Assembly: GCA_001724855.1 (NCBI GenBank)
Contig: MEED01000018.1
Span: 27,703 to 91,702, forward strand
DNA length: 64,000 nt
Source of the DNA: Lautropia sp. SCN 69-89
GTDB lineage: Bacteria; Pseudomonadota; Gammaproteobacteria; Burkholderiales; Burkholderiaceae_E
Reading direction: 5' to 3'
Shown: piece after piece, positions 1 through 64,000 of the stretch
Layout: each line of letters opens with the position of its first letter
How positions within the stretch are numbered: the stretch's first letter is position 1
Made by a program: the position numbers and the translations under genes
Notes under the pieces: generated by a model
Told to the model about the DNA's origin: nothing
Database searches by the model: none
The model's input: the letters and a program-made list of their open reading frames with translations, nothing else

Positions 1-2
1 AG

Positions 3-938
3 CTCGAATACTTCGTCCACGTCGCCGAACTGGGCAGCTTCAGCAAGGCGGCGCTGGTGCTCGACATCGCCCAGCCTGCGCTCAGTCGCCAGGTGCGCGC
101 GCTCGAGACCGACCTGCGCGAAACGCTGCTGCTGCGCAACGGCCGCGGCGTGCAGCTCACCGAGGCCGGGCAGCGCTTGTTCGAGCACAGCGTGGGCATC
201 CTGCAGTTGGTGTCGCGCGCCCGCGAAGACATGGGCGCAAGCCGCGACGAGCCGGTCGGGCGGATCGTGATCGGCCTGCCACCGAGCATGGGACGCCAGC
301 TCACGCTGCCGCTGATCGATGCGTTCCGCCAGCAGCTGCCGCGCGCGCGGCTGGCCATCGTCGAGGGGCTCTCGGCGCACATCACCGAATGGATCGTCAC
401 CGGCCGCGTCGACCTCGGGCTGCTGCACAACCCGGAGGCGGCGCCCGCGCTCGAAATCACGCCGCTGCTCGACGAGCCCCTGTGCCTGGTGCAGCCGGCG
501 CCCGGCGGGCAGGCGCGCGGCCGCGGGCGTGGCCGCACGGCGCGCGGCCCGCTGCCGCTGCGCGAGCTGCCGGGCTTCCCGCTGATCGTTCCCGACCGCT
601 CGCACGCGATCCGCAAGCTGCTCGAGACGCAGGCGATGCTGGCCGGCCTCGCGCTCGACATCGCCTGGGAAGTCGCCAGCGTGCCGTCGATCATCGACCT
701 GGTCTGCGCCGGCTACGGCTACGCGGTGCTGTCGGCGGGCGCGGTCGCGGCCTCGGGGCGCGCCGCGGAACTGGCGGTGCGTCCGCTGGTCGAGCCGCAA
801 CTGAGCAGCGTGCTGTGCTTGGCCACCTCCGCGCACAAGCGGCCGACGCCGCTGGTACGCCACGCGTCGCGGCTGCTGCGCGAACTGGTCGAGGCGCTGC
901 CGATGCCGCGGCTCTCCATGCCGACCCGGCATAGCTGA
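3..938 (+). CDS. LysR-family transcriptional regulator (5' truncated by window edge)
   Basis: Frame open from base 3: LEYFVHVAELGSFSKAALVLDIAQPALSRQVRALE is a LysR HTH; substrate-binding domain follows; directly upstream of the lig operon. Confidence 0.92.
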   Translation, partial: LEYFVHVAELGSFSKAALVLDIAQPALSRQVRALETDLRETLLLRNGRGVQLTEAGQRLFEHSVGILQLVSRAREDMGASRDEPVGRIVIGLPPSMGRQLTLPLIDAFRQQLPRARLAIVEGLSAHITEWIVTGRVDLGLLHNPEAAPALEITPLLDEPLCLVQPAPGGQARGRGRGRTARGPLPLRELPGFPLIVPDRSHAIRKLLETQAMLAGLALDIAWEVASVPSIIDLVCAGYGYAVLSAGAVAASGRAAELAVRPLVEPQLSSVLCLATSAHKRPTPLVRHASRLLRELVEALPMPRLSMPTRHS

Positions 939-1013
939 TATCGGCCAGCCCTGCTGAAATGGTGGGAGCCGCGTGCGAAAATCGCGGATCCCGCCCGGTT
1001 CGAGAGCCGATCC

Positions 1014-2132
1014 ATGCAGACCGCCATTCCCTGCCTGTTCATGCGCGGCGGCACGTCGCGAGGCCCGTTCTTCGACGAGGCCGAGCTGCCGTCGGACATC
1101 GCCACGCGCGACCGCGTGCTGCTCGCCGTGATGGGCTCGCCCGACCGCCGGCAGGTCGACGGACTCGGCGGCGCGCATCCGCTCACCAGCAAGGCAGGCA
1201 TCGTCAGGCGCAGCACGACCGCCGGCGTCGACCTCGACTTCCTGTTCGCGCAGCTGCAGCCCGACCGCGACACGGTCGACACCACGCCGAACTGCGGCAA
1301 CATGCTCGCGGCGGTCGTGCCGTTCGCGCTCGAGACCGGGCTCGCCGACGCGCAAGGCGACACGACCACGCTGCGCGTGCTCACGCTGAACACCGGCATG
1401 CAGTGCGACATCACCGTGCGCACGCCGATGACGCCGGGCGGCCGCCACGTCGCGTATGCGGGCGACGCGCGCATCGACGGGGTGCCGGGCAGCTCGTCGC
1501 CGATCACGATCAATTTCCTCGACACCGCGGGCTCGGTCTGCTCCGGGCTGCTGCCCACCGGCCGCGTGCTCGACGAGATCGACGTGCCGGGTGTCGGCCG
1601 CACCCAGGCCACCTGCATCGACAACGGCATGCCGATGGTGCTGTTTCGCGCCGCCGACATGGGCCGCACCGGCTACGAGTCGGCTGCCGAGCTGAACGCC
1701 GACACCGAGCTGAAGACGCGCGTGGAAGCGCTGCGGCTGGCCGCCGGCCGGCTCATGGGGCTGGGCGACGTCACGAAGAAGACCTACCCGAAGATGTGCC
1801 TGGTCGCCCCGCCGCGCGCCGGCGGCAGCCTGTCGACGCGCTGCTTCATCCCGCACGTCTGCCACGATGCGATCGGCGTGCTGGCGGCGGTCACCGTGGG
1901 CACGGCCTGCGTGCTCGAAGGCTCGGTCACGCAGGGGATCGCGAGCCTGCCGCAGGGCACCGTGAAGACCGTCTCGGTCGAGCACCCCAGCGGCGAGTTC
2001 AGCGTGGAGCTCGAGCTCGACCCGGCCAATCCGCAGAACGTGGTGCGCGCCGCGCTGCTGCGCACCGCCCGGCTGATCATGCGCGGCGAGGTCATGATTC
2101 CCGCATCGGTCTGGAAAGGAAGGCAACGATGA
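1014..2132 (+). CDS. ligU: 4-oxalomesaconate tautomerase (PrpF/LigU/GalD family)
   Basis: MRGGTSRGPFF, GGAHPLTSK, NCGNMLA, VEHPSG PrpF-family motifs; lig operon context. Confidence 0.88.
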   Translation: MQTAIPCLFMRGGTSRGPFFDEAELPSDIATRDRVLLAVMGSPDRRQVDGLGGAHPLTSKAGIVRRSTTAGVDLDFLFAQLQPDRDTVDTTPNCGNMLAAVVPFALETGLADAQGDTTTLRVLTLNTGMQCDITVRTPMTPGGRHVAYAGDARIDGVPGSSSPITINFLDTAGSVCSGLLPTGRVLDEIDVPGVGRTQATCIDNGMPMVLFRAADMGRTGYESAAELNADTELKTRVEALRLAAGRLMGLGDVTKKTYPKMCLVAPPRAGGSLSTRCFIPHVCHDAIGVLAAVTVGTACVLEGSVTQGIASLPQGTVKTVSVEHPSGEFSVELELDPANPQNVVRAALLRTARLIMRGEVMIPASVWKGRQR

Positions 2133-3154
2133 TCATCGACATCCACGGGCACTACACCACCGCGCCGAAGGCGCTCGAAGACTGGCGCAACCGGCAGGTC
2201 GCCGCCCTGAAGGATCCGTCGCTCGCGCCGAAGGTGTCCGAACTGAAGATCGGCGACGACGAGCTGCGCGAGTCGATCGAGAAGAACCAGCTCGCGAAGA
2301 TGAAGGAGCGCGGCAGCGACCTCACCGTGTTCTCGCCGCGCGCGAGCTTCATGGCGCACCACGTCGGCGACTTCCGGACCAGTTCGACCTGGGCAGCGAT
2401 CTGCAACGAGCTCTGCTACCGGGTGAGCCGGCTCTTCCCCGACCACTTCATCGGCGCGGCGATGCTGCCGCAGTCGCCCGGAGTCGATCCGAAGACCTGC
2501 ATCCCCGAGCTCGAGAAGTGCGTGAACGAGTACGGCTTCGTCGCGATCAACCTGAACCCCGATCCGTCCGGCGGCCACTGGACCTCGCCGCCGCTGTCCG
2601 ACCGCCACTGGTACCCGATCTACGAGAAGATGGTCGAGCTCGAGATCCCGGCGATGGTCCACGTGAGCACGAGCTGCAACGCCTGCTTCCACACCACCGG
2701 CGCGCACTACCTGAACGCCGACACCACCGCGTTCATGCAGTGCCTCACCTCCGACCTGTTCCGCGACTTCCCGACGCTGAAGTTCGTGATCCCGCACGGC
2801 GGCGGCGCGGTCCCGTACCACTGGGGACGCTTCCGCGGGCTGGCGCAGGAGCTGAAGAAGCCGCTGCTGAAGGATCACCTTCTGAACAACGTCTATTTCG
2901 ACACCTGCGTCTACCACCAGCCGGGCATCGACCTGCTGGCCAGGGTGATCCCGGTCGACAACATCCTGTTCGCCAGCGAGATGATCGGCGCGGTGCGCGG
3001 CATCGATCCCGAGACCGGTCACTACTACGACGACACGAAGCGCTACATCGAGGCCTCGGCGCTCTCCGCCGAAGACCGCTACAAGGTCTACGAAGGCAAC
3101 GCGCGGCGCGTCTATCCGCGGCTCGACCGTGCGCTGAAGGCGCGCGGCCTCTGA
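2129..3154 (+). CDS. ligJ: 4-oxalomesaconate hydratase (amidohydrolase family)
   Basis: [13 protein letters not shown] start, [27 protein letters not shown]; ATGA overlap with ligU. Confidence 0.93.
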
Positions 3155-3170
3155 CACGAAGGAGCGATCC

Positions 3171-3860
3171 ATGCCCATGTACAACCTCGGCATCGTCAAG
3201 CGCAACATCCAGCGCGCCGATCCCGCCGCCGTCGCCAGGCTCGCGCGCTTCGGCGTGGCCACCATCCATGAGGCGATGGCGCGCACCGGGCTGATGAAGC
3301 CCTACATGCGGCCGATCTACACGGGCGCGCACCTGTGCGGCACCGCGGTGACGGTGCTGCTTCACCCGGGCGACAACTGGATGATGCACGTGGCCGCCGA
3401 GCAGGTCAGGGACGGCGACGTGGTGGTGGCCGCGTGCAGCGCCGACAGCGAGGACGGCTTCTTCGGCGACCTGCTGGCCACCTCGTTTCGCGCACGTGGC
3501 GCGCGCGGCCTGGTGATCGACGGCGGCGTGCGCGACGTGAAGGACCTCACCGCGATGCAGTTCCCGGTGTTCTCGCGCGCGATCAGCGCCAAGGGCACGA
3601 TCAAGGCCACGCTGGGCTCGGTCAACGTTCCGGTGGTCTGCGCCGGCGCGATGGTGAACCCGGGCGACGTGATCGTCGCCGACGACGACGGCGTGGTCGT
3701 CGTGCCGGCCGCGATGGCGCAACAGGCGGCCGACGCCGCCGAGGCGCGCGAGGCGAACGAGGCCGACAAGCGCGCGAAGCTCGCCTCGGGCGTGCTCGGG
3801 CTCGACATGTACAAGATGCGCGAAGCCCTCGAGAAGGCCGGGCTCAAGTACATCGACTAG
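3171..3860 (+). CDS. ligK: 4-carboxy-4-hydroxy-2-oxoadipate aldolase / oxaloacetate decarboxylase
   Basis: RraA-like fold motifs [39 protein letters not shown]. Confidence 0.93.
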
Positions 3861-3874
3861 CCGCGCGAACGATC

Positions 3875-4810
3875 ATGCCCATCCCGTCCGATCCCCTGCT
3901 GTGGCGCATCGGCCTCGTCGGCTACGGCGAGGTCGGCCGCATCCTCGCCGAAGACCTGCGCGCGCACGGCGTCGCCCGCGTCAGCGCGTTCGACCTGAAG
4001 CTCGCCGGCGATGCCGCGGCACCGCTGCGCGAGCACGCCGGTGCCCACGGCGTGACGCTCGCCGCCACGCACGCCGAACTCGCGGCCGGCGCCGACTTCA
4101 TCGTCTCGGCGGTCACCGCGAGCCAGGCGGTGCCGGTGGCCCAGGCGTGCACGCCGGCGATCCGCGCCGGCACCTGGTTTCTCGATTTCAACTCCGCGTC
4201 GCCGGGCGCCAAGCGGCGCGCCGCGCAGCTGATCGACGGCGCCGGCGGCCGCTACGTCGAAGGCGCGGTGATGACCTCGATTCCGCCCTACCGCATCCGC
4301 GTGCCGCTGCTGCTCGGAGGGCCGCACGCCGCGGCGCTCGCGCCGCTGGCCGGCGCACTCGGCTTCGACGCGAAGGTCGCCTCCGCGAAGCTCGGTGTCG
4401 CCTCGGCCACGAAGATGTGCCGCAGCGTGATGATCAAGGGGCTCGAGGCGATGGTGATCGAGAGCTTCACCGCCGCGCGCGCCTACGGTGTCGAGGATGC
4501 GGTGCTGGCTTCGCTCGCCGAAACCTTTCCCGGCATCGACTGGGAGCGGCAGGGCAGCTATTTCTTCCAGCGCGTGATCCAGCACGGGCGGCGCCGCGCC
4601 GAGGAAGTGCGCGAGGTCGCGCAGACGGTGCGCGAGGCCGGACTCGAACCCTGGTCCGCGGCCGGCACCGCCGAGCGCCAGGCGTGGATGGCCGACCTCG
4701 CCGACGCCGGTGTCTTCGGCGACAAGAACGCGCCGCGCGGCGACTGGCGCGCCGAGGCCGACCGGATCATCGCCAGGTTCGCGGCGGCCGGCATCGGCCG
4801 CGACGACTGA
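3875..4810 (+). CDS. NAD(P)-dependent oxidoreductase, 6PGDH/3-hydroxyisobutyrate dehydrogenase-like with DUF1932-type C-terminus
   Basis: Rossmann motif IGLVGYGEVG; KMCRSVMIKGLEA; HGRRRAEEVREV. Confidence 0.8.
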   Translation: MPIPSDPLLWRIGLVGYGEVGRILAEDLRAHGVARVSAFDLKLAGDAAAPLREHAGAHGVTLAATHAELAAGADFIVSAVTASQAVPVAQACTPAIRAGTWFLDFNSASPGAKRRAAQLIDGAGGRYVEGAVMTSIPPYRIRVPLLLGGPHAAALAPLAGALGFDAKVASAKLGVASATKMCRSVMIKGLEAMVIESFTAARAYGVEDAVLASLAETFPGIDWERQGSYFFQRVIQHGRRRAEEVREVAQTVREAGLEPWSAAGTAERQAWMADLADAGVFGDKNAPRGDWRAEADRIIARFAAAGIGRDD

Positions 4811-4844
4811 CGACGAAAGCGCGAATCCGCAGCGAAGGACGACG

Positions 4845-5765
4845 ATGCAATTCCAGGTGACCCCGGGCTGGCTGCCCTTTTGCCCGAACCCGTCGAAGCC
4901 GCGCTTCCAGGTGCCGGCCGGCGCGGTCGACGCGCACTGCCACGTGTTCGGCCCCGGCGCAGAGTTTCCCTACGCGCCCGAGCGCAAGTACACGCCCTGC
5001 GACGCGTCGAAAGACCAGCTGTTCGCGCTGCGCGAGCGCCTCGGCTTCGCACGCAACGTGATCGTCCAGGCCACCTGCCACGGAAGCGACAACCGCGCGC
5101 TGGTCGACGCACTGCTGCATTCGGACGGGCGCGCCCGCGGCGTGGCCACCGTGCGGCGCAGCGTCACCGAGACCGAGCTGCGCGCGATGCACGACGCGGG
5201 CGTTCGCGGCGTGCGCTTCAACTTCGTCAAGCGACTGGTCGACTTCACGCCGAAGGACGAACTGATGGAGATCGCGGCGCGCATCGCGCCGCTGAGCTGG
5301 CACGTGGTCGTCTACTTCGAGGCGGCCGACCTGCCCGAACTGCAGGACTTCTTCACCGCGCTGCCGACCACGGTGGTCGTCGACCACATGGGCCGGCCCG
5401 ACGTGCGCAAGCCGGTCGACGGCCCGGAGTTCGAACTGTTCGTGAAGTTCATGCGCGACTACCCGAACGTCTGGTCGAAGGTCAGCTGCCCCGAACGGCT
5501 GAGCGTCTCGGGACCTCCGGCGCTCGACGGCGAGCGCAACGCCTATCGCGACGTGGTGCCGTTCGCGCGGCGCATCGTCGAAGCCTTCCCCGATCGCGTG
5601 CTCTGGGGCACCGACTGGCCACATCCGAACCTGAAAGACCACATGCCCGACGACGGCTTGCTGGTCGACTTTATCCCCCACATCGCGCCGACCGCCGAAC
5701 TGCAACGCAAGCTGCTGGTGGACAATCCGATGCGGCTCTACTGGCCGGAACAATCATCGCGATGA
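4845..5765 (+). CDS. ligI: 2-pyrone-4,6-dicarboxylate hydrolase
   Basis: VDAHCHVFGP, VIVQATCHG, GVRFNFVKRLVD, DHMGRP, WGTDWPHPN. Confidence 0.93.
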   Translation: MQFQVTPGWLPFCPNPSKPRFQVPAGAVDAHCHVFGPGAEFPYAPERKYTPCDASKDQLFALRERLGFARNVIVQATCHGSDNRALVDALLHSDGRARGVATVRRSVTETELRAMHDAGVRGVRFNFVKRLVDFTPKDELMEIAARIAPLSWHVVVYFEAADLPELQDFFTALPTTVVVDHMGRPDVRKPVDGPEFELFVKFMRDYPNVWSKVSCPERLSVSGPPALDGERNAYRDVVPFARRIVEAFPDRVLWGTDWPHPNLKDHMPDDGLLVDFIPHIAPTAELQRKLLVDNPMRLYWPEQSSR

Positions 5766-5795
5766 ATCCCCCTCATCCCACGGAACCGTGGCGCG

Positions 5796-8669
<2,874 letters not shown>

Positions 8670-8680
8670 CGCGGCCCCCG

Positions 8681-9679
8681 ATGCGCACCGGCCACGGCGC
8701 ACCGGTTCGCTCGCCCTGGCGCCGCGCGCTGCTCGGGGCAGTGGCCGGCGCGGCCGCGTGGCCCGGCGCGTTTGCCCAGCGCGACTATCCGAACCGCGCG
8801 ATCACGCTGGTCGTGCCGTTCGCGCCCGGCGGCATCGCCGACCTCACCGCGCGCGTGGTCGCGCGCTCGATGGGCAGCGCGCTCGGGCAGTCCATCGTGA
8901 TCGACAACCGGCCGAGCGCGGGCGGAATCGTCGCGACCAGCGCGGTGGTCAATGCCGCGCCCGACGGCTACACCGCGCTCATGCTGAGCAATGCGAACGC
9001 GATCAGCGCCAGCCTGTTCCGCAAGCTGCCGTTCGACGTGACGCGCGATCTCGCACCGGTCGGCACGATCGGCTTCTTCGACCTGGTGCTCTGCGTCGAC
9101 TGGGGCTCGCGCTTCCGGACCTTGCCCGACCTGCTCGCGTGGACCCGCGCGAATCCCGGGAAGCTCACGATCGGCACGATCGCGATCGGATCGACGCAGC
9201 ACCTGGCGGCCGAATTGTTCGCGTCGCGCGCCGGCGTCGACGCGGTGATCGTGCCGTACAAGGCAACGCCGGCGGTGCTCACCGCGCTGCGCGGCGGCGA
9301 GATCGACCTGGCGTTCGAGATCCTCGGCCCCGCGTTGCCGCAGATCGCGGGCGGCGCGCTGCGGCCGCTGGCGGTCAGCGCCGCGCGCCGGAATCGCGTG
9401 CTGCCGACCACGCCGACGGTGCAGGAGGCCGGCGTCGCGGACTACGACGTGGCGTCATGGAACGCGCTGGCGGTGCCCGTCGCGACGCCGCAGCCGATCG
9501 TCGCCCGGCTGAACGCCGCGATCCGCGATGCGCTCGCGGTGCCCGCGGTCGCGCAGCGGCTGCTCGAGATGGGCGTTCGCCCGCAGGCCGGCACGCCGGC
9601 CGAGCTCGAGGCGCTGCTGGCCAGCGAGATCGGGCGCTGGCGTGAGGTGATTCGCGCGGCCCGCATCGAGCCACAGTGA
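8681..9679 (+). CDS. Bug/TctC-family tripartite tricarboxylate transporter substrate-binding protein
   Basis: YPNRAITLVVPFAPGGIAD, DNRPSAGG, APDGYT, VPYKAT, PTVQEAG; signal peptide. Confidence 0.92.
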   Translation: MRTGHGAPVRSPWRRALLGAVAGAAAWPGAFAQRDYPNRAITLVVPFAPGGIADLTARVVARSMGSALGQSIVIDNRPSAGGIVATSAVVNAAPDGYTALMLSNANAISASLFRKLPFDVTRDLAPVGTIGFFDLVLCVDWGSRFRTLPDLLAWTRANPGKLTIGTIAIGSTQHLAAELFASRAGVDAVIVPYKATPAVLTALRGGEIDLAFEILGPALPQIAGGALRPLAVSAARRNRVLPTTPTVQEAGVADYDVASWNALAVPVATPQPIVARLNAAIRDALAVPAVAQRLLEMGVRPQAGTPAELEALLASEIGRWREVIRAARIEPQ

Positions 9680-9700
9680 CTCGAGCGGCCGCGACTCGTT

Positions 9701-10070
9701 CCGCGCCTCGGCGATTGACCACCCTGTTCCACTGGTCGACGATCGCGGTGCGGTTGGCGGCGTAGTGGTCCCAGTCGACGCGCCTGAGCCTGTCGGCGGT
9801 CGGTACCGTTTCCACGACCTCCTTCGGCACCGCGGCCGTCGAGTTCACCGGCCGTCCGCCTCCTGCGCGCGACCAGGCCTCCCGGGCCGGCACGCTCAGC
9901 ATGTGGTTGATGAACGCCTCGGGTGCTGCGCCCGCGCTGGCGTTCTTCACGCGCGTGATGTTCATCGACACGGCATACGCGCCCTCGGCCGGGATGGCAA
10001 AGCGCAGGTCCGCGAGATCGGGGGCCTTCCTCATGGCGAGGATGTTTCCGCTGAAGTATGGCGTGGCCCT
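9701..10070 (-). pseudogene. 3' remnant of a PotD/PotF-like ABC transporter substrate-binding protein
   Basis: About 120 codons reading FAIPAEGA..TRVKNA..EAFINHMLS..RPVN..VDWDHYAANRTAIVDQWNR; no N-terminal two-thirds; CGA where a stop would be expected after VNR. Confidence 0.7.
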
Positions 10071-10076
10071 GCCTCG

Positions 10077-10106
10077 GGCGACTCGAGGCGGCCGCCCTCG
10101 AGCGCC
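10077..10106 (-). terminator. GC-rich hairpin just downstream of the LuxR gene (possible terminator)
   Basis: Stem ctcgagg/cctcgag (10082-10088/10096-10102) with outer ggcg/cgcc; no clear U-tract. Confidence 0.35.
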
Positions 10107-10119
10107 GCGAGGGCCTCGA

Positions 10120-11109
10120 TCAGTCGATGCCAAGCTCCCTGGCGAGCGCGACGACGTTGTTCACGCCCAGCTTCTGGTAGATCGCCTGGATCTGGTTTCT
10201 CACCGTTGCCGGCGATCGGCCCAGCGCCCGGGCGACGTGCTTGTGCGTGCCACCCTGTGCGAGCAGCTTCGCGATCGTGTACTCGCGTTCGGTGAGGCTG
10301 TCCACCGGCTTGCGCGGGCGCGCCCGCAGGAACATCAGCCCGCGGTCGAACCAGCAGCGCACGACCGTCGTTTCGCCGCGCCAGGGTCTCGACCCGGGCC
10401 CCGATTCACGGGTGAAGTGCTCGAGCAACGGGGGCGGCAGGGTGCGGCCGTTGCTGCCGCTCCATTCGCCGCGCATCGACGCTTCGAAGCCCGCGTCGGC
10501 GTGATACAGCACGCCGCGCGCATCGGCAATCGCGACGCCTTCGGCTGCGCCGGGCCGGTTCGAACGCAACGCGTCCAGGTGCGTGAGCCGGTTCATCGCG
10601 AGCGCCTGCATGACATGCGGGGCGAGCAACTCCAGAAGTCCGCGCTCGCGTTCGCCGCAGTGCGCGTCCGCGTCGGCCCGGTACAGCGAAATCCACTGGA
10701 CCAACCGCGTGTCAGGGAGCAGGTTGGCGCTGATCAGCATGTTCGCGTGCCCGAACTTCCCGCACAGTGCGCGCATGCCGCTGTGTTCGCGCCCCGCGAA
10801 CAGGCTCGGCGAATGGAAGGCGAGCGTCGCCCGCGGCGTCCGGCTCAGCATGGCGACAGCCGTGTCCTGATGCTTGACCTCCTCGTAGAAGTCGAGCATG
10901 TCCTGCGACGAGTTGTGCAGGTGGATGCTGTGGATGTCGATGCCGGCTTCGGTATTCGTCGCCGTGCCCCACATCGAGGAGTCGAACGGCAGCGCGCGCT
11001 TGACGATCGACAGGGCCACGTCCTGGAACGCGTCGAGCGGCTGTTCGGAAGCGGCCCGGTACAACGAGAGGAGCGAGTCGCTGAATTCGTCCAGCCGCCG
11101 TGTCGCCAT
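10120..11109 (-). CDS. LuxR-type HTH transcriptional regulator with uncharacterised N-terminal sensor region
   Basis: C-terminal LTEREYTIAKLLAQGGTHKHVARALGRSPATVRNQIQAIYQKLGVNN. Confidence 0.88.
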   Translation of the reverse strand: MATRRLDEFSDSLLSLYRAASEQPLDAFQDVALSIVKRALPFDSSMWGTATNTEAGIDIHSIHLHNSSQDMLDFYEEVKHQDTAVAMLSRTPRATLAFHSPSLFAGREHSGMRALCGKFGHANMLISANLLPDTRLVQWISLYRADADAHCGERERGLLELLAPHVMQALAMNRLTHLDALRSNRPGAAEGVAIADARGVLYHADAGFEASMRGEWSGSNGRTLPPPLLEHFTRESGPGSRPWRGETTVVRCWFDRGLMFLRARPRKPVDSLTEREYTIAKLLAQGGTHKHVARALGRSPATVRNQIQAIYQKLGVNNVVALARELGID

Positions 11110-11141
11110 TCGAGTGTCTTCCCCTGTTGCGCGCTTCGCAC

Positions 11142-11159
11142 ATGGTGCATTTGCACCAT
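11142..11159. promoter_or_regulatory. 18-bp palindrome ATGGTGCA-TT-TGCACCAT, candidate operator
   Basis: Perfect 8-bp arms in the AT-richer gap between the divergent LuxR and lipoprotein genes. Confidence 0.55.
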
Positions 11160-11247
11160 TCAGCTTGCGAGGCCGGTACTTTAGCGTAGGGCCGCCTGCG
11201 GTTCATGCGGATGAACCCCGTCTTTCCTCCACTCGACGCGAGAACAC

Positions 11248-13371
11248 ATGCAACCCGAAGTCAGACAGCTTGCGCTGGCCCTTTCCAGTGCAGCCCTGCT
11301 CACGCTTGCCGGATGCGGCGGCGGCGGCAGCAGCAGCAGCGAGCCCGCCCTGCCGGTCGCGCTGACCCTCTCTGGAAAGGCCGCCTCCGGCGCGGCCTTC
11401 ACCAGCGCGGTGATCACCGTCATCGACACCACCGGCGCCACCGTCGGCACCAGCAAGCCGGTCGGCGACGACGGCCGGTACTCGGTCACCCTCGCTGCCG
11501 GCGCACGTGCACCGTTCGTGCTGATCGCCTCGCGCGAAGGCGCACCGGGCGAGACGCAAGCGCTGGTCAGCGTGCTCGACGCCGCCGAGTCGGCCACCGT
11601 CAACATCACGCCGATCACGCACCTGATCGCCTCGCGCCTCGCCGATTCCGGCGACCCGCTGCGGCTCGCCGACGACCTGGCCAACGGACGCGCGCAGATC
11701 AGCGCGGCAAACGTCGCGGCGGCGGTCGCGGACATCCGCCAGATCCTCGCGCCGGTGCTCGCCGCCACCGGCACGAGCGAAACCGATCCGCTGAAGGCGA
11801 GCTTCGAGGTCGACGGCACGGGCTACGATCGCCTGCTCGATTCGATTCGGGTCGAGATCATTCCCGCCGGCGCCGGTTCGTCGAACATCGAGATCGGCAT
11901 CCAGCAAACCGGCGCCGACGACACGGCGCCGCCGCCCGTCATCCAGTTCAGCAGCACGCACGACGTGGCCACAATCACCACCGCCAACGCCATTTCGGCC
12001 GGGTCAGTCGGCGGCACGGCGATCACGTCGGACACGCTGGTCGCACCGGGTACGTCGGCGCTGATCGCCCAGCTGCTGCAGGGCCTGAACGATTGCTACG
12101 CGCTGCCGACCGGCACACGCGTCGACCGGGTCGGCGCGGCCGGCACCGCGGCAAACATCGTTGCCGCGCCATGCCGCGGCGTGTTCACCGGCAACGATCC
12201 CGCCGGATTCCGGAACAACGGCGCCACGGTCGGCGGCGGCCAGAACAAGCCGTTTCGCGGCATGTTCTTCGACAGCGGAACCGGCACCGTGTTCTCGCAA
12301 GGCGCCTACGAGTACGCGCGCCCGAGCGACGGCCGCATCCTGGTCAGCTACCGGGCCCGCAGCGCCGACGGCAACGAAACCTTCGGCACGTTCATGGCGC
12401 GCACGGAGGACGGCACACTCAAGCTCGTCGGCAACGGGTACGACTATCCGGCCGAGGTCGTTCCGTCGCAGCAACTGCGCCAGCAGATCACGCTCGCCCA
12501 GGAGCCGTTCAGCTACTACAGCACCGGCTACAACCTGAGCGTCGCGAACCTGACTCAGTCGTCCGGCGCATCGATCTTCGACCGCGTGGAAGTCACGACG
12601 CCGCGCGGAAAGGTGTTGACGCTGCGGCCGCGGCCGGGCCGCTCTCAACTCGTGCTGCAGTACGACTACCTGCCCAATCCCACAGGTTCGAAGGACGCGG
12701 TCAACGGCCTGAGCAACACGGGCGAACTGCGCCTTCGCAGCGAATACGTCGACGCCTCGACGCCGGCGAATCCGTCGCCGCAGGCGAGGGAGTCCGCACG
12801 CCTGTACTTCGCGAATCCGGCCGGCTTCCCCGACGACGCATCGATCGAATCATTGACTGCGCAGAGCGTCTGGACGTTCCGCTATTACCTGGCCTCGGCC
12901 CCCGACACGCTCGCGGCCACGCAGACGTTCCGGACCCGCACGCGCCCGCTGTCGATCCGCGAACTGCGCTACCAGGGCCTGACGGCGCTCGACGACGCGA
13001 CACTCGCGCGCCTGCGCAACGCCTCGAATCCGGCCGGAACGCCTCCCGAAGGACAGTCGCTGCTGCCCGGCAGCGCACCGCTCGCCCTCGCCTGGACCGT
13101 GCCCGATCGCGCACTGCCGCCGACTTCGGCCACGCTGTTCGGGTTGCTGGCGGGAACGACGACGCCGTTCGACGACGGCGTGCGTTTCGGCTCGAACGAC
13201 CGGTCGGCGCAGATTGCCTGCCCGGCGGGCGACGCCCAATGCCACCCGACGGTGGATGGGGCATGGGCGGCGGGCACGTACATGAACGGACTCTCGTTCA
13301 GCTCGACCGACGCGACCGGACGGTCGTTCTCGATGTACTACTCGATGGCCAGGCTGAATCCGGGGCCGTGA
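11248..13371 (+). CDS. Large lipoprotein of unknown function (707 aa)
   Basis: Signal peptide with lipobox LAG-C then GGGGSSSS linker; A/T/G/S-rich beta-type N-terminal domain (LSGKAASGAA..VIDTTG..DGRYSVTL..APFVL). Confidence 0.85.
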   Translation: MQPEVRQLALALSSAALLTLAGCGGGGSSSSEPALPVALTLSGKAASGAAFTSAVITVIDTTGATVGTSKPVGDDGRYSVTLAAGARAPFVLIASREGAPGETQALVSVLDAAESATVNITPITHLIASRLADSGDPLRLADDLANGRAQISAANVAAAVADIRQILAPVLAATGTSETDPLKASFEVDGTGYDRLLDSIRVEIIPAGAGSSNIEIGIQQTGADDTAPPPVIQFSSTHDVATITTANAISAGSVGGTAITSDTLVAPGTSALIAQLLQGLNDCYALPTGTRVDRVGAAGTAANIVAAPCRGVFTGNDPAGFRNNGATVGGGQNKPFRGMFFDSGTGTVFSQGAYEYARPSDGRILVSYRARSADGNETFGTFMARTEDGTLKLVGNGYDYPAEVVPSQQLRQQITLAQEPFSYYSTGYNLSVANLTQSSGASIFDRVEVTTPRGKVLTLRPRPGRSQLVLQYDYLPNPTGSKDAVNGLSNTGELRLRSEYVDASTPANPSPQARESARLYFANPAGFPDDASIESLTAQSVWTFRYYLASAPDTLAATQTFRTRTRPLSIRELRYQGLTALDDATLARLRNASNPAGTPPEGQSLLPGSAPLALAWTVPDRALPPTSATLFGLLAGTTTPFDDGVRFGSNDRSAQIACPAGDAQCHPTVDGAWAAGTYMNGLSFSSTDATGRSFSMYYSMARLNPGP

Positions 13372-13444
13372 GCGCACTCCGGGGAGGCAGACCCGGGGGC
13401 GGCGGAGCCCGGCCGGCCGCAGCGGTGGCCGCGGCGTCCGCCGC

Positions 13445-13471
13445 GAGCCCCGCCCCGGAAAGGGCGGGCTC
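13445..13471. terminator. Hairpin between the convergent lipoprotein gene and hslU
   Basis: gagccc(c)gccc / gggcgggctc stem. Confidence 0.45.
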
Positions 13472-13479
13472 GGCCAACG

Positions 13480-14814
13480 CTACAGGATGTAGCGCGCCAG
13501 GTCTTCGCTCTTCGCGAGGTTCGCCAGGCGGCCGTCGACGAACGCCGCGTCGATCGTCACCGTTTCGCCGCTGCGTCGCGCAGCGCCGAACGACACGTCT
13601 TCGAGCAGCTTCTCCATCACGGTGGACAGGCGGCGCGCGCCGATGTTCTCGGTCTTCTCGTTCACCGACGACGCGATCTCGGCGAGCCGGCGCACGCCGT
13701 CCGGCGTGAAGACGAGCCGCACGCCCTCGGTGGCGAGCAGCGCCTCGTATTGCCGCGTGAGGCTGGCGTCGGTCTCGACGAGGATGCGCACGAAGTCGTC
13801 GGCCGACAACGAGCCGAGTTCGACGCGGATCGGCAGGCGCCCCTGAAGCTCGGGAATGAGGTCCGAAGGGCGCGACAGGTGGAACGCGCCCGACGCGATG
13901 AACAGGATGTGGTCGGTGCGCACCACGCCGTAGCGGGTATTGACCGCGGTGCCCTCGATCAGCGGCAGCAGGTCGCGCTGCACGCCCTGGCGCGAGACGT
14001 CGGCGCCGTGCGTGTCGCCGCGCGAAGCCACCTTGTCGATCTCGTCGATGAAGACGATGCCGTTCTGTTCGACCGCGCCGAGCGCCTTCGCCTTGATCTC
14101 GTCGTCGTTCACCAGCTTGGCGGCTTCCTCGTCGGCGAGCATCTTCATCGCGTCGCGGATGCGCAGCTTGCGCGGCTTGCGCCGCCCCGGCAGGTTCGCG
14201 AACAGCGACTGCAGCTGCTGGGTCATCTCTTCCATGCCGGCCGGCCCCGTCAATTCCATCGCCGGCATCGACATCGACAACTCGATCTCGATCTCCTTGT
14301 CGTCGAGCTCGCCCTCGCGCAGCTTCTTGCGGAACTTCTGGCGCGTGGCCGAGTCGGCCGACTCGCCGACCTCGGACGAGCCGAAGCCGATGTTGCGCGG
14401 CGGCGGCAGCAGCGCGTCGAGGACGCGGTCTTCGGCGGCGTCGAGCGCACGCTGCTGCACGCGCTTCGTTTCCTGTTCGCGCACCTGCTTGACGGCCATT
14501 TCGGCCAGGTCGCGGATGATGGTGTCGACGTCGCGGCCGACGTAGCCCACCTCGGTGAACTTGGTCGCCTCTACCTTGATGAACGGGGCGTTCGCAAGCC
14601 GGGCCAGGCGCCGGGCGATTTCGGTCTTGCCCACGCCGGTGGGGCCGATCATCAGGATGTTCTTCGGCGTGATCTCGTGACGCAGCGGCTCGTCGACCTG
14701 CTGCCGGCGCCAGCGGTTGCGCAACGCGATCGCCACGGCACGCTTGGCCGCTTCCTGTCCGACGATGTGCTTGTCGAGCTCGGAAACGATCTCTTCGGGG
14801 GTCATCGGGGTCAT
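13480..14814 (-). CDS. hslU: ATP-dependent protease ATPase subunit HslU
   Basis: [42 protein letters not shown]. Confidence 0.98.
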
Positions 14815-14840
14815 GGCTGCTTCGCGCGGGCGCCGGGCCG

Positions 14841-15377
14841 TCAGCCCAGCGTCTCGATCGTCTGGTGCTGGTTGGTGTAGATGCAGATCTCGCCGGCGAT
14901 CGCCAGCGACTTGCGCACGATGGTTTCCGCGTCGAGCGTGGTCTCTTCGAGCAGCGCGCGGGCGGCCGCCTGCGCGTAGGGGCCGCCGCTGCCGATCGCG
15001 ATCAGGCCGTGCTCGGGCTCGAGCACGTCGCCGTTGCCGGTGATGACCAGCGAGGCTTCGCGGTCGGCCACCGCCAGCATCGCCTCGAGGCGGCGCAGCA
15101 TCCGGTCGGTGCGCCAGTCTTTCGCGAGCTCGACGGCGGCGCGCACCAGGTGCCCCGAGTGCTTGTCGAGCTTGGCCTCGAAGCGCTCGAACAGCGTGAA
15201 GGCATCGGCGGTGCCGCCGGCGAAGCCGGCCAGTACCTGGTCGTTGTACAGGCGCCGCACCTTGCGCGCGCCCGCCTTGATGACGACGTTGCCCAGCGTG
15301 ACCTGGCCGTCGCCGCCCAGCGCGACCGCGCTGCCGCGTCGCACCGAGACAATGGTGGTGCCGTGGAACTGTTCCAT
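14841..15377 (-). CDS. hslV: ATP-dependent protease peptidase subunit HslV
   Basis: [12 protein letters not shown] (catalytic N-terminal Thr), [14 protein letters not shown]. Confidence 0.98.
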
Positions 15378-15497
15378 GGTTTCGACTATGGGGGCGGTCG
15401 GCGCCGGGACAAGTCCCCGGGGCAGACCAGGCCTGCCGGAACGGGCTTGCGGCCGGCGCGCCAACCGGGACCGGCGGGCCGGGTCTGTGAACGGAAC

Positions 15498-16865
15498 CTA
15501 GATCTTACGCCGGCGGATTTCGGCGAGTTCCTGGATGCCCATGACGAGCATCAGCGCGTAGACGAGGTAGTTGGGCTCGACGAACTGCACCTGCTTGCCG
15601 GCCGCACGCAAGGCGACCAACTCGTTGAGCAGGTCACCGGCTGCGACGAATTCCATCCGTCGCAGTCCGCGGCAATCGACCGTCACCGTGCCGTGCCTGG
15701 CCGCGTAGGCACGCAGGGCCGGCAATTCCTCCTGCATGCGCCCGAGCACGTCGCCGTGCAGCAGGAACACGTCGGCCTCGCAGGGCGACTGCGGCGACGT
15801 CTCGACAGCCTGCGGCGTGGATTCGCCGGTGCGGATCGCGCCACCGATCGGCTCCCACGACGGCGGGGAGACCTCGTAGGTGACGCAGTATTCGATGCTC
15901 AGGTCTTCGAAGGCCTGCTGGCGGCCGAGCACGCGCAGCGCCTGCAGCGCGAGCATCCATCCCGCCTCTGAGGGGTCGCGCCGCCCCGGCTCGATCACGT
16001 TACGCGCGGCCACGAACAGCGCCTCGGCGCCCCGCACGACCAGGGCGCCCGGAGCCTTTCCGAACTGCGCGAGCAGCCGCAGCAGTGCTTCGGCTGCCGC
16101 GATGTCGAGCGCCTCGACCTTGCCGAAATCGACGACCGTCTCGCGACGCCGCGCCGATGCGGCGATGATCGAGTCGACCTGCGCGCCGACCGATCCGTCC
16201 AGGCCCGCAGCGAACTCGACCGCGGCGCCGCCATTGGCCGCGCCGCGACGCGCGGCACTGGCCGGCGCCTCCAGCCGCTCGCTCCAGCCGGGCGGCGACG
16301 ACTCGAACCGCGCCGCGTATTCGAGCGCCAGCGCCTCGAACGAGGCGCGGTCGCCCAGCGCCTGGTGCAGGTCGAGCAGCATCAGCCAGGCGAGCGACTG
16401 CCAGGTGCCGAGCCCCGGATCGGCCAGCGCCTGGCGCAACGCGAGCGCCGCGGGCTGCGGCTGGCCGTTCGAAAAGAGGATGGCCGCCTCTTCGAGCACG
16501 CTGGGCAGCGCCGAGCGGTTCACGTCGATCGCCATCGCGTCGGCCTGGTCGCCGAGCATCGCGGTGACAGGATCCGACCCCGCGGCCTGCTGCGCCGGCT
16601 TTGCGACCGTGGGCGCCTCGGCGCGCGCGGCGGTTGCCGGCCCCATTGGCGGGCGCTCGGCGCTGGCGCGCGCGACCACCGCCGCGGCGATCATTTCGGA
16701 CTCGATCTGGTTGATCTTCTCTTCGGTGCGCCGCGCCGCTTCGCGCTGGGCGGCCAGCGTGTCGGGCCCGGGACCGGGCCGGGAATCGGCGGTGCGCGCA
16801 AGCAGCGCTTCGCGCGCCCGGCGCGGATCGTGCCTTTCCTTGCGGTTGAACAGCGAAAAGACCAC
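15498..16865 (-). CDS. STAS-domain-containing protein
   Basis: Two STAS-like segments ([15 protein letters not shown]; [15 protein letters not shown]); usual position upstream of hslV; GTG start inferred. Confidence 0.75.
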
Positions 16866-17015
16866 CTGGACCTTTCGATTCGACGCTGATAGCGGGCCGC
16901 CGCACGAGGTGCGACGACCGTTCGGGGGGTGCCGGGCCAGTCTAGCACGCACCCCCTGGCGTCGATCGGGCGGCGGCCGACCGCGAGTCGGCCCTCAGCC
17001 GCCTGTCATCGGCGG

Positions 17016-17444
17016 TCAGTCTCCGTAGAGCTTCTGCCGCAGTTCGCGGCGCTGCTGCGCCTCGAGCGAAAGCGTGGCGGTGGGTCGCGCCAGCAGGCGC
17101 GGAATGCCGATCGGCTCGCCGGTTTCCTCGCAGTAGCCGTATTCGCCGCTTTCGATGCGCGCGAGCGATTGCTGGACCTTCTTCAGCAGCTTGCGCTCGC
17201 GGTCACGGGTGCGCAGCTCGAGCGCGTGCTCTTCCTCGATCGTCGCGCGATCGGCAGGATCGGGCACGATCACCGTTTCGCGCAGGTGCTCGGTGGTCTC
17301 GTCGGCATTGGCCAGCAGGTCTTTTTCCATCTGCTGCAGGCGCACACGGAAGAACGCGAGCTGCGCGTCGTTCATGTAGTCCGAGTCGGGCATCTGGAGC
17401 AGTTCCGCCTCGGTCAGGGGTTTCTTGTCCTTCGTTGCTGCCAT
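17016..17444 (-). CDS. dksA: RNA polymerase-binding protein DksA (single-Cys, zinc-independent type)
   Basis: Coiled-coil tip DPAD, ELRTRDRERKL, YGYCEETGEPIG..RPTATLSLEAQ. Confidence 0.95.
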   Translation of the reverse strand: MAATKDKKPLTEAELLQMPDSDYMNDAQLAFFRVRLQQMEKDLLANADETTEHLRETVIVPDPADRATIEEEHALELRTRDRERKLLKKVQQSLARIESGEYGYCEETGEPIGIPRLLARPTATLSLEAQQRRELRQKLYGD

Positions 17445-17528
17445 GGCCTCAATACCTGTGCGCTCGCCGGGCGCTGCCTTCGGGAAATGCCTGGGTGGAA
17501 CGGACCGCGTCGCGCCGCCAGCGGCGGA

Positions 17529-18506
17529 TCATGCCAGACACTGCTCCAGGCCCTTGATGAAGGTGTCCTTCGGAAGGTTCCTTCCGATGAAGACCATCCT
17601 GCTCGACCGCCTTTCGGCGGGCTTCCAGCGTCGGCCGGCGTCGGCGCCCATCATCATGTGGACGCCCTGGAACACCGTCTGCCGGTCGGACCCCTTCATG
17701 TAAAGCACGCCTTTATACCTCAACATGTCGGGGCCGTAAACCTGAATCAGGCCGGAAAGGAAATCCTCGAGTTTCAGCGGGTCGAACGGCTTGTCGGAGC
17801 GGAACACGAAGGACTGCACCGCGTCGTCGTGCTCGTGCTCGTCGCTTTCGAGGAAGGTCGGGTCGATCTCGAGCACCGCATTCAGGTTGAAGCCGCGGAT
17901 GTCCAGGATCTCGGCAATCGGCGCGTCGCCGAAGTGCACCGGACGCACCGGCGCGCGCGGGTTCATCCGGCGCAGGCGCGCCTGCAGGCGCTCGCGCGTC
18001 GGCTCGTCGACCAGGTCGACCTTCGACATCAGGATGCGGTCGGCGAAGCCGACCTGTTCCTGCGCTTCCTTGTGCTCGTCGAGCTGGCGTTCGCCGTGGC
18101 GCGCGTCGACGACGGTGATCACTGCGTCGAGCAGGTAGTAGTCGGCGATGTCGTCGTCGATGAAGAAGGTCTGTGCCACCGGCCCCGGATCGGCCATTCC
18201 GGTGGTCTCGATCATCACCCGCTCGAAGCCGATCTCGCCGCGATCGCGGCGCTCGCGCAGCTCGCCCAGGATGCGCACCAGGTCGCCGCGCACGGTGCAG
18301 CAGATGCAGCCGTTGTTCATTTCGACGATCTGCTCGTCGCGCTCCTGCAGCAGCAGGTCGTTGTCGACGCCCTCCTCGCCGAACTCGTTCTCGATCACCG
18401 CGATGCGGTGGCCGTGCTGTTCCTCGAGGATACGGTTGAGCAGCGTGGTCTTGCCGCTGCCCAGGAAGCCGGTGAGGATGGTCACCGGAACGTGCGTGTC
18501 GGCCAT
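17529..18506 (-). CDS. COG0523/CobW-family GTPase (metallochaperone)
   Basis: GFLGSGKTT, ENEFG, GCICC, ETTGMADP, LRYKG; short HEH tract. Confidence 0.93.
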   Translation of the reverse strand: MADTHVPVTILTGFLGSGKTTLLNRILEEQHGHRIAVIENEFGEEGVDNDLLLQERDEQIVEMNNGCICCTVRGDLVRILGELRERRDRGEIGFERVMIETTGMADPGPVAQTFFIDDDIADYYLLDAVITVVDARHGERQLDEHKEAQEQVGFADRILMSKVDLVDEPTRERLQARLRRMNPRAPVRPVHFGDAPIAEILDIRGFNLNAVLEIDPTFLESDEHEHDDAVQSFVFRSDKPFDPLKLEDFLSGLIQVYGPDMLRYKGVLYMKGSDRQTVFQGVHMMMGADAGRRWKPAERRSSRMVFIGRNLPKDTFIKGLEQCLA

Positions 18507-18579
18507 GTCGATCCCTCTCTGGACCGCGCATTCTACGGGCGCTGCGCCCGTCGTGCCCGGAACGGGGGTATGCCCGCCG

Positions 18580-19596
18580 TCAGGATCCGCCGCGCCGCCT
18601 GGCGCGCGGGTGCGCGGCATCGTAGACCGCGGCCAGCCGCTGGAAATCGAGCGAGGTGTACACCTGGGTCGTCGCGATGCTCGCGTGCCCGAGCAGTTCC
18701 TGCACCGCGCGCAGGTCGCCGCTCGACTGCAGCAGGTGGCTGGCGAACGAATGCCGCAGCACGTGCGGATGCACGTCGGCCGGCACGCCCCGGACGATCG
18801 CGAGCCGCTTCAGCCGTGCCTGCACCGTGCGGTTCGCGAGCCGGCGCCCCCGGCCGCTCAGGAACAGCGCCCGCTCGTCGCAGCCCGGGCGCAGCGCGCA
18901 CCAGGCGGCACGCTCGCCGAGCCAGCGCCGCAGCGCCTCGCGCGCCGCGCCTCCGATCGGCACGGTGCGGCTGCGCCCGCCCTTGCCGCGCACCGTCAGC
19001 TCGGCCTCGTCGAGGTCGATCCAGCCGGTGGAGGCGGCAGGCGGGCCATCGAAGTGGCGCAGGTCGAGCGACGTGAGCTCGGACAGCCGCAGGCCCGACG
19101 AATAGAAGAGCTCGAGCATCGCCTGGTCACGCGCGGCCTCGAAGCCGTCGCCCGGCTCGGCACCGGCGAAGCGCACGGCGACGTCGGGCGCCAGCGCCTT
19201 GGGCAGGCGGCGCGCCGCGCGCGGCGCGCGCACGCCGCGCGCCGGGTTCGCGACCGCCTCGCCCTGGCTGGCGAGCCAGTCGAAGAAGCCGCGCCAGGCC
19301 GACAGACGGCGGGCGATCGAGCGCGCCGACAGCCCGGCGCGGGCATTCGCGGCCACCCAGCGGCGCACGTGGTGCTCGTTCACCGATGACCAGTCGGGTT
19401 CGGCCGGCGCCGGCGGCGCGCCCGACTCGGCGGCGCGCGACCCCGTGGCCGCCGGCAGCACCGCGGCGGCCGCCTCCCTCAGCGCCAGGTCGGCCAGCGC
19501 GCGCAGGTCGAGTCGGTAGCTGGCCAGCGTTCGCGGCGAGCAGCCGCGCTCGCTGCGCAGCCGCTCGAGGTAGCGCGCAATCGCGTCGCCGGCCAA
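18580..19596 (-). CDS. xerC: Tyrosine recombinase XerC
   Basis: RDQAMLELFYSSGLRLSEL, VRGKG, HPHVLRHSFASH, LGHASIATTQVY; dapF-DUF484-xerC order; TTG start inferred. Confidence 0.92.
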   Translation of the reverse strand: MAGDAIARYLERLRSERGCSPRTLASYRLDLRALADLALREAAAAVLPAATGSRAAESGAPPAPAEPDWSSVNEHHVRRWVAANARAGLSARSIARRLSAWRGFFDWLASQGEAVANPARGVRAPRAARRLPKALAPDVAVRFAGAEPGDGFEAARDQAMLELFYSSGLRLSELTSLDLRHFDGPPAASTGWIDLDEAELTVRGKGGRSRTVPIGGAAREALRRWLGERAAWCALRPGCDERALFLSGRGRRLANRTVQARLKRLAIVRGVPADVHPHVLRHSFASHLLQSSGDLRAVQELLGHASIATTQVYTSLDFQRLAAVYDAAHPRARRRGGS

Positions 19597-19603
19597 CGCA
19601 GGC

Positions 19604-20278
19604 TCATTCAGCCAGTCGCGACAGCGCCGCGCTGGCGGTTTCGGCGATCCGCTCGAGGAAAGCGGTGCCCATGCCGGAACGGAAGCGATCGGGATCGGCC
19701 GAGCCGAGCACGACCAGGCCGAAGGCGTTCGGGTCGACGCCCTTGCGCAGCGGCAGCAGCGCGATCGAGCGCGTGTCGGCACCCCCGTCGGGGAGCCAGG
19801 AAGCCGCCTGGAAATCGGAGTTCGGGCCGCAGAACGGCTGCATCATGCTGTTGGCCAGCGTGATCACGTCCACCGGCACCGGTTGCGCGCAATCGAGTTC
19901 GTGGTACGCGTCGCGCAGCGCCCACAGCCGCATCGCAACCTGCGGTACCGAGAACACGGTGCGCAGGCCGTCGACCACGATGCCGGGCAGTTGCGCCGGG
20001 TCGGCCGCCAGCAGCAGCTGGCGGGTCCAGCGTTGCAGCTTTTCGCCGATCGCGTCGTTTTCCTGGCCGATGCGCAGCAGCTCGGCCAGCCTCATCTCGT
20101 GCGCGCGAAGCTTCTCGCGCAGCACCTCGAGCTGGCGCTCGTGCAGCGAGATCGCCCGCCCGCCGTGCGGGTGCGGCACGGTGATCGCCGCGAGCAGCTC
20201 GGCGTGCGTTTCGAAGAAACCGGGGTTGTTGCGCAGGTAGCGCGCCACCTCGTCGGCGCCGATGGTGCTGTCGGTCAT
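19604..20278 (-). CDS. DUF484 (YigA-like) family protein
   Basis: [36 protein letters not shown]; between dapF and xerC. Confidence 0.9.
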
Positions 20279-21171
20279 GCGTGATCCGTGAAGGAAAGAG
20301 CCTGTATCGCCGGCGACGCATCGGCCGGCACGTCGATCTGGCCGTCGAAGACGGTTTCGGCCGGCCCGGTCATCTGCACGGCGGCGCCGTCCCAGGCGAC
20401 CGTGAGAATTCCGCCGCGCGTCTGCACCTGCACCGGCGAGCGCAGCAGCCCGCGGCGGATGCCGGCGACCGCCGCCGCGCAGGCGCCGGTCCCGCAGGCG
20501 AGCGTCTCGCCGACGCCGCGCTCCCAGACGCGCAGCCGGATCCGCGACGGCGCGAGCACCTGTAGGTAGCCGGCGTTCACGCGGCGCGGAAAACGCGCCG
20601 CGCCCTCGATGAGCGGGCCCTCGCTGCGCACCGGCGCGCGCTCGACGTCGTCGACCACCTGCACCGCGTGCGGGTTGCCCATCGAGACCAGCGACACCCA
20701 GCGCCGCTCGCCGCCGACCTCGAGCGGCCAGAGCAGGTCGTCGCCGAGGCGCCGCGGCTCGAGTGCGCTGGCGTCGAACGGAATCGCCCCGGGGTCGAAT
20801 GCCGGCGCACCCATGTCGACCGTGACGCGCCCGTCGTCCTCGAGACGCGGCTCGATCACGCCGCCCATCGTCTCGACGCGGATCGCGCGCTTGTCGGTGA
20901 GCCCCTGGTCGCGCACGAAGCGAACGAAGCAACGCGCGCCATTGCCGCACTGCTCGACCTCGCCGCCGTCGGCGTTGAAGATCCGGTAGCGGAAATCGAC
21001 GCCGGCGGCGTCGGCGGGCTCGACCAGCAGCAGCTGGTCCGCGCCGATGCCGAAGTGCCGGTCGGCCAGGAAGCGCCATTGCGCCGGCGACAGGCGCACC
21101 GACTGGCGCACGCCGTCGATCACGACGAAGTCGTTGCCGGCGCCGTGCATCTTCGTGAAGCGCAATTTCAT
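20275..21171 (-). CDS. dapF: Diaminopimelate epimerase
   Basis: [39 protein letters not shown]. Confidence 0.98.
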
Positions 21172-21182
21172 CGGGGCGATTA

Positions 21183-22070
21183 TCACCGATACGGCTTCGC
21201 CTCGCCGGGCGGACGCGTCTTGAAGCGCTTGTGGCTCCACAGGTATTGCGCCGGCATCTCGAGCACGCGCTCCTCGATGAACGCGTTCATCCGCCGCGTC
21301 GCCGCTTCCAGGTCGTCGCCGGGAAAGTCTTCCCAGGCGGGATAGAAGCGCGCGACGTAACCGTCGTCAGCCATCGTGGTGACCAGCGGCACGACCGTCG
21401 CGCCGGTGATGCGCGCGAGCCGCGCCACCGAAGTGACCGTCGCGGCGGGCACGCCGAAGAAGGGCACGAACACCGCGTCGCGCGCGCCCAGGTCCATGTC
21501 GGGCAGGAAATAGAACGGCATGCCTTCGCGCAACGCCTTCACCGCGGGGCGCAGGCCCTCGGTGCGCAGCAGCATGCGCCCGTCGTTGAAACGCATGCGC
21601 CCGCGCGTCATCGCCTCGGTGAGCGCGCGGCTCTTCTGCGCCGCGTACATCGACGCGCAGCGCGCCTCCAGCGACAGGCGCATGCCGCCCGCGTCGATGC
21701 CGACGAAGTGCGGTGCAAGCAGGATCAGCGGTCGACCGAGGTGCTGCTCGAAATGCTCGACGCCCTCGAGTCGGCACAGCCGGCGGATTCGCTGCGGCGA
21801 CCCGTGCCAGAAGACGAAGCGCTCGAAGAAGCTGCGCATGAAATAGCGGAAATGCCCGCGCGCCACGGCGCGGCGCTGCGCTTCGCTCCATTGCGGAAAG
21901 CACAGCCGCAGGTTGGTGCGCGCCACGCGCCGCCGCGGCACCGCGAGCAGCCAGGCGAGCGCGCCGGCCAGCTCGCCGATCCGGCGCACCACCGGGTAGG
22001 GCAGCAGCGCGATGCCACGCAACAGCAGCAGCGCGAACCTGACGAACGGCTCCGACACCCGGATCCTCAA
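21183..22070 (-). CDS. Lipid A biosynthesis acyltransferase (LpxL/HtrB family)
   Basis: [30 protein letters not shown]; TTG start overlapping upstream stop inferred. Confidence 0.9.
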
Positions 22071-22939
22071 TCGGGCGCGCCCGCCGCCGCGGGTCGCTTG
22101 TAGCGGTTGTAGCCCCACAGGTACTGGGACGGAAAGCGCCGGATCAGCGCCTCCATCCGCGCGTTCAGCGCCTCGGGAGTGGGAGGTTCGTCCATTCGTT
22201 CGAGATGCAGGCGCCAGCCGCGGGCGCCGCCGAGCCGCTCGCCGACCGCCAGCACCACCTGTGCGCCGGGCTGCTCGGCCAGCCGCTGCGGCAGTGTCAT
22301 CGTCCAGGCGGGCCGGCCGAAGAACGGCACCCAGCGGCCCTCGCCCGCTCCGGGGACCTGGTCGGGCAGCAGGCCCACCGCTTCCCCGGCGCGCAGCGCG
22401 CGCAGCATCGCCCGCACGCCGGCGAGCGTCGCCGGCACCGCGCGCATCGAGCCGGTCGCGCGCGAGAACTCGACCAGCGGGCGCATCCAGGCCTTCCTGG
22501 GGGGCTTGTAGAGCACGGTGATCGGCGCGCGGCTGGCATAGAAGCGCGCGGTGACCTCGAAGGCGCCCAGGTGCGGCGTGAGGAACACGATTCCGCCGCG
22601 CGCCTCGGCGGCGTCGAGGATCTGCAGGTCGTCGCAGACGACGTGCCGGGCCAGATCGGCCGGCGCGCGACGCCAGACGAAGGGCAGTTCGCCGACCATC
22701 CGCCCGGCCTCGGCCGCGGCGCTCCAGGCGTCGGCCGTCGAGTCATAGCCGGCAGTGCGCAGGTTCGCGAGGAGCTTGCGCCGATAGCCGGCCGACAGCA
22801 GGTACGCCGCGAGACCGAGCGCCGCACCGAATGCTCGCAGAAACCGGAGCGGCAAGGCGCCCAGCATCCGCATGGCCGCGACCAGCGCGCGGCTGCTCGA
22901 GCTGTCAGGCTGGTCTGGGCGTACGGATTCCACGGACAT
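22067..22939 (-). CDS. Second lipid A/lysophospholipid acyltransferase (LpxL-like)
   Basis: PHLGAFE, LPDQVP, VPFFG, PSQYLWGYNRYK. Confidence 0.9.
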   Translation of the reverse strand: MSVESVRPDQPDSSSSRALVAAMRMLGALPLRFLRAFGAALGLAAYLLSAGYRRKLLANLRTAGYDSTADAWSAAAEAGRMVGELPFVWRRAPADLARHVVCDDLQILDAAEARGGIVFLTPHLGAFEVTARFYASRAPITVLYKPPRKAWMRPLVEFSRATGSMRAVPATLAGVRAMLRALRAGEAVGLLPDQVPGAGEGRWVPFFGRPAWTMTLPQRLAEQPGAQVVLAVGERLGGARGWRLHLERMDEPPTPEALNARMEALIRRFPSQYLWGYNRYKRPAAAGAPD

Positions 22940-23064
22940 CGGTTCTCGGCCAGGCGCGGCCCCGCTCCGGACGGGTCGGCGCGGATGCGCGGGGGCGCGG
23001 CGCGAGTCTATGCGATCCGGGAAAGTTCGACATCAGGGTCGCCCGCGCAGCGAAAACCGGACTA

Positions 23065-23070
23065 TATAAT
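23065..23070 (+). promoter_or_regulatory. Sigma70 -10 box (TATAAT) upstream of metK
   Basis: Exact consensus hexamer about 80 nt before metK in GC-rich DNA; no canonical -35 seen. Confidence 0.6.
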
Positions 23071-23147
23071 CCGGTCGCCCCCCTCTTTCGCGGCGGGGTG
23101 GTCCCGTTGGCCTGCGTCCCCGCGGTCGCCCTGACAGGAGAGAAGAG

Positions 23148-24311
23148 TTGGCAAACGAATTTCTGTTCACCTCCGAATCGGTCTCCGAGGGCCACCCGGA
23201 CAAGGTCGCCGACCAGATCTCGGACGCCATCCTCGACGCCATCCTCGCGCAGGATCCACGTTCGCGGGTGGCGGCCGAAACGCTGTGCAACACCGGACTG
23301 GTGGTGCTGGCCGGCGAGATCACCAGCAAGGCCAACGTCGACTACATCCACGTCGCGCGCGACACGCTCAAGCGCATCGGCTACGACAACACCGAATACG
23401 GCATCGACTACAAGGGCTGCGCGGTGCTGGTCGCCTACGACAAGCAGTCGCCCGACATCGCGCAAGGCGTCGACAAGGCCGGCGACGACAACCTCGACCA
23501 GGGTGCCGGCGACCAGGGGCTGATGTTCGGCTATGCCTGCGACGAGACGCCCGACCTGATGCCGGCCGCGATCTACTACGCGCACCGGCTCGTCGAGCGC
23601 CAGTCCGAGTTGCGCCGCAACGGCACGCTGCCCTGGCTGCGGCCCGACGCCAAGTCGCAGGTCACGCTGCGCTACGCCGACGGACGGCCGGTGGCCGCCG
23701 ACACCGTCGTCATCTCGACGCAGCACGCTCCCGAGATGACCCAGCAGCAGATCCGCGACGCGGTCATCGAGCACATCATCGAACCGGTGATCCCGCCCGG
23801 GCTGCGCAAGGGCGAGGTGCGCTACCTGGTCAACCCCACCGGCCGCTTCGTGGTCGGCGGGCCGCAGGGCGACTGCGGCCTCACCGGGCGCAAGATCATC
23901 GTCGACACCTACGGCGGCGCCGCTCCCCACGGCGGCGGCGCGTTCTCGGGCAAGGATCCTTCGAAGGTCGACCGCTCGGCCGCCTACGCCGCCCGCTACG
24001 TCGCCAAGAACATCGTCGCGGCCGGGCTGGCCAGCAAGTGCCTGGTACAGATCTCGTATGCGATCGGCATCGCGCGTCCGACCTCGGTGATGGTCACCAC
24101 GCAGGGCACCGGGCGCATCAGCGACGAGAAGCTGGCCGCGCTCGTCTCGAAACACTTCGACCTGCGGCCCAAGGGCATCGTGCAGATGCTGGACCTGCTG
24201 CGCCCGATCTACCAGAAGACCGCGTCCTACGGCCATTTCGGCCGCGACGATCCCGACTTCACCTGGGAGCGCACCGACAAGGCCGCTGCCCTGCGCGCCG
24301 ACGCGGGCTGA
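23148..24311 (+). CDS. metK: S-adenosylmethionine synthetase
   Basis: [34 protein letters not shown]. Confidence 0.99.
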
Positions 24312-24472
24312 GCCTCGTCAACGCGCCGGGGCAGTCGGCAGCGAGCCGGGCCTGCGCCTTTGCTCGCGGAAACATTCTGTCCGGTGCACTTCGCGGATTG
24401 CGCCGGGCGCCGCTTGGGGAGCGGCTGACCGGGATCAACCCGCCCGGCGGCCGGTGCTGTTCCAATGCCGGC

Positions 24473-24928
24473 ATGTATCCGGTCCTGCATGCCGTCTCGC
24501 GCCTGATGGAGTGCCCGCGGCCCGACAACCGCGGGCTGTCGGCCGACGTCACCGAGGCCCTGGCCGGCGAGCCGCGACTGTCGATGGCCACGCGCCTGGG
24601 ACTGGTGGCGCTGGCCAGCCACATCGAGGCCGGCGATCCCGGCGAATGCGCGCGCCGCTGGCTGCGCTCGTTTCGCGCCACGCCCGAAAGCTCGCTGCAC
24701 CTGCGCGACCATCCGGGCGGCAGCCTGCGCGCGCGCGAGCTGCCCGATGGCTACCTGCCGGGGCTGCTCGAGACGCTGTCGCACGACGACGAGCTGCACG
24801 CGATCGAGATGCTGATCGTCTGCGCGCCGGCGCTGCGCGAGATGGCCGAGGCGCTGGCGCGCAAGCGCGATCCCTACGCGCTGCTGCCGGTGGCATTGCT
24901 CGAGTTGCTCGCGTCGCGGCTGCACTGA
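24473..24928 (+). CDS. Hypothetical protein (151 aa)
   Basis: Host-like GC3-rich codons filling the metK-pdxH gap; no family motif recognised. Confidence 0.55.
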   Translation: MYPVLHAVSRLMECPRPDNRGLSADVTEALAGEPRLSMATRLGLVALASHIEAGDPGECARRWLRSFRATPESSLHLRDHPGGSLRARELPDGYLPGLLETLSHDDELHAIEMLIVCAPALREMAEALARKRDPYALLPVALLELLASRLH

Positions 24929-24965
24929 TAACGCGCCCTGCCCGGGCACGTGGCGCGCCGCCCCC

Positions 24966-25604
24966 TCAGGGCGCGAGCCGCTGCCGCGCCCAGCCGCCGT
25001 CGGTGCCACGCCGGTAGGCGATCCGGTCGTGCAGCCTCGACGGACGCCCCTGCCAGAACTCCCAGTAGTCGGGCGCCAGCCGGAAGCCGCCCCAGTGCGG
25101 CGGGCGCGGCGGGTGCAGGCCGAACTTCAGCCCGAACTCGGCGGCGCGCGCCACCAGCGCGGCCCGCGAAGACAGCGGGCGGCTCTGCTCCGAGGCCCAG
25201 GCGCCGATCCGCGAGGCGAGCGGACGCGAGGCGTAATAGGCGTCGGACTCGGCCGCATCGACGCGCGCGACCTGCCCTTCGATGCGCACCACGCGCTCGA
25301 GCTCGACCCAGTGAAACTGCAGCGCGGCCACCGGATGGACCGCGAGCTCGCGCCCCTTGCGGCTCTCGTAGTTCGTGTACCAGACGATGCCGCGCGCGTC
25401 GAACTCCTTGATCAGCACCACCCGCGTCGAGGGCCGGCCGTTCTCGCCCACCGTCGCGACCGTCATCGCGTTGGGCTCGGGCAACTCCGCCTTCAGCGCC
25501 TGGTCGAACCAGACCCGGAACTGTTCGAGCGGGTCGGCGTGCGCGTGGCTCTCGTCGAGCTCGCCGCGCTCGTAGCTCTTGCGCAGATCCGCGATCCTGG
25601 ACAT
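24966..25604 (-). CDS. pdxH: Pyridoxamine 5'-phosphate oxidase
   Basis: [28 protein letters not shown]. Confidence 0.97.
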
Positions 25605-25732
25605 GCGCCGAGTGTAGCGCGTCACCGGCGGCTCCCGGCAGGCGGCCGCCCGTCGGGCCGCGTGGAGCCGGGCACGCCGATTACGCTGCCACGGATGGAC
25701 CCGCTCAACGGGTCGCCACGGGGGATTTCAGT

Positions 25733-27314
25733 ATGGACAACGCCGCCGAAGCCGCCATCGTCGAGGATGCCGGCGAGCTTGCCTGCACGGTGCTCGACGA
25801 CGCCGGGGGCGAGCTGCAGCGCGTGGACACGCGGCGCCTGCTTGCGGGGATGTTCGTCGCCGGCCTCGACCGGCCGTGGTCCGATACGCCGCTGCCGCCC
25901 AAGGGCGTGCTGGTGCAGACCGATGAGGAGCTGCAGGCCATCCGCCGGTACTGCCAGTTCGTGATGGTCGATCCGGGCCGCTCCTCGGGCGAGCTGGCCG
26001 CAGCGATCCGCGCCGCGGCAGTCCTCTCCCGCGATCCGGCGTTCGGCGGTCACGACGAGGCTTCGAGCGGCCACGGCCCGGCTCCACACGGGAGCAACGG
26101 CGCCGCAGCGCCGCTGCGCGACGCGAGCCCCCGGCACCGCGTCACCGCGTCGAGCGGGATCCCCAAGCCCCGCGACGACGTGCATCCCGGCCGGGCCGCG
26201 CGCGCCGGGATCCTGCGCCTGGTGCGAGACGGCGAAGCGGCGCCTGGGCCGCGACCGCAGCGACTCGCCGGACGCGACTGCCGCGCATCATCGGGCCGCG
26301 CACGAGCGCCTGCGCGACGCCTGGGGCGAGACGATCGGAGCCTGCGATCACGGCGAAGGGGCGCCGATCCGCGAATCGATGACGCTGGTGCGGCCGGCGC
26401 ACGCCTGCCTGGTCGCGGCAAGCGATGCCGCCATCCGCCAGGTTCGCCAGGGCACCGCACTCGCGTTCGAGCCGCTCGCCGAGGCGGCCGATGCCTTCGC
26501 AGCGGCGGTCGCGGCGGCGCCGGACGCGATGCGCTGGGTGCAGGCCGTTCATGCGAACCACGCGGCGGCTCCGAACCCGGCGATCGCCGCAGCCACCTGC
26601 CTGGCCGAATTCGGCCGCGCGCTCGGCATGGACCGCGCGGCACTGCGCGACCTCGCGCTGATCGGCGTGCTCGGCGACATCGGCAAGGCGCTGCTGCCGC
26701 GCGAGGTGCTCGAGCATCCGGGCGTCCTCGCGCCGAGCCAGTACGCGTTGCTCAAGCAGCACGTCACGATCGGCCTGGACATCCTGTCGCGCGCCGGCAC
26801 GATCCCGCCCGCGGTCATGCGGGGAGTCGCCGAGCACCATGAACGGCTCGACGGCTCCGGTTACCCGAACGGATTGCGCGCCGGCGCGATCGGCCTGCAC
26901 GGACGGATGGCGGCGATCGCCGACAGCTTCGGTGCCATCACCGCGGCGCGCGCCTACGCGAACCCGCTGCCCGCCCAGGAGGCGCTGGCCGCGCTGTACG
27001 AGTGGTCGGGCTCGCTGTTCTGCCGCGACCTGGTCGAGCAGTTCGTTCTCGCCACCGGAGCGTTTCCGGTGGGCACGCTGGTCGAGTTGCAGACCGGCGA
27101 GGTGGCGGCGGTGGTCGGCCGGCGACCCGGAAGCCGGGTGCAGCCGAAACTGGTCGTGATGACCGGTGCGGACAAGGGCCCACCGTCCTCGCGCGGCGCG
27201 AACTCGCGGACGGCGGCGCAGGCCGGGCATGGCCACTCGGTAAGCATCGCCCGGGGGCTGCCCGCCGGAGCCTTCGGCCTGCGCCTGAGGGACTACTTCT
27301 CGGCGCAGACCTGA
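25733..27314 (+). pseudogene. DUF3391/HD-GYP protein split by a frameshift near 26230-26290
   Basis: N-terminal DUF3391-like part (GMFVAGLDRPWSDTP) is in the 25733 frame; HD-GYP part (HHERLDGSGYP, FPVGTLVEL) is in the 26379 frame; the intact paralog at 30771 shows both belong to one gene. Confidence 0.75.
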
Positions 27315-27326
27315 ACCCTGTCCGGC

Positions 27327-27332
27327 TATAAT
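27327..27332 (+). promoter_or_regulatory. Sigma70 -10 box (TATAAT) for the SAH riboswitch-ahcY transcript
   Basis: Consensus hexamer 8 nt upstream of the riboswitch. Confidence 0.7.
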
Positions 27333-27340
27333 TCGCGCGA

Positions 27341-27421
27341 TCCCGAGGAGCGCTGCAACGGGTTCCGGCATCGCCGGAGCCGCCAGGCTCGGGACTCTTC
27401 CCTCTGTTGCAACGGCGCTCG
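27341..27421 (+). ncRNA. SAH riboswitch
   Basis: CCGAGGAGCGCTGCAAC...CCAGGCTCGG...CAACGGCGCTC matches the SAH riboswitch consensus; sits in the ahcY-metF leader. Confidence 0.93.
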
Positions 27422-27508
27422 TTGAACCGTGACCCCCACGGCCGACGAGCGCGCGGCAGCACCGGCGCCCGCTGTGGCCCCGGCGGGTCGCCCTTTGATG
27501 GAGTGACC

Positions 27509-28930
<1,422 letters not shown>

Positions 28931-28991
28931 CGCGGAGCGCGGATCGCCGGCGGCCGCCGCGCCGCCGCGCGCCGCGGCCACACTCCCGATC

Positions 28992-29744
28992 ATGCGCGCC
29001 GATCAGCTTCTCGTCGCGCGCGGCCTGGCGGCATCACGGGCGCGCGCGCGCGAGCTGATCGAGGCCGGTGCGGTGCGGGCGCGCATCGGCGCGAGCGAGC
29101 AGGTGCTGCGCAAGGCCTCGCTCGATCTCGCCGACGACACGCCGCTGACGGTCGAGGCGGGCGCCGGGCTGCGCTATGCGTCGCGTGGCGGACTGAAGCT
29201 GGCCGGCGCGCTCGCGCGCGCCGGCGTCGACGCGCGCGGACTGACCTGCCTGGACCTCGGCCAGAGCACGGGGGGCTTCACCGACTGCCTGCTGCAGGCC
29301 GGGGCGCTGCGGGTGGTCGGCGTGGACGTCGGGCACGGCCAGCTGCGCGAGCCGCTGCGCCGCGATCCGAGGGTGCAGGCCTTCGAGGGCGTCAACGTGC
29401 GCGCGCTCGTGCCGGCGACGCTCGATGCAGCCTTCCCGCCCGCGGGCTTCGACCTGGTGGTGGCCGACCTCAGCTTCATCTCGCTCGCCCATGCGCTGGC
29501 GCCGGCGTTCGCGCTGGCGCGGCCCGCTGCGCGCCTGCTCGCTCTGGTCAAGCCGCAATTCGAGGTCGGGCCGGGCGGCGTCGATCGCCACGGCATCGTC
29601 CGCGATCCTGCCCTCTACGATGTCGTGCGGCGCAAGGTCTGCGACGCCGCCGCGGCCGCCGGCTGGGCGGTCGACGACTGGTTCGAAAGCCCGATCCGCG
29701 GCGGCGACGGCAACCGCGAATTCTTCCTGTACGCACGCAAATGA
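28992..29744 (+). CDS. tlyA: TlyA-family RNA methyltransferase
   Basis: S4 start MRADQLLV, YASRGGLKL, DLGQSTGGFTD, ADLSFISL, LVKPQFE, GDGNREF. Confidence 0.93.
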   Translation: MRADQLLVARGLAASRARARELIEAGAVRARIGASEQVLRKASLDLADDTPLTVEAGAGLRYASRGGLKLAGALARAGVDARGLTCLDLGQSTGGFTDCLLQAGALRVVGVDVGHGQLREPLRRDPRVQAFEGVNVRALVPATLDAAFPPAGFDLVVADLSFISLAHALAPAFALARPAARLLALVKPQFEVGPGGVDRHGIVRDPALYDVVRRKVCDAAAAAGWAVDDWFESPIRGGDGNREFFLYARK

Positions 29745-30589
29745 CGAATCCTTCCGATCCGGCCCTGAGCTTCGAGTTCTTCCCGCCCAATACCCCCGAC
29801 GGCGCCGCCCGGCTGCGCGAGGTACGTGCCCGGCTGGCCGCGTTCGCACCCGAGTTCTTCAGCGTCACCTACGGTGCGGGCGGCGCCACGCGCGAGAAGA
29901 CGCTCGCCACGGTGCTCGAGATCGCAGCCGAGGGGCGCACGGTGGCGCCGCACCTGTCGTGCGTCGGCGCCACGCGCGAGTCGGTGCGCGAACTGCTCAC
30001 GCTGTATCGCACGCACGGCATCCGGCGCCTGGTCGCGCTGCGCGGCGACGTGCCCTCGGGAATGCGTGAACCGGGCGACTTTCGCCACGCGAGCGACCTG
30101 GTCGCGTTCGTGCGCGCCGAGACCGCCGGCTGGTTCCGCCTCGAAGTGGCCGCCTACCCGGAGATGCACCCGCAGGCGCGCAGCCCGCGCGACGACCTCG
30201 AGGCATTCGCGATCAAGGTTCGCGCCGGCGCCGACTCGGCCATCACGCAGTACTTCTTCAATGCCGACGCGTACCTGCGCTTTCGCGACGACGCGCGCCG
30301 GCTCGGCGTCGACGTGCCGATCGTTCCCGGCATCATGCCGATCGGCAACTTCACCCAGCTGGCGCGCTTCTCCGACGCCTGCGGCGCGGAGATTCCGCGC
30401 TGGCTCCGGCTGCGGCTCGCCTCGTTCGGCGACGACATCGAAGCGATCCGCGACTTCGGCGCCGAAGTGGTCGCCGCGATGTGCCGGCGCCTGCTCGCCG
30501 AGGGCGTGCCGGGGCTGCACTTCTACACGCTGAACCAGAGCGCGGCCACCGCGCGGGTGCTCGAAGCGATCGGGCTCGCGCGCGGCTGA
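29741..30589 (+). CDS. metF: 5,10-methylenetetrahydrofolate reductase
   Basis: SFEFFPP, SVTYGAGG, ALRGD, AITQYFF, HFYTLN. Confidence 0.97.
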   Translation: MTNPSDPALSFEFFPPNTPDGAARLREVRARLAAFAPEFFSVTYGAGGATREKTLATVLEIAAEGRTVAPHLSCVGATRESVRELLTLYRTHGIRRLVALRGDVPSGMREPGDFRHASDLVAFVRAETAGWFRLEVAAYPEMHPQARSPRDDLEAFAIKVRAGADSAITQYFFNADAYLRFRDDARRLGVDVPIVPGIMPIGNFTQLARFSDACGAEIPRWLRLRLASFGDDIEAIRDFGAEVVAAMCRRLLAEGVPGLHFYTLNQSAATARVLEAIGLARG

Positions 30590-30770
30590 GCGCCGCCGCA
30601 GCAGCATCGTGCCGCCGATGGCGGCCCGGTGTCCGCTCGTCGGCTGCTGTTGCCGTGGCCGCGAAGCGCGCCGCGACGGCGTTGGTCGGGCGCGGCGGTC
30701 GTGGCTACCATGAACCCGACCCCCGAACCCGATTCCCGCGCGCCCGTCGGCGTGCCCGTCGCCTACCGAA

Positions 30771-32354
30771 ATGCCAGCCAGCCCGCAGCCACCCGGCGCC
30801 GTTCCGGCCACGCGCTACCAGATTCCGGCCGAGAGCCTGCAGTGCGGCATGTACGTGGCAGAGCTCGACCGGCCCTGGCTCGACACGCCGTTCCTGCTGC
30901 AGGGCTTTCGCGTGGACAGCCAGATCGAGCTGGACACGCTGCGCCGGTATTGCCGCTACGTGTACGTCGACCCCGAACTGTCCGATGTCGGCCTCGCCGA
31001 GGCGATCCGCAACGCCGAGCTGAGCGACCACCCGTTCGAGCGGCCATCCGAAGCCGGCCCGAACGGCCCGCTCCGCTTCGACACCGTGCTCGACGACCGC
31101 GGCCCGCGCCAGGAGCGTCCCCCGCGGCCGGTGCGCATCCGCTCCGACGTCAAGATCAGCAACCAGACCCGCGAGCGCTTCCGCCAGTTCATCAAGGCGA
31201 CCGCAGTGGCCGGCGACACGGCGGCCGCGCGCTCGTCGCGTCTCGGGCGCGCTGTCGGGTGGTTTCGCGGCCTGCTCGGCGACGACGCGGGCCTCGACGA
31301 GGCGCGTGCGTCGCTCGCGCAGGTGCGCGAGGCGATCCGCGCGCAGCTCGCGCCCGAGGAGCGGCTGCGCCGCTATGCCGATCGCGCGGCGGTCGCCGAC
31401 GAACTGCCGCGGGCGCGCGCAGCCTGGGCGAACGCGTCACGCCAGTTGCGTGCGATCGCCGCCTGCGTGCGCGAGCGTCGCGCGCACGACATGCTCGAGT
31501 TCGGCCGCGCGATCGACGAGGTCGTCGACAGCATGATCGACAATCCCGACGCGCTGATGTGGGTGGCGCGGCTCGACGAGGACGAACGCGACGCGAGCTC
31601 GCACGGACTGAAGGTTGCGCTGTACCTGGTCGCGCTCGGGCGCCACCTCGGGCTGCCGCGCCGCGAGCTCGCCCACCTGGCGGCAATCGGCATGCTCGCC
31701 GACGTCGGCAAGGCGCTGCTGCCTCAGGCCCTGCTCGACAAGCCGGGCATGCTCACGGCGGCCGAGCACAACGTGGTCAAGGAGCACGTGCGCCTCGGCC
31801 TCGAGGCGCTTCGCCGCGACATGCGCCTGCCGCGCGCGGTCGAGGAAGGCATCGCGCAACATCACGAGCGGCTCGACGGCACGGGCTACCCGAAGGGCCT
31901 CAGGGGCGACGAGATCGGCATTCATGGCCGCATGGCGGCGATCGCCGACAGCTTCGCCGCGCTGGTGGCGATTCGCGCCTACGCCAACGCGTCGGCGCCG
32001 CAGGACGCGCTGATGAACCTCTACGAGTGGGCCGGCACGTCGTTCGACGAAGCGCTGGTGGAGCAGTTCGTCCAGGCCGTCGGCCTGTTCCCGGTCGGCA
32101 GCCTGGTCGAGCTGTCCACCGGCGAAGTCGCGGTCGTGCTCGCCCACAACCGCGTACGGCGACTCGAGCCCCGCGTGATGGTGCTCGCCGGCCCCGACAA
32201 GGCGCCGACCGCAGCGCCGTTCGAGCGCGACCTGATGGCGACGACGAAGGATCGCGAATACGGCCAGGTGCGCATCGTGCGCGGGCTGGCCGACGGTGCC
32301 TACGGCCTGAGGCCCGCCGCGCAGCTCTGCGCCGCGCCGCTCACTGCCGCGTGA
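30771..32354 (+). CDS. DUF3391/HD-GYP domain protein with degenerate HD dyad
   Basis: GMYVAELDRPWLDTPF, MLADVGK (AD instead of HD), HHERLDGTGYP, FPVGSLVEL. Confidence 0.88.
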   Translation: MPASPQPPGAVPATRYQIPAESLQCGMYVAELDRPWLDTPFLLQGFRVDSQIELDTLRRYCRYVYVDPELSDVGLAEAIRNAELSDHPFERPSEAGPNGPLRFDTVLDDRGPRQERPPRPVRIRSDVKISNQTRERFRQFIKATAVAGDTAAARSSRLGRAVGWFRGLLGDDAGLDEARASLAQVREAIRAQLAPEERLRRYADRAAVADELPRARAAWANASRQLRAIAACVRERRAHDMLEFGRAIDEVVDSMIDNPDALMWVARLDEDERDASSHGLKVALYLVALGRHLGLPRRELAHLAAIGMLADVGKALLPQALLDKPGMLTAAEHNVVKEHVRLGLEALRRDMRLPRAVEEGIAQHHERLDGTGYPKGLRGDEIGIHGRMAAIADSFAALVAIRAYANASAPQDALMNLYEWAGTSFDEALVEQFVQAVGLFPVGSLVELSTGEVAVVLAHNRVRRLEPRVMVLAGPDKAPTAAPFERDLMATTKDREYGQVRIVRGLADGAYGLRPAAQLCAAPLTAA

Positions 32355-32955
32355 TCGTGCGTGTCTCGGTGACGATCGCCGTCATCGGCCGGTCGTGTCC
32401 GGCGGCGACGAAGCGGGCGAGCTCGCACGCATCGTAGGCGACGCCGATCGCCGGCAGCGCGCGCACGGCCAGCGTGCGGTCGTAGTGGCCGCCCCCGTAG
32501 CCGAGCCGGTAGCCGCGCAGGTCGAATCCGACGCACGGGACGATCAGCAACGTCGGCACCAGCAATTCGAACGGCTCGGGAAGCGCAATGCCGAAGGCCG
32601 CCGGACGCATCGTCGCCGCGGGCGTCCAGCGCCCGAATTCGAGCGCACCGCTGTCGGCAGCCACGCGCGGCAGCGCGATCGCATGCCCGGCGCGATGCCA
32701 GCCTGCCATCGACTCGCGCAGGTCTGGCTCGCCCCGAACGGGCCAGTAGACGCCGAGCGCCGCACGCTCGCCGGCCGGGCGCGTGGAGAGCCACGCTTCG
32801 AGCCGCGCGGCGATCGCCGCATCGGCCGCGCGGCGCGCCTGCGCGTCCATCGAGCGGCGCCGTGCGAGCAACGTGTTGCGCGCGTCGCGACGCGCGGCTT
32901 CGTCGGCGATGCTGCGTGTTATCCTCGGTTCCGGGTTTCGAGTCGTGTCGTTCAT
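32341..32955 (-). CDS. ygfA: 5-formyltetrahydrofolate cyclo-ligase
   Basis: YWPVRGEPD, VPCVGFD, RLGYGGGHYDRTL. Confidence 0.93.
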   Translation of the reverse strand: MNDTTRNPEPRITRSIADEAARRDARNTLLARRRSMDAQARRAADAAIAARLEAWLSTRPAGERAALGVYWPVRGEPDLRESMAGWHRAGHAIALPRVAADSGALEFGRWTPAATMRPAAFGIALPEPFELLVPTLLIVPCVGFDLRGYRLGYGGGHYDRTLAVRALPAIGVAYDACELARFVAAGHDRPMTAIVTETRTITRQ

Positions 32956-33004
32956 GCAGCGTTCGCTGCAACGATGTTTCGTGGTGCGTAGTGAGTTGCC
33001 GGCG

Positions 33005-34966
33005 ATGAGACACCGTATCGCCCTTGCCGTGATTGTAGGACTGATCGGCGCGTGCACGCTGGCGCCGGTGCAGGCCGGCAAGCGCCCGGCGGCACGCATC
33101 GCGGCGACGATGAGCGCCGACGAAGCGCTGGTGGCAGCGCGCGAAGCGTTCGCGCGCAACGACCTCCCACGCTTCGAGGCCGCAGCCGCGCAGGCCGAAG
33201 GCCACCCGCTGGCCGAGTACCTCGAGTTCTGGCGGCTTCGCCTGCAACTGCAGCCGCCGCGTTCCGATGCGGCGCCCGGTGCGTCCGATGCCGCGATCCG
33301 CCGCTTCATCGACCGCCACCCGGGCACGATCGTGGCCGACCTGATGCGCCGCGACTGGCTGCTCGACCTCGGCCGCCGCGGACTATGGAGCGAGTTCGAC
33401 GGCGAATACGCGAAGTGGGTGCTGCGCGACGACGACGAAGTGCACTGCTATGCCTCGCTCGGACACCTGCAGCGCGGCGAGCCGGCGCCCGATGCGCGCG
33501 AGATCGTCTTCTCGGTGCGCCGCTTCGGCGACGGCTGCGGCGCGCTCTTCGATGAGATGGCGCGCTCGGGCGCGCTGCAGCCCGCCGACCTGCGCGCACG
33601 ACTGCGCGTGGCGATCGAAACCAACGGACCCGACACGATCCGGCGCACGGCCTCGGCGCTGGGCCTCGACCCCACCGCGGTCGAGGCGGCCTTGTCGAAG
33701 CCGTCGCGCGCGCTCGCTCAGTCCCCGGGCAGCGAGATCGCGCTGATCGCGCTGGGCAGGCTGGCGCGCGACGACCCGGCCGCCGCCGCGCAGAAGCTGC
33801 AGGCGGGCCTGGCCAAGCTGCGCGGCGAAGACCTCGACTTCGCCTGGTCGCAGGTCGCAGCCGCCGGCATGCGCCGCCTCGCACCCGAGTCGCTCGACTG
33901 GACGCGGCTGGCGCTGAAGGCGCCGGCCACCGACGAGACCTGGGTGTGGCTCGCGCGCGCGGCGCTGCGCGCGCAAGACTGGACCACGCTGCGCGCGGTG
34001 GTCGCGCGCATGTCCGAGTCCGGCCGGCGCGACCCCACCTGGATCTACTGGACGGCGCGCGCGATGCGCGAATCCGGCGAGTCGGCCGGCGCCGAGGCGC
34101 TGCTGCGCACGCTGGCCGGCCAGTTCAACTTCTACGGACAGCTCGCCGCCGAAGACCTCGGCCGCCTCACCTCGCCGCCGCCGCGCGCGGCTCCGCCCAC
34201 CGAGGCCGAACTCGCCGAGCCGGCGCGCAACGAAGGCTTCGCCCGCGCGCTCGAGTTCTACCGGCTCGGCCTGCGGCTCGAGGGCAATCGCGAATGGAAC
34301 TTCCAGCTGCGCGGCATGAACGACCGCCAGCTGCTCGCAGCGGCCGAATGGGCCTGCCAGCGCAAGGTGCTCGACCGCTGCGTGAACACCGCCGACCGCA
34401 CCGAGACCGAGCACGATTTCCGGCTGCGCTTCGTCTCGCCGTTCCTCGACGAGCTCGAGCCGGTGGCGGCCAGGCGCGGACTCGATCCCGCCTGGATCTA
34501 CGGACTGATCCGCCAGGAATCGCGCTTCATCATGGATGCCCGTTCCTGGGCCGGCGCGCAAGGGCTGATGCAGATCATGCCCGCGACGGCGCGCTGGATC
34601 GCGCGCAAGCTCGGCGAGCGCGACTTCCGCGTCGAGCAGTTGCACGACCTGCCCACCAACCTGCGCTTCGGCACCTTCTACCTGCGCAGCGTGCTCGACG
34701 ACCTCGAAGGCTCGCCGGTGCTCGCGTCGGCCGCCTACAACGCCGGCCCGGGGCGTCCGCGCAGCTGGCGCGCGATGCTGCCCCGCCCGGTCGAGGGAGC
34801 GATCTTCGCCGAGATCATCCCGTTCAACGAGACGCGCGACTACGTGAAGAAGGTGCTGTCGAACGCGGTCTTCTACGCCGCGCTGTTCTCGGGCGAACCG
34901 CAGTCGCTGAAGGCGCGGCTGGGCCTCGTGGCCCCGCAGCCCGCATCGCCCAGCGAGCTTCCCTGA
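33005..34966 (+). CDS. slt: Soluble lytic murein transglycosylase (Slt70-like)
   Basis: IRQESRF, GAQGLMQIMPATA, AAYNAGPGR, IPFNETRDYVKKV. Confidence 0.95.
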   Translation: MRHRIALAVIVGLIGACTLAPVQAGKRPAARIAATMSADEALVAAREAFARNDLPRFEAAAAQAEGHPLAEYLEFWRLRLQLQPPRSDAAPGASDAAIRRFIDRHPGTIVADLMRRDWLLDLGRRGLWSEFDGEYAKWVLRDDDEVHCYASLGHLQRGEPAPDAREIVFSVRRFGDGCGALFDEMARSGALQPADLRARLRVAIETNGPDTIRRTASALGLDPTAVEAALSKPSRALAQSPGSEIALIALGRLARDDPAAAAQKLQAGLAKLRGEDLDFAWSQVAAAGMRRLAPESLDWTRLALKAPATDETWVWLARAALRAQDWTTLRAVVARMSESGRRDPTWIYWTARAMRESGESAGAEALLRTLAGQFNFYGQLAAEDLGRLTSPPPRAAPPTEAELAEPARNEGFARALEFYRLGLRLEGNREWNFQLRGMNDRQLLAAAEWACQRKVLDRCVNTADRTETEHDFRLRFVSPFLDELEPVAARRGLDPAWIYGLIRQESRFIMDARSWAGAQGLMQIMPATARWIARKLGERDFRVEQLHDLPTNLRFGTFYLRSVLDDLEGSPVLASAAYNAGPGRPRSWRAMLPRPVEGAIFAEIIPFNETRDYVKKVLSNAVFYAALFSGEPQSLKARLGLVAPQPASPSELP

Positions 34967-34976
34967 TCGCGCGGAC

Positions 34977-35942
34977 ATGGCCCATGCGCGCATCCTGCTG
35001 ATCGGCGGCTCCGGCTTCATCGGCAGCCAGCTCGCCGCCCGCCTCGCCGCCGCCGGGAAGCGGGTAACGGTGCCCACACGGCGCTACGAGCGCGCCCGGC
35101 ACCTGCTGCCGCTGCCCACGGTCGAACTGGTCGAGGCCGACGTTCACGACGAGACGCAGCTGCGCCGGCTGGTGGCGCAGTCCGACGCGGTCATCAACCT
35201 GGTCGGCATCCTGCACGACCGTCGTGGCTCGCCCTGGGGCCCCGGATTCGACGCTGCGCACGTGCGCCTGCCCGCGAAGATCGTGGCAGCCTGCGCCCAC
35301 TCCGGCGTGCGCCGGCTGCTGCACATGTCCGCGCTGGGCGTGCGCGAAGGCGGCGAGCAGGCACTTCCGTCGATGTACCTGCGCTCGAAGGCCGCCGGCG
35401 AGCGGGCGGTGCGCGAAGGCTCCGCGCCCGACTGGACGATCTTCCGGCCCTCGGTCGTGTTCGGGCCCGGCGACCACTTCCTCAACCTGTTCGCGAGCCT
35501 GCAGGCCTGGCTGCCGGCGATGCCGCTCGGCCGCGCCGACGCCCGCTTCCAGCCGGTATACGTCGACGACGTCGCGCAGGCCTTCGTCAATGCGCTCGAC
35601 CTCCCCGCCACGCATCGAGGCTGCTACGAGCTCGCCGGTCCCGAGGTCTTCACGCTGCGCGAACTGGTCGCGCTGGCCGGTCGGCACTGCGGCCACCGTC
35701 GCCCGATCATCGCGCTGCCCGACGGGCCCGGACGACTGCAGGCGGCGCTGCTCGAGCTCGCACCCGGGCCGACGCTGATGTCGCGCGACAACTTCGACTC
35801 GATGGCGATCGACAACGTCGCAAGCGGCCCGATCGCGCCCGAGCTCGGGCTGACGCCCACGCCGCTGGGCGCGATCGCCCCGTCGTACCTGAGCCGCGGC
35901 CCGGCCCGCTACGGCATCGAGCGCATGCGCGCGCGCCGTTGA
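34977..35942 (+). CDS. Complex I NDUFA9-family NAD(P)-binding protein
   Basis: [33 protein letters not shown]; usual slt-cca neighbour. Confidence 0.9.
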
Positions 35943-35976
35943 GCGTCGCTGCCGTGCACACGCGGCGCGCTACCCG

Positions 35977-37212
35977 ATGAAGATCTACTGCGTCGGCGGC
36001 GCGGTGCGCGACGAACTGCTCGGGCTGCCGGTGAAGGACCACGACTGGGTGGTCGTCGGCGCCACGCCCGAGATGCTGATCGAGCGCGGCTTCCAGCCGG
36101 TCGGCCGCGACTTCCCGGTGTTCCTGCACCCTCAGACGCACGAGGAGTACGCGCTCGCGCGCACCGAGCGCAAGACCGCGCCGGGCTATCGCGGCTTCGC
36201 GGTGCACTACGCGCCCGACGTGACCCTCGAAGACGACCTGCTGCGCCGCGACCTCACGATCAACGCGATGGCGCGCGATGCCGACGGCACCCTGATCGAC
36301 CCGCACGGCGGGCTCGCCGACCTGCGCGCCGGCGTGCTGCGCCACGTCGGTGCCGCGTTCACCGAGGATCCGGTGCGGATCCTGCGCCTGGCGCGCTTCG
36401 CAGCGCGCTTCGACCGGTTCACCGTTGCCCCCGAGACGATGGCGCTGATGCGCCACATGGTCGAGCACGGCGAGGTCGACGCGCTGGTTCCCGAGCGCGT
36501 CTGGCAGGAACTGTCGCGCGGGCTGATGGAACGACATCCGTCGCGGATGTTCGCGGTCTTGCGCGACTGCGGCGCGCTGGCGCGCATCCTTCCGGAAGTC
36601 GAACGGCTCTGGGGCGTGCCCCAGCCGCCCGAGCATCATCCGGAGATCGACACCGGCGTGCACGTGATGATGGCGATCGACCATGCCGCGGCCACCGGGG
36701 CGCGGCTGGCGGTGCGCTTCGCCACGCTGCTGCACGACGTCGGCAAGGGAACGACGCCGCGCGAGCAATGGCCGCGCCACCCCGGGCACGAGGAACGCTC
36801 GCCGGCGCTCATCGACGCGCTGTGCGCGCGGCTGCGCGTCCCGGTGGAGTGCCGCGACCTGGCGCGACTGGTCGCGCGCGAGCACGAACTGATGCACCGC
36901 GCGCTCGAACTGCGCCCGGGCACCCTCGCCCGGCTGCTCGAGCGGCTCGACGTGCTTCGCAAGCCGCAGCGGCTCGACGACCTGATCGCGGCCTGCGAGT
37001 CCGACTGGCGCGGCCGGCTCGGTTTCGGCGACCGCCCGTGGCCTCAGGCCGAACGCCTGCGCCTGGGCGCCCAGGCGATGCGCGCGGTCGATGCCGGAGC
37101 GATCGCGGCCGCGCATGCCGACTCGAGCACCGGCCTCCGCGAGGCGATCCACGCCGCGCGCGTCGCCGCGGTCACCGCGGCGATCGGCGCTGCAGGCCGC
37201 GAGGGCGGCTGA
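35977..37212 (+). CDS. cca: Multifunctional CCA tRNA nucleotidyltransferase
   Basis: [36 protein letters not shown] domain LLHDVGK. Confidence 0.97.
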
Positions 37213-37214
37213 AT

Positions 37215-37409
37215 TCAGAGCAGCTTCGCGATCAGCGCCGCCAGCAGCGACAGCAGCACCGTCGAGGCCAGCGGGATCGACCAGTCGCGCCCGAACGCGC
37301 GGAACGCGAAATCGCCCGGCAGCCGGCCGATGCCGAAACGGCGCAGCAGCGGCATCAGGCCCGAGAACAGCACCAGCGCCAGCGTCACCACCAGCAGCCA
37401 CTTGAGCAT
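37215..37409 (-). CDS. DUF2905-family small membrane protein
   Basis: GIGRLPGDF..IPLASTVLLS. Confidence 0.85.
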   Translation of the reverse strand: MLKWLLVVTLALVLFSGLMPLLRRFGIGRLPGDFAFRAFGRDWSIPLASTVLLSLLAALIAKLL

Positions 37410-37421
37410 GGTGGTGCGCCG

Positions 37422-38615
37422 TCAGCCCAGCGCGCCGCGCCGGTCGCGCGTGGCGAAGCCCGGCGCGTCGTCGGGCACGCCGCGGCCGAACGCGATCGCC
37501 TTGAACAGTTCGCCCATTTCGGCTTCCGACAACAGCATCTGCGCCGCCTGCGCCTGCTTCGCCCACAGCCGGGCATCGTCGCGCGGCATCTGCGCCAGGC
37601 GATCGAGCAGCCCGCAATCGAGCAGGAAGCGCGCCTGCGAGTTGTAGCCCAGCGCCTGCAGCCCGGCGCCGAGCGCCGCGCGGCTCACCGCGGTGAAGTC
37701 GACGTGCGCGGTGATGTCCTGCAGGCCCGGCCAGACGAACGGATCGCCGTGCACCCGATGCCGGTAGTGGCACTGCAGCGTGCCGGTGCTGCGGTGCGCA
37801 TGGTAGTACTCGGTGCGCGGAAAGCCGTAGTCGAGCAGCAGCATCGCGCCGTGCGCCAGCCGCCCGGCCACCGTGGCCACCCAGCCCTGGGCCTGCTCGC
37901 CGATCTCCGAGACGTAGTCGCCGGCCGGCTCGCCACCTTCGGCCCAGGCTTCGCGCAGCGTGGCCAGCACGTGGGCGGCAAAGGCGTCGTCGGCAGGCCG
38001 GTCGGCGAACGCGAAGCTGCCGCCCTGCGGCACGCAGGCCACGCCGCGTTCGAGCACCGCGCCTTCGTGCCAGCGAAACAGCCGCACCGGCATCGCGTCG
38101 AGCACCTCGTTGGCCACCACGACTCCCTCGATCCGCTCGGGCAGCGCTTCGAGCCACTCGACACGGCCGGCGAGCGCGGGCACGCGCGCCGACAGCGTCT
38201 CGCGCTGCAGCGCGCGCAACGGAGCCGACACCTCGACGATCGAGTAACGCTCGGGGGCGCTGCCGAGCGCGTCGAGCGACGCGAGCAGCTGCGCGGCCAG
38301 CGCCCCCGAGCCCGCGCCGAACTCGACGATCGCGGCCGGTGTCGCATCGAACCAGTGGGCGCACTGCGCCGCCAGGCACTGCCCGAAAAGCGGCGACAGC
38401 TCGGGCGCCGTAACGAAGTCGCCGTCGGCGCCGAACTTGCGGCTGCCACCCGCGTAGTAACCGAGCGCCGGCTCGTACAGCGCCATCGCCATGTAGCGAT
38501 CGAAGCCGATCCAGCCGCCTGCGCGGCCGATCGCGCCGGCGATGCGGCCGGCCAGTTCGCGCGAGGCCTGCGCGGCGGGTGCCGCCGGCGTCGGCAGGAT
38601 GTCGGCGGCGGCCAC
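37422..38615 (-). CDS. SAM-dependent methyltransferase, MidA/NDUFAF7 family
   Basis: GDFVTAPELS, EFGAGSG, ANEVLDAMP, DYG, QDITAHVDF, MGELFK. Confidence 0.92.
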   Translation of the reverse strand: MAAADILPTPAAPAAQASRELAGRIAGAIGRAGGWIGFDRYMAMALYEPALGYYAGGSRKFGADGDFVTAPELSPLFGQCLAAQCAHWFDATPAAIVEFGAGSGALAAQLLASLDALGSAPERYSIVEVSAPLRALQRETLSARVPALAGRVEWLEALPERIEGVVVANEVLDAMPVRLFRWHEGAVLERGVACVPQGGSFAFADRPADDAFAAHVLATLREAWAEGGEPAGDYVSEIGEQAQGWVATVAGRLAHGAMLLLDYGFPRTEYYHAHRSTGTLQCHYRHRVHGDPFVWPGLQDITAHVDFTAVSRAALGAGLQALGYNSQARFLLDCGLLDRLAQMPRDDARLWAKQAQAAQMLLSEAEMGELFKAIAFGRGVPDDAPGFATRDRRGALG

Positions 38616-38643
38616 GCCCCGAAGCCCCCGGCTGCGCCCCGCG

Positions 38644-39576
38644 TCAGCGCGGCGCGCTCGTGGCGCCCGCCCCGGGCGAGCCGGCCGCTGCGAGCAACTC
38701 GTCGATGCGGCGGTCCTTGCGTTCCCACAACTCGTGCAGCCACGCCTGCACCTGCTTGCGCAGCTTCGAGTCGCTCATGAAGTTGCCGCTCGCGAAGCCG
38801 GGCGGAATCGGATGGCGGTCGACGCGCACCACGATGCGCGTGACGTCGCCGCGCAGGAAATCCCAGAAGCTGGGCACGCCGCCCGGATAGACGATCGTCA
38901 CGTCGATCATCGAGTCGAACTTGTCTCCCAGCGCGGCCAGCGACAGCGCGAGCGCGCCGGCCTTCGGCTTGAGCAGGTGGCGATAGGGCGAGCGCTGCGC
39001 CGCGTGCTTCGCGGCAGTGAAGCGCGTGCCTTCGACGAAGTTCATCACGCTGGTGGGCACGAGCGCGAACTTCGCGCACGCACGCCGCGTCGTCTCGAGG
39101 TCTTCCATGCGCTTTTCGGGATGTTTCCTCAGGTACTGCTCGGAGTGCCTGCGCATGAACGGAAAGTCGAGCGCCCACCACGCCAGCCCCATGATCGGCA
39201 CGTAGATCAGCTCGCGCTTCAGGAAGAACTTGAGCAGCGGGATGCGCCGGTTGAACAGGTGCTGCAGCACGAAGATGTCGACCCAGGTCTGGTGGTTCGC
39301 GCAGACCATGTACCAGCCGCGCCAGGCGAAGCCTTCGAGCCCCTCGACGTCCCAGGCGGTGCGCTGGGTCAGGCGCATCCAGCCGCTATTGCCGGCAATC
39401 CAGCGCGTGGCGACGCCGTTGAGCAGCGGGTCGATCGCGGCTCGCACCGGCGCGAACGGCAGCGCGAGCTTCACCAGCGCCAGCGCGAACAGCAGCAGGC
39501 ACCAGAACAGCGTGTTCGCCACCAGCATCAGGAACGCCGCGACCGCGCGCGCGCTCGGGGGAAGGAAGCTCAGCAT
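38644..39576 (-). CDS. Acyltransferase (YihG-like, PlsC superfamily)
   Basis: NHQTWVD, FFLKRELIYVP, FVEGTRF, LLKPKAG. Confidence 0.9.
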   Translation of the reverse strand: MLSFLPPSARAVAAFLMLVANTLFWCLLLFALALVKLALPFAPVRAAIDPLLNGVATRWIAGNSGWMRLTQRTAWDVEGLEGFAWRGWYMVCANHQTWVDIFVLQHLFNRRIPLLKFFLKRELIYVPIMGLAWWALDFPFMRRHSEQYLRKHPEKRMEDLETTRRACAKFALVPTSVMNFVEGTRFTAAKHAAQRSPYRHLLKPKAGALALSLAALGDKFDSMIDVTIVYPGGVPSFWDFLRGDVTRIVVRVDRHPIPPGFASGNFMSDSKLRKQVQAWLHELWERKDRRIDELLAAAGSPGAGATSAPR

Positions 39577-39669
39577 GCTCGCCAGTGTCCGGGGCTCCGG
39601 GAAGAAGCGCCGATCGTACCAGCCCGGCCCGCCGCCCGATGCATGGCGATGCATTAAACTTGCGACGCC

Positions 39670-40443
39670 TTGCCCGCCTTCGACATGGAAACGGACTGCG
39701 TCGTCCTCGTCACCGGCGCGGCCCGACGCATCGGCGCCGGGATCGCGCGCCACCTGCACGCCCTGGGATGCAGCGTCGTGCTGCACCACCGGCATTCGGC
39801 CGACGACGCCCGGCAACTGGCCGCATCGCTGAACGAGTCGCGCGCCGACTCCGCGCTGGCGGTCGCCGCCGAGCTGTCCGACGCGCAGCAATGCGCGCGC
39901 CTGGTCGACGAGGCGGCGCACTGGAAGAACCGGCTCGACGCGCTGGTGAACAACGCATCGAGCTTCTACCGCACGCCCCTGGGCAGCATCGACGAGCGCC
40001 AGTGGTCGGAACTCGTCGACGGCAACCTGAAGGCGGCGCTGTTCACGACCCAGGCGGCGGCCCCGTGGCTGCGGCTGCGCGGCGGCGCGATCGTCAACCT
40101 CTGCGACGTGCATACCGAGCGCCCGCTGCCGCAGTTCTCGGTGTACACCGCGGCCAAGGCCGGCATCGTCGCGCTCACGCGCGCGCACGCCCTCGAGCTG
40201 GCGCCGCGGGTGCGCGTGAACGCGGTGTCGCCGGGCTCGCTCGACTGGCCCGAGCAGCCGGTCTTCAGCGACGACGAGCGCCACGCCGCCGAGGCGTCGA
40301 TTCCGCTCGGCCGCCTGGGCAACGCCCGCGACATCGCCCGCGCGGTCGAGTTCCTGCTCTTCGGCAACGATTACGTCACCGGCCACGTGCTGAACGTCGA
40401 CGGCGGCAGCAGCCTGGTTTCCCACTGGGCCGAGTCGCGCTGA
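39670..40443 (+). CDS. folM: Pteridine reductase (SDR)
   Basis: [27 protein letters not shown]; adjacent to folB. Confidence 0.82.
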
Positions 40444-40475
40444 CGCGGCCGCCGCCCCTTCCCGAACCGTTCATC

Positions 40476-40850
40476 ATGCAAGACATCTTCCACGACTGCT
40501 ATCGCATCCTCGTGCAGGGCATCGAGATCGACTGCTTTCTCGGCGTGTACGAGCGCGAGCAGGCGCGCCGCCGGCCGGTGGTGATCGAGGTCGAGCTGTA
40601 CGTGCCTCACGCCGGGAAGATCTCGCGCCGCGACACGCTGTCCGAGACGGTCAACTACGAGCGCGTCGTCGAGGCGGTCGAGCGGATCGTCGCCGACCGA
40701 CGCTTCAAGCTGGTCGAGACGCTGTGCGCCGAGCTCGCCGACGACCTCGCGCGACTGCCCGGCCTGCGCGCACTGAAGGTGTCGGTCACCAAACCGCAAC
40801 CGCTGCCGCGCGCGCGCGCAGTGCGGGTCGAGGTCTGGAGGCATCCGTGA
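40476..40850 (+). CDS. folB: Dihydroneopterin aldolase
   Basis: LGVYERE, TVNYE, FKLVETL, VTKP. Confidence 0.88.
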
Positions 40851-41758
40851 ACGCGATCGAGCCGCCGGCCACGCGCCGCGAGGAAAAGCTCGCCTACGAG
40901 CGCAACAAGCTGCACAAGCGGCTGCTGCGCCAGACCGGACAGGCGATCGCCGACTTCGGGATGATCGAGGCCGGCGACCGGGTGATGGTCTGCCTGTCCG
41001 GCGGCAAGGACAGCTACGCGCTGCTCGACCTGCTGATCACGCTGCGCAACCGCGCCCCGGTCGCCTTCGACCTCGTTGCGGTCAACCTCGACCAGAAGCA
41101 GCCGGGGTTTCCGGCCCACGTGCTGCCGCGCTACCTCGAATCGCGCGGGGTGCCCTTCCACATCGAGAACCAGGACACCTATTCGATCGTCACCCGGGTG
41201 ATTCCGGAGGGGCGCACGATGTGCTCGCTGTGCTCGCGGCTGCGCCGCGGCATCCTGTATCGCGTGGCCGACGAGCTCGGCGCGACGAAGATCGCACTGG
41301 GCCACCATCGCGACGACATCCTCGAGACCTTCTTCCTGAACATGTTCTTCGGTGGCAAGCTCAAGGCGATGCCGCCCAAGCTCGTCTCCGACGACGGCCG
41401 GCACATCGTGATCAGGCCGCTCGCCTACGCGAGGGAGGAAGATCTCGCCGGGTTTGCGCAGTGGCGCGAGTTCCCGATCATCCCGTGCAACCTGTGCGGG
41501 TCGCAGGAAAACCTGAAGCGCCGCGAGATCAAGCAGCTGCTGCGCGACTGGGAACGGCGCTTTCCCGGGCGCGTCGAGAACGCGTTCGCGGCGCTCGGCC
41601 GCCTCACGCCTTCGCACCTGATGGACCGCGAGCGCTTCGACTTCGCGGGCCTGCGCGCCACCGGCGAACCGATGCCCGACGGCGACATCGCGTTCGACGC
41701 AGATCCGTCGCTCGATTCGCCGCCTGTGTTGCCGCCTGAGTCACCGCGTCAGTTGTAG
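40847..41758 (+). CDS. ttcA: tRNA 2-thiocytidine biosynthesis protein TtcA
   Basis: [25 protein letters not shown]; GTG start. Confidence 0.96.
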
Positions 41759-42753
41759 GCGCTGCGGCTCAGCGTTTCGGAGGGCAGTTCGCCGAACATC
41801 CGGCGGTAGTCGGAGGCGAAATGGCTCAGGTGCCAGAAGCCCCAGCGCGCGGCGATGTCCTGCACCGACCCGCATCGCTGGTCGGCCGCCTTCAGCGCGC
41901 GGCGCACGCCGTTCAGCCGCAGCGCCCTGAGATAGCTCACCGGGTTGACCCGCAGCACCTCGCGAAAGCTGTATTGCAGCGTGCGCCGGCTCACCCCGAG
42001 CTCGCGGCACAGGTCTTCGATCGTGAGCGGCTCCTCGACGTGCTCGCGCATGTAGTCCTGCGCGCGGCTGACGATCGCGTGGCCGCGCGTCGGCGCGTCG
42101 CAGCCGGGGCGCTGCTCGCCGCCGGGCTCCAGCACGTCGAGCACCGCGCCGAAGATCGCGTGGCCGAGCGCCTTCTGCATCGCCGGATGCTGCAGCTTCT
42201 CGGGGTTGTGCGAGATCGATTCCAGGGCCATCAGCAGCAGCTTGCGGAAGCGGTCGACGCGCGCGGGCGGCGGCGACGTGACGAACACGCCGCACAGCTC
42301 GCGCTCGATGTCGCGTTGCTCGACCTCCAGCGCGTAGCGGCTCAGCGCGTCGATCGGCATCGACACCGCCACCAGGTCGAGCCTGGGCGGCGAGCGCAGG
42401 TCGAGCTCCTGGCCGTCGCGCAGCACGATCACGGAGTCGCGACAGATCGGTCGGCCGCCGTGATAGCCCTCGACCTCGGTATCGACCGGCACGCCGAACA
42501 TGTACGCGCCCGCGCGCCCGCTGCCCGATTCGTGGATCACCTGGTTGGTGGTCTCGCGAAACAGCTGGATGTCGCGAAACAGCGCCTCGACGAGGCTGCC
42601 CTCGAACGGCCCCGGGGTGAGCTGCTCGTAGACCTGGTCCCAGGCGCTGAGCCGCGCCGCGTGCTCGTCGGCATCGCGCGAGAGCAGCCGGGCGAACGAA
42701 TACTGCTCGCCGCCTGCGCATCGGTTCGTCGCTTCCCGGTCGATTCCGATCAT
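41749..42753 (-). CDS. AraC-family regulator, EutR-like
   Basis: [27 protein letters not shown]-terminus; Ara[44 protein letters not shown]; divergent from mauB. Confidence 0.9.
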
Positions 42754-42884
42754 CGTCGGCCCCCAGCGTTCGTTGCGGTGTTCGCAGCGGCCCCGGGGCG
42801 CCTGCGGGCGCCTCCGGACAGACGATCGAGTTAACACCATCGACCCGCTCGTGGCAATGATCGGGTCGGGTTTTTCGGGTATCC

Positions 42885-42898
42885 GTTGCATATGCAAC
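42885..42898. promoter_or_regulatory. Perfect 14-bp palindrome GTTGCATATGCAAC in the divergent promoter region
   Basis: Seen directly; a second palindrome ATGCACC-N5-GGTGCAT lies at 42916-42934. Confidence 0.5.
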
Positions 42899-43031
42899 CA
42901 TCTTCAGGCAGCACAATGCACCAAGAAGGTGCATCTCCGGTTGCCGTTTTCGGCTAACGCGCCAGCGCCGTCCGAATCTAGAATCCTCCGGGCGTTTCGG
43001 CGAAGACCGGAACCCTCAGAGGAGACCGCAC

Positions 43032-44183
43032 GTGGTGAGTCGCAGCATCCCCCGGCAGCTGGCCGGTCTGGTCCTGGCCCTCGGCCTGGCCGCGGCCCAG
43101 GCGGAATCGTTGCCCGAGAAACAAACCGTCACGACCCCGTCGCCGGCCGGGCCGTACCGGGTCTACGTCTCCGATATCGCGATCAACCACATGGTCGACG
43201 GCCGGCTGCACGTGATCGACGTCGACACCGCGCGCTATGTCGGGGTCATTCCCAGCGCGTTCGCCGGCCAGTCGGTGCTGTCGCCCGACCGCAAGGAGAT
43301 CTACGTCTCCACCACCTACTATTCGCGGCTGTCGCGCGGCACCCGAACCGAGGTGATCGACATCTGGGACAGCGTCACGCTCGCGCACAAGGGCGAGATC
43401 GCGATTCCCGACCGGCGCGCCCAGGCGCTGAACTACAAGGGCCTGATCACCGTCTCGGCCGACGGGCGCTGGCTGTTCGTGCAGAACGCCACGCCGGCGA
43501 GCACGGTCAGCGTGATCGACCTGCGCCAGCGCAGGCTGGCGAGCGAAATCGCGACCTCGGGCTGCTGGCTCGCGCTGCCGGTGCAAAGCGCGCCGCAGCG
43601 TTTCGCCACGCTGTGCGGCGACGGAACGATCGAGACCGTCACCCTCGACGAGGCCGGCGCGCTGAAGGCCCGCACCCGCAGCGAGCCGTTCTTCGACGCC
43701 GACGTCGACCCGGTCTTCGTGCATTCCGAGACGATCGGCGACCGCTACTTCTTCGTGTCCTACCTCGGCCAGGTCCACGAGGTCGATCTTTCGCAGGACA
43801 AGCCGAAGGCCCTGGGGCGCTGGCCGCTGGTGCAGGGGGCCGACGCGAAGAAGGGCTGGCGGCCGGGCGGCTACCAGCTGTTCGCGGTCCACGCGGCCAG
43901 CGGGCGGCTGTACGTCGCAATGCACCCGAACGGCGCCGAGGGGTCGCACAAGAATCCCGCCGCGGAGATCTGGGCGTTCGACATCGCCACGCACAAGCGC
44001 ATCGGCCGCATGCCGGGCCACAACGCGATCGCACTGGCCGCAGTGCAGGGCACGGGACCGCGGCTGGTGGCCCTCGACGGCGCGACCATGGGGCTGGTGC
44101 TGATCGACGCGGGCGCCAAGCCGCGCGTGATCTCGCGGATGGATGCGATCGCCGATTCGGCCACCCAGCTGGAACTGCAATGA
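43032..44183 (+). CDS. mauB: TTQ amine dehydrogenase large (beta-propeller) subunit
   Basis: Signal peptide; STTYYSRLSRGTRTEVI, QNATPASTVSVID, CWLALP..FATLCGDG, WRPGGYQ, LYVAMH..HKNPA. Confidence 0.92.
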   Translation: MVSRSIPRQLAGLVLALGLAAAQAESLPEKQTVTTPSPAGPYRVYVSDIAINHMVDGRLHVIDVDTARYVGVIPSAFAGQSVLSPDRKEIYVSTTYYSRLSRGTRTEVIDIWDSVTLAHKGEIAIPDRRAQALNYKGLITVSADGRWLFVQNATPASTVSVIDLRQRRLASEIATSGCWLALPVQSAPQRFATLCGDGTIETVTLDEAGALKARTRSEPFFDADVDPVFVHSETIGDRYFFVSYLGQVHEVDLSQDKPKALGRWPLVQGADAKKGWRPGGYQLFAVHAASGRLYVAMHPNGAEGSHKNPAAEIWAFDIATHKRIGRMPGHNAIALAAVQGTGPRLVALDGATMGLVLIDAGAKPRVISRMDAIADSATQLELQ

Positions 44184-44734
44184 TGCCGGCCTTCGCAGCC
44201 GACCCGGTCCTCGGGCACGCGGCGGCGGCGGCGCTGGCGATCGTGCTGCTCGCCGGCGCCTGGCACAAGCTCGCCGACCTCGACGCCTTCACGCTCGCCG
44301 TCGAGCGCTACCGGCTGCTCGGCCCGGCCGGCGCTCGGGTTACCGCGCTGCTGCTGCCGCCCGTCGAAGCGCTGGCCGGACTTGCGCTGCTGCATCCGGC
44401 CTCGCGCGCCGCCGGGGCGGGGTTGGCCGCCGCGATCCTGCTGCTGGTCACCGGGGCGGTCGCCATCAACCTGCTGCGCGGCCGGCGCGACATCGACTGC
44501 GGATGCGGCGCACCGGGCTCGGGGCGGCGCCTGTCCTGGATCCTGGTGGCGCGCAACGCCGCGCTGGTCGCGCTGTGCGCGCTCGCCGCCGCCCCGGAGT
44601 CGCCGCGCGAGCTGGTCTGGCTCGACGGCTTCACCACCGCGTTCGCCGCGCTCGCGCTGTGGGCCGTCTACGGCGCGGTCAACGAGCTGTTCTCCGACAC
44701 GCAACGCTTCTCCGCCTCACGGACCGAACCATGA
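44183..44734 (+). CDS. mauE: Methylamine utilisation membrane protein MauE
   Basis: AGWHKL, INLLRGRRDIDCGCG, LVARN. Confidence 0.92.
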   Translation: MPAFAADPVLGHAAAAALAIVLLAGAWHKLADLDAFTLAVERYRLLGPAGARVTALLLPPVEALAGLALLHPASRAAGAGLAAAILLLVTGAVAINLLRGRRDIDCGCGAPGSGRRLSWILVARNAALVALCALAAAPESPRELVWLDGFTTAFAALALWAVYGAVNELFSDTQRFSASRTEP

Positions 44735-45330
44735 CCGAAGCTCTCGTCGTCTCGAACATCGTCCTGTGGGTCGCCGTGCTCGCGCTGCTCGGCACCGTCT
44801 TCGCGCTGGCGCGCCAGATCGGCGTGCTCTACGAGCGCATCGCCCCGATGGGCGCGCTGATGCTCGACAGCGGGCCGAAAGTCGGCGAATCCGCCCCGGC
44901 GTTCGACCTGGTCACGCTCGACGGCCGGCCCTTCGCCACCGGCGGCGCGCGCACGAAGAGCCTGCTGCTGTTCTTCCTCTCGCCGACCTGCCCGGTGTGC
45001 AAGAAGCTGCTGCCGATCCTGAAGCGGGTCGCCGTCGACGAGGGGCAGTGGCTCGAGATCGCGTTCGCGAGCGACGGCGACGTCGACGAACACGCGGCGT
45101 TCCGCACCCGCGCCGGCCTGCAGGCGTATCCGTACCTGCTGTCGACCGACCTCGGCATGGCCTACCGGATCGGCAAGCTGCCCTACGCAGTGCTGGTCGA
45201 CGAAGCCGGAAAGGTGAAGGCCAAGGGCCTCGTCAACTCGCGTGAACAGATCGAGAGCCTGTTCACCGCCCGCGACCTCGGCGTCGCGTCGGTGCAGGAA
45301 TTCGTCGCAATGGAGGCCCGCAGAGCATGA
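44731..45330 (+). CDS. mauD: Thioredoxin-like maturation protein MauD
   Basis: ARQIGVLYERIAPMGAL, SPTCPVCK, KGLVNSREQIESL. Confidence 0.95.
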   Translation: MTEALVVSNIVLWVAVLALLGTVFALARQIGVLYERIAPMGALMLDSGPKVGESAPAFDLVTLDGRPFATGGARTKSLLLFFLSPTCPVCKKLLPILKRVAVDEGQWLEIAFASDGDVDEHAAFRTRAGLQAYPYLLSTDLGMAYRIGKLPYAVLVDEAGKVKAKGLVNSREQIESLFTARDLGVASVQEFVAMEARRA

Positions 45331-45854
45331 AATGGCTTGACGACGCATTCGAGCGCTCGACGCGCGCGGCCGCGCAGCGCATCTCGCGACGCAGCGCACT
45401 GGCACGCGCCGGCCGCTTCCTGATGGGCGCGGCGATCGCGCTGCCGGTGCTGCCCTTCGACCGCACTTCGCACGCCGCGAGCGCCCACGGCGGCGGCAAG
45501 TCGAAGGCGCCCGACGACCAGCAGTGCGACTACTGGCGCTACTGCGCGGTCGACGGCTTCCTCTGCTCGTGCTGCGGCGGGACGGTGAACAGCTGTCCGC
45601 CCGGCACCGAGCCGTCGAAGGTGTCCTGGATCGGCACCTGCCGCAACCCGGCAGACGGCAAGGACTACCTGATCAGCTACTACGACTGCTGCGGCAAGGC
45701 CGCGTGCGGGCGCTGCCTGTGCAACACCAACCTCGGCGAGCGGCCCGCCTACCGGATCACGCTGCACAACGACATCAACTGGTGCATGGGAAGCACCAGC
45801 ACGATGTTCCATTGCACGGCCTCTCTGGTGGTCGGCATCGCTGACAAGAAGTGA
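45327..45854 (+). CDS. mauA: TTQ amine dehydrogenase small subunit (aromatic amine dehydrogenase-like)
   Basis: Tat signal SRRSAL; Cys-rich core; both TTQ tryptophans (VSWIGTC, NDINWCM) and catalytic Asp (YDCCG). Confidence 0.96.
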   Translation: MKWLDDAFERSTRAAAQRISRRSALARAGRFLMGAAIALPVLPFDRTSHAASAHGGGKSKAPDDQQCDYWRYCAVDGFLCSCCGGTVNSCPPGTEPSKVSWIGTCRNPADGKDYLISYYDCCGKAACGRCLCNTNLGERPAYRITLHNDINWCMGSTSTMFHCTASLVVGIADKK

Positions 45855-45870
45855 CACGACAGGAGACGAC

Positions 45871-47235
45871 ATGAAGGGGTGGAAGAAACTCTCGGCAGCC
45901 GTCGCGCTCGCCGTTGCCTGGGGTTCGGCGAGTGGCGCAGCGAGCGAACAGGAAGCCGCGCGGCTGGGCAAGGACCTCACTCCGGTCGGCGCCGAGAAGG
46001 CCGGCAACAAGGAGGGCACGATCCCGGCCTGGACCGGCGGCATCACGAAGGCGCCGGCGGGCTGGAAGCCGAGCGACCCGCGCGTCGACCCGTACAAGGA
46101 CGACAAGGTCCTGTTCTCGATCGACGCGTCGAACGTCGACAAGTACAAGGACAAGCTCTCCGAGGGCCAGCAGACGCTGATCCGCACCCTCAAGGGCTAC
46201 CGGATGGACGTCTACCCGACGCGCCGTTCGTGCGGGTACTCCGACGAGATCTACCAGCGCACCGCGCAGAACGCCCGCGTGGCCCGCCTGGCCGAGGGCG
46301 GCTGGCAGCTCGAGAACGCGGTCGGCCGCGGCGTCCTGTTCCCGGTCCCGAAGAACGGCGCCGAGGCGGTCTGGAACCACAAGCTGCGCTTCCAGGGCGC
46401 GGGGCGCGTCGAGCACTACTCGACGCTGTTCTCGGCGAAGAGCGGCGACTTCTCGCAGCTGGCGCAGAACCAGTGGGTCGTCTACCCGATCCACGACCCG
46501 GCGATGAAGAGCTTCGAGGACCTGAAGAAATCCGAGGCGAAGATCCTGAACGAGGTGGTCTCCCCGGCCGCCCGCGCCGGCGAGATGATCCTGGTGCACT
46601 GGTTCATGGACCGCGGCTCCGACGCCTGGCTCTACTTCCCCGGCCAGCGCCGCGTGCGCCGCGCGCCCTCGTTCGCGTACGACAACCCGGTGCCCGGCTA
46701 CGAGAACCTCGAGACGGTCGACCAGTACCCGATGTATGCCGGCGCGATGGACCGCTACGACTGGAAGCTGGTCGGCAAGAAGGAGATGTACATCCCGTAC
46801 AACAACTGGAAGCTGATCGACAAGAGCCGCAAGTTCAAGGACATCTACCTGCCCGACTACGTCAACCGCGACCTGATGCGCTACGAGTTGCACCGCGTCT
46901 GGGTCGTCGAGGCGACGCTCAAGGAAGGCATGCGTCACATCTTCCCGCGCCGCGTGATGTACATCGACGAGGACAGCTGGACGCTGATCCTTACCGACCT
47001 GTACGACGCGCAGGGAAAGATCTGGCGCGTCCAGGAAGCGAGCCTGTGGGTGGCACCCGAGATCCCGGCCTGCGTGAGCCAGGAGTTCGTCGGCTACGAC
47101 CTCAACGTCGGCCGCTACATCGCCGAGACGGCGACCCAGGAGCACCCGCCCACCGACTGGCTCGCGGGCCGCGAAGGGCGCATCAACCCGAACATGTTCA
47201 GCCCCGACGAGCTGCGTCGCCGCGGCGAGCGCTGA
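45871..47235 (+). CDS. DUF1329-family periplasmic/lipoprotein-sorting-like protein
   Basis: LTPVGAEKAGNKEGTIPAW, AWLYFPGQRRVRRAP, RYELHRVWVVEATLK. Confidence 0.92.
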   Translation: MKGWKKLSAAVALAVAWGSASGAASEQEAARLGKDLTPVGAEKAGNKEGTIPAWTGGITKAPAGWKPSDPRVDPYKDDKVLFSIDASNVDKYKDKLSEGQQTLIRTLKGYRMDVYPTRRSCGYSDEIYQRTAQNARVARLAEGGWQLENAVGRGVLFPVPKNGAEAVWNHKLRFQGAGRVEHYSTLFSAKSGDFSQLAQNQWVVYPIHDPAMKSFEDLKKSEAKILNEVVSPAARAGEMILVHWFMDRGSDAWLYFPGQRRVRRAPSFAYDNPVPGYENLETVDQYPMYAGAMDRYDWKLVGKKEMYIPYNNWKLIDKSRKFKDIYLPDYVNRDLMRYELHRVWVVEATLKEGMRHIFPRRVMYIDEDSWTLILTDLYDAQGKIWRVQEASLWVAPEIPACVSQEFVGYDLNVGRYIAETATQEHPPTDWLAGREGRINPNMFSPDELRRRGER

Positions 47236-47314
47236 GCGCCGCCGCCGACGTCCGATCTGCACCACGCCGGGCCGAGGGTCCGGCGCGACAACGACAACCA
47301 GGAGGAACGGGTCC

Positions 47315-49147
47315 ATGACCAGCAGCATGAGCAGCACCGGGGTGGCGCGGGCGGTTGCCGGCGCGCTCGCCCTTCTCGCGGCGGGCGCGATCGCCCCGCC
47401 CGCGCACGCGTTCAAGTTCGGCAACGACAACGTCACGGGCAGCTTCGACTCGACCGTCTCGTTCGGGTTCATCAAGCGCCTGGAAAGCCCCAGCCGCAGG
47501 ATCATCGGCAACGACAACGGCGGCAACGTGCCGACCACCAGCGAGCTGGAGTCGCGCGTGAACGCCTTCTACGGCGGCGGCGCGATCGCGAACCCCGACT
47601 TCAACTACCTGCAGTCCGACGACGGCAACCTCAACTACAAGAAGGGCGACATCGTTTCGGCGGCGCTCAAGGGCACGCACGAGCTGGTCCTGCACGGACC
47701 GCGCGGCTTGAGCGGCATGCTGCGCGCGACCTGGTTCAAGGACTGGAAGGTCGACGACACCGACCGCACGCCGCTCGATCCCGCGTCGCACGCGGTGGCG
47801 GTCGACAAGTGGACCTGGCTCGATGCGTGGGTCGCGAAGGAATTCGAAATCGCCGGTCGCCCGGCCAAGATCAAGTTCGGCAACCAGGTGATCAGCTGGG
47901 GCGAGGACATCTTCATCTACGGCGGCGTCAACGTCACCAACGCGATCAACCTGCAGAACTTCCACGTGCCCGGCACGCAGCTGAAGGAGATCTTCAAGCC
48001 GGCGCCGATGGTCTCGCTGAACGCCAACATCGCCGAGGGACTGAGCGTCGAGGGCTACTACCAGTTCCGCTGGAACGCGTTCACCTTCGACCCGGTCGGC
48101 ACCTTCTTCTCGGTGACCGACGTGATCGGCAAGGGCGGGCGCAACGCGTTCATGAACTCCACGCTGCTCGGCTTGCCGCCCGGGACCGTCGGCGACATCG
48201 GCACGATCAACCCGACGACGGGGCAGCGTTTCACGCTCGCGGAGCTGGCAGCGGGCACCGCGACGGTGCCGGTGGCCGGCGTCGAACTGCCGACGCTCGT
48301 GAATCCGCTGGCCACCCGCGAGCCGAAGGACTCGGGCCAGTTCGGCCTCGCGACGCGCTGGCTGCCCGAGGGCTCCGAAACCGAGTTCGGCGCGTACTGG
48401 ATCCGCTACCACGACAAGCTGCCCTTCGTCGGGTTCAACTTCGACCCGGCGCGCCACACGACCAACGTCGCCGGCCTGGCCTACTACGTCGACTACGGCG
48501 AGAGCCGCAACGTCTTCGGCGTGTCCGCGAACACGCGCGTCGGCACCTGGGCGGTCGGCGCCGAGCTGTCGTACCGGCCGAAGGACAGCGTCGGCGTCGA
48601 CACGACGGTGCCGGCGGGCGGAAAGTATTCGGTGTTCGACTACGTGGGCAAGACCACGCGAGGCTTCGTCGAGGAGCGCAAGTGGCAGGCCCACCTCACC
48701 GGCTTCAAGCTGATGGCGCCCGCCGACCTGGGCGGCCTGATCGGCAATCTCGGCGCCGAGGAAGGCTACTTCCTCGGCGAGGTGGCCGTCGCGCACTACC
48801 CCGGGCTCGATCGCTCGGGCCGCATCCCGTACCTGCTCACCGACTACTCGCTGCCCGACCGCACCTCGGCCGGGCTGGTGTTCTCCACCGGGCTCACCTA
48901 CGCGAACGTCGGCGACAGCGGCTGGAACATGATGCCGCAGCTCGACATGTCCTGGGACTTCCATGGCACCTCGCCGAACGCGGTGCCCTTCGTCGAAGGC
49001 CGCAAGGCGATGACGCTGTCGCTGAACTTCAACCGCTCCGACAAGTGGAAGGCCGGCATCGGCTATACCCGCTTCTGGGGCGGCGGCGGCAACAACCTGA
49101 TGAGGGACCGCGACTTCCTGTCGGTGATCACCTCGGTGTCGTTCTGA
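47315..49147 (+). CDS. DUF1302-family outer-membrane protein
   Basis: DDGNLNYKKGD, GNQVISWGE, GAELSYRP, terminal DRDFLSVITSVSF. Confidence 0.92.
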   Translation: MTSSMSSTGVARAVAGALALLAAGAIAPPAHAFKFGNDNVTGSFDSTVSFGFIKRLESPSRRIIGNDNGGNVPTTSELESRVNAFYGGGAIANPDFNYLQSDDGNLNYKKGDIVSAALKGTHELVLHGPRGLSGMLRATWFKDWKVDDTDRTPLDPASHAVAVDKWTWLDAWVAKEFEIAGRPAKIKFGNQVISWGEDIFIYGGVNVTNAINLQNFHVPGTQLKEIFKPAPMVSLNANIAEGLSVEGYYQFRWNAFTFDPVGTFFSVTDVIGKGGRNAFMNSTLLGLPPGTVGDIGTINPTTGQRFTLAELAAGTATVPVAGVELPTLVNPLATREPKDSGQFGLATRWLPEGSETEFGAYWIRYHDKLPFVGFNFDPARHTTNVAGLAYYVDYGESRNVFGVSANTRVGTWAVGAELSYRPKDSVGVDTTVPAGGKYSVFDYVGKTTRGFVEERKWQAHLTGFKLMAPADLGGLIGNLGAEEGYFLGEVAVAHYPGLDRSGRIPYLLTDYSLPDRTSAGLVFSTGLTYANVGDSGWNMMPQLDMSWDFHGTSPNAVPFVEGRKAMTLSLNFNRSDKWKAGIGYTRFWGGGGNNLMRDRDFLSVITSVSF

Positions 49148-49166
49148 AACACGGGCCGGTCCGTCG

Positions 49167-51527
49167 ATGATCGCGCACTTCGTCGGCCGGCTCGAACGGC
49201 TCATCTTCGGGCACCGCGGCATCCTGCTCGCGCTGCTGGGTCTGCTCACCGTCGTCATGGCGGTGTTCGCGAGCCAGCTGCGCATGGACGCCGGCTTCGA
49301 CAAGCAGCTGCCGCAAGACCACGAGTACGTCCGCACCTTCTTCCAGTACCGCGACCAGGTCTTCGGCGCCAATCGCGTCATCGTGGTGGTGCGCGCGCGC
49401 GACGGCGAGATCTGGAGCGCGCCCGGCCTGCGCCGGCTCTACGACGTCACGCAGTCGGTGATGTTCCTGCCGGGCATCGACCGGCGCACGGTGACCTCGC
49501 TGTGGACGCCGAACACCCGGGTGCTCGGCGTGACCGAGGAAGGCTTCAAGGCCGAGGACGTGATCGGCGGCGACATCACGCCCGACCGGCTCGACCCGGG
49601 CCGCATCGAGCGGATCCGCGCCAATGCGCTGGCGGGCGGCTACATCGGCACGCTGGTGTCCACCGACAACGCCGCCGCGATGGTCGTTGCCGACCTGCTC
49701 GAGACCGATCCGGCCACCGGCAAGCGCCTCGACTACCTCGACTTCGCGCGCCGCATCGAGGACGAGGTGCGCGGCCGTCACGAGGACGCGTCGTTCGAGG
49801 TGCAGATCATCGGCTTCGCCAAGCAGATCGGCGACATCGCCGACGGCGCGCGCAGCGTCATCGAGTTCTTCACGCTGGCCTTCGTCCTCACCGCGCTGTC
49901 GGTCTGGCTGTATTGCCGCTCGGCCGCGCTCACCGCGATCACGCTGCTGTCGTCGCTCGTGTCCGTCGTCTGGCAGTTCGGCACGCTGCGGCTGCTCGGC
50001 TACGGGCTCGACCCGCTGGCGGTACTGGTTCCGTTCCTGGTGTTCGCGATCGGCGTCTCGCACGGGGTTCAGCAGATCAACTTCGTGGTCAAGGGCGTCT
50101 GCGCCGGTGCCGACAGCATGACCGCGTCGCGCCGGGCGTTCAGCGGGCTGCTGGTGCCGGGCTCGATGGCACTGGTGACCGCCTTCGTCGGCTTCGCCAC
50201 GCTGACGCTGATCCCGATCCCGATGATCCGCGAACTGGGCATCACCGCGTCGATCGGCGTGGCCTACAAGATCGTGACGAACCTCGTGATGCTGCCGGTG
50301 TGCGCATCGTTCCTGCGCTTCGACGATGCCTGGGTCACGCGCCTGAAGCACCTGCGCGCCGCACGCGAGAAGGCGATGACGGTGCTGGGCCGGGTCGCCG
50401 AGACGCGCAATGCCGCGATCGGCACGCTGATCTGCGCAGCACTGTTCGCGATCGCGTTCGTGCAGAGCCAGGGTCGCCACGTCGGGCACCTCGCCTCGGG
50501 CGCACCCGAGCTGCGCCCCGATTCGCGCTACAACCTCGACGCGGCGTCGATCGTCGGCAGCTTCGACCTCGGCCTGGACGTGCTCACCGTCGTCTTCGAG
50601 ACGCCGAAGGACGGCTGCTATCGCCTCGACGTGATGGCCCATGTCGACCAGTTCGCCTGGCACATGCAGAACGTGCCGGGCGTGATCTCGGTCGCCTCGG
50701 TGGCGCAGCTCGCGAAGCAGGCCTACTCGGGCACCAACGAGGGACATCCGAAGTGGACTGCGCTCGCTGCCGACGAGCGCTCGCTGGCGAATTCGGTCGG
50801 CCTGATTCCCGAGGGCACCGGGCTGTTCAACCCCGGCTGCACCGTCCTGCCGGTCAACGTCTACCTCACCGATCACAAGGCATCGACGGTCAAGGACGTG
50901 ATCGCCGCGGTGCGCGAGTTCCGCGACAGCGAGAAGCTCGACGGCGTGACGCTGCGGCTGGCCAGCGGCAACGTGGGGGTGCAGGCGGCGACCAACGAGG
51001 TGCTCGAGACCACCGAGCTGCCGATGATGCTCTGGGTCTACGCGACGATCGTCGCGCTGGTCTTCTTCACCTACCGAGACTGGCGCGCGATGATCGCCTG
51101 CTGCCTGCCGCTCACGTTGGCGACCTTCCTCGGCTACTGGTTCATGAAGGCGCTCGACATCGGGCTGACGGTGGCCACGCTGCCGGTGATGGTGCTCGCG
51201 GTGGGCATCGGCGTGGACTACGCCTTCTACATCTACAACCGCCTGCAGCTGCACCTGTCGGACGGCGCGAACATCGTGGACGCGTTCAAGCAGGCGCTGA
51301 TGGAAACCGGCAACGCGACCATCTTCACCGCGATCACGCTGTCGGTAGGCGTGGCCACCTGGTCGTTCTCCGACCTGAAGTTCCAGGCGGACATGGGGAT
51401 GCTGCTCACGTTCATGTTCATGGTGAACATGCTGATGGCGATCACGCTGCTGCCGGCGCTCGCCGTGATGATCGACGTGCTCGTGCCGCGGCGCCGGCCG
51501 GTGCGCGCGCCGTTCCTCGTCCATTGA
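49167..51527 (+). CDS. RND/MMPL-family membrane transporter
   Basis: Two repeats of loop plus TM bundle; AIGVSHGVQ, GIGVDYAFY, LKFQADMG. Confidence 0.92.
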   Translation: MIAHFVGRLERLIFGHRGILLALLGLLTVVMAVFASQLRMDAGFDKQLPQDHEYVRTFFQYRDQVFGANRVIVVVRARDGEIWSAPGLRRLYDVTQSVMFLPGIDRRTVTSLWTPNTRVLGVTEEGFKAEDVIGGDITPDRLDPGRIERIRANALAGGYIGTLVSTDNAAAMVVADLLETDPATGKRLDYLDFARRIEDEVRGRHEDASFEVQIIGFAKQIGDIADGARSVIEFFTLAFVLTALSVWLYCRSAALTAITLLSSLVSVVWQFGTLRLLGYGLDPLAVLVPFLVFAIGVSHGVQQINFVVKGVCAGADSMTASRRAFSGLLVPGSMALVTAFVGFATLTLIPIPMIRELGITASIGVAYKIVTNLVMLPVCASFLRFDDAWVTRLKHLRAAREKAMTVLGRVAETRNAAIGTLICAALFAIAFVQSQGRHVGHLASGAPELRPDSRYNLDAASIVGSFDLGLDVLTVVFETPKDGCYRLDVMAHVDQFAWHMQNVPGVISVASVAQLAKQAYSGTNEGHPKWTALAADERSLANSVGLIPEGTGLFNPGCTVLPVNVYLTDHKASTVKDVIAAVREFRDSEKLDGVTLRLASGNVGVQAATNEVLETTELPMMLWVYATIVALVFFTYRDWRAMIACCLPLTLATFLGYWFMKALDIGLTVATLPVMVLAVGIGVDYAFYIYNRLQLHLSDGANIVDAFKQALMETGNATIFTAITLSVGVATWSFSDLKFQADMGMLLTFMFMVNMLMAITLLPALAVMIDVLVPRRRPVRAPFLVH

Positions 51528-51549
51528 CCTTCTGCCGATCGGGGGCCGC

Positions 51550-52032
51550 ATGTTCGAACGCCTGATCGCCCGCCTCTCCGGCGAACCCGCCGAGGCGCCC
51601 GGCACCGACCTCGAAGGGCGCCGCCAGCTCGCGGTGGCGGCGCTGCTGGTCGAAGCGGTGCACGTCGACCGCCACGCCGACCCCGAGGAGCGCCAGGCCG
51701 TCGTGTCGCTGCTTCGCGAACGCTTCGACCTGCCCGGCGAGCAGGCCGAGCACCTGGCCGAGCTCGCCGAGGCGCGATTCGCGACGGTGCTCGACGACTG
51801 GATCTTCGCGCGCGCCGTCAGGCAGGGCTTCGACCACGACGAGCGCGCCGGCATCCTGGGAATGCTCTGGGAAACGGTCTACAGCGACGGGCGCCTGGCC
51901 GCTTTCGAGATGGACCTGCTGCAACGGCTGACCGATGCGCTGGAGGTCGAACCGGCCGCGGCCGAGGCGGCGCGCGCGCGCGCGTTCGCGCGCATCGGGC
52001 TGAGCGAACCCGAGAACGGAGGCGACGCATGA
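51550..52032 (+). CDS. TerB-family (DjlA N-terminal-like) protein
   Basis: AVAALLVEAVHVD, LWETVYSDG, E..LLQRL..L. Confidence 0.8.
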   Translation: MFERLIARLSGEPAEAPGTDLEGRRQLAVAALLVEAVHVDRHADPEERQAVVSLLRERFDLPGEQAEHLAELAEARFATVLDDWIFARAVRQGFDHDERAGILGMLWETVYSDGRLAAFEMDLLQRLTDALEVEPAAAEAARARAFARIGLSEPENGGDA

Positions 52033-53057
52033 GCGGGCGGGCACGCACGAAGCGGCGCACGGTCGCGATCGTTGCCGCCTGTGTCCTGGCCGCGTCGCTC
52101 GGAGTGTCGGGCACGGGCGCCGGCGCGGCGGACAAGCCGCCGTCCGACGTGCCCACCGGCGCAGGGGTCGCCCCGAAGACCGACGGCGCGGCCGGCGTGC
52201 ACGCGCAGAAGGTCGCACACCCCGAACGGGCGCCGCTGATGGCGGCCACGCGCGCCGGATCGCGCATCGTCGCGGTCGGCGACTTCGGCACCGTCCTGCT
52301 GTCCGACGACCAGGGCGCGAGCTGGCGGCAGGCAGCCGACGTGCCGACGCGCGTCACGCTGACCGCAGTGCAGTTCCTCGACGCGAAGCAGGGATGGGCG
52401 GTCGGGCACGGCGGGCTGGTGCTCGCCAGTGCCGACGGCGGCGAGCACTGGCGCGTCGCGCACCGCGCCGGCACCGAGTTCTCGTTCTTCTCGGTGCACT
52501 TCTCCGACGCCGAACACGGGCTGGTGGTCGGCGCATTCGGCGCCGCGATCGCCACGGAAGACGGCGGCAAGACCTGGGACGAAATCACCGTCGGGCAAGG
52601 CGAGTTCTCCGATCGCCACCTGTACCAGATCTTCCCCGGCCCCGACGGCACGACCTGGATCGCCGCCGAGAGCGGCGTGGTCTACCGCTCGACCGACGCA
52701 CGCGTGTTCGCTCCGGTCTCGCTGCCCTATCGCGGCTCGATCTGGGGCGGCATGACGCTGCCCGGCGGCGCGATCCTGGTCTGGGGCATGGGCGGGCACG
52801 TGCTGCGCAGCACCGACTCGGGCGCGTCGTGGCGCGAGATCCCCAGCGGCACCGAGAACCCGTTGACCGCCGGGCTGCTGCTGGGCAAGCGGATCGTGCT
52901 CGCCGGACTCGGCGGCGCGGTGCTCACCAGCGACGACCTCGGCGCGAGCTTCCGCGCCGAGATCCGTCCCGACCGCCTGTCCTACACCGCGGCGGTCGAG
53001 TCCGCCGGGGCGCCGCTGCTGACCAGCCTGTCGGGCGTAGCCGCGCCGCGCAAATGA
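52029..53057 (+). CDS. YCF48-related BNR/beta-propeller protein
   Basis: Repeated SDDQGASW / TEDGGKTW / STDSGASW Asp-box motifs; signal peptide. Confidence 0.9.
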   Translation: MSGRARTKRRTVAIVAACVLAASLGVSGTGAGAADKPPSDVPTGAGVAPKTDGAAGVHAQKVAHPERAPLMAATRAGSRIVAVGDFGTVLLSDDQGASWRQAADVPTRVTLTAVQFLDAKQGWAVGHGGLVLASADGGEHWRVAHRAGTEFSFFSVHFSDAEHGLVVGAFGAAIATEDGGKTWDEITVGQGEFSDRHLYQIFPGPDGTTWIAAESGVVYRSTDARVFAPVSLPYRGSIWGGMTLPGGAILVWGMGGHVLRSTDSGASWREIPSGTENPLTAGLLLGKRIVLAGLGGAVLTSDDLGASFRAEIRPDRLSYTAAVESAGAPLLTSLSGVAAPRK

Positions 53058-53104
53058 GCACAGGGTCGCCGCGCCGCGGCGACCGACAACCAGCGAGGAG
53101 AACG

Positions 53105-54598
53105 ATGAACCAGTCCGTCCAGAGCCAGCAACCCGAACTCTCGGCCATCCGGCAGAAGATGTTCATCGACGGAAGGTTCGTCGATGCGCGCTCCGGCAAG
53201 ACGCTGCCGGTGTTCAACCCGGCCACCGGCGCCGAGATCGCCCGGGTGCCCGACGCCCAGGCCGAAGACGTCGACGCGGCGGTGCGCTCGGCGCGCGCCA
53301 CTTTCGAGTCGGCGGCCTGGCAGGGCATGCTGCCCGCCGAGCGCGAGCGGCTGCTGCTGAAGCTGGCCGACCTGATCGAGCAGCACGGCGAGGAGCTCGC
53401 GCGGCTCGAGACGCTGAACAACGGCAAGCTGCTGATGTTCTCGCGGATGCTCGAGGTGGGCGCCAACGCGCAGTGGACGCGCTACATGGCCGGCTGGGCC
53501 ACGAAGATCGAAGGCTCGACGCTGGACGTGTCGATTCCGTTTCCGCCCGGCGTGCGCTACACCGCGATGACCCGTCGCGAGCCGGTCGGCGTCGTCGGCG
53601 CGATCGTGCCGTGGAACTTCCCGCTGCTGATGGCGATGTGGAAGATCGCGCCGGCGCTGGCCTGCGGCTGCACCGTGGTGCTCAAGCCGGCCGAGGAAAC
53701 GCCGCTCACCGCGCTGCGGCTGGCCGAGCTGGTGATGGAGGCGGGTTTCCCGGCGGGCGCGGTCAACGTGGTCACCGGCTACGGCGAAAGCGCGGGCGCG
53801 GCGCTGGTGCGTCATCCGGGCGTCAACAAGATCGCCTTCACCGGCTCGACCGAGGTCGGCAAGATCATCGGCCGCAGCTGCATGGACGACATGAAGCGCG
53901 TGTCGCTCGAGCTGGGCGGCAAGAGCCCGGTGATCGTGCTCGACGACTGCGATCCCGCGGTCGCGGTCGCGGGCGCGGCCGGCGCGATCTTCTTCAACCA
54001 CGGCCAGGTCTGCACGGCCGGCTCCCGGCTGTTCGTGCACAAGAGCCGCTACGACCAGGTGCTCGCCGGGCTCGCGTCCGCGGCCGAGTCGACGAAGCTC
54101 GGCGACGGTTTCGACGAGTCCGCGCAGATGGGCCCGATGGTGTCGGCCACGCATCGCGACCGCGTGGTGCGCTACATCGAGTCGGGCAAGTCCGAAGGAG
54201 CCGAGCTGCTCGCCGGCGGCCAGGCGCAGCCCGGATCGGGCTACTTCGTACGGCCCACCGTGTTCTCGAACACCACGGGCAAGGACCTCACGATCTCGCG
54301 CGAGGAGATCTTCGGGCCGGTGGTCGTCGCGTCGCCGTTCGACGATCTCGACGACGTGGCACGCAAGGCGAACGACTCGCGCTACGGGCTGGGGGCGAGC
54401 ATCTGGACCAACAACCTGACGCAGGCCTACCGGCTGATCCCCAAGGTGCAGGCCGGCACCGTCTGGCTGAACTGCCACAACATGGTCGATCCGAACCTGC
54501 CGTTCGGCGGCTACAAGGACTCCGGCGTCGGGCGCGAGCACGGCCGGGCGATGATCGACGTCTACACGGAGACGAAGTCGGTGTGCGTAGCCTACTGA
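53105..54598 (+). CDS. Aldehyde dehydrogenase, phenylacetaldehyde dehydrogenase-like
   Basis: PWNFPL, FTGSTEVG, LELGGKSP, NHGQVCTAG, EEIFGPV. Confidence 0.93.
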   Translation: MNQSVQSQQPELSAIRQKMFIDGRFVDARSGKTLPVFNPATGAEIARVPDAQAEDVDAAVRSARATFESAAWQGMLPAERERLLLKLADLIEQHGEELARLETLNNGKLLMFSRMLEVGANAQWTRYMAGWATKIEGSTLDVSIPFPPGVRYTAMTRREPVGVVGAIVPWNFPLLMAMWKIAPALACGCTVVLKPAEETPLTALRLAELVMEAGFPAGAVNVVTGYGESAGAALVRHPGVNKIAFTGSTEVGKIIGRSCMDDMKRVSLELGGKSPVIVLDDCDPAVAVAGAAGAIFFNHGQVCTAGSRLFVHKSRYDQVLAGLASAAESTKLGDGFDESAQMGPMVSATHRDRVVRYIESGKSEGAELLAGGQAQPGSGYFVRPTVFSNTTGKDLTISREEIFGPVVVASPFDDLDDVARKANDSRYGLGASIWTNNLTQAYRLIPKVQAGTVWLNCHNMVDPNLPFGGYKDSGVGREHGRAMIDVYTETKSVCVAY

Positions 54599-54966
54599 GT
54601 CCGGGCAGGCTGGCGGCCGGGTTGCTCGCGGTCGGGCTGCTCTGCGGCGGCCCGGCGGCGGCCGCGCAGCCCGCAGCCGCGTCGGCGCCGCAGAACGCGG
54701 CGACGCTGTACGCGCTGAACTGCATGGGCTGCCATCCGCCCCCGCGCACGCCCGGCGCGGACCGCGGGCCGTTGCGCGGCGAGTTCTACCTGAACGCGCG
54801 CGGCCGCAACTTCTACATCCGCGTGCCGCAGGACGGCAAGCGCGTGCTCGGCCCCGACGAGGAAGCGCGGCTGCTCGACGAGATCATGACCTGGAAGCGC
54901 AGTTGCGCGGCGATCCTGCAGGACGCGCCCCAGGTGCACTACAGCGGCGAGCGCTTCGTCAAATGA
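54583..54966 (+). CDS. Small monoheme cytochrome c
   Basis: Signal peptide then YALNCMGCH; GRNFYIRVP; GTG start inside the ALDH 3' end is inferred. Confidence 0.8.
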   Translation: MRSLLSPGRLAAGLLAVGLLCGGPAAAAQPAAASAPQNAATLYALNCMGCHPPPRTPGADRGPLRGEFYLNARGRNFYIRVPQDGKRVLGPDEEARLLDEIMTWKRSCAAILQDAPQVHYSGERFVK

Positions 54967-56057
54967 ACGTGCGCTCGCTGCCTCGGGTCGTCGCCGCAAT
55001 GCTCGCCGCCGTGCTGCTCGCCGCGGCACCCGCGCGCGCGGCCGATACGGTTTCGCGGCCGCCGTCGCCGGCGGCCAGCGCGGCACTTCTCGAACTCGGC
55101 CGGCACCTGTTCTTCGAGTCGCGCCTGTCCGGCGACGGCAGCCGCAGCTGCGCGAGCTGCCACGCGCCGGCGCGCGGCTTCTCGGAGGGCGTGGCGCTGT
55201 CGCGCGGCTACAACCACAGCGGGCACTTCCGCAATGCGCCCGGCCTGCTCGGCCTGCGGCTCAAGGAGCGACTCGCCTGGGACGGGCGCTACCGCATCGA
55301 CGAGCTGCCGAAGCTGGTCGAGGAGATGCTGACCTCGCCGATCACGATGAACGGCAACCCGGGGATCATCGCCGAGCGGGTGCGCCAGGTGCCGCAGCTG
55401 CTGCAGTTGTGGCAGCGGGCCTTCGGCGAGCGCACGCCGCCCTCGTTCGACGGCGTGGCCCGTGCGATCGCCGCCTGGTCGGCCGCGCACGACGGCGGCG
55501 ACACCGCGGTCGACGCCGCGCTGCGCGGCGACGCGTCGGCGCTGTCGCCGCGGGCCGCCGAGGGGATGCGGCTGTTCACCGGCAAGGCGGGCTGCTCGGG
55601 CTGCCATTCCGGTCCGGCGTTCTCCGACGGCCTGGCGCACCGGCTCGGCGTCCCTGAATCGCCGCAGATCCTGCGCGATCCGGAGCGCACGGTCGCGCTG
55701 CTGGCCCATCACGCGAGTCATGGCTCGGCCGACCCGATGAGCGAGCGCAGCGACACCGGCGTGCACGCGTTGACCCGCAGGGCTTCGGACCGGGGACGCT
55801 TCTTCACGCCGGGCCTGCGCGGCGTGGCGCAGACCGCCCCGTACATGCACAACGGTACCCTCCCCGATCTCGCGGCGGTCGTCGCGTTCTACGACCGCGG
55901 CGGCGGCCGCGGCTCCGAGACGAAGCCGCTCGGCCTGTCCGCGAGCGAACGCGAAGCGCTGGTGGCGTTCCTCGAGGCGCTCACGCCGCGCACCGCGCTC
56001 GCCGTGGCGCCGCCGCCCGCCTTCGACTACGCCACGCAGGCGGGAGCCGGGCGATGA
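54963..56057 (+). CDS. Di-heme cytochrome c peroxidase/MauG-family protein, copy 1
   Basis: CASCH and CSGCH, RNAP, WDGR, TAPYMHNG..VAFY. Confidence 0.9.
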   Translation: MNVRSLPRVVAAMLAAVLLAAAPARAADTVSRPPSPAASAALLELGRHLFFESRLSGDGSRSCASCHAPARGFSEGVALSRGYNHSGHFRNAPGLLGLRLKERLAWDGRYRIDELPKLVEEMLTSPITMNGNPGIIAERVRQVPQLLQLWQRAFGERTPPSFDGVARAIAAWSAAHDGGDTAVDAALRGDASALSPRAAEGMRLFTGKAGCSGCHSGPAFSDGLAHRLGVPESPQILRDPERTVALLAHHASHGSADPMSERSDTGVHALTRRASDRGRFFTPGLRGVAQTAPYMHNGTLPDLAAVVAFYDRGGGRGSETKPLGLSASEREALVAFLEALTPRTALAVAPPPAFDYATQAGAGR

Positions 56058-57250
56058 AGATCCGGGTCGTCACGGGCGTGCTGCTCGCGCTCGCTGCGAG
56101 CGCTGCGGTCGCCGTGGCCGCGCTGTCGGCCGCGCGCGCACCGGCGCCCGCCTCGGCCGACTCGGTGCCCGCGCTGGCGCTGCTGCCGCCGGTGCCGGTG
56201 CCGGCCGACAACCCGATGAGCGCGGCCAAGGTCGAGCTCGGGCGGCTGCTGTTCTTCGATGCGCGCCTGTCGGGCGACACCTCGACCTCGTGCGCGACGT
56301 GCCACGTCGCGCAGATGGGCTGGACTCACGGCGATGCGCTCGCGCCCGGCTATCCGGGCCACCGTCTGTGGCGCAACAACCCCACGGTGCTCAACGCCGC
56401 GCATTTCCGCCGGCTGATGTGGGACGGCAGCCTCGACCGGCTCGAGGTGCAGGCGCGCTCGGCCATGCAGGCGCCGGTCGAGGGCAACGGCAACGCCGCC
56501 ATCGTCGAGATGCGGCTGCGGCTGGTGCCCGAATACGTCGACCGCTTCCGCGAGGCGTTCGGCGCCGAGTGGCCCAGGCTCGACGATGCGTGGCGGGCGA
56601 TCGCAGCCTTCGAGCGCACCGTCGTCTCCGATCCGCGCAAGGTGCCGTTCGACCGCTTCCTGGCTGGCGACGCGAAGGCGCTGACCGCCGCGGCGCAGCG
56701 CGGCTACGCGCTGTTCACCGGCAAGGCGGGCTGCATCGCCTGCCACCATGGCCCGCTGGCGAGCGACGAGAGCTATCACGCGCTCGGCGTCCCGCGCCAG
56801 TCGCTGTACGACTCCAGCGCGCTGGTGCAGGTCGCGGTGCGCTGGCAGAACGCCCAGCGCGATGCGCCGCGCGCGCTGTACCGCGGCGCCGAGGAAGACC
56901 TCGGCCGCTACTACCGCACCCGCGATCCAGCCGACATCGGCAAGTTCCGCACGCCGTCGCTGCGCGAGCTGCGCTACACCGCGCCCTACATGCACAACGG
57001 CGTGTTCGGCACGCTGCAGGAAGTGGTCGACTTCTTCGACCGCGGTGGCGGCGACGCGCCCAACAAGTCGCCGCTGCTGCGCCCGCTCGGGCTCACCAGC
57101 GACGAGAAGCGCGACCTGGTCGCGTTCCTCGAATCGATGAGCATGGACGAGCCGCTGATCGTCGCCGCGCCCGAGCTGCCGCCGATGCAGCCGCTCGTCG
57201 AGGAAACGGCGGGCAGCTGCAGCGCGAACGATGGAGGAGGGGCGGGATGA
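56054..57250 (+). CDS. Di-heme cytochrome c peroxidase/MauG-family protein, copy 2
   Basis: PADNP..KVELGRLLFFDARLS, CATCH and CIACH, WDG..EVQA..PVE, TAPYMHNG..VDFF. Confidence 0.92.
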   Translation: MKIRVVTGVLLALAASAAVAVAALSAARAPAPASADSVPALALLPPVPVPADNPMSAAKVELGRLLFFDARLSGDTSTSCATCHVAQMGWTHGDALAPGYPGHRLWRNNPTVLNAAHFRRLMWDGSLDRLEVQARSAMQAPVEGNGNAAIVEMRLRLVPEYVDRFREAFGAEWPRLDDAWRAIAAFERTVVSDPRKVPFDRFLAGDAKALTAAAQRGYALFTGKAGCIACHHGPLASDESYHALGVPRQSLYDSSALVQVAVRWQNAQRDAPRALYRGAEEDLGRYYRTRDPADIGKFRTPSLRELRYTAPYMHNGVFGTLQEVVDFFDRGGGDAPNKSPLLRPLGLTSDEKRDLVAFLESMSMDEPLIVAAPELPPMQPLVEETAGSCSANDGGGAG

Positions 57251-59592
57251 CGAACGCCGGCAGGCTCTGGAACCGCTTCGTGATGAACCCCCGGGGCTGG
57301 TGGCTGCCGCTGCTCGCGGTGCTCGCGATCGGCGTGGGCAGCATGCTGTACATGGGCACGCGCACCTACCTCGATGCGCCACCGGTGCCCGACTTCGTCG
57401 ACGAGCGCGGCGTCGCGGTGGTACCGGCCGCAGCAATCACGCGCGGGCAGGCGGTGTTCCTGAAGTACGGGCTGATGAACTACGGCAGCATGTTCGGCGA
57501 CGGCGCCGGACGCGGCCCCGACTTCACCGCCGACGCGCTGCACCAGATGGCGCGCGCGATGCGCGACCATCATGCGTCCGCCGACGGCGTCGACGTCGAT
57601 TCCGCGCTCGCCGCCGCGCAGCGCGAGATCAAGCGCAATCGCCACGATGCGCTCACCGACACGGTCACCGTCGGCGCGGCGCAGGCCTATGCCGCGCGCG
57701 AGATCGAGCGTCGCGTGGCCGCGATGTTCCGCGGCGAGGGCAGCGAAGCCTTCCACCCTGCCGGCTTCATCGCCGACGAAGCCGAACTGCGCGACCTCGC
57801 GGCCTTCTTCTTCTGGGGAGCGTGGGTCTGCGGCGTCGAGCGGCCCGGCAAGGCCTACAGCTACACGCACAACTGGCCGTACGACGAGCTGGCCGGCAAC
57901 CGGCCGAGCGCGCAGGTCATGCTGTGGAGCGTGATCGCGGTGCTCGCGCTGGTGGCCGCGCTCGGCGCGGTGCTGTTCCTGTACGGCCGCTACGCGTCGA
58001 TCGCCGGATGGCGTCCCGCGCAGCGCGGCGACGCGTTCCCGCAGGCGGGAGCGATGGCCAGCGCCGCGGCGGTCGATGCGCTGCGCCCCGGCGCGCTGCA
58101 GCGCGCGACCTACAAGTTCTTCGCTGCCGCCGCGGTGCTGTTCGTGCTGCAGGTCGCCGCCGGCATCCTGACGGTGCACGACTTCCTCGGCATCACCCGG
58201 GTGTTCGGCGTCGATCTCGCGCAGGCGCTGCCGATCCCGGTGGTCCGCGGCTGGCACCTGCAGCTCGCGCTGCTGTGGATCACCGCCTGCTGGGTCGGCG
58301 CGTCGATCTTCGTCGTGTCGACGGCGGCGCCTCGGGCACCGGCCGGACAACTGAGGCTGGTCCAGCGGCTGTTCGGCCTGTTCGTCTTCACCGCGGTCGG
58401 CGGGCTGGCCGGTGTCGCGCTCGGGCCGCACGGGCTGCTCGGCGACTGGTGGCACCTGCTCGGCAGCCAGGGTTGGGAGTTCGTCGAACAGGGCAGGCTC
58501 TGGCAGGCGCTGCTGTTCGCGGTGTTCGCGCTGTGGTGCCTGGTGCTCGCACGTGCGGTGCGGCCGATCTGGCATTCGGGCGATGCGTGGATGCTGCCGA
58601 AGTGGCTGCTCTACTGCGTCGCCTGCGTGCTGGTGCTGTTCGTCTCCGGGTTCGTCGCAACCCCGCAGACCAACTTCGTGGTCGCCGATTTCTGGCGCTG
58701 GGCGGTGATCCACATGTGGGTCGAGGCGTTCTTCGAAGTCTTCACCACCGCGGTGCTCGCGTACTTCATGGTGCTGATGGGACTGGTGAGCCACCCCGCG
58801 GCCTCGCGCATCGTCTATCTCGCAGCCCTGCTGTTCCTCGGTTCGGGCCTGCTCGGCATCTCGCACAACTTCTACTGGAACGCCAAGCCGGTCGAGACGC
58901 TGGCGATCGGCAGCGTGTTTTCGACGCTGCAGGTCGTGCCGCTGATCCTGCTCACGCTCGAAGCCTGGCAATTCCGCAACGCGCCGCAGCGCGCGAACGC
59001 CGCTGGCGGCTTCGGCCAGTCGGAGGCGTTCCTGTTCCTGCTCGGCGTGAATGTCTGGAACTTCCTGGGCGCCGGCATGTTCGGCTTCATGATCAACCTG
59101 CCGATCGTCAACTACTACGAGCACGGGACCTACCTGACGGTGAACCACGGCCACGCCGCGCTGATGGGCGTCTACGGCAACCTCGCGATCGCGACGATCG
59201 TCTTCTGCGCGCGCTGCCTCATCGAGCCCGCCCGCTGGAACGCCGCGCTGCTGCGCCGCGTGTTCTGGTCGCTCAACGTCGGCCTGCTGCTGATGATCGT
59301 CGCCGACCTGTTTCCGGTGGGCATCGCGCAACTGCTCGACGTGCTCGAAAACGGCTTCTGGCACGCACGCTCGCAGGCGTTCATCGGCAGCGACCTGTTC
59401 CAGGCGCTCACCTGGGCCCGCATCGTCGGCGGTGCGCTGTTCGTGCTCGGCGGCGTGCTGCCGCTGGCCTGGTTCGTCGTGACTCGTGCGGCCGCACTGA
59501 AGGCGCCGCGTCCCGAGCCAGCCGAGGACGCGGCGACCCGCACTGCGCCGGGCGCGGACGCGCTGCCGTTGGCCGAGGGCCCGCGCGCCTGA
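57247..59592 (+). CDS. qNOR-related heme-copper-oxidase superfamily protein with Nod-type (putative NO dismutase) active-site substitutions
   Basis: qNOR architecture (GPDFTAD, WHLQL, HMWVEAFFE, TVNHGH); SHNFYW instead of HH, TLQVVP instead of E, YTHNWP, RIVGG instead of R..GD. Confidence 0.85.
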   Translation: MTNAGRLWNRFVMNPRGWWLPLLAVLAIGVGSMLYMGTRTYLDAPPVPDFVDERGVAVVPAAAITRGQAVFLKYGLMNYGSMFGDGAGRGPDFTADALHQMARAMRDHHASADGVDVDSALAAAQREIKRNRHDALTDTVTVGAAQAYAAREIERRVAAMFRGEGSEAFHPAGFIADEAELRDLAAFFFWGAWVCGVERPGKAYSYTHNWPYDELAGNRPSAQVMLWSVIAVLALVAALGAVLFLYGRYASIAGWRPAQRGDAFPQAGAMASAAAVDALRPGALQRATYKFFAAAAVLFVLQVAAGILTVHDFLGITRVFGVDLAQALPIPVVRGWHLQLALLWITACWVGASIFVVSTAAPRAPAGQLRLVQRLFGLFVFTAVGGLAGVALGPHGLLGDWWHLLGSQGWEFVEQGRLWQALLFAVFALWCLVLARAVRPIWHSGDAWMLPKWLLYCVACVLVLFVSGFVATPQTNFVVADFWRWAVIHMWVEAFFEVFTTAVLAYFMVLMGLVSHPAASRIVYLAALLFLGSGLLGISHNFYWNAKPVETLAIGSVFSTLQVVPLILLTLEAWQFRNAPQRANAAGGFGQSEAFLFLLGVNVWNFLGAGMFGFMINLPIVNYYEHGTYLTVNHGHAALMGVYGNLAIATIVFCARCLIEPARWNAALLRRVFWSLNVGLLLMIVADLFPVGIAQLLDVLENGFWHARSQAFIGSDLFQALTWARIVGGALFVLGGVLPLAWFVVTRAAALKAPRPEPAEDAATRTAPGADALPLAEGPRA

Positions 59593-59604
59593 AGCCTGCG
59601 TTGC

Positions 59605-60963
59605 TCAGGCGCCGCAGCTGACGAGCGCCGCCTCCAGCGCGTCGACGATCAGGTCGATTTCCGGCCGCTGGATCACCAGCGGCGGCGACAGGATCAGGTT
59701 GCCGCCGGAGACGCGGACCATCGCGCCGTTGCGGAAGGTCTGCGCGGCCACCGCCGCGGGCAGTGCCGCCTTGCGGTCGAGCGGCGTGCGCTTCTCCTTG
59801 TCGGCCACCAGCTCGACGCAGGCCATCAGCCCGATGCCGCGCACGTTGCCCACGGCGCGGAACTTCTGCTCGAACGGCTTCAGCCGCGACATCAGGTATT
59901 CGCCCTGCACGCGCGCGTTCTCCGGCACGTTCTCGCGCTCGACGATGTCGAGCGCCGCCAGCGCCGACGCGCAGGCCACCGGATGACCGCTGTAGGTGTA
60001 GCCGTGCATGAGGGCGCCGCTGCCCGTCTGGTCGCTGAGGAACGCGTCGGCGATGCGCGCCGACACCGCGGTCGCGCCCAGCGGCACGTAGCCCGAGTTG
60101 ATGCCCTTGGCCAGGCACATGATGTCGGGCTGCACGCCCCAGAGCCGCGAGCCGAACATCGAGCCGGTGCGGCCGAAGCCGGTCACCACTTCGTCGGCGA
60201 TCAGCAGCACGCCGTGCGCGTCGCAGACCTTGCGCACCAGCGGCCAGAAGTTCGGAGGCGGCACGATCACGCCGCCGGCACCCTGCACCGGCTCGGCGAT
60301 GAACGCCGCGACCGTGTCGGGACCCTGGAAGCGGATCTCGCGATCGAGCAGCTCGGCGCAGATCTCGCCGAGCCGCTGCGGGTCGTCGGTGTAGGGGTTG
60401 CGGTAGTCCCACGGCGTGTCGACGTGGAAGCACCCCGGGAGCAACGGCTCGTAGGCGCGCCGGAACGCGGTGTTGCCGTTCACCGACATGCCGCCGAAGT
60501 GCACGCCGTGGTAGCCCTGCTTGAGCGCGATGAACTTGTGGCGGTCGGCCTGGCCCATCAACTTCCAGTACTGGCGCGCGATCTTCAGCGCGCCCTCCAC
60601 CGCGTCGGAGCCGCCGCTGGAGAACGCGACGCGCGCCATGCCCTCGGGCTGCAGCATCCCGATCAGCCGCACCGACAGCTCGATCGCGCGCGGATGCGTG
60701 GTGCCGCGAAAGCACGAATAGAACGCGAGCTCGTCGAGCTGCTCGACGATCGCCCGCTTGATCTCCTCGCGCCCGTAGCCGAGGTTGATGTTCCACAGGC
60801 CCCCCACGCCGTCGACCACGCGATGGCCGTCGACGTCGGTGACCCAGACGCCGTCGCCGCGGGCCACGATGATCGGGGGCTGTTCCTGCATCTGGCGCGG
60901 GTGCGCCATCGGGTGCAGCATGAAGCGCGCGTTGTGCGCGCGCAGCTCGTCCGGGCCGGTCAT
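59605..60963 (-). CDS. Class III PLP-dependent aminotransferase-family protein
   Basis: DGVGGLWN, YHG, AEPVQGAGG, DEVVTGFGRTG, LAKGINSGY. Confidence 0.93.
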   Translation of the reverse strand: MTGPDELRAHNARFMLHPMAHPRQMQEQPPIIVARGDGVWVTDVDGHRVVDGVGGLWNINLGYGREEIKRAIVEQLDELAFYSCFRGTTHPRAIELSVRLIGMLQPEGMARVAFSSGGSDAVEGALKIARQYWKLMGQADRHKFIALKQGYHGVHFGGMSVNGNTAFRRAYEPLLPGCFHVDTPWDYRNPYTDDPQRLGEICAELLDREIRFQGPDTVAAFIAEPVQGAGGVIVPPPNFWPLVRKVCDAHGVLLIADEVVTGFGRTGSMFGSRLWGVQPDIMCLAKGINSGYVPLGATAVSARIADAFLSDQTGSGALMHGYTYSGHPVACASALAALDIVERENVPENARVQGEYLMSRLKPFEQKFRAVGNVRGIGLMACVELVADKEKRTPLDRKAALPAAVAAQTFRNGAMVRVSGGNLILSPPLVIQRPEIDLIVDALEAALVSCGA

Positions 60964-61673
60964 GAGAGTTCTCCGGGAGCGGGGCCGTCGATGCCGAGCC
61001 GGGCGCGCACGCGTGCGAAGCTGCCTTCGGGATCGGCGAGGTCGAAGAAGATGGCGTCCATGCCCACCGCGCGCGCGCCCTCGACGTTGCGCGGCTGGTC
61101 GTCGACGAACACCGCACGCGCCGCGGGCACGCCGAGCGCCTCGAGCGCGGCACGGTAGGCGCGCGGATCGGGCTTGAGCACGCCGGTGTACGTGGCGTCG
61201 ACCAGCACGTCGATCTCGCGCAACAGCTCGAGCCGGTCCATGAACGGCCGGCCCCAGAAGAGCTCGAGCTCGTTCGAGACGATGCCCACCCGCAGGCCCG
61301 CGGCGCGCGCCGCCGCGATCGTGCGCCGCGCGCATTCGCGCACCGCCCGGTTCGGGTCGTCGCCGCGGATCGCCTTGAAGAAGTCGAGCGGCGTCCATGC
61401 ATCGTGGCCGAGCATGCGGCCGACTTCGGCCGCGCGCTGCGCCCAGTAGTCGCGCTCGCTGATCGCGCCGGCGGTCATGCTGCGCCAGAGCGGATCGGTG
61501 TCGGGGTCGACCGGCCCGAGCCAGCCGAGCGTGCCGGGCGCCAGGCCGAGGATCGTCTCGATCTCGCGCTGCCGCTCGAAGGCCGAGATCGTGATCACGC
61601 TGCCGAAGTCGAGCAGCAGCGCGTCGAACAGGCGCTCTCCGACCCGATGGGCGCGCGCTTCGGGGGCGTTCAT
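60960..61673 (-). CDS. HAD-superfamily hydrolase (IA type)
   Basis: Motif I DFGSV, motif II SN, LKPDP, motif IV FVDD. Confidence 0.88.
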   Translation of the reverse strand: MNAPEARAHRVGERLFDALLLDFGSVITISAFERQREIETILGLAPGTLGWLGPVDPDTDPLWRSMTAGAISERDYWAQRAAEVGRMLGHDAWTPLDFFKAIRGDDPNRAVRECARRTIAAARAAGLRVGIVSNELELFWGRPFMDRLELLREIDVLVDATYTGVLKPDPRAYRAALEALGVPAARAVFVDDQPRNVEGARAVGMDAIFFDLADPEGSFARVRARLGIDGPAPGELS

Positions 61674-62743
61674 GTCATCCTGGCTCCATAACGCAGTGCG
61701 TAGCGCACCGGGTCCCATTGCGGCGGATCGGTCGGGCCGGCGCCGGCCGCGGTCACCGGTCGCGCCTGCACCAGCACGATCGTGTCGCCTTCGCGGCGCC
61801 CGCGCTGCAGCACCCATTCGATGTCCACGGGGTAGCCGTAGTGCGCCTCGACCGCAACGGCGCTGCGTGCGATCGCCGCGATCTCGTCGTCGTCGAGCAC
61901 GCGCGCGGCTGCGAACGCGGGCGGCATCGGACGCTCGACGACCGCGCCGCGCCGATAATCCATCACCGAGATCACCGTCTTGTCGGCGACCCGGTAATCG
62001 AGCAATTCGAAGCCGTCCTTGTCGAGTTCGGCGTGGTCCGGCACGACCAGCCCGCCGACCACCGCCTCGCCGTATCCCCAGGAGCCCTCGACCACCACGC
62101 GGTCGCGCCGTCCGGTGAGCGGATGCACCGAGAACGCGACGCCGGCAGCGCGCGCGCGCACCAGCTCGAGCACCCCCACGGCCATCGGCATCGCCGCGGC
62201 ACCAAGCCCGGACTGCGCGCGGTAGCCGATCGCGCGCGCCGAGAACAGGCTCGACCAGGCGCGCCGGATGCTGTCGTCGACCGCGTCGAGCCCCGAGACG
62301 CCGAGGAAGGTTTCGTACTGGCCGGCGAAGCTGTGGTCGGCCGCATCCTCGCCGACCGCCGAGCTGCGAACCGCCACCGGCTTGTCGACTTCACGCACCT
62401 CGAAGCACAGCGCATCGTAGGCGCGCTCGAAGCACGCGCGCATCGCCTCGGGCAACGGCTGCGCGGCGAAGCGCCCGCGGATGCGCGACGACACGGTTTC
62501 GAGCCGATCGAGATCGCTGCCGTCGCCGATCGAGGTGAGTTCGGCGGCGATCGCGGTCTCGAGCCGCGTCTCGCGCACGAAGTGCAGGTAGGCCTCGACC
62601 GTCACCGCGTATCCGGTGGGCACCTGGAATCCCGCCCGCCGCAGCTCGGCGAGCCGCGCCAGCTTCGGGCCGACGATTTCGGCGTTCGCGGCGGCCGGCT
62701 CGGCCATCGCGACCACCCACGGGCTGGCGGCGGCGCCTGTCAT
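61670..62743 (-). CDS. Stand-alone PEP/pyruvate-binding (PPDK N-terminal ATP-grasp) protein, PpsB-like
   Basis: VGPKLARL..GFQVP, AVRSSAVGED..SFAGQYETFL, DIEW, VQARPVT; no His-carrier domain. Confidence 0.9.
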   Translation of the reverse strand: MTGAAASPWVVAMAEPAAANAEIVGPKLARLAELRRAGFQVPTGYAVTVEAYLHFVRETRLETAIAAELTSIGDGSDLDRLETVSSRIRGRFAAQPLPEAMRACFERAYDALCFEVREVDKPVAVRSSAVGEDAADHSFAGQYETFLGVSGLDAVDDSIRRAWSSLFSARAIGYRAQSGLGAAAMPMAVGVLELVRARAAGVAFSVHPLTGRRDRVVVEGSWGYGEAVVGGLVVPDHAELDKDGFELLDYRVADKTVISVMDYRRGAVVERPMPPAFAAARVLDDDEIAAIARSAVAVEAHYGYPVDIEWVLQRGRREGDTIVLVQARPVTAAGAGPTDPPQWDPVRYALRYGARMT

Positions 62744-62746
62744 CGC

Positions 62747-64000
62747 TCAGGCCGCCTTCAGCACGGTGACCGTGCCCGCGCTGCCGTCGACGTCGACCAG
62801 GTCGCCGTCGGCGATCACGCGCGTGGCCACCGCGGTGCCGACCACGCAGGGCACGCGGTATTCGCGGCTGATGATCGACGCGTGCGCCAGCGTGCCGCCC
62901 TGGTCGCACACACAAGCGGCGATCTTGGTGAAGGCCGGCGTCCAGCTCGGCGAGGTGCCTTCGCAGACCAGCACCTCGCCGGCCTGCACGCGGTGCAGGT
63001 CCTGCGGCCCGTGCAGCACGCGGGCGCGCCCGCTCGCCCGGCCGGGCGCCGCGCCGAGCCCGCGCAGCCGCTCGCCGGGCGCCGCGCCGACGCGCACCGC
63101 CGCGAGGAACTCGTCGGTTACGCCGTCGATCTCGATCAGGATCGGATCGCTGATCGATTCGGGCGCCGCGCCGAGGTACTTCGGCATCGTCTTGCGGCAT
63201 TCGCGCCAGGACGCGTGATACGCGCGCCGCGCGTCGATCAGCGCATCGAACGAAGCGATCGGCTCGCCGCGGGCGACCCGCAGCAGCTCGGGGTAGAAGA
63301 GGAAGAACACGTCGTCGGGATGGCGCCCGGGCGTGCGCGCGCCGATCGCGAGCGCCGCGCGCCGCAGCGGAATCGTCGCGCGCAGGTCGATGTAGTGGTT
63401 GTGGTCTTCGTTCCACCAGACGAAGTTGGCGCGCTCGCAGCTGGCCAGCGCCGCGTCGAACGCCCGGCGCTCGGCCCGGGTGAGTCGCGCGCGGGCCGTC
63501 GCGATCGCGGCGCCACGCTCGGCGCGCGCCTCGTCGATGCCGGCGTCGAAATCGTGGCCTTCGCCCCGCTCGAGCAGGAAGGTTCGGATGTTGCCCAGCG
63601 GCGTGGTCGGATTCTCGCGCCAGCAAGGGAGCATCGGATCGGCCATTCCGTCGGTGCGCCACCCCCACTCGTCGAGGAACGCACCGAAGCGCGCGAGCCA
63701 GCGCGCACCCTCGGCACCCGCCCCGGCGAGCGCCGCAGCGATCGACTCGGGCGGGTTCTCGACGAACGCGGCGGCAAGCGGCTTGCCGCGCAGCTCGTGC
63801 GCGAAACCCCACAGCGCGCGGTCGCAACGCGTCATCGGCGTCTCGTAACCCTGCAGGAAGCGCGGCACCTCGGCCCGCGCGATCCCGAGTTCGTCGCACA
63901 GCCCGTAGAAGCCCGCCTGGTTCAGCAGCAGCGGGTACATCAGCTCGAAGTGCACCTCCCAGGCGCGGCGCTGGAAGGCACGCGCCCGCTCGAGGTAGTC
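62747..64000 (-). CDS. PEP-utilising mobile-domain protein, PpsA-like (5' end beyond window)
   Basis: C-terminal swivel domain GGTLAHASIISREYRVPCVVG..VDVDGSAGTV preceded by a helical domain; frame open to the window edge. Confidence 0.88.
   Translation of the reverse strand, partial: DYLERARAFQRRAWEVHFELMYPLLLNQAGFYGLCDELGIARAEVPRFLQGYETPMTRCDRALWGFAHELRGKPLAAAFVENPPESIAAALAGAGAEGARWLARFGAFLDEWGWRTDGMADPMLPCWRENPTTPLGNIRTFLLERGEGHDFDAGIDEARAERGAAIATARARLTRAERRAFDAALASCERANFVWWNEDHNHYIDLRATIPLRRAALAIGARTPGRHPDDVFFLFYPELLRVARGEPIASFDALIDARRAYHASWRECRKTMPKYLGAAPESISDPILIEIDGVTDEFLAAVRVGAAPGERLRGLGAAPGRASGRARVLHGPQDLHRVQAGEVLVCEGTSPSWTPAFTKIAACVCDQGGTLAHASIISREYRVPCVVGTAVATRVIADGDLVDVDGSAGTVTVLKAA

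Follow-up and report, generated by a model that had tools for sequence, protein, structure and literature searches.

The window analysed here is a stretch of 64,000 nucleotides from a denitrifying Burkholderiales bacterium, and it harbors an operon of 14 co-oriented genes on the plus strand (43032-59592) together with one divergent regulator gene. All 14 genes, the eight overlapping junctions, the widest gap of 79 nt and the EutR-like regulator were found where an initial annotation had placed them, and its gene families were matched by Pfam and NCBIfam.

41749..42897, minus strand: AraC-family regulator, EutR-like, divergent (PF12833, 1.6e-23)
42898..43031, no strand: intergenic region, probably regulatory, with palindromes read directly from the sequence
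43032..44183, plus strand: aauB/mauB, TTQ aromatic amine dehydrogenase, large (alpha) subunit (PF06433, 9e-43)
44180..44734, plus strand: MauE-like membrane protein (PF07291, 1.2e-24)
44731..45330, plus strand: MauD thiol-disulfide oxidoreductase (TIGR02661, 195.7 bits against a cut-off of 188.6)
45327..45854, plus strand: TTQ subunit, small (beta), carrying a twin-arginine leader (PF02975, 2.4e-53)
45871..47235, plus strand: DUF1329 (LolA-like) envelope protein (PF07044, 1.4e-136)
47315..49147, plus strand: DUF1302 outer-membrane protein (PF06980, 2.4e-138)
49167..51527, plus strand: RND/HAE3-MMPL-type transporter (PF03176; TIGR00921 HAE3, 2.4e-43)
51550..52032, plus strand: TerB-domain protein (PF05099, 1.6e-26)
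52029..53057, plus strand: YCF48/BNR beta-propeller protein (PF14870, 4.7e-17)
53105..54598, plus strand: NAD-dependent phenylacetaldehyde dehydrogenase, StyD-type, cytoplasmic (NF045735; PF00171, 2e-178)
54583..54966, plus strand: small exported mono-haem cytochrome c, with a single CxxCH (CMGCH), at residue 44 when read as 124 aa
54963..56057, plus strand: CCP1, di-haem, IdrP2 position type (PF03150, 6.9e-32; two CxxCH)
56054..57250, plus strand: CCP2, di-haem, IdrP1 position type (PF03150, 1.2e-42)
57247..59592, plus strand: nod, qNOR-family, with a putative NO dismutase signature (PF22085 and PF00115)

Overlaps of 4 nt join mauB/mauE, mauE/mauD, mauD/mauA, TerB/YCF48, cytochrome c/CCP1, CCP1/CCP2 and CCP2/nod, and the eighth overlap, that of the aldehyde dehydrogenase with the cytochrome c gene, measures 16 nt given the probable GTG start of the latter at 54583; the remaining gaps are of 16, 79, 19, 22 and 47 nt. 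These junction sizes depend on the chosen gene starts: the 47-nt gap presumes an aldehyde dehydrogenase start at 53105, which is the best fit to the StyD model, and the YCF48/aldehyde dehydrogenase junction overlaps too if the start is the ATG at 53054. A consensus scan found no sigma-70-like site in the operon, and the four terminator-like hairpins seen (chance expectation 7.3) all lie within coding sequence. Inside the operon, promoter- or terminator-like signals do not exceed chance, and the consensus scan could detect no internal signal that sets the last genes apart, in line with the single operon initially proposed. The regulator scores 200 bits against the EutR model NF007522 (cut-off 319), and its start may instead be an internal ATG near 42753. 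The intergenic region carries two palindromes (TGCATATGCA and TGCACC-N5-GGTGCA) and a GGAG 8 nt 5' of the GTG start of mauB; no sigma-70 consensus was found in it by the consensus scan. Orthologues of the regulator are located upstream of mauB in the genomes G021 (66% identity) and G179 (60%), and another (61%) adjoins the stand-alone nod of G002.

The initial 'mau' label holds for the TTQ dehydrogenase genes but not for a methylamine type of enzyme. Against the PDB, the alpha subunit matches the AADH alpha subunit (2H3X) with an E-value of 4e-89 and the MADH heavy chain with 1e-36, and the beta subunit, in whose alignment both TTQ tryptophans are conserved (Trp101, 45627-45629, and Trp152, 45780-45782), matches the Alcaligenes faecalis AADH beta subunit (2AGL_D) with 4.6e-56 and MADH with about 1e-36; 2AGL and 2H3X are both structures of A. 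faecalis AADH. These matches indicate a dehydrogenase of the aromatic-amine (AADH) type; a methylamine-type dehydrogenase was rejected, since both subunits match AADH far better than MADH. The aldehyde dehydrogenase scores 901 bits against NF045735, the phenylacetaldehyde dehydrogenase equivalog (cut-off 850). The physiological acceptor of A. faecalis AADH is azurin, and the aau cluster of that organism reportedly comprises, from the 2001 work of Chistoserdov, aauBEDA and a small mono-haem cytochrome c. The operon resembles that cluster in its B-E-D-A order, in its small cytochrome c gene and in having no canonical mauG, and differs from it by the addition of a four-gene envelope module, TerB, the phenylacetaldehyde dehydrogenase, two di-haem enzymes and Nod. 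The families of the envelope module are those of the DUF1302/DUF1329/BNR/RND co-fitness module, whose fourth member is YCF48/BNR (Price et al., bioRxiv 10.1101/072470) and which is also documented for P. putida PP_0765/0766 (10.1101/2020.07.04.188060); it was seen earlier in clusters for aromatic catabolism (Thauera pipAB, Delftia phnK). Here the same four families are adjacent, but they are accompanied by an extra TerB gene, which is kept in the same slot in the loci of relatives, and are embedded in a TTQ amine dehydrogenase operon; in an order-wide sample, four of 20 other AADH-type clusters also embed the envelope module.

The last gene was initially called Nod-like, and a residue-level alignment, numbered after 3AYF, bears this out, with both published signature substitutions present: His560 is replaced by Asn541 (58867-58869) and Glu581 by Gln562 (58930-58932). 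Its quinol site is degraded (Glu332 to Gly315, Asp746 to Gly729), it keeps His328 and every haem ligand, the substitutions are identical in all 120 of the closest homologues, and the tree sets it apart from canonical qNOR with a support of 100. It shares with the putative NO dismutases known from 'Ca. Methylomirabilis oxyfera' (DAMO_2434/2437) and from strain HdN1 the qNOR fold, the haem-less cytochrome-c-like domain (Ettwig 2012, PMC3413370), His560Asn, Glu581Gln and the absence of Glu332 and Asp746 from the quinol site, but differs from them in keeping His328 and in its setting, which is an amine dehydrogenase operon with peroxidases and not pMMO or alkane monooxygenases. Nod has never been biochemically characterised (bioRxiv 10.1101/2023.11.21.568154), and the product of the putative Nod could be N2O. 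The genome carries nirS, a nosZ-like gene and a cNorB-like gene; the presence of the first two implies that NO is made. Nod-family genes elsewhere stand alone in most cases, and the neighbours of those in Bacteroidota include NO-stress genes, for example, Rrf2 and hemerythrin.

The initial 'CCP' label is right as to the di-haem family, but CCP1 as well as CCP2 falls in the Tyr-His MauG/BthA-like branch and not among the Met-His peroxidases. They share with MauG of Paracoccus denitrificans, BthA and MbnH the CCP_MauG fold, two CxxCH motifs, the inter-haem Trp and the Ca-site motifs (PMC6405878); upon alignment to MauG, Tyr310 of CCP1 (55890-55892) falls at the position of MauG Tyr294, and the nearest solved full-length relative of CCP2 is BthA (6E1C, 2.3e-45). 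However, an identity as MauG orthologues, as first suggested, was rejected: Trp199 is missing in both, both fall below the TIGR03791 cut-off (223 bits against 444 for CCP2) and score far under the MauG and MbnH equivalog cut-offs, CCP1 has Lys117 and Thr128 instead of the distal Gln and Glu in the orthologue alignment columns, and CCP2, which keeps Gln133 and Glu143, has Phe328 (57035-57037) at the Tyr294 position, where in Nod-linked operons Phe replaces the essential Tyr ligand of MauG and BthA. Phe at the Tyr-ligand site of CCP2 and the lack of distal acid-base residues in CCP1 make the chemistry of the two enzymes hard to assign. The only other CCP_MauG-family member of the genome is a lipoprotein on contig C30, and no canonical MauG occurs in the cluster or is evident in the genome. 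The small cytochrome c had no family match in the profile search; it is conserved 5' of CCP1 (44-73% identity) in Nod-linked loci and in two idr-type loci.

A peroxidase pair of this kind is known from iodate reductase islands, whose published hallmark is two CCPs followed by the B and A subunits, a layout missing from arsenite oxidase loci (PMC8692401; PMC10989891). Published models describe IdrBA as a terminal reductase fed by cytochrome c and assign to IdrP1/P2 the reduction, by electrons from cytochrome c, of H2O2 or a different oxidant by-product (PMC8692401). Using that synteny criterion to assign idr-type clusters, and synteny and orthology to judge likeness to them, we found that CCP1 groups with the first CCPs of four further such clusters (SH-aLRT 98) and CCP2 with the second (SH-aLRT 95), which identifies the two as an IdrP-type pair orthologous to the peroxidases preceding AioBA-like genes in such clusters. 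A sister operon in G179 is the same from the AraC gene through CCP2 but then carries AioB-like and AioA-like genes in the nod slot and no nod; these score 93.2 bits (cut-off 95.65) and 358.4 bits (cut-off 359.05), barely below the arsenite-oxidase cut-offs, and could alternatively encode an arsenite oxidase. As in idrP2-idrP1-idrB-idrA, both of Pseudomonas sp. SCT and of Denitromonas sp. IR-12, a neighbouring pair of genes for Sec-exported di-haem peroxidases sits directly 5' of the terminal enzyme. The operon departs from these islands: its terminal enzyme is a NOR-family membrane haem/non-haem-iron protein, where theirs is a soluble Mo enzyme; the axial position of CCP2 is taken by Phe in place of Tyr; the pair has a small cytochrome c gene 5' of it; and the module is part of one operon with an amine dehydrogenase.

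The exchange in G179 bears on the possibility, to our mind an unlikely one, that the last gene encodes a genuine NO reductase, in which periplasmic donors replace quinol and electrons would pass from AADH to cytochrome c, on to haem b with the di-haem proteins as possible intermediates, and then to an active site that forms N2O and no O2. IdrBA in the nod slot, as a cytochrome-c-fed terminal reductase, would make a terminal reductase the simplest common denominator; moreover, the degraded quinol site goes with retention of haem b and all haem ligands, and the regulator of the operon is an amine-type AraC and not an NO sensor. On the other hand, an adjacent periplasmic donor gene is missing for most family members, the genome already has its cNorB-like gene, and we know of no peroxidase requirement at ordinary cNOR and qNOR loci. 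Foraminifera that express Nod produce N2O (as cited in bioRxiv 10.1101/2023.11.21.568154), but one FeB histidine and a catalytic glutamate are replaced in every family member examined, which Ettwig et al. argued to compromise NO reduction, and the haem-less cytochrome-c-like domain would, judging from the qNOR structure, shield the donor-docking side (PMC3413370).

The operon arrangement is far beyond chance. Its layout was found in about 21 species of the genus, where the whole 14-gene order is conserved, in keeping with the initial view of a single aromatic-amine catabolic unit, and in the 13 genus genomes with both genes on one contig, mauA and nod are 10-14.5 kb apart on the same strand. 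The recurrence anticipated in that annotation extends beyond the genus for the 3' module (cytochrome c, CCP1, CCP2, nod), which is present in Rhodocyclaceae, Sulfuritalea and Polaromonas; the module-linked Nods all fall in one clade (SH-aLRT 99). Of 29 non-redundant nod loci that share at least 69% identity and include upstream DNA, 27 have a CCP_MauG-family gene whose end abuts or overlaps the start of nod. In Sulfuritalea, mauBEDA is divergent from ALDH-cytc-CCP1-CCP2-nod, and the 3' module survives rearrangement. The combination was initially thought undescribed; the proximity of mauABED and a pair of cytochrome c peroxidases to nod in Burkholderiales has, however, already been mentioned, in one sentence and without interpretation (mSystems 2026, PMC13386854).

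We tentatively favour a model, itself somewhat short of an even chance, in which Nod turns NO into an oxygen-level oxidant that the peroxidases reduce with AADH electrons via the cytochrome. The operon would serve as a periplasmic route for arylethylamines (such as phenylethylamine, tyramine or tryptamine), in which the TTQ AADH, with MauE and MauD, would convert amine to aldehyde, the DUF1329/DUF1302/RND/YCF48 module may move a hydrophobic substrate or product, and the StyD-type dehydrogenase would form phenylacetate in the cytoplasm. Genes 11 to 14 of the operon form a module of their own that is separable from the rest, plausibly the nitric-oxide counterpart of the iodate-reductase island. 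During nitrate or nitrite respiration, with NO supplied by NirS, Nod would produce O2 or a peroxide-level species, and the Tyr/His-type CCP1 and CCP2 would reduce this oxidant with AADH electrons held on the small cytochrome c; NO would thus be, indirectly, the operon's own electron sink, reactive by-products would be cleared, and the oxidant could also be used for TTQ formation. Since most Nod genes stand alone, the peroxidases are likely users or handlers of the Nod product and not obligate Nod subunits. Counting against the model, besides the points on Nod, on the two di-haem enzymes and on G179 noted above, G002 and G028 keep the peroxidase pair in an AADH cluster that is paralogous and has no nod or idrBA next to it, and O2 is, to our knowledge, outside the substrates of classical bacterial peroxidases, its use being known to us only from MauG-type enzymes in the diferrous state.

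The pair in G002 and G028 fits better with cofactor maturation, a live rival of the preferred model that we nevertheless hold to be rather improbable, in which Nod (IdrBA in the sister operon) would supply O2 or H2O2 under denitrifying anoxia and CCP1 and CCP2 would replace MauG in TTQ formation. TTQ formation requires a di-haem enzyme of the MauG type, which uses up O2 or H2O2. AADH needs TTQ where canonical MauG is lacking, the pair belongs to the MauG/BthA-like branch, and the Tyr of CCP1 without distal Gln/Glu, with the reverse in CCP2, invites a division of labour between two proteins; in addition, in L015, a Hyphomicrobium-like MAG, a MauG-like gene is translationally coupled to nod directly upstream of a true mauFBEDA. 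However, both enzymes fail the MauG features listed above, and Y294H alone inactivates MauG (PMC6405878), where CCP2 carries Phe. The pair is also found apart from TTQ enzymes: published iodate reducers carry it, most idr-type clusters with the pair have no TTQ enzyme nearby, the operon's mau genes were undetected in the idr-type clusters L231 and L232, and L233 has only a weak mauD-like match (34%) among mau genes. Likewise, locus L028 has the four-gene module with the cluster genes absent upstream, and L100 has an X-MauG-like-nod trio with mau genes absent within 10 kb. Conversely, no CCP lies near 18 of the 20 other AADH-type clusters in the order-wide sample, and among 400 genomes sampled across the order 33 have a mauA-like gene and none a Nod-type gene. 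The initial annotation had offered both O2 for cofactor maturation and an electron drain via NO; the new evidence agrees with the drain no less well than with maturation. The operon is a new genetic handle for testing what the putative Nod makes.

Least probable of all, and in our estimate very unlikely, is a purely protective role, in which the peroxidases and Nod would guard the periplasmic amine system, with its haems and quinones, against NO, peroxide or peroxynitrite while the cell denitrifies, with no part in electron flow or cofactor formation. The Denitromonas model reads IdrP1/P2 as pure detoxifiers (PMC8692401), NirS makes NO in the same compartment, and the NO-stress neighbours of the Bacteroidota Nod genes would agree with such a role. 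Yet an amine-specific regulator is unexpected for a general protective function, most AADH clusters dispense with the module, and its translational coupling and strict order, cytochrome c included, across large evolutionary distances point to a stoichiometric working unit.

The operon consists of 14 genes on the + strand (43032-59592), with a single AraC-family gene divergent from it, in a window with a G+C content of ~70%. The tight packing reported in the initial annotation was found again, with overlaps at eight junctions and a widest gap of 79 nt. No internal promoter or terminator splitting off the last genes, a possibility raised in the same annotation, was found above chance by a consensus scan: promoter-like sites were absent from the operon, and terminator-like hairpins were fewer than in shuffled sequence and all lay within genes.

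Genes of the operon and its divergent regulator, in order, with family assignments
41749-42897, - strand: AraC-family, EutR-like regulator
43032-59592, + strand: the 14 genes that follow
mauB-type heavy chain (PF06433)
MauE (PF07291)
MauD (TIGR02661, score above the cut-off)
TTQ light chain, mauA (PF02975)
DUF1329 protein (PF07044)
DUF1302 protein (PF06980)
RND transporter of the HAE3/MMPL type
TerB (PF05099)
YCF48/BNR propeller (PF14870)
Aldehyde dehydrogenase (phenylacetaldehyde dehydrogenase StyD equivalog)
Small exported protein with a single CxxCH and no family match (cytc)
54963-56057, + strand: di-haem protein of the CCP_MauG family (CCP1)
56054-57250, + strand: di-haem protein of the CCP_MauG family (CCP2)
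57247-59592, + strand: 781-aa protein with a NorB cytochrome-c-like domain and a COX1 core (nod)

Between the regulator and mauB (window 42840-43031), the palindromes TGCATATGCA and TGCACC-N5-GGTGCA are candidate sites for binding of the AraC-type regulator. Genes for a class-III aminotransferase and a HAD hydrolase, along with others (window 59605-61020, - strand, and beyond), converge on the operon end, a position kept in the related loci L001, L010 and L014; in two comparison genomes (G002 and G028) the aminotransferase is on the same strand as the peroxidase pair and precedes it.

The TTQ light chain matches the beta subunit of the Alcaligenes faecalis aromatic amine dehydrogenase (AADH) with E=4.6e-56 and methylamine dehydrogenases (MADH) with ~1e-36, and the heavy chain matches AADH alpha with 4e-89 and MADH with 1e-36. 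Both subunits are thus nearer to AADH (EC 1.4.9.2) than to MADH, both TTQ tryptophans (Trp101 and Trp152) are conserved in the light chain, and mauE and mauD are present, in agreement with an AADH assignment. The aldehyde dehydrogenase scores 901 bits on the StyD equivalog model NF045735, for which the curated cut-off is 850. AADH-type subunits together with a StyD-type aldehyde dehydrogenase point to phenylethylamine-type substrates, as judged from sequence, rather than methylamine. The DUF1302, DUF1329, BNR and RND families, all four of which are encoded side by side in the operon, form a known co-fitness module (bioRxiv 10.1101/072470) met earlier in aromatic catabolic clusters, and this quartet is embedded in four of 20 other AADH-type clusters sampled across the order. 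An aerobic phenylacetate pathway was considered as the oxygen consumer and rejected, as no PaaA or PaaC scored above the cut-off in the genome.

The product of the last gene had been described as Nod-like, and this view is upheld by its active-site residues and architecture. Ettwig et al. (2012) characterize Nods by an N-terminal helix, a haem-less cytochrome-c-like domain, a 12-helix HCO core and the histidines of haems b and b3. The protein has the qNOR architecture of a cytochrome-c-like domain (PF22085) followed by the HCO core (PF00115), is devoid of CxxCH, and has equivalents of His355, His651 and His653. A residue-level alignment to the qNOR of G. stearothermophilus (PDB identifier 3AYF, the source of the reference numbering) reveals that all haem ligands are kept, also His508, Glu512, Glu516 and His559, and that Asn541 occupies the position of the FeB-ligating His560 and Gln562 that of Glu581. 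The replacement of the FeB His by Asn and of the catalytic Glu by Gln defines the putative NO dismutases of Ettwig et al. (PMC3413370), Glu581 being, as we infer from their citations, the catalytic glutamate that they meant. Ettwig et al. also list the loss of four quinol-binding residues; here Glu332 and Asp746 have each become Gly and Phe336 has become Val, and His328 is retained. The Nod residue pattern is common to all 120 closest database homologues (Asn and Gln each in 120/120). A further feature of the Ettwig et al. Nods is that they cluster with DAMO_2434/2437 and HdN1 NorZ, apart from qNORs. In the tree, the family is split from canonical qNORs, including those of the same genus, with a support of 100, and the window protein groups with Bacteroidota, Planctomycetota and Scalindua sequences in a sampling without NC10 or HdN1 sequences. 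No Nod had been biochemically characterized as of a February 2024 preprint (bioRxiv 10.1101/2023.11.21.568154), and we found no later report. We regard the last gene as encoding a putative Nod with a putative 2 NO -> N2 + O2 activity; that the protein is instead a true NO reductase fed by the cytochrome seems unlikely to us.

This gene is not the sole NorB-family gene of the genome, as we had considered, since a second one (contig C67:1840-3711, L097) is nearest to cNorB (PDB identifier 3O0R_B, E=3e-61); NCBIfam gave no match for it, and a NorC-like CxxCH gene was not seen upstream of it. In the Bacteroidota isolate Asinibacterium sp. OR53 (L004), a lone Nod-family gene lies beside NirK-like, FGE-sulfatase (NirV-like), SCO1, Crp, hemerythrin and Rrf2 genes, a NO-stress or denitrification context that is consistent with NO as the substrate of the Nod family. 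A look-up of the Microbulbifer homologue (P0097) gave no result.

In each of the two di-haem proteins, the inter-haem Trp, the Ca-site motifs and two CxxCH motifs are present, and the best alignments are to the Tyr-His branch, of which BthA and MauG are members. MauG is defined here by the combination, in one protein, of the TIGR03791 equivalog score, the axial ligand Tyr294, the distal Gln103/Glu113 and Trp199. CCP1 has Tyr310 at the Tyr294 position, where many orthologues have His, and carries Lys/Thr in place of the distal Gln/Glu; CCP2 has the distal Gln and Glu, and Phe328 at the Tyr294 position, as in every Nod-linked orthologue. The Trp199 equivalent is missing from both, there being no Trp before the second CxxCH, and they score 160 and 223 bits on TIGR03791 against a cut-off of 444; both are also far under the MbnH equivalog cut-off. 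As the residue set is incomplete in each and the scores lie far below the cut-off, neither is a MauG by this definition, and a MauG identity was rejected. A strict rule linking Nod to a Phe in CCP2 at the Tyr294 position was likewise rejected, because Phe is found with AioBA-like genes in the comparison genome G179; Tyr is present at this position in the nod-less clusters of G002 and G028. A third MauG-family gene of the window's genome (contig C30:1458-2678) encodes a lipoprotein that has an axial Tyr and the distal Gln/Glu, is followed by a gene for a porin-like 457-aa protein, and may be a TTQ maturase.

Orthologues of the pair are found in clusters with the layout of iodate reductase islands. 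In G179, which belongs to another family of the same order, the operon (L209/L229; G179:C34:167500-199999) is the same from the AraC gene via mauBEDA, the envelope module, TerB, YCF48, the aldehyde dehydrogenase and the small cytochrome to the two peroxidases, with identities to the window proteins of 54% for CCP1 and 64% for CCP2, which also has Phe. After CCP2, an AioB-like Rieske gene and an AioA-like molybdoenzyme gene stand in the place of nod. The hallmark of iodate reductase islands is a pair of peroxidase genes ahead of B and A (idrP2, P1, B, A; PMC8692401), and arsenite oxidase loci are without the two peroxidases (PMC8692401, PMC10989891). Thus, in G179 an AADH operon is fused to a P,P,B,A arrangement as in iodate reductase islands, though its AioB-like and AioA-like proteins both score just below the arsenite-oxidase equivalog cut-offs and the molybdoenzyme could be an arsenite oxidase. 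We found four further idr-type clusters in three other genomes, one of them with YCF48 and the small cytochrome upstream, and one plain AioBA locus without peroxidases.

The comparison covers clusters recognized by the published synteny criterion, and not the named IdrP1/IdrP2 of Pseudomonas sp. SCT or of Denitromonas sp. IR-12. Phylogenetically, CCP1 falls with the first peroxidases of the idr-type clusters and CCP2 with the second ones (SH-aLRT 98 and 95). The result is two sister clades, in each of which a window protein is joined by the CCPs that hold its position in four or five idr-type clusters, with identities of 42-54% (CCP1) and 53-65% (CCP2). Because each CCP groups with its same-position counterpart, the duplication predates the split between Nod-linked and Idr-type pairs. 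CCP1 and CCP2 are adjacent, Sec-exported, di-haem and orthologous to the pair preceding the B and A genes, and are in these respects of the IdrP2/IdrP1 type. No AioA/B-like gene was found anywhere in the window's genome, and nod sits in that slot. The peroxidase pair is thus common to iodate reductase islands and the cytc-CCP1-CCP2-nod module, the terminal enzyme differs, and the module is best described as the NO counterpart of an iodate-reductase island.

Recurrence in other genomes, which had been set beforehand as a test, was borne out for the layout within the genus and for the CCP-nod adjacency beyond it. A Nod-type gene (identity of at least 73%) is present in 22 of the 36 species genomes of the genus, as is an orthologous light chain (22/36), and in 13 of the genus genomes the two are on one contig and the same strand, 10-14.5 kb apart. 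Most of the genomes compared are MAGs; the mauE-to-nod order is identical on a complete 4.0-Mb genome, so that the layout is confirmed on a closed chromosome. Among 400 genomes sampled evenly across the order, none has a Nod-type gene and 33 have a mauA-like gene. A scan of public genome and metagenome contigs yielded the 80 closest nod loci; among the matches listed, a CCP_MauG-family gene abuts or overlaps the nod start in 27 of 29 non-redundant loci with an identity of at least 69% and enough upstream DNA, and ~60 remoter members of the family (Bacteroidota, Planctomycetota, Obscuribacterales, Pseudomonadales) are stand-alone genes. The CCP-linked Nods form one clade (SH-aLRT 99). Residues specific to this clade were considered as a docking surface, but the 15 positions, six of them in the periplasmic domain, are too few to interpret. 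In Sulfuritalea, mauBEDA is divergent from ALDH-cytc-CCP1-CCP2-nod, so the association survives rearrangement; at locus L028, cytc-CCP1-CCP2-nod is present and the other cluster genes are absent upstream, which makes these four genes a separable module.

In one member of the genus (L016/L008, G002:C20), nod is alone and divergent from an AraC gene 61% identical to the operon regulator, in the range of orthologues, an arrangement that suggests loss of the 13 intervening genes in G002. This genome also has a paralogous AADH cluster, with the peroxidase pair (Tyr-type CCP2) beside benzoyl-CoA-reductase-like and hemerythrin genes. In one MAG (L014, G010:C1:1689891-1691088), a frameshift, probably an assembly error, splits the CCP2 orthologue in the region of the first haem motif.

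The initial annotation proposed that the oxidant serves TTQ maturation. This would explain why the pair stays with the AADH cluster without an adjoining nod in G002 and G028; however, the pair is also found in idr-type clusters, where the operon's mau genes were undetected save for one weak mauD-like match, and many AADH clusters are without any CCP, and we consider the proposal improbable. In published models, IdrAB is fed by cytochrome c, and what IdrP1/P2 reduce is H2O2 or a different by-product that acts as an oxidant (PMC8692401). The analogy with these models, and the fact that most Nods work without such partners, lead us to favor, tentatively, an oxidant sink as the likeliest reading. 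The genome has nirS, and NirS would supply NO, which Nod would turn into an oxygen-level oxidant; electrons from AADH would pass via the small cytochrome c to the two di-haem enzymes, which would reduce this oxidant. The amine pathway would thereby gain its own anaerobic electron sink, and reactive by-products would be removed. A purely protective role of the module appears very unlikely. That the CCP-linked Nod clade and the IdrP-type peroxidases form an 'oxygenic' electron sink, in which an O2- or peroxide-level species made from NO at the periplasmic face reoxidises AADH-reduced cytochrome c and possibly builds TTQ, is conceivable, if rather doubtful. If true, the interchange of Nod with an iodate-reductase-like enzyme would, for the first time, be evidence from comparative genomics that an oxygen-derived oxidant is made by Nod as it is by Idr, and the operon would offer a simple read-out of Nod activity through the oxidation of cytochrome c, the formation of TTQ or growth on phenylethylamine under anaerobic conditions.

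Whether Nod makes O2 from NO is a question dating from 2010-2012. Here, a Nod clade is tied, via a conserved and translationally coupled gene order, to enzymes known only for oxygen-derived oxidants, and Nod and an iodate-reductase-like enzyme are swapped in one slot. This suggests a way in which denitrifiers might carry out periplasmic chemistry that depends on oxidants, such as TTQ enzymes and peroxidase-linked respiration, without external oxygen, and makes the question of the Nod product bench-testable with clear read-outs.

The operon is real, conserved and unusual, and one mention of its bare gene neighbourhood exists in the literature. The initial annotation knew of no description of the combination; the co-location of nod, two peroxidases and mauABED in Burkholderiales is already published (PMC13386854). 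That study concluded that there is no clear oxygen-consuming system near nod, and does not mention MauG, TTQ or iodate; beyond it, we found nothing relevant linking Nod with MauG or peroxidases, and an interpretation of the co-location is unpublished as far as we found. To the same extent, the Idr-type identity of the peroxidases, the exchange of Nod for IdrBA in one slot, the AADH/phenylacetaldehyde identity and a testable mechanism are new. The published 'methylamine utilisation cluster next to nod' is re-labelled as an aromatic-amine/phenylacetaldehyde pathway with an Idr-type peroxidase pair.

We also note a different MauG-like di-haem gene translationally coupled to a nod ~80% identical to that of the window in Hyphomicrobium-like MAGs (L015 7607-12340, L100 7709-12343, L116 and L117). 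It is preceded by a gene for a conserved Cys-rich protein of 330 aa (78% identity between two contigs), which lacks a signal peptide and matches nothing in Pfam or NCBIfam. In L015, the trio is immediately upstream of mauF-mauBEDA, which belong to a true methylamine dehydrogenase; in L100, no mau genes are present within 10 kb of it. A true MauG preceding nod in a methylotroph was considered for L015 and rejected, the protein scoring only 102 bits on TIGR03791 and belonging to a separate lineage, though it has the FYNKYTS motif in common with MauG. This lineage is distinct from CCP1 and CCP2, and travels with the 330-aa protein whether mau genes are nearby or not.

Follow-up and report, generated by a model that had tools for sequence, protein, structure and literature searches.

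A conserved IdrP1/IdrP2-type di-heme pair at the end of an aromatic amine dehydrogenase-type operon in Lautropia sp. SCN 69-89

Two adjacent genes for di-heme proteins of the CCP family lie behind the genes of a TTQ-containing amine dehydrogenase in Lautropia sp. SCN 69-89, and the question raised by this locus is what such a pair does there. A preliminary description of the DNA had noted that the two copies carry complementary catalytic residues, and had proposed that together they form a heterodimeric substitute for MauG. We examined this proposal within the window, i.e., the whole 64,000-nt stretch that was analysed, and in homologous loci elsewhere. The relevant features of the window are collected in Table 1. 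Throughout, P1 denotes the upstream paralogue (copy 1 type) and P2 the downstream paralogue (copy 2 type).

Table 1. Position of the di-heme pair and of its neighbours in the window
Feature	Position	Strand	Details	Evidence
AraC-family regulator, divergent	41749..42753	-	Same position occupied in L007	HTH_18 / HTH_AraC
TTQ amine dehydrogenase, mauB/E/D/A-like, AADH type	43032..45854	+	Genes at 43032-44183, 44180-44734, 44731-45330 and 45327-45854	Pfam
DUF1329, DUF1302, RND/MMPL, TerB and BNR/Ycf48-like genes	45871..53057	+	Between aauA and aldehyde dehydrogenase	Pfam
StyD-like phenylacetaldehyde dehydrogenase	53105..54598	+	497 aa	NF045735, 901 bits (cut-off 850)
Small secreted mono-heme c-type cytochrome	54583..54966	+	127 aa; GTG start at 54583; CMGCH	Translation
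Copy 1, upstream paralogue ("a" type)	54963..56057	+	364 aa	PF03150, 111.6 bits
Copy 2, downstream paralogue ("b" type)	56054..57250	+	398 aa	PF03150, 146.5 bits
Nod-like qNOR homologue	57247..59592	+	781 aa; start overlaps copy 2 stop (ATGA)	PF22085 + PF00115

The pair ends an AADH-type (aauBEDA-like) operon. The small subunit of the dehydrogenase scored 192 bits against the beta subunit of A. faecalis AADH versus 128 bits against MADH, and the mauBEDA-like genes scored under the MADH equivalog cut-offs. Between these genes and the aldehyde dehydrogenase, the block from DUF1329 to BNR/Ycf48 has kept its order in L012, L098, L104, L106 and L189. ATGA overlaps then link the small cytochrome c gene to copy 1, copy 1 to copy 2, and copy 2 to the Nod-like gene. 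The small cytochrome c has no Pfam or NCBIfam match. Its homologues occur directly upstream of the pair only in clusters linked to an amine operon, besides which there are weak matches in two fusion loci (the context of both is not known), and AADH-type clusters that do not have the pair carry a weak homologue behind mauA. Two long open reading frames, one over the aldehyde dehydrogenase and small cytochrome c genes (53473-54966, 497 aa) and one over the Nod-like gene (57231-59621, 796 aa), were rejected as wrong-frame artefacts on the basis of GC3 frame analysis and translation, and neither had a Pfam match.

Copies 1 and 2 share 41% identity across 334 aa, and both begin with a hydrophobic, signal-peptide-like stretch. 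In agreement with the preliminary description, both translations contain two CxxCH motifs together with WDG, RN.P and TAPY: CASCH (55149), CSGCH (55593), RNAP, WDG (W106) and TAPY (T291-Y294) in copy 1, and CATCH (56291), CIACH (56732), RNNP, WDG (W123) and TAPY (309-312) in copy 2. Seventeen residues past Pro293, at the axial-ligand position, copy 1 has Tyr310 (TAC, 55890-55892), and the same +17 position is occupied by Phe328 (TTC, 57035-57037) in copy 2. Alignment to solved structures placed this position over the Met ligand of MacA (PYFHSG...KIM) and over a Tyr of MbnH (PYMHDG...DIY). We know of no characterised precedent for Phe at the axial position, and a search of 131 copy-2 homologues for a replacement ligand found no Met, His, Lys or Cys column that separates the Phe from the Tyr subgroup. 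The distal pocket of copy 1 contains neither Gln nor Glu, with Leu118 and Thr128 in the corresponding columns and Met129 after Thr128 (DELPKL..SPITM). Copy 2 has Gln133 (56450-56452) and Glu143 (56480-56482), which show the 10-residue spacing of MacA, and Ala at Gln+4, where Pro would be expected. In bCCP, MauG and BthA alike, peroxide is bound by a conserved trio of Gln, Pro and Glu (PMC6405878). The residue assignments made earlier for both copies were thus reproduced and are conserved among orthologues. With Tyr and Gln/Glu on separate chains and no Met ligand in either, the view that neither copy is a complete MauG or bCcP also held.

The same residue states recur in homologues, which indicates that the patterns of copies 1 and 2 are not due to chance. 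Among about 115 copy-1 homologues, the commonest sequence variants have Tyr or His in the ligand column and none of these has Gln or Glu in the pocket, while the ligand column of the 131 copy-2 homologues holds Phe (91) or Tyr (40), with Gln retained in most. In virtually every Idr-type pair seen, from many phyla and with no TTQ enzyme nearby, the upstream paralogue is without Gln/Glu. Moreover, many sister operons with the same AADH genes (e.g., L001, L007, L013, L014 and L108-L115) have His in P1 and Phe in P2 at the ligand position, with Tyr kept in neither. The column of the distal Glu in copy 2 is Glu in 12 of 12 Nod-linked loci and Ala (in a few cases Ser) in the readable Idr-linked loci, a correlation with the terminal enzyme that rests on one clade and so amounts to a single evolutionary event. 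The close relatives used here came from a single-protein scan of metagenome contigs; an alignment-based scan of genome contigs gave mostly distant CCPs among the matches listed.

A tree of 133 sequences, built with FastTree only and containing long reference branches, placed copy 1 in a clade of 49 members (clade a, support 100) and copy 2 in a clade of 46 (clade b, support 96), joined as sisters with support 99. These two clades hold every paired CCP that adjoins Rieske and Mo (IdrBA-like) genes, and the references for canonical MauG, MbnH and MacA/bCcP fall outside them, as does the third CCP of the genome. Because the tree puts one copy in each of the two sister clades of Idr-type CCPs, the pair is of the IdrP1/IdrP2 type, and it is real and conserved; the resemblance to IdrP1/IdrP2 suggested at first is thereby borne out. 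The order CCPa-CCPb-Rieske-Mo was universal among the Idr-type clusters seen. In the window, no idrB (Rieske) and idrA (Mo) directly follow the pair, as had been noted, and the next gene is the Nod-like qNOR homologue. Such genes do directly follow it in L013, L014 and L007 and in the isosyntenic operon of G149, where Rieske and Mo genes replace the Nod-like gene of an otherwise identical arrangement.

The idrABP1P2 clusters of Pseudomonas sp. SCT, Denitromonas sp. IR-12 and Azoarcus sp. DN11 likewise contain adjacent, paralogous di-heme CCP-family genes with Sec-type signals. These belong to the same two sister clades, are arranged alike with respect to the gene that follows, and show the same division into an upstream paralogue without Gln/Glu and a downstream one with Gln. 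By its adjacency to the idrB slot, copy 2 would be the published IdrP1, as judged from the order of accessions in PMC10149662. The window differs from these clusters in that a Nod-like haem-copper enzyme rather than Rieske/Mo genes follows the pair, in that a small cytochrome c precedes it within an AADH operon, and in that the downstream paralogue carries Phe where those have Tyr at the axial position, and Glu where those have Ala in the pocket. This combination of an AADH operon, a small cytochrome c and a Nod-like gene is a new context for an IdrP-type pair.

Four lineages (L124/L125/L189, L137/L140, P0197 and probably G197:C6, the last read from a shared 774-aa open frame) have P1 and P2 fused in a single ORF that contains no second signal peptide. 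At L124 and L137 the ORFs chosen initially downstream of the pair had no Pfam matches, and re-calling the genes gave one fused ORF. These natural fusions make it probable that copies 1 and 2 function in physical association. IdrA, IdrP1 and IdrP2 have been reported to co-purify in active bands (PMC10149662), and removal of H2O2 has been proposed for the IdrP1/IdrP2 pair (PMC10149662; PMC8692401). At L189 a fused pair closes the amine operon with the terminal enzyme absent, and the pair is thus not strictly tied to a terminal enzyme.

From these sequence comparisons we suggest, with a probability that we put at roughly 45%, that the IdrP1/IdrP2-type periplasmic di-heme pair constitutes one four-heme unit at the oxidising end of a short amine-dehydrogenase chain, with copy 2 as its catalytic subunit. 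The sequences show the family, the pairing, the fusions, the synteny and the residue patterns; which subunit is catalytic, the direction of electron flow and the oxidant are what we infer. Copy 2 would offer a peroxide-reactive N-terminal heme pocket (Gln133, Glu143 and the inter-heme Trp), and copy 1, with its hydrophobic pocket without acid-base residues, would be a non-peroxidatic partner for electron transfer or scaffolding, its C-terminal heme presumably His/Tyr-ligated (His/His in orthologues). The aromatic-amine dehydrogenase, a TTQ enzyme, would oxidise an arylalkylamine and pass electrons to the small cytochrome c encoded just upstream of the pair, which would hand them to the P1/P2 unit. 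This unit would then reduce a peroxide-level oxidant tied to the neighbouring terminal enzyme, the Nod-like haem-copper enzyme here or an IdrBA-like molybdoenzyme in isosyntenic relatives. To our knowledge, TTQ dehydrogenases make no peroxide, and for this reason we infer the source of the oxidant as well.

An alternative that widens the proposal first made for the locus is that the pair, alone or as a heterodimer, oxidatively matures the TTQ of the co-encoded AADH-type dehydrogenase, maybe by means of an oxidant from the Nod-like or IdrBA-like neighbour and without oxygen. Physical pairing, one part of this proposal, is made probable by the fusions and the published co-purification, but the MauG role lacks comparative support and we regard it as distinctly unlikely. 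In its favour, at least five different gene orders link the pair with mauBEDA-type genes (the window with L012, L104 and L106; L110, divergent; L013 and L007; L014; and L189), and its place in the amine operon is kept irrespective of the last gene, be it Nod-like, IdrBA-like or missing. G000-G004 and G149 each have a single mauA, located near the pair, and nothing above the MauG cut-off, and neither G149 (98% complete) nor G004 has a further full-length PF03150 gene. Copies 1 and 2 share with MauG the PF03150 superfamily, two c-hemes, the inter-heme Trp (W106/W123), the Ca-site motifs (RNAP/RNNP and TAPY) and an operon with a TTQ enzyme. We take Gln103 and Glu113 of Paracoccus MauG to lie at the peroxidatic heme, and Tyr294 to ligate the second heme and enable bis-Fe(IV), a position at which ordinary bCcPs have Met; the Tyr of copy 1 has the spacing of Tyr294, and the Gln and Glu of copy 2 have that of Gln103/Glu113. 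Against this, neither copy unites on one chain a five-coordinate heme whose distal pocket carries Gln/Pro/Glu and a six-coordinate heme ligated by His and Tyr, and the equivalent of Pro107 is Ala in copy 2. The copies lie outside the MauG branch and reached 159.7 (copy 1) and 223.1 bits (copy 2) against the TIGR03791 MauG equivalog cut-off of 443.85 bits, compared with 478.5 bits for a canonical MauG of the same order (G266). Since each protein already has two hemes of its own, a single MauG heme pair is not restored by residues that are distributed over two chains.

The reading of the split residues as a divided MauG also finds no support on comparison: the lack of Gln/Glu upstream is family-wide, the clade otherwise occurs with IdrBA and without a TTQ enzyme in dozens of loci from many phyla, and the sister operons described above do not keep Tyr. 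When the ligand Tyr is changed to His, as in MauG Y294H and likewise in BthA, the bis-Fe(IV) signature disappears (PMC6405878). Across the order, canonical mauG was found in only 1 of 33 mauA-bearing genomes and the pair nearby in only 2 of 33; G180 and G290 (98-99% complete) have a full mauBEDA set (mauA 52-57% identical) and zero PF03150 genes. As for a canonical mauG elsewhere in the genome of the window, there is none among its only three PF03150 genes. The third (P0247, contig C30), although it contains Gln, Glu and Tyr, reaches 98 bits with the MauG model, and its neighbours, which have no relation to mau, encode a histidine kinase, FMN_bind and ApbE.

A different possibility, which we consider unlikely, is that the four-heme pair replaces NorC or quinol as electron donor to the Nod-like enzyme, making the latter a cytochrome-dependent reductase of NO (or O2) and not a dismutase. 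Aligned to the G. stearothermophilus qNOR (3AYF) and compared with the Nod hallmarks described in PMC3413370, the Nod-like protein has HN in place of HH at the FeB site, a Glu-to-Gln change near the centre, and Gly in place of both the Glu and the Asp of the quinol site; HN is shared by 120 of 120 Nod-like homologues. The loss of the quinol-site residues would suit such a donor, as would the overlap of the Nod-like start with the copy 2 stop, the retention of the small cytochrome c, P1 and P2 upstream in 12 of 12 Nod-linked loci where the region is visible, and the fact that the Nod-like gene fills the exact slot of IdrBA in G149, IdrBA being a periplasmic reductase that reportedly receives its electrons from cytochrome c (PMC8692401). 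However, Nod-like genes 54-64% identical stand without the pair at L187 and L188, and the peroxidase-type open pocket kept in copy 2 would be needless for a pure wire. We give very little weight to the idea that the pair modifies a different protein, as MbnH does, or, in the manner of the CCP-like gamma subunit of hydrazine synthase, processes an NO-derived species at an open heme. Both copies match the hydrazine synthase gamma model weakly, but these matches are marginal; copy 2 may have a second open heme owing to the Phe in its ligand column. With MbnH (6e1c), copy 2 aligns over its whole length (E 2e-45); there is also similarity in the PYMH(N/D)G...F/IY..GG region, and the aligned +17 Tyr recurs in copy 1. 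Yet both copies fall in a different clade, stay under the TIGR04039 cut-off of 362.85 bits (169.5 for copy 1 and 213.8 for copy 2), and have no MbnP-like partner among the neighbours scanned with Pfam. Canonical bCcPs (MacA, CcpA and P. aeruginosa CcP) resemble the copies at the level of the fold (E 1e-34 to 1e-45), in the Gln...Glu pocket of copy 2 and in the inter-heme Trp, but differ in being encoded by one gene instead of a hetero-pair and in the Met ligand of the electron-transfer heme, which in MacA aligns with Tyr310/Phe328. BthA and BthB of Burkholderia are also paralogous Tyr-ligated di-heme enzymes, about 40% identical to each other; however, similarity to 6nx0 is weak (E ~1e-8), BthA has Ser for the inter-heme Trp, and bthA and bthB are not adjacent.

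Returning to the four-heme unit at the end of an amine-dehydrogenase chain, a wider and rather improbable extension is that the small cytochrome c, P1 and P2 form a portable four-heme adaptor joining a periplasmic TTQ amine dehydrogenase to interchangeable IdrBA-like or Nod-like terminal enzymes, the Nod-linked form of which would either donate electrons to the Nod-like enzyme or consume its O2-/peroxide-level product. If the adaptor feeds electrons, the "NO dismutase" clade, thought unable to accept any, would be recast as a cytochrome-dependent reductase; if it consumes the product, it may also allow TTQ to be built without external oxygen. That the IdrP1/IdrP2-type pair persists where IdrBA has been lost, has become a single protein in several lineages and serves again beside a Nod-like enzyme points to a general redox or peroxidase module rather than an iodate-specific role. 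The Nod-like enzyme in turn gains a genetically defined set of partners, a small cytochrome c and a four-heme unit, with which electron-donor experiments become possible. Finally, with canonical mauG in only one of the 33 mauA genomes, and two genomes (98-99% complete) without any CCP-family gene, this operon could help to explain how AADH-type enzymes acquire their TTQ.

The gene map of the amine operon was drawn by codon-position GC analysis and translation; mechanical ORF lists were full of false frames because the G+C content of the window is about 70%. Its last four genes, encoding a small cytochrome c, two di-heme CCP/MauG-family (PF03150) proteins (copy 1 and copy 2) and a qNOR homologue, are coupled by ATGA stop/start overlaps. 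The TTQ small subunit (mauA-like) scored 192 bits and is ~70% identical to the Alcaligenes faecalis aromatic amine dehydrogenase (AADH) beta subunit, against 128 bits for methylamine dehydrogenase. Together, an AADH-type TTQ dehydrogenase and a StyD-like phenylacetaldehyde dehydrogenase suggest catabolism of arylalkylamines (phenylethylamine or tyramine) and not methylamine use. The class-III aminotransferase and HAD hydrolase genes 3′ of the operon, which may be part of the same pathway, recur with UPF0261 and amino-acid permease genes both inside an operon of the type found at locus L189 and beside locus L004. A weak homologue of the small cytochrome c (35–38% identity) lies 3′ of mauA in two AADH-type clusters without the pair (L183, 9512–9694; L186, 10669–10851), so the dehydrogenase may be the main partner of this cytochrome.

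Genes of the amine operon and its flanks, in window coordinates
Feature	Position	Strand	Match
AraC-family regulator	41749-42753	-	
mauB-like	43032-44183	+	
mauE	44180-44734	+	
mauD	44731-45330	+	
mauA-like	45327-45854	+	
DUF1329	45871-47235	+	
DUF1302	47315-49147	+	
RND/MMPL	49167-51527	+	
TerB	51550-52032	+	
BNR/Ycf48-like	52104-53057	+	
StyD-like aldehyde dehydrogenase	53105-54598	+	NF045735, 901 bits (cut-off 850)
Small cytochrome c (127-aa secreted CxxCH protein)	54583-54966	+	
Copy 1	54963-56057	+	
Copy 2	56054-57250	+	
781-aa qNOR homologue (Nod-like)	57247-59592	+	
Class-III aminotransferase and HAD hydrolase	59605-61673	-	

Translation confirmed the position of every residue named in the preliminary description, which had read the two copies as sharing the catalytic set of a single MauG. 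Seventeen residues past the TAPY Pro lie Tyr310 in copy 1 (TAC, 55890–55892) and Phe328 in copy 2 (TTC, 57035–57037), in a column that HMMER alignments matched to the Met ligand of MacA and to a Tyr of MbnH. The pocket of copy 2 holds Gln133 and Glu143 at the ten-residue spacing of bCcPs, with Ala at Gln+4, where Pro is expected; copy 1 has Leu and Thr in the Gln/Glu columns. Copy-1 homologues carry Tyr or His in the ligand column, and none of the pocket variants listed for them includes Gln or Glu. The ligand column of copy-2 homologues is Phe in 91 of 131 and Tyr in the other 40, and among them we found no subgroup-specific candidate for a ligand replacing Phe in the Phe type.

Both copies fell under the NCBIfam cut-offs for MauG and MbnH. 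A tblastn census yielded 91 genome or assembly loci and 80 metagenome loci, and in most of those long enough to show it the pair is followed by Rieske and AioA/IdrA-like molybdopterin (Mo) genes. Where present, the order CCPa-CCPb-Rieske-Mo is invariable and spans many phyla; it is the arrangement described for the idr cluster (PMC8692401). In a tree of 133 sequences, built with FastTree only and with long reference branches that leave deep nodes provisional, the upstream genes (P1) all fell into one clade (49 members, support 100) and the downstream genes (P2) formed its sister (46 members, support 96; joint node 99). MbnH, MacA, the source genome's third CCP and the canonical MauG of genome G266 (478 bits, adjoining mauA) lay outside both. 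Each of the two copies groups with other amine-operon-linked pairs in a subclade of seven members. On this evidence as a whole, the suggested likeness to IdrP1/IdrP2 was correct, as was the remark that IdrAB are missing here, the pair being followed by the Nod-like gene. The third CCP (L101, 1458–2678, on contig G000:C30; 406 aa) has a lipoprotein-like N-terminus, Gln, Glu-Met, the inter-heme Trp and Tyr at ligand spacing, and adjoins histidine kinase, FMN_bind and ApbE genes.

The pair occurs near mauBEDA-type genes in several distinct layouts: that of the window (also L012, L104, L106 and genome G001); a divergent one (L110); cytochrome c-P1-P2-Rieske-Mo upstream of AraC-mauBEDA (L007, L013) or directly after mauBEDA (L014, in genome G004); and a long operon ending in a P1-P2 fusion, with no terminal enzyme (L189). 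Genome G149 (98% complete) has the window operon gene for gene with Rieske and Mo genes in the Nod-like slot (L098, G149:C34:169500–189400), which is a clean terminal-enzyme swap.

Could the pair be the TTQ maturation enzyme, replacing MauG? The best evidence for this is that nothing scored above the MauG cut-off in the source genome, G001–G004 or G149; in G149 and G004 the pair are also the sole full-length PF03150 genes. However, among 401 genomes sampled in the order Burkholderiales, only one of the 33 bearing mauA has a canonical mauG, and only two, the source genome and G149, have the pair near mauA. Moreover, G180 and G290 (98–99% complete) have full mauBEDA sets (L183 on G180:C17; L184 on G290:C12), with mauA 52–57% identical to that of the window, and zero PF03150 genes. 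A MauG-family enzyme is thus not generally required by these AADH-type systems, and a missing mauG alone demands no substitute. Nor was the residue split borne out as a divided MauG, since the census shows the same pattern in Idr clusters, making it an old trait of the paralogue pair, mostly without a TTQ enzyme: ordinary Idr clusters have a P1 without Gln/Glu (Val/Leu, a hydrophobic residue, Met) and a P2 with Gln and with Ala instead of Glu, both with a ligand-position Tyr. In the amine-operon type, where the small cytochrome c comes before the pair, that position is Tyr or His in P1; in P2 it is mostly Phe, the fusions of the L189 and G197:C6 types having Tyr instead. The Nod-linked subclade shares this P1 and has Glu in the Ala column of P2. 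P1 His is combined with P2 Phe, leaving no Tyr-ligated heme, in numerous sister operons that carry these AADH-type genes (e.g., L001, L007, L013, L014, L108–L115). In BthA, replacing the ligand Tyr by His removes the near-IR signature of bis-Fe(IV) but leaves peroxidase activity, and MauG Y294H is reported to lose the signature too (PMC6405878). We thus consider a MauG substitute quite unlikely.

Compared with Geobacillus stearothermophilus qNOR, the 781-aa protein retains its haem ligands as well as the His and Glu of helix VI, and has HN for HH at the FeB site (GISHNFYW), Gln for the nearby catalytic Glu (STLQVVPL) and Gly for both the quinol-site Glu and Asp. These three changes make up the full published set of defining features of putative NO dismutases (PMC3413370). 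All 120 of its closest homologues have HN, and 116 have Gln in the motif searched. Within the 401 genomes, only the source genome encodes the Nod-like protein, the others having ordinary qNORs (≤40% identity). The operon is accessory, since same-genus genomes lack both the Nod-like protein and mauA and have an ordinary qNOR only. In Asinibacterium sp. OR53 and one gammaproteobacterial MAG, Nod-like genes (54–64% identical) are not accompanied by the pair, so the association is specific to this operon family. The pocket Glu/Ala switch of P2 tracks the terminal enzyme (Glu in 12/12 Nod-linked and 0 readable Idr-linked loci), which fits coupling of the pair to that enzyme but is a single evolutionary event.

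Copy 1 and copy 2 probably act together. Several lineages encode P1-then-P2 as single four-heme ORFs (736–802 aa) with an Ala/Pro-rich linker and no second signal peptide: L124/L125/L189 (768–802 aa; L189, 17848–20154; L124, 8612–11020), L137/L140 (736 aa; L137, 781–2991) and protein P0197. G197:C6 (L190), where both CCP matches lie within one 774-aa open frame, is probably another. The operon's TerB gene, a neighbour in the L124/L125/L189 type, was found on >20 contigs. In L189, the fusion, with His for the pocket Gln in its P2 domain, ends a 19-gene amine operon with neither Idr nor Nod-like genes. On native gels, IdrA, IdrP1 and IdrP2 share active bands (PMC10149662).

The reading we favour, at a probability of roughly 45%, is that P1 and P2 form a four-heme unit that terminates, on the oxidising side, an amine-dehydrogenase-fed periplasmic chain. 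Electrons would pass from the dehydrogenase through the small cytochrome c to this unit, which would serve the adjoining terminal enzyme; within it, copy 2 would react with peroxide and copy 1 would be its electron-transfer partner. That the pair is purely an electron wire into the Nod-like enzyme seems unlikely, and that it performs some other chemistry very unlikely. The paired CCP family is already known; to judge from the literature searched, its AADH-operon context with a dedicated small cytochrome c and a Nod-like enzyme replacing IdrBA, the Phe-type downstream paralogue and the natural P1-P2 fusions are new.

Follow-up and report, generated by a model that had tools for sequence, protein, structure and literature searches.

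A Nod-like nitric oxide enzyme coupled to di-haem cytochrome genes in denitrifying Proteobacteria

A 64,000-nucleotide stretch of Lautropia sp. SCN 69-89 (contig MEED01000018.1; here called the window) encodes a nitric oxide dismutase (Nod)-like membrane protein derived from quinol-dependent NO reductase (qNOR). It belongs to the clade that is sister to the Methylomirabilis Nod clade. In many denitrifiers the gene is coupled to genes for di-haem cytochromes and found alongside a TTQ amine dehydrogenase, which gives this unproven enzyme family testable partner proteins. The NOD family in the wide sense is known, widespread and biochemically uncharacterised; what appears new is the genomic context.

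Fold, signature residues and clade

The open reading frame is intact, and a sequence-only reading of the window had singled it out as a Nod or Nod-sister protein on the basis of its active-site residues. The gene and the sites discussed below are as follows.

57247..59592 (+): Nod-like, qNOR-derived haem-b/b3 membrane protein of 781 aa (NOD family in the wide sense, sister clade of Methylomirabilis Nod)
57861..57878 (+): site of the general nod forward primer nod684Fv2 (encodes YTHNWP), 1 mismatch
58177..58191 (+): quinol-site helix, with H328 retained (H311 of the protein, 58177-58179) and E332 replaced by Gly (G315, 58189-58191)
58711 (+): H489, equivalent to H508
58864..58869 (+): codons for H540 and N541, equivalent to H559 and H560N (third metal-site His replaced by Asn)
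58869..58889 (+): site of the general nod reverse primer nod1706Rv2 (reverse complement), 1 mismatch
58930..58932 (+): codon for Q562, Gln at the E581 position
59431..59433 (+): codon for G729, Gly at the position of the quinol-site Asp D746

The qNOR fold is supported by Pfam matches to NorB_cytochrome_c-like (PF22085; residues 50-212, 1.4e-39) and COX1 (PF00115; residues 287-730, 6.8e-43), and the best solved structure is the Geobacillus stearothermophilus (Gs) qNOR 3AYF (E 6e-144). Gs numbering was mapped onto a MAFFT alignment, in which the control residues of Gs itself came out as H328, E332, H508, E512, H559, H560, E581 and D746. At Gs positions 90, 234, 328, 332, 336, 337, 508, 512, 516, 559, 560, 581 and 746, the window protein reads D, H, H, G, V, F, H, E, E, H, N, Q and G. 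The haem ligands H337 (WHLQL) and H634/H636 (NHGH) are invariant in 12 diverse relatives, and the motifs YTHNWP and GDGA are present. The protein keeps haem b, haem b3, two of the three metal-site histidines and the metal-site glutamate, but the third histidine is Asn, the catalytic-site Glu581 is Gln, and two of the three quinol-binding residues are lost. Every residue named in the sequence-only reading lies at the codon given there, and the observation stands.

These substitutions are not chance. All 120 closest database proteins (54-97% identity) and all 80 genome loci that cover the positions carry D90, N560, Q581 and G746. The half-retained quinol site is also typical of the clade, as H328 is kept in about 90% of members while E332 and D746 are always lost. 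These two residues, together with H328, bind the quinol analogue in the crystal structure (PMC3413370).

Phylogenetic analysis separates the protein from 12 qNOR-signature sequences, including 3AYF, by a branch with SH-aLRT 100; grouping within canonical qNORs had been named beforehand as an outcome that would count against a Nod assignment. The 69 N560/Q581 rows, including M. oxyfera DAMO_2434, form one clade (SH-aLRT 100, from a quick IQ-TREE search with no bootstrap). This group is nested inside qNORs and matches the NOD family in the wide sense, as defined by the Ettwig 2012 signatures and by Murali/Ruff (PMC11549561). Within it, the window protein lies in a sister clade (97) and not inside the Methylomirabilis-type clade (100), which holds DAMO_2434 and the NC10-primer sequences. 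Both general nod primers fit the window gene with one mismatch each, and the predicted amplicon is 1029 bp, against 1023 bp for DAMO_2437.

A conserved di-haem module beside an amine dehydrogenase

The nod-like gene lies at the end of an operon, the other parts of which are listed here in gene order.

43032..44183 (+): TTQ amine dehydrogenase heavy subunit
44143..45330 (+): MauE/MauD-like accessory protein (reaches the MauD equivalog, 192.9 against 188.6 bits)
45327..45854 (+): TTQ amine dehydrogenase small subunit, aromatic amine dehydrogenase (AADH) type
45871..53057 (+): envelope module of DUF1329, DUF1302, RND (HAE3-like), TerB and BNR/Ycf48-like genes inside the operon
53147..54598 (+): phenylacetaldehyde dehydrogenase (StyD equivalog, 899 bits against a cut-off of 850); start inferred from the profile alignment
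54583..54966 (+): small periplasmic mono-haem cytochrome c (signal peptide, CMGCH); GTG start inferred
54963..56057 (+): di-haem CCP/MauG-family protein 1, with Tyr at the axial-ligand position, MbnH/MauG-like
56054..57250 (+): di-haem CCP/MauG-family protein 2, with two CxxCH motifs and Phe at the Tyr/Met axial-ligand position; its stop overlaps the nod-like start (ATGA)

The amine dehydrogenase genes were identified with Pfam and NCBIfam profiles, and the small subunit is closest to AADH, with the best PDB hit at 2AGL (4.6e-56, against 1.7e-36 to 3.4e-44 for MADH). The di-haem 2 gene ends at 57250 and the nod-like gene starts at 57247, preceded by a GGAGGAGG Shine-Dalgarno sequence. This ATGA overlap is kept in 27 of 33 loci from Burkholderiales, Rhodocyclales and Hyphomicrobium. 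The order cytochrome c, di-haem 1, di-haem 2 and nod-like is kept in 30 Burkholderiales/Rhodocyclales loci, and a single di-haem gene sits directly upstream in 3 Hyphomicrobium loci. However, most of the sister clade (Bacteroidota, Planctomycetota, Acidobacteria) has no di-haem neighbour, and the partnership therefore cannot explain the whole clade. Five informative proteobacterial nod-like loci (L010, L026, L035, L036 and L039) also lack the di-haem genes within 10 kb.

The link to TTQ genes recurs in four different arrangements: in the same operon (the window, loci L001 and L005, and others), divergent (Sulfuritalea loci L022, L023 and L029), downstream on the same strand (Hyphomicrobium locus L009), and divergent in a gammaproteobacterium (L047). 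It is also seen at genome level. A TTQ small subunit is present in 16 of 20 genomes of this proteobacterial subclade, compared with 25 of 300 background genomes of the order and 3 of 29 holders of more distant nod-likes (Fisher p = 9e-13, from counts not corrected for shared ancestry). One genome with the four-gene module (G301) shows no TTQ gene, and all 25 background TTQ genomes lack a nod-like gene. The hosts are denitrifiers, with nirS in 19-20 of 22 genomes and nosZ in 17 of 22; the window's genome has nirS, nosZ and a cNOR-type NorB.

Whether the di-haem proteins are MauG-type TTQ maturases was examined in several ways. Both score far below the MauG equivalog cut-off (TIGR03791; 223.1 and 159.4 bits against 443.85), and PDB cytochrome c peroxidases and BthA score higher than MauG. 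The position of the axial ligand of the six-coordinate haem, which is Tyr in MauG, was located through alignment with the Met of MacA and the Tyr of BthA. Di-haem 1 has Tyr at this position in the window but His in 13 of 32 orthologues, including those of Sulfuritalea, where the TTQ genes are adjacent. The adjacent di-haem 2 has Phe in 32 of 32. Furthermore, 17 of 20 other aauB-ED-A clusters have no MauG-like gene within 10 kb.

The terminal gene of the operon can also be swapped. In genome G145 the same operon (aauB-ED-A, DUF1329, DUF1302, RND, TerB, BNR, AldDH, cytochrome c, di-haem 1, di-haem 2) ends in AioB/AioA-like genes instead of the nod-like gene. The pair plus Aio-like genes recurs in two further genomes, G193 (twice) and G081, and the pair with the Aio/Idr-like molybdoenzyme is sometimes found in genomes with no TTQ gene. 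The pair therefore belongs to the terminal enzyme, not to TTQ maturation as such.

Proposed role and alternative readings

The explanation favoured here, with a probability of roughly 0.45, is that the Nod-like protein works as one unit with the three proteins encoded just upstream. In this NirS denitrifier the unit would act on periplasmic NO and serve as the redox outlet of the TTQ aromatic amine dehydrogenase encoded in the same operon. Electrons from phenylethylamine-type amines would reach the cytochrome c and di-haem proteins, with NO as the final oxidant. The protein contains no CxxCH, and it has no haem c and no complete quinol site; the di-haem partner is therefore the likely route by which it exchanges redox equivalents. 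Either electrons pass into haem b and the product is N2O, or an O2- or peroxide-level product of NO dismutation is handed to the di-haem enzymes. Of the two outcomes, N2O is considered somewhat more likely than N2 + O2. The swapped operon lends support by analogy, as the related iodate reductase IdrAB is a cytochrome-c-fed terminal reductase that also comes with two di-haem peroxidases (PMC8692401). However, the haem-less cytochrome-c-like domain of qNOR covers haem b, such that electron entry from an external cytochrome is not obviously possible; CCP/MauG-family proteins are enzymes and not simple electron carriers; and retention of H328 in about 90% of the clade does not exclude some quinol use. 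The fold, the residues, the clade, the gene coupling, the co-occurrence and the denitrifier background are demonstrated by the sequence analysis, whereas complex formation, the electron path, the substrate and the product, including any dismutation of NO, are inferred from sequence and context alone, in the absence of expression, interaction or activity data.

The sequence-only reading had proposed that internally made O2 could be put to use in this context, or that the clade has a third function. In the first case the enzyme would dismutate NO to N2 + O2 without electron input, and the MauG-like enzymes would use the O2 to mature the TTQ cofactor when the cell respires nitrate without external O2. 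The dehydrogenase itself needs no O2; only its cofactor synthesis does. Several lines of evidence are consistent with this view: the catalytic-site changes shared with the Methylomirabilis Nod and monophyly with it, the crippled quinol site and lack of haem c, the strong co-occurrence with TTQ genes, the availability of NO in nirS hosts, and a cNOR-type NorB that already provides for ordinary NO reduction in the window's genome. In addition, di-haem 1 of the window has the MauG-type Tyr and the genome has no other MauG candidate, and in Hyphomicrobium a Tyr-type MauG-like gene overlaps the nod-like start and is followed by mauB-E-D-A on the same strand. However, NO dismutase activity has never been shown for any NOD (PMC11549561), and no data here show O2 production. 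The low MauG scores, the Phe and His substitutions, the aauB-ED-A clusters without a MauG-like gene, the background TTQ genomes without a nod-like gene, and the di-haem pairs in genomes without TTQ genes all weigh against it, making this reading possible but unlikely. Taken together, the interpretation in the sequence-only reading is partly supported: the Nod-type (more exactly Nod-sister) identity, the half-retained quinol site, the translational coupling and the link to the amine dehydrogenase are borne out, but a role of the di-haem proteins as O2-consuming TTQ maturases is not supported as stated.

An equally unlikely alternative is an ordinary respiratory or detoxifying NO reductase that makes N2O, fed by quinol through a modified site that still uses H328 or by the general cytochrome pool, with its place at the end of the amine dehydrogenase operon reflecting shared regulation or co-transfer and not a specific partnership. 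In about 10 of 22 subclade genomes, which are MAGs and in which eNOR, sNOR and gNOR were not searched for, it is the only c/qNOR-type gene found, and most of those genomes have nirS and nosZ; something must make N2O there. In Asinibacterium OR53 the homologue lies in an NO-stress or denitrification setting (nirK-cytochrome c, Rrf2, Crp, hemerythrin). Fuchsman et al. 2017 argued from field data that such qnorB-like genes make N2O (PMC5723336), and loss of a metal-site His does not preclude NOR activity in other HCO families (gNOR, 10.1101/2021.10.15.464467). However, this reading does not explain the conserved 4-nt overlap across three orders, the invariant Phe in the partner or the co-occurrence with TTQ genes, and E332 and D746 are always lost.

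A third possibility, considered very unlikely, is a local NO scavenger of any product chemistry, which would keep NirS-made NO away from the open-coordination haems of the di-haem proteins and from the amine dehydrogenase and would not carry net respiratory flux. The hosts make NO in the same compartment, the Phe-type partner probably has a haem that lacks a sixth protein ligand and would bind NO (an inference from the alignment), and the window's genome has a separate cNOR-type NorB. However, this reading is not distinguishable from the others with sequence data, and it does not explain why an Aio/Idr-like enzyme can take the same place in the operon.

Comparison with known systems

The putative nitric oxide dismutase of Candidatus Methylomirabilis oxyfera (DAMO_2434, CBE69496.1; DAMO_2437) has the same fold and length class, shares D90, YTHNWP, H559-N560, Q581 and G746, and retains H508, E512 and E516. 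However, identity to DAMO_2434 is only 42%. The window protein keeps H328 in an LTVHDF motif (LTVHDFLGI) of qNOR-like length, whereas all 22 rows of the Methylomirabilis-type clade have E, T or I at this position, and many have a GGGPG-type insertion. The genomic context also differs, as M. oxyfera has two tandem nod genes and a small cytochrome c, and no di-haem genes.

The protein most likely belongs to the group described as “qnorB-like”, “unknown qNor-related” or non-Methylomirabilis NOD subclades (Fuchsman 2017; Zhu 2017-2020; Ruff et al. 2024). These have a Nod-type active site and 40-50% identity to Methylomirabilis Nod, and are found in Bacteroidota, Planctomycetota and Proteobacteria that often carry nosZ. 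The di-haem gene coupling and the link to TTQ amine dehydrogenase are not described in the papers that could be read, and full-text literature searches for nitric oxide dismutase with MauG or with amine dehydrogenase found nothing relevant.

The qNORs of G. stearothermophilus (3AYF), A. xylosoxidans and N. meningitidis share the N-terminal transmembrane helix, the haem-less cytochrome-c-like domain and the 12-helix HCO core, as well as the haem ligands, H508, H559, E512, E516 and H328. The window protein differs by H560N, E581Q, E332G, D746G and H90D, and falls outside all qNOR-signature sequences in the tree.

The iodate reductase cluster idrABP1P2 (Pseudomonas sp. SCT, Denitromonas sp. IR-12) offers a parallel: an anaerobic, periplasm-facing terminal enzyme that travels with two tandem di-haem cytochrome c peroxidase-family genes, much as the di-haem pair here precedes either the nod-like gene or AioB/AioA-like genes. 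The catalytic enzyme is unrelated (molybdopterin against haem-copper oxidase family), and the gene order is P1-P2-B-A here but A-B-P1-P2 in idr. Finally, if the di-haem partner feeds electrons, the pair would work like NorB with its c-type cytochrome subunit NorC in cNOR. In this case the partner is a di-haem CCP/MauG-family protein and not a mono-haem NorC, the catalytic subunit still carries the fused haem-less NorC-like domain, and the active site is Nod-type, while the genome has a separate NorB-like gene with HH and E.

Active-site residues and family placement

The frame 57247..59592 (+) is open and gives 781 residues. Pfam finds the haem-less cytochrome-c-like domain of NorB/qNOR (residues 50-212) and the haem-copper oxidase core (287-730), whereas no NCBIfam model fits. 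The best solved structure is the G. stearothermophilus (Gs) qNOR 3AYF (E 6e-144), ahead of the A. xylosoxidans and N. meningitidis qNORs and far ahead of cNOR NorB. Gs numbering was transferred through a MAFFT alignment in which Gs itself reads H328, E332, H508, E512, H559, H560, E581 and D746, as it should. At positions 90/234/328/332/336/337/508/512/516/559/560/581/746 the window protein reads D H H G V F H E E H N Q G, against H N H E F F H E E H H E D in Gs. The sequence-only observation of a qNOR-derived protein with Nod-type substitutions thus holds, as every residue and codon coordinate that it assigned is correct. The stop of the upstream gene (57250) overlaps the start (57247) as ATGA, behind a GGAGGAGG ribosome-binding site. 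The pattern is a family trait and not noise, as evidenced by D90, N560, Q581 and G746 in all 120 nearest database proteins (54-97% identity) and in all 80 genome loci that cover the positions. About 90% keep H328, and none keeps E332. A pseudogene is ruled out because the frame is intact and all cofactor ligands are conserved.

A HMMER scan of 1.84 billion representatives (clusters at 50% identity) returned 21 proteins of 690-1100 residues among the best 150. One aligned over the N-terminal part only and gave no signature. Only two of the other 20 have the N560/Q581/G746 signature, namely P0122 (56% identity to the window protein) and P0123 (41%), whereas the other 18 have the qNOR residues H560/E581 and, with one exception, D746. 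A scan of the genome collection, homologue searches and a cluster look-up gave no Methylomirabilis or HdN1 sequence. Metagenome contigs were then scanned with the published NC10-specific nod primer pair as a DNA pattern (PMC6636425), and a search with one of the resulting proteins retrieved CBE69496.1 (DAMO_2434) from the 2.75-Mb M. oxyfera genome. It is 42% identical to the window protein over the full length.

A tree of 82 sequences (IQ-TREE, LG+C20+F+G4), rooted on the cNOR-type NorB of the window's own genome, separates two groups; another run gave the same topology. Twenty-two Methylomirabilis-type sequences, including DAMO_2434, form one clade (SH-aLRT 100), and 47 sequences, including the window protein, form another (97). 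The two clades together are monophyletic (100, branch 1.07) against all qNOR-signature sequences, although these are quick searches without bootstraps in which several qNOR rows have long branches and HdN1 is absent, its position in the Methylomirabilis-type clade being taken from the literature. The two clades share the catalytic-site changes but differ at the former quinol site. The Methylomirabilis-type clade has E, T or I at 328, often followed by a GGGPG-type insertion, and the window's clade keeps LT(V/I)HDF with qNOR-like length.

Taken together, these data reject a canonical qNOR, four defining features of which are not satisfied, and membership of the Methylomirabilis-type clade, which is excluded by the tree and by the quinol-site motif. 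The protein is a member of the sister subclade of the NOD family in the wide sense. This wider group is already known as "qnorB-like" (PMC5723336), as "unknown qNor-related" (PMC7338807) and, in a 2024 review, as subclades of a NOD family that share only 40-50% similarity (PMC11549561). The general nod primers of the field fit the window gene with one mismatch each and predict a 1029-bp product; the gene would be amplified by these primers in surveys and counted as "oxygenic denitrification".

Operon, host and conservation of the neighbourhood

Thirteen co-oriented genes precede the nod-like gene in what is, from gene arrangement, an amine dehydrogenase operon:

43032: TTQ amine dehydrogenase heavy subunit
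44143: MauE/D
45327: TTQ small subunit, closest to aromatic amine dehydrogenase
45871-53057: DUF1329, DUF1302, RND, TerB and BNR/Ycf48-like envelope module
about 53147-54598: StyD-type phenylacetaldehyde dehydrogenase
54583-54966: small cytochrome c
54963-56057: di-haem CCP/MauG-family gene 1
56054-57250: di-haem CCP/MauG-family gene 2

The envelope module between the TTQ small subunit and the aldehyde dehydrogenase is conserved in that place in many loci (among the collected genome loci, L001, L005, L013, L017, L135, L137 and L144). Convergent with the operon end are a class III aminotransferase (59605-61398, minus strand; PRK07481-type, kept next to the nod-like gene in about 10 loci) and a split PEP-synthase-like dikinase pair (61670-63955, minus strand). 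A search for regulatory motifs found no FNR/DNR box at 0 mismatches, and the 2-mismatch hits are not placed in intergenic DNA. No sigma-70-like promoter was found in 42500-60500, and the four terminator-like sites lie inside genes and are fewer than in shuffles.

The genome is 3.8 Mb, 69% GC and 95.6% complete. It encodes nirS, nosZ, a cNOR-type NorB-like protein with the HH and E signature, and cbb3- and aa3-type oxidases, and it has one nod-like gene and no further MauG candidate. Four further divergent haem-copper oxidase homologues (C22:75544-76833, C22:69966-71162, C6:4588-5898 and C32:47418-48659) might be members of the newer NOR families (eNOR, sNOR and similar); the two that were scanned score only 70-84 bits against the A-family model. 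The two same-genus genomes in the sample (G121 and G208) lack both the TTQ small subunit and the nod-like gene and have a 35-36% identical qNOR-family gene instead, suggesting that the operon may be a recent acquisition in the window's organism.

Clustering of longest ORFs from the neighbourhoods, all against all, was uninformative because antisense ORFs dominate in DNA of 69% GC, and conservation was instead followed by tblastn of the window's proteins and with called genes. Among 80 genome loci, the order cyt c, di-haem 1, di-haem 2, nod-like is found in 30, from Burkholderiaceae, Limnobacter, Polaromonas, Rhodocyclaceae, Sulfuritalea and Uliginosibacterium. In three Hyphomicrobium loci a single di-haem gene lies directly upstream. 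The 4-nt ATGA overlap between the di-haem gene and the nod-like gene is kept in 27 of 33 loci, including Hyphomicrobium. One Rhodocyclaceae MAG (G303) carries two nod-like genes of the sister clade, at loci L020 and L039, one with the di-haem module and one without, and a Melainabacteria contig (L072, 4-2061) carries a second, 41%-identical paralogue next to the sister-clade gene.

TTQ genes are linked to the nod-like gene in four different layouts: in the same operon (window type), divergent (Sulfuritalea), downstream on the same strand (Hyphomicrobium locus L009: mauG-like, nod-like, two ORFs, mauB-E-D-A), and divergent in a gammaproteobacterium (L047). At genome level, the TTQ small subunit is present in 16 of 20 genomes of the proteobacterial nod-like subclade, in 3 of 29 holders of more distant nod-likes (Bacteroidota, Planctomycetota and others), and in 25 of 300 evenly drawn genomes of the same order, own genome excluded (Fisher p = 9e-13, not corrected for ancestry). 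None of the 25 background TTQ genomes has a nod-like gene. Outside the subclade the context differs. In Asinibacterium OR53 the homologue lies beside nirK-cytochrome c, Rrf2, Crp and hemerythrin genes. In a Pseudomonadales MAG and in the Proteobacteria MAG PRO5 (protein P0065) the immediate neighbours are unrelated genes, but the locus of P0065, L035, is one of the subclade loci and not outside it.

The di-haem proteins and the proposed role of the module

Both di-haem proteins have two CxxCH motifs. Both score higher against cytochrome c peroxidases and BthA than against MauG, and both are far below the MauG equivalog cut-off. The position of the sixth haem ligand, which is Met in peroxidases and Tyr in MauG and BthA, was located 14 residues after the His of PYMH; this assignment rests on pairwise profile alignments and not on a structure. 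Among loci L001-L062, the protein whose gene is fused to the nod-like gene has an invariant Phe here (FFDRGGG, 32 of 32 loci), whereas di-haem 1 has Tyr in 19 loci and His in 13, the latter mostly Rhodocyclales, and the single Hyphomicrobium gene has Tyr. A di-haem CCP-family protein with no obvious sixth ligand is unusual in itself. Seventeen of 20 other aauB-ED-A clusters in the order have no MauG-like gene within 10 kb. An identity as ordinary mauG is therefore rejected on score, ligand and distribution.

A search for di-haem 2 in the same 300 genomes found the tandem pair in only three other genomes. In all four places there (loci L155, at G145:C34:183001-199000, 545-6166, and L159, L160 and L161), the pair is followed by a Rieske (AioB-like) and a molybdopterin (AioA-like) gene instead of a nod-like gene. 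The AioA-like gene scores 358-440 bits against the TIGR02693 cut-off of 359, and both genes score borderline to the arsenite oxidase equivalogs. This is possibly an iodate-reductase-like or new oxyanion enzyme. One of these genomes, G145, has the complete window-type operon up to di-haem 2 (L155), whereas the other two, G081 and G193, have no TTQ small subunit. The di-haem pair is therefore tied to the terminal enzyme, and that terminal enzyme is exchangeable.

The hosts are denitrifiers. All but two or three of the 22 subclade genomes have nirS, and 17 have nosZ; in several, nirS or nosZ lies 5-30 kb from the nod-like gene on the same contig (G302:C12 54892-62047, G320:C51, G315:C14 and G316:C56). 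In about 10 of the 22 the nod-like protein is the only c/qNOR-type hit in a search with NorB from the window's genome, which favours N2O formation in those organisms, although the genomes are MAGs and the search did not extend to other NOR families (eNOR, sNOR, gNOR). These genomes appear to rely on the enzyme as their only c/qNOR-type enzyme, which bears on its count as "oxygenic denitrification" in surveys. On the other hand, four genomes, including the window's, have a cNOR-type NorB at 75% identity or more, and others have a more distant NorB-like or second qNOR-family hit, so there the nod-like enzyme is not needed for bulk NO reduction. The sequence alone cannot decide the product. A plain NOR with incidental linkage to the amine dehydrogenase is possible but unlikely, and a protective NO scavenger is less likely still.

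The analysis establishes a Nod-sister enzyme with a crippled quinol site and no haem c, conserved translational coupling to a Phe-type di-haem protein, membership of a four-gene module, repeated physical and genomic association with TTQ aromatic amine dehydrogenase, nirS-denitrifier hosts, and exchangeability with an Aio/Idr-like enzyme. What is inferred from these is that the module is the NO-linked redox outlet of the amine dehydrogenase, with the di-haem partner as the interface; substrate and product, including any conversion of NO to N2 and O2, likewise belong to inference. This reading is tentative, with a probability of roughly 0.45.

The interpretation offered from sequence alone is partly supported: a Nod-sister protein coupled to a MauG-like gene is borne out, whereas its suggestion that internally made O2 could serve maturation of TTQ remains unlikely. 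A bolder version, also unlikely, is not excluded. In this view the nod-like enzyme is an oxidant generator that would turn NirS-made NO into O2 or a peroxide-level species without external electrons, and the tandem di-haem MauG/peroxidase-family proteins would be the dedicated consumers of that oxidant, using it either to build the TTQ cofactor in the absence of air or as a periplasmic "peroxide respiration" fed by the amine dehydrogenase. The Aio/Idr-like enzyme that replaces it in sister operons would be an interchangeable second oxidant generator, making "dark oxygen for cofactor and periplasmic chemistry" a modular trait of denitrifiers.

Relation to known NOD-family and iodate reductase systems

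Whether NOD-family enzymes make O2 from NO has been an open question for more than ten years, and the 2024 review states that no NOD has been characterised biochemically or structurally and that homologues from each subclade need study (PMC11549561). The family is known, but the partnership and its context appear not to have been described, as full-text literature searches found nothing. What differs from earlier accounts is that a subclade has a fixed, translationally coupled candidate partner, a di-haem protein with an unusual Phe at the axial-ligand position. This is the first concrete candidate for how a quinol-less, haem-c-less enzyme could be wired into metabolism. The locus also supplies a defined physiological context, anaerobic oxidation of aromatic amines by a TTQ enzyme in nirS denitrifiers, that is open to genetics and isotope assays, and several holders belong to genera with cultured members (Uliginosibacterium, Sulfuritalea, Hyphomicrobium, Limnobacter and Polaromonas).

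In M. oxyfera (L162, FP565575, 6708-13062), two tandem nod genes are followed by a 126-aa cytochrome c. A small cytochrome c is thus a neighbour of NOD-family genes in both clades.

The exchange of terminal enzymes behind the di-haem pair recalls idrABP1P2. There, an Aio-related iodate reductase fed by cytochrome c comes with two di-haem peroxidases, thought to remove H2O2 or an unknown oxidant, or to shuttle electrons (PMC8692401). The gene order P1-P2-B-A in the loci with Aio-like genes differs from that of idrABP1P2, but the parallel suggests a common logic for tandem di-haem peroxidase-like genes.

Follow-up and report, generated by a model that had tools for sequence, protein, structure and literature searches.

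The far end of the window, by which we mean the whole stretch of 64,000 nucleotides that was analysed, encodes a phospho-His swivel protein next to a stand-alone ATP-grasp protein. This raises the question of which small molecule such a split dikinase might phosphorylate, and in what kind of pathway, when no phenol carboxylation genes accompany it.

A four-gene operon at the window end

The first-pass annotation had described the swivel and ATP-grasp genes as close neighbours, followed by overlapping genes for a HAD hydrolase and a class III PLP enzyme. Reading of the contig together with profile searches confirmed this arrangement, and the features are as follows.

62747..64000, minus strand: KinA, phospho-His swivel and substrate-binding subunit (PF00391, E=2e-21)
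C18:90449-92173, minus strand: full KinA gene, 574 aa, read from the contig and extending to 64471 in extended window coordinates
61670..62743, minus strand: KinB, stand-alone ATP-grasp (nucleotide-binding) subunit, 357 aa (PF01326 PPDK_N, E=1.3e-88)
60960..61673, minus strand: HAD-IA hydrolase, predicted pathway phosphatase, 237 aa (PF00702, E=2.5e-16; PF13419)
59605..60963, minus strand: class III omega-aminotransferase, 452 aa, last gene of the operon (PF00202, E=2.7e-96)

The KinA gene is cut by the window end, with its remainder lying beyond 64000. A gap of 3 nt separates the KinA stop from the KinB start, the HAD start overlaps the KinB stop via ATGA, and a 4-nt ATGA overlap places the start of the aminotransferase on the HAD stop. 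These four genes form a genuine, translationally coupled operon.

Domain architecture and class of the kinase

KinA combines a helical domain like that of rifampin phosphotransferase (RPH) with a phospho-His swivel domain, and its relatives carry PF27448 (Rph_4th) and PF00391 in profile searches. Its AF2 model (pLDDT 91.5) could be aligned over the full length with rifampin phosphotransferase only (5HV1, TMq 0.66, 581 columns). The swivel motif GGTLAHASIISRE is present and reads GGTLAH530ASIISRE, with H530, G525 and G526 invariant in the family alignment. The residue at His-2 is a Leu, so that there is no regulatory Thr at this position. In the published motif T/SxxGGxxxH, the catalytic His lies within ~50 residues of the C terminus. 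KinA has Cys522 (conserved in at least 90% of the clade) at the first position of this motif and matches the rest of it. For KinB, the PF01326 match spans 314 of the 328 profile positions. As had been noted from the open reading frames, a pyruvate-binding TIM barrel is missing: the profile search returned no PF02896 match in KinA or KinB.

Both the separate ATP-grasp subunit beside the swivel subunit and the RPH-like domain with a C-terminal swivel and no TIM barrel are as expected for a two-component dikinase. The domain architecture thereby supports the two-subunit, split-RPH layout of PpsA/PpsB that had been proposed. From their sequences, KinA is the predicted equivalent of CreH, HpeH and PpsA, which carry the swivel and bind the substrate in two-component dikinases for small molecules, and KinB that of the stand-alone ATP-grasp subunits CreI, HpeI and PpsB. 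By analogy, the pair is predicted to convert ATP into AMP, Pi and an aryl phosphate. The characterised dikinases are not close relatives, as judged from the 26% identity between KinA and the reference that we used, the canonical PpsA-like protein of the same genome. On the PRK08296 models of NCBIfam, KinA and KinB reached at most 194 bits against cut-offs of at least 578. Because of this low identity and of scores so far below the NCBIfam cut-offs, substrate specificity is not transferable to KinA.

We also considered whether the pair inactivates a xenobiotic or an antibiotic by phosphotransfer, as a split RPH, or is a central enzyme resembling PEP synthase. In favour of this, the fold of KinA is that of rifampin phosphotransferase and KinB scored 256-264 bits on PEP synthase models. 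However, the scores on the RPH model NF041857 were 110 bits for KinA and 198 bits for KinB against a cut-off of 999, and those on the PEP synthase model TIGR01418 were 256 bits for KinB and 88 bits for KinA against 739.75. The lack of a TIM barrel and the presence of a true PEP synthase on contig C14 (1170 bits) argue against the PEP synthase version, and a resistance modification would be reversed by the phosphatase that the operon itself encodes. We consider either version very improbable. As specific identities, rifampin phosphotransferase (NF041857 cut-off missed, genes not fused), PEP synthase (score below cut-off, no TIM barrel, true enzyme elsewhere) and phenylphosphate synthase (no carboxylase at the locus, PRK08296 cut-offs missed) do not fit the pair.

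Distribution and synteny of the KinA family

Species-representative genomes contained 352 KinA relatives, and the KinA/KinB pair belongs to a deep, uncharacterised and widespread clade. We found no assayed member of this clade in the literature, and a tblastn search of the PLSDB plasmids for family members gave partial matches only (29-40% identity). The neighbourhood survey that the first-pass annotation had proposed covered 80 related loci from many phyla, and in 62 of them KinB comes immediately after KinA; with such frequent adjacency, the pairing is not due to chance. An orthologous HAD-IA gene lay nearby in 38 of the 80 loci, again across phyla. Other loci of the family contain IclR, Rieske (LigXa-type), extradiol dioxygenase, DmpFG and reductase genes, i.e. 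an aromatic catabolism context.

In a tree for which the outgroup consisted of the canonical PpsA-like gene of the same genome and second copies from actinobacteria, the KinA sequences linked to a transaminase formed one clade (SH-aLRT 99). This clade comprises loci from Burkholderiaceae, Rhodospirillaceae and Rhodobiaceae, in which the aminotransferase keeps its position after the HAD gene at 57-97% identity. The order KinA-KinB-HAD-aminotransferase(-MarR) is retained between beta- and alpha-proteobacteria, despite a KinA identity of 47%. This conserved synteny backs the earlier suggestion of a link to an amine-bearing substrate.

It could be argued that the kinase and the HAD enzyme act on one phenol and the transaminase on a separate amine, with the operon shared through a common downstream pathway or regulon. 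Most KinA-KinB-HAD trios indeed come without a transaminase, and kinases of the HpeHI type are promiscuous, accepting phenolic aldehydes and ketones (PMC12167813). This argument is countered by the 4-nt overlap between the HAD and aminotransferase genes, by the monophyly of the transaminase-linked KinA sequences with their gene order kept across two proteobacterial classes, and by the KinA substitutions that this clade has of its own, e.g. F449D, with R49 and Y432 as further clade-specific residues. Separate substrates seem to us unlikely.

The HAD hydrolase and the aminotransferase

The best NCBIfam match of the HAD protein was TIGR02247, 'epoxide hydrolase N-terminal domain-like phosphatase'. 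Orthologues with 38-51% identity were present in 30 of 70 KinA loci outside its own genus, and their alignment showed conservation of D22 (the Asp nucleophile), K167 and D190-D191. In all orthologues whose aligned part includes motif I, this motif is DxGxV: the usual general acid at Asp+2 is replaced by Gly, a feature that counts against the module proposed below. Escherichia coli YihX, which we take to be an active phosphatase with the same DxGxV variant, was among the PDB matches. The KinA clade carries a conserved type of putative phosphatase of its own. An AEP/phosphonatase pathway, which likewise combines a transaminase, a HAD enzyme and an aldehyde dehydrogenase, was ruled out: the HAD protein had no PhnX match and the aminotransferase is of class III.

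With 749 bits, the aminotransferase passes the cut-off (575) of subfamily NF005683 (PRK07481), and it shows the PF00202 fold over its whole length (323 bits). Its nearest solved structures are the amine:pyruvate omega-transaminases 6S54 (E=2.5e-166) and 5LH9. Given this subfamily and these structures, a pathway of an amino-alcohol kinase and a phospho-lyase was set aside. Alpha-proteobacterial loci contain a second class III transaminase (PRK07046) and an SDR, and the pathway is therefore not uniform. Assignment of this second enzyme as a beta-phenylalanine/beta-tyrosine transaminase was unsupported, its nearest PDB entry being 5YKR and the match to the beta-Phe aminotransferase 4AO9 only E=1.6e-32.

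Genes surrounding the operon

A known carboxylation pathway upstream of KinA was what the first-pass annotation had said would speak against its reading. The upstream sequence was retrieved and contained no ppc genes; instead, divergent genes immediately upstream, outside the window, code for an aldehyde dehydrogenase, a permease of the APC type and a MarR regulator. In line with the earlier observation, CBS/PpsC and UbiD genes were absent from the operon and from ~18 kb upstream. The permease and aldehyde dehydrogenase adjoin the operon in its own genus only; alpha-proteobacterial loci have the second transaminase and the SDR instead. Operator-like palindromes (GTTG-N6-CAAC) are conserved upstream of the operon, and the MarR protein gave weak matches to HpaR and BilQ regulator models. 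An aromatic-amine dehydrogenase operon abuts the KinA operon, as it also does in a locus with a 68% identical KinA. Altogether, the divergent genes give the locus a catabolic look.

One can nevertheless envisage the biosynthetic direction, in which the transaminase would aminate a phosphorylated keto or aldehyde intermediate to give a phospho-amine or an amine metabolite (a signal or secondary metabolite). The reversibility of omega-transaminases and the second transaminase and SDR of the alpha-proteobacterial loci are compatible with this. On the other hand, there are no biosynthetic core genes nearby, a layout of aldehyde dehydrogenase, importer-type APC permease and MarR repressor is typical of catabolism, the in-operon phosphatase points to removal of a tag, and the context of the KinA family is catabolic. 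We therefore judge biosynthesis to be improbable.

Elsewhere in the genome, contig C22 carries a canonical-looking pps/ppc cluster, in which a phenylphosphate carboxylase beta-like gene adjoins the dikinase pair. A genome search found PobA, and neither HpaB nor homogentisate dioxygenase (HmgA). With PobA, the host could use a product of the 4-hydroxybenzoate type. An aerobic route from tyramine to 4-hydroxyphenylacetate is disfavoured, since HpaB and homogentisate dioxygenase are absent. As indications of the end product, these presences and absences are suggestive only.

A proposed phosphorylate-transform-dephosphorylate module

Taking these data together, we lean towards the view that the KinA operon is a catabolic module that phosphorylates, transforms and then dephosphorylates a hydroxylated amine, most likely a phenolic one. 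In this model the amine would be imported by the APC permease and ATP would be bound by KinB. His530 of the KinA swivel would then accept the beta-phosphate and hand it to the hydroxyl of a substrate held in the RPH-like helical domain of KinA. The net kinase reaction would be ATP to AMP, Pi and O-phospho-substrate, by the mechanism that PpsAB, CreHI and HpeHI are established to use. A carbonyl would be formed from the amino group by the class III omega-transaminase, and in this genus the divergent aldehyde dehydrogenase would oxidize it to the acid. Finally, the HAD-IA enzyme would strip the phosphate, and the freed hydroxy-aryl acid would enter central aromatic catabolism. Both divergent units would be regulated by MarR via the predicted GTTG-N6-CAAC operators. 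What the analysis shows directly is the domain architecture and fold, the invariance of the catalytic residues, the coupling of the four genes and their conserved co-occurrence. From this we infer what kind of molecule the substrate is, in which order kinase and transaminase act, and that the phosphate persists on the intermediates. The phenolic nature of the substrate is likely by analogy, as it derives from the context of other subclades rather than of the transaminase-linked one.

As for the substrate, the main competitor is an amino alcohol or hydroxy-amine without an aromatic ring, processed by the same module. For instance, ethanolamine or aminopropanol would be converted to the O-phosphate, a phospho-aldehyde and a phospho-acid (phosphoglycolate), followed by dephosphorylation by the HAD enzyme. 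RPH itself phosphorylates an aliphatic hydroxyl. The HAD protein weakly matches phosphoglycolate phosphatase models and the permease an ethanolamine permease model, all below the cut-offs, and the transaminase-linked subclade has no aromatic ring-cleavage neighbours. Against this stand the embedding of the wider KinA family in aromatic catabolic clusters, the adjoining aromatic amine dehydrogenase operon, and a MarR-type regulator with its weak HpaR/BilQ matches. Moreover, all characterised two-component members act on phenolic hydroxyls (PMC12167813). We regard an amino alcohol as unlikely, and continue with the phenolic amine.

A more specific version of the phenolic-amine reading can be put forward tentatively. 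The transaminase-linked subclade may represent a 'phosphate-protected' route, not described before, for amines with a phenolic or hydroxy-heteroaromatic ring; 4-hydroxybenzylamine, vanillylamine and tyramine are examples. Here, the dikinase would first make an O-aryl-phosphate amine, the transaminase and aldehyde dehydrogenase would act specifically on the phosphorylated species, and the DxGxV HAD-IA enzyme would remove the tag last.

The use of phosphate as a temporary tag in the aerobic breakdown of aromatics is a recent finding (2016-2025), made in three systems only. With a transaminase-linked version, the range of the strategy would grow from cresols and acetophenones to include amines. 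If true, PLP transamination would for the first time be part of a kinase/phosphatase tagging logic, and a large and deep clade of RPH-like two-component dikinases would receive its first function. The operon is a compact four-gene cassette that is amenable to in vitro work. For biocatalysis, and for the upgrading of lignin- or amine-derived compounds, it may be a source of new selective phenol kinases and of transaminases with aryl phosphates as substrates.

Comparison with known systems

A split dikinase outside phenol carboxylation is not new in itself, although the first-pass annotation had implied so. Aerobic two-component dikinases have been characterised in CreHI (4-cresol), HpeHI and AcvAB (acetovanillone); each has a partner HAD phosphatase, which strips the phosphate once the transformation of the intermediate is complete (PMC9618137, PMC12167813, bioRxiv 10.1101/2022.04.28.489975). 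The co-occurrence of KinA and the HAD gene mirrors the kinase and phosphatase logic proven for HpeHI/HpeD and AcvAB/AcvF. Phosphate-tagged breakdown is thus already known for cresol and acetovanillone, and the transaminase-linked operon is probably a new variation of it for an amine.

In the Cre pathway, the intermediates reportedly stay phosphorylated while the side chain is oxidized, with an aldehyde dehydrogenase among the enzymes involved, and the phosphohydrolase acts last. The side-chain step there is catalysed by a P450 where the KinA operon has a class III transaminase, and the HAD-IA phosphatase with DxGxV is unlike that of the Cre pathway. CreHI of Corynebacterium glutamicum (Du et al. 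2016, J Biol Chem 291:6583), as it is cited in PMC9618137 and PMC12167813, has the same two-component organization of a swivel/substrate subunit and an ATP-grasp subunit, and phosphorylates the phenolic OH first. HpeH, CreH and PpsA share ~45% pairwise identity (PMC12167813), whereas KinA lies in a much deeper clade (~26% to the genome's canonical PpsA-like protein).

HpeHI/HpeD of Rhodococcus rhodochrous GD02 and AcvAB/AcvF of Sphingobium sp. SYK-6 serve hydroxyphenylethanone pathways and have, as KinA/KinB, a split RPH-like kinase with the catalytic His near the C terminus. In these clusters the downstream enzyme acts on the phospho-intermediate only, and a HAD-superfamily phosphatase is encoded in the cluster (PMC9618137, PMC12167813, 10.1101/2022.04.28.489975). 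Their middle step is a biotin carboxylase and their phosphatase is of the NagD type (HAD-IIA), whereas the KinA operon has no carboxylase, and a transaminase (plus aldehyde dehydrogenase) and a HAD-IA enzyme take these places. The T/S of the published motif T/SxxGGxxxH is the residue replaced by Cys in KinA.

PpsABC with phenylphosphate carboxylase of Thauera aromatica shares with KinA/KinB the two-subunit layout and the presumed transfer of the beta-phosphate via His, and differs by PpsC and a UbiD-type carboxylase, which the KinA locus lacks. RPH of Listeria monocytogenes (PDB 5HV1, 5FBT), the sole solved structure that aligns with the whole of KinA, uses the same swivel mechanism; in RPH the ATP-grasp domain is part of one fused chain, and the identity to KinA is ~20%. 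Finally, orf9 and orf10 of the 3hpd cluster of Ensifer adhaerens HP1 are genetically required for 3-hydroxypyridine catabolism (10.1101/2020.01.08.898148). By their description, as PEP-utiliser swivel and PPDK_N proteins with a hydroxylated N-heteroaromatic substrate, they resemble KinA/KinB; unlike the KinA operon, the 3hpd pair has a molybdenum hydroxylase as its partner, and the product of the pair escaped detection.

Organisation of the KinA-KinB operon

The KinA-KinB operon is real, and it is built in every detail as the first-pass annotation had described it. The swivel/substrate subunit KinA and the stand-alone ATP-grasp subunit KinB are separated by a 3-nt gap, the junctions of KinB with a predicted HAD phosphatase and of HAD with a class III omega-transaminase (AT) are ATGA overlaps, there is no PEP/pyruvate TIM barrel in KinA or KinB, and the locus is free of CBS/PpsC and UbiD genes. 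Genes in this minus-strand operon were defined by GC3-guided ORF calling and family scans. Since the contig that bears the window (C18; window at C18:27703-91702 of the source genome G000) extends 18 kb past the window end, the upstream sequence could also be retrieved; it holds divergent aldehyde dehydrogenase (ALDH), APC permease and MarR genes, and again no CBS/PpsC or UbiD gene.

Features of the KinA locus (window coordinates unless marked C18)
64471-62747, minus strand: KinA, 574 aa, running past the window end; residues 496-566 match the PF00391 swivel, with the motif GGTLAH530ASIISRE
62743-61670, minus strand: KinB, 357 aa; PF01326 PPDK_N, E=1.3e-88
61673-60960, minus strand: HAD-IA hydrolase, 237 aa; PF00702
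60963-59605, minus strand: class III aminotransferase, 452 aa; PF00202, NF005683 at 749 bits against a cut-off of 575
C18:92227-92240 and C18:92348-92361 (64525-64538 and 64646-64659 in extended window numbering), past the window end: GTTG-N6-CAAC palindromes, two copies, within the 235 bp of divergent promoter between KinA and ALDH
C18:92409-93893, upstream of and divergent from KinA, outside the window: ALDH, SSADH-like, under the cut-off
C18:93964-95346, upstream, divergent, outside the window: APC-family permease
C18:95361-95897, upstream, divergent, outside the window: MarR regulator

The GTTG-N6-CAAC palindrome is a plausible MarR operator. Nearly all Burkholderiaceae loci, including those with 69-70% identity, have one or two copies in the roughly 250 nt ahead of KinA, with 23 copies overall in 1.39 Mb of loci. 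At the other end of the operon, the AT stop (minus strand) and the stop of a plus-strand gene for a Nod-like membrane enzyme, the last of an amine dehydrogenase operon, are 12 nt apart (59592-59605), so that separate terminators have no room. This tail-to-tail arrangement with an aromatic-amine dehydrogenase operon was found in the source genome and in a related locus, L010 (KinA 68% identical), which keeps the arrangement but without the Nod-like gene.

Fold and class of the kinase

KinA/KinB has the architecture of PpsAB, CreHI and HpeHI, which are two-component dikinases of small molecules. In these, ATP is offered by the ATP-grasp subunit, its beta-phosphate is accepted by the swivel His while the gamma-phosphate leaves as Pi, and the phosphohistidine then passes its phosphate to a phenolic hydroxyl held in an RPH-like domain (PMC12167813). 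Close relatives of KinA carry Pfam Rph_4th (PF27448) together with PEP-utilizers, and G525, G526 and H530 are invariant in the family. With a 19-sequence family alignment as input, AlphaFold2 gave a confident KinA model (pLDDT 91.5, pTM 0.91). The only full-length PDB alignment to it was Listeria rifampin phosphotransferase 5HV1 (TMq 0.66, 581 columns, 20% identity); for PPDK, PEP synthase, pyruvate kinase and Enzyme I the match was confined to the swivel of about 120 residues.

That the pair might have PEP synthase activity had been raised as an alternative. However, KinA/KinB scored far under all cut-offs of the RPH, PigC/RedH and PEP synthase models and of the five PRK08296 NCBIfam models (194 bits at best, with a cut-off of 578), and the true PEP synthase of the genome sits on another contig, C14 (1170 bits against a cut-off of 740). 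KinA is 26% identical to the genome's own PpsA-like protein on contig C22; characterised H subunits share about 45% identity with one another (PMC12167813). Judged by sequence, KinA/KinB is a distant relative of the characterised two-component dikinases. In a collection of 5.8 billion proteins, the cluster representatives retrieved with KinA number about 80 down to 37% identity, after which identity falls sharply to 28%.

The C22 locus (L096, C22:17069-25122), outside the window, is a canonical-looking phenol activation cluster.

Features of the phenol activation cluster on C22
PpsA-like gene: NF006151 at 501 and 157 bits in two frames overlapping near C22:21440; apparent frameshift or assembly error
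PpsB-like gene, after the PpsA-like gene
Phenylphosphate carboxylase beta-like ORF: TIGR02724 at 393 bits, partial, model positions 167-471 only
UPF0261/MarK-like protein: NF002676 at 567 bits, over the cut-off
MobR-type sigma-54 phenol regulator: divergent, adjoining the cluster

Neighbourhoods of the KinA family

With each species represented by one genome, a scan gave 352 KinA relatives, and 80 loci (L012-L091) were retained for the survey. KinB was present in 71 of these and directly downstream of KinA in 62. An orthologue of the HAD-IA gene occurred at 38 of the 80 loci, and at 30 of the 70 outside the genus of our genome, there with 38-51% identity; the bearers span Myxococcota, Marinimicrobia, Alpha- and Gammaproteobacteria and many Actinomycetota. 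Nine of the 80 loci had instead a HAD of the NagD type, the kind that the Hpe and Acv clusters carry. The other top neighbours (IclR, a MetE-like protein, LigXa-type Rieske oxygenases and reductases, extradiol dioxygenases, DmpFG, SDRs, ALDHs and ABC transporters) are marks of aromatic catabolism, and the contexts of individual metagenomic KinA relatives agree with such a setting. Outside the transaminase clade, mainly in Actinomycetota, KinA-KinB recurs with IclR, the MetE-like protein and a LigXa-type Rieske oxygenase plus reductase, along with meta-cleavage genes and with genes for a histidine-phosphatase or a HAD. Four loci (L036, L071, L080 and L082) have a second dikinase pair, about 30% identical, within 10 kb.

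Among the HAD orthologues, D22 (the Asp nucleophile), Lys167 and D190-D191 are conserved. Motif I is DxGxV in all orthologues whose aligned part includes it, and the usual Asp+2 acid is thus missing. YihX, which is among the PDB matches of HAD, is an active phosphatase with the same motif I variant.

The transaminase-linked form

The nearest structures to AT are the amine:pyruvate omega-transaminases 5LH9 and 6S54, the latter from Pseudomonas fluorescens (PMC6813460). AT orthologues (57-97% identical) follow HAD only in Burkholderiaceae MAGs of the same genus, two Rhodospirillaceae MAGs and one Rhodobiaceae genome, nearly always accompanied by a MarR gene. In a maximum-likelihood tree the AT-linked KinA sequences form one clade (SH-aLRT 99), which also takes in short contigs ending before the AT position and two other proteobacterial loci. 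Fixed in this clade and rare elsewhere in the family are the KinA substitutions H49R, R83N, V101Q, M214T, V432Y, F449D and N509S (window about 62950-64325, minus strand); F449D puts an acidic residue in place of a 94%-conserved Phe.

The ALDH and permease are confined to the genus, and loci with 69-70% identity have upstream either MarR alone or MarR plus permease. Two alpha-proteobacterial loci (L026:7646-9822 and L077:7627-9824) carry an SDR and a further class III transaminase, both divergent from KinA; the transaminase scores 601 bits as a member of the PRK07046 subfamily and has 5YKR as its closest PDB entry. Since the SDR and this transaminase replace ALDH and permease, accessory pathway steps vary between lineages. 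The KinA module behaves as a patchy accessory cassette. It occurs in 11 of 172 genomes of the GTDB family, all from this one genus of 26, about 20 further genomes of the genus are without the KinA family, and it was on none of the PLSDB plasmids.

A proposed pathway and its relation to known systems

Beyond the observed architecture, fold, catalytic residues, gene coupling and co-occurrence, we infer a substrate class, an order of steps and a physiological role. An amine with a hydroxyl, most likely phenolic, would be imported, possibly via the APC permease; KinAB would phosphorylate the hydroxyl, and the transaminase, acting either earlier or later than KinAB, would turn the amine into a carbonyl; ALDH, where present, would oxidise the carbonyl to the acid; and HAD would take the phosphate off. 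The genome encodes PobA (690 bits), and a search of it for an HpaB-family hydroxylase and homogentisate dioxygenase found neither, which slightly favours a 4-hydroxybenzoate-type product over 4-hydroxyphenylacetate, a weak preference.

An amine-related phosphorylation pathway, as suggested from the first reading, is thus a reasonable proposal, but the novelty then seen in a PpsA/PpsB-like pair without a carboxylase does not hold, since both the split architecture and a setting outside carboxylation are already known. Aerobic breakdown of 4-cresol by Corynebacterium glutamicum begins with CreHI (Du 2016, as cited in PMC9618137), and genetic evidence shows that catabolism of 3-hydroxypyridine needs a swivel/PPDK_N pair (10.1101/2020.01.08.898148). 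In Rhodococcus, HpeHI, whose substrates include phenolic aldehydes and ketones (PMC12167813), begins the catabolism of acetovanillone and 4-hydroxyacetophenone; the HpeCBA carboxylase accepts the compound solely in its phosphorylated form, and HpeD, a HAD phosphatase of NagD-like type, takes the phosphate off afterwards (PMC9618137, PMC12167813). AcvAB and AcvF have the same roles in Sphingobium SYK-6 (10.1101/2022.04.28.489975). What is new here is a deep dikinase clade, known from sequence, with a HAD-IA partner of its own, whereas the Hpe and Acv clusters use a NagD-type HAD, and a transaminase that we propose takes the middle-step position held by the carboxylase HpeCBA in the Hpe cluster.
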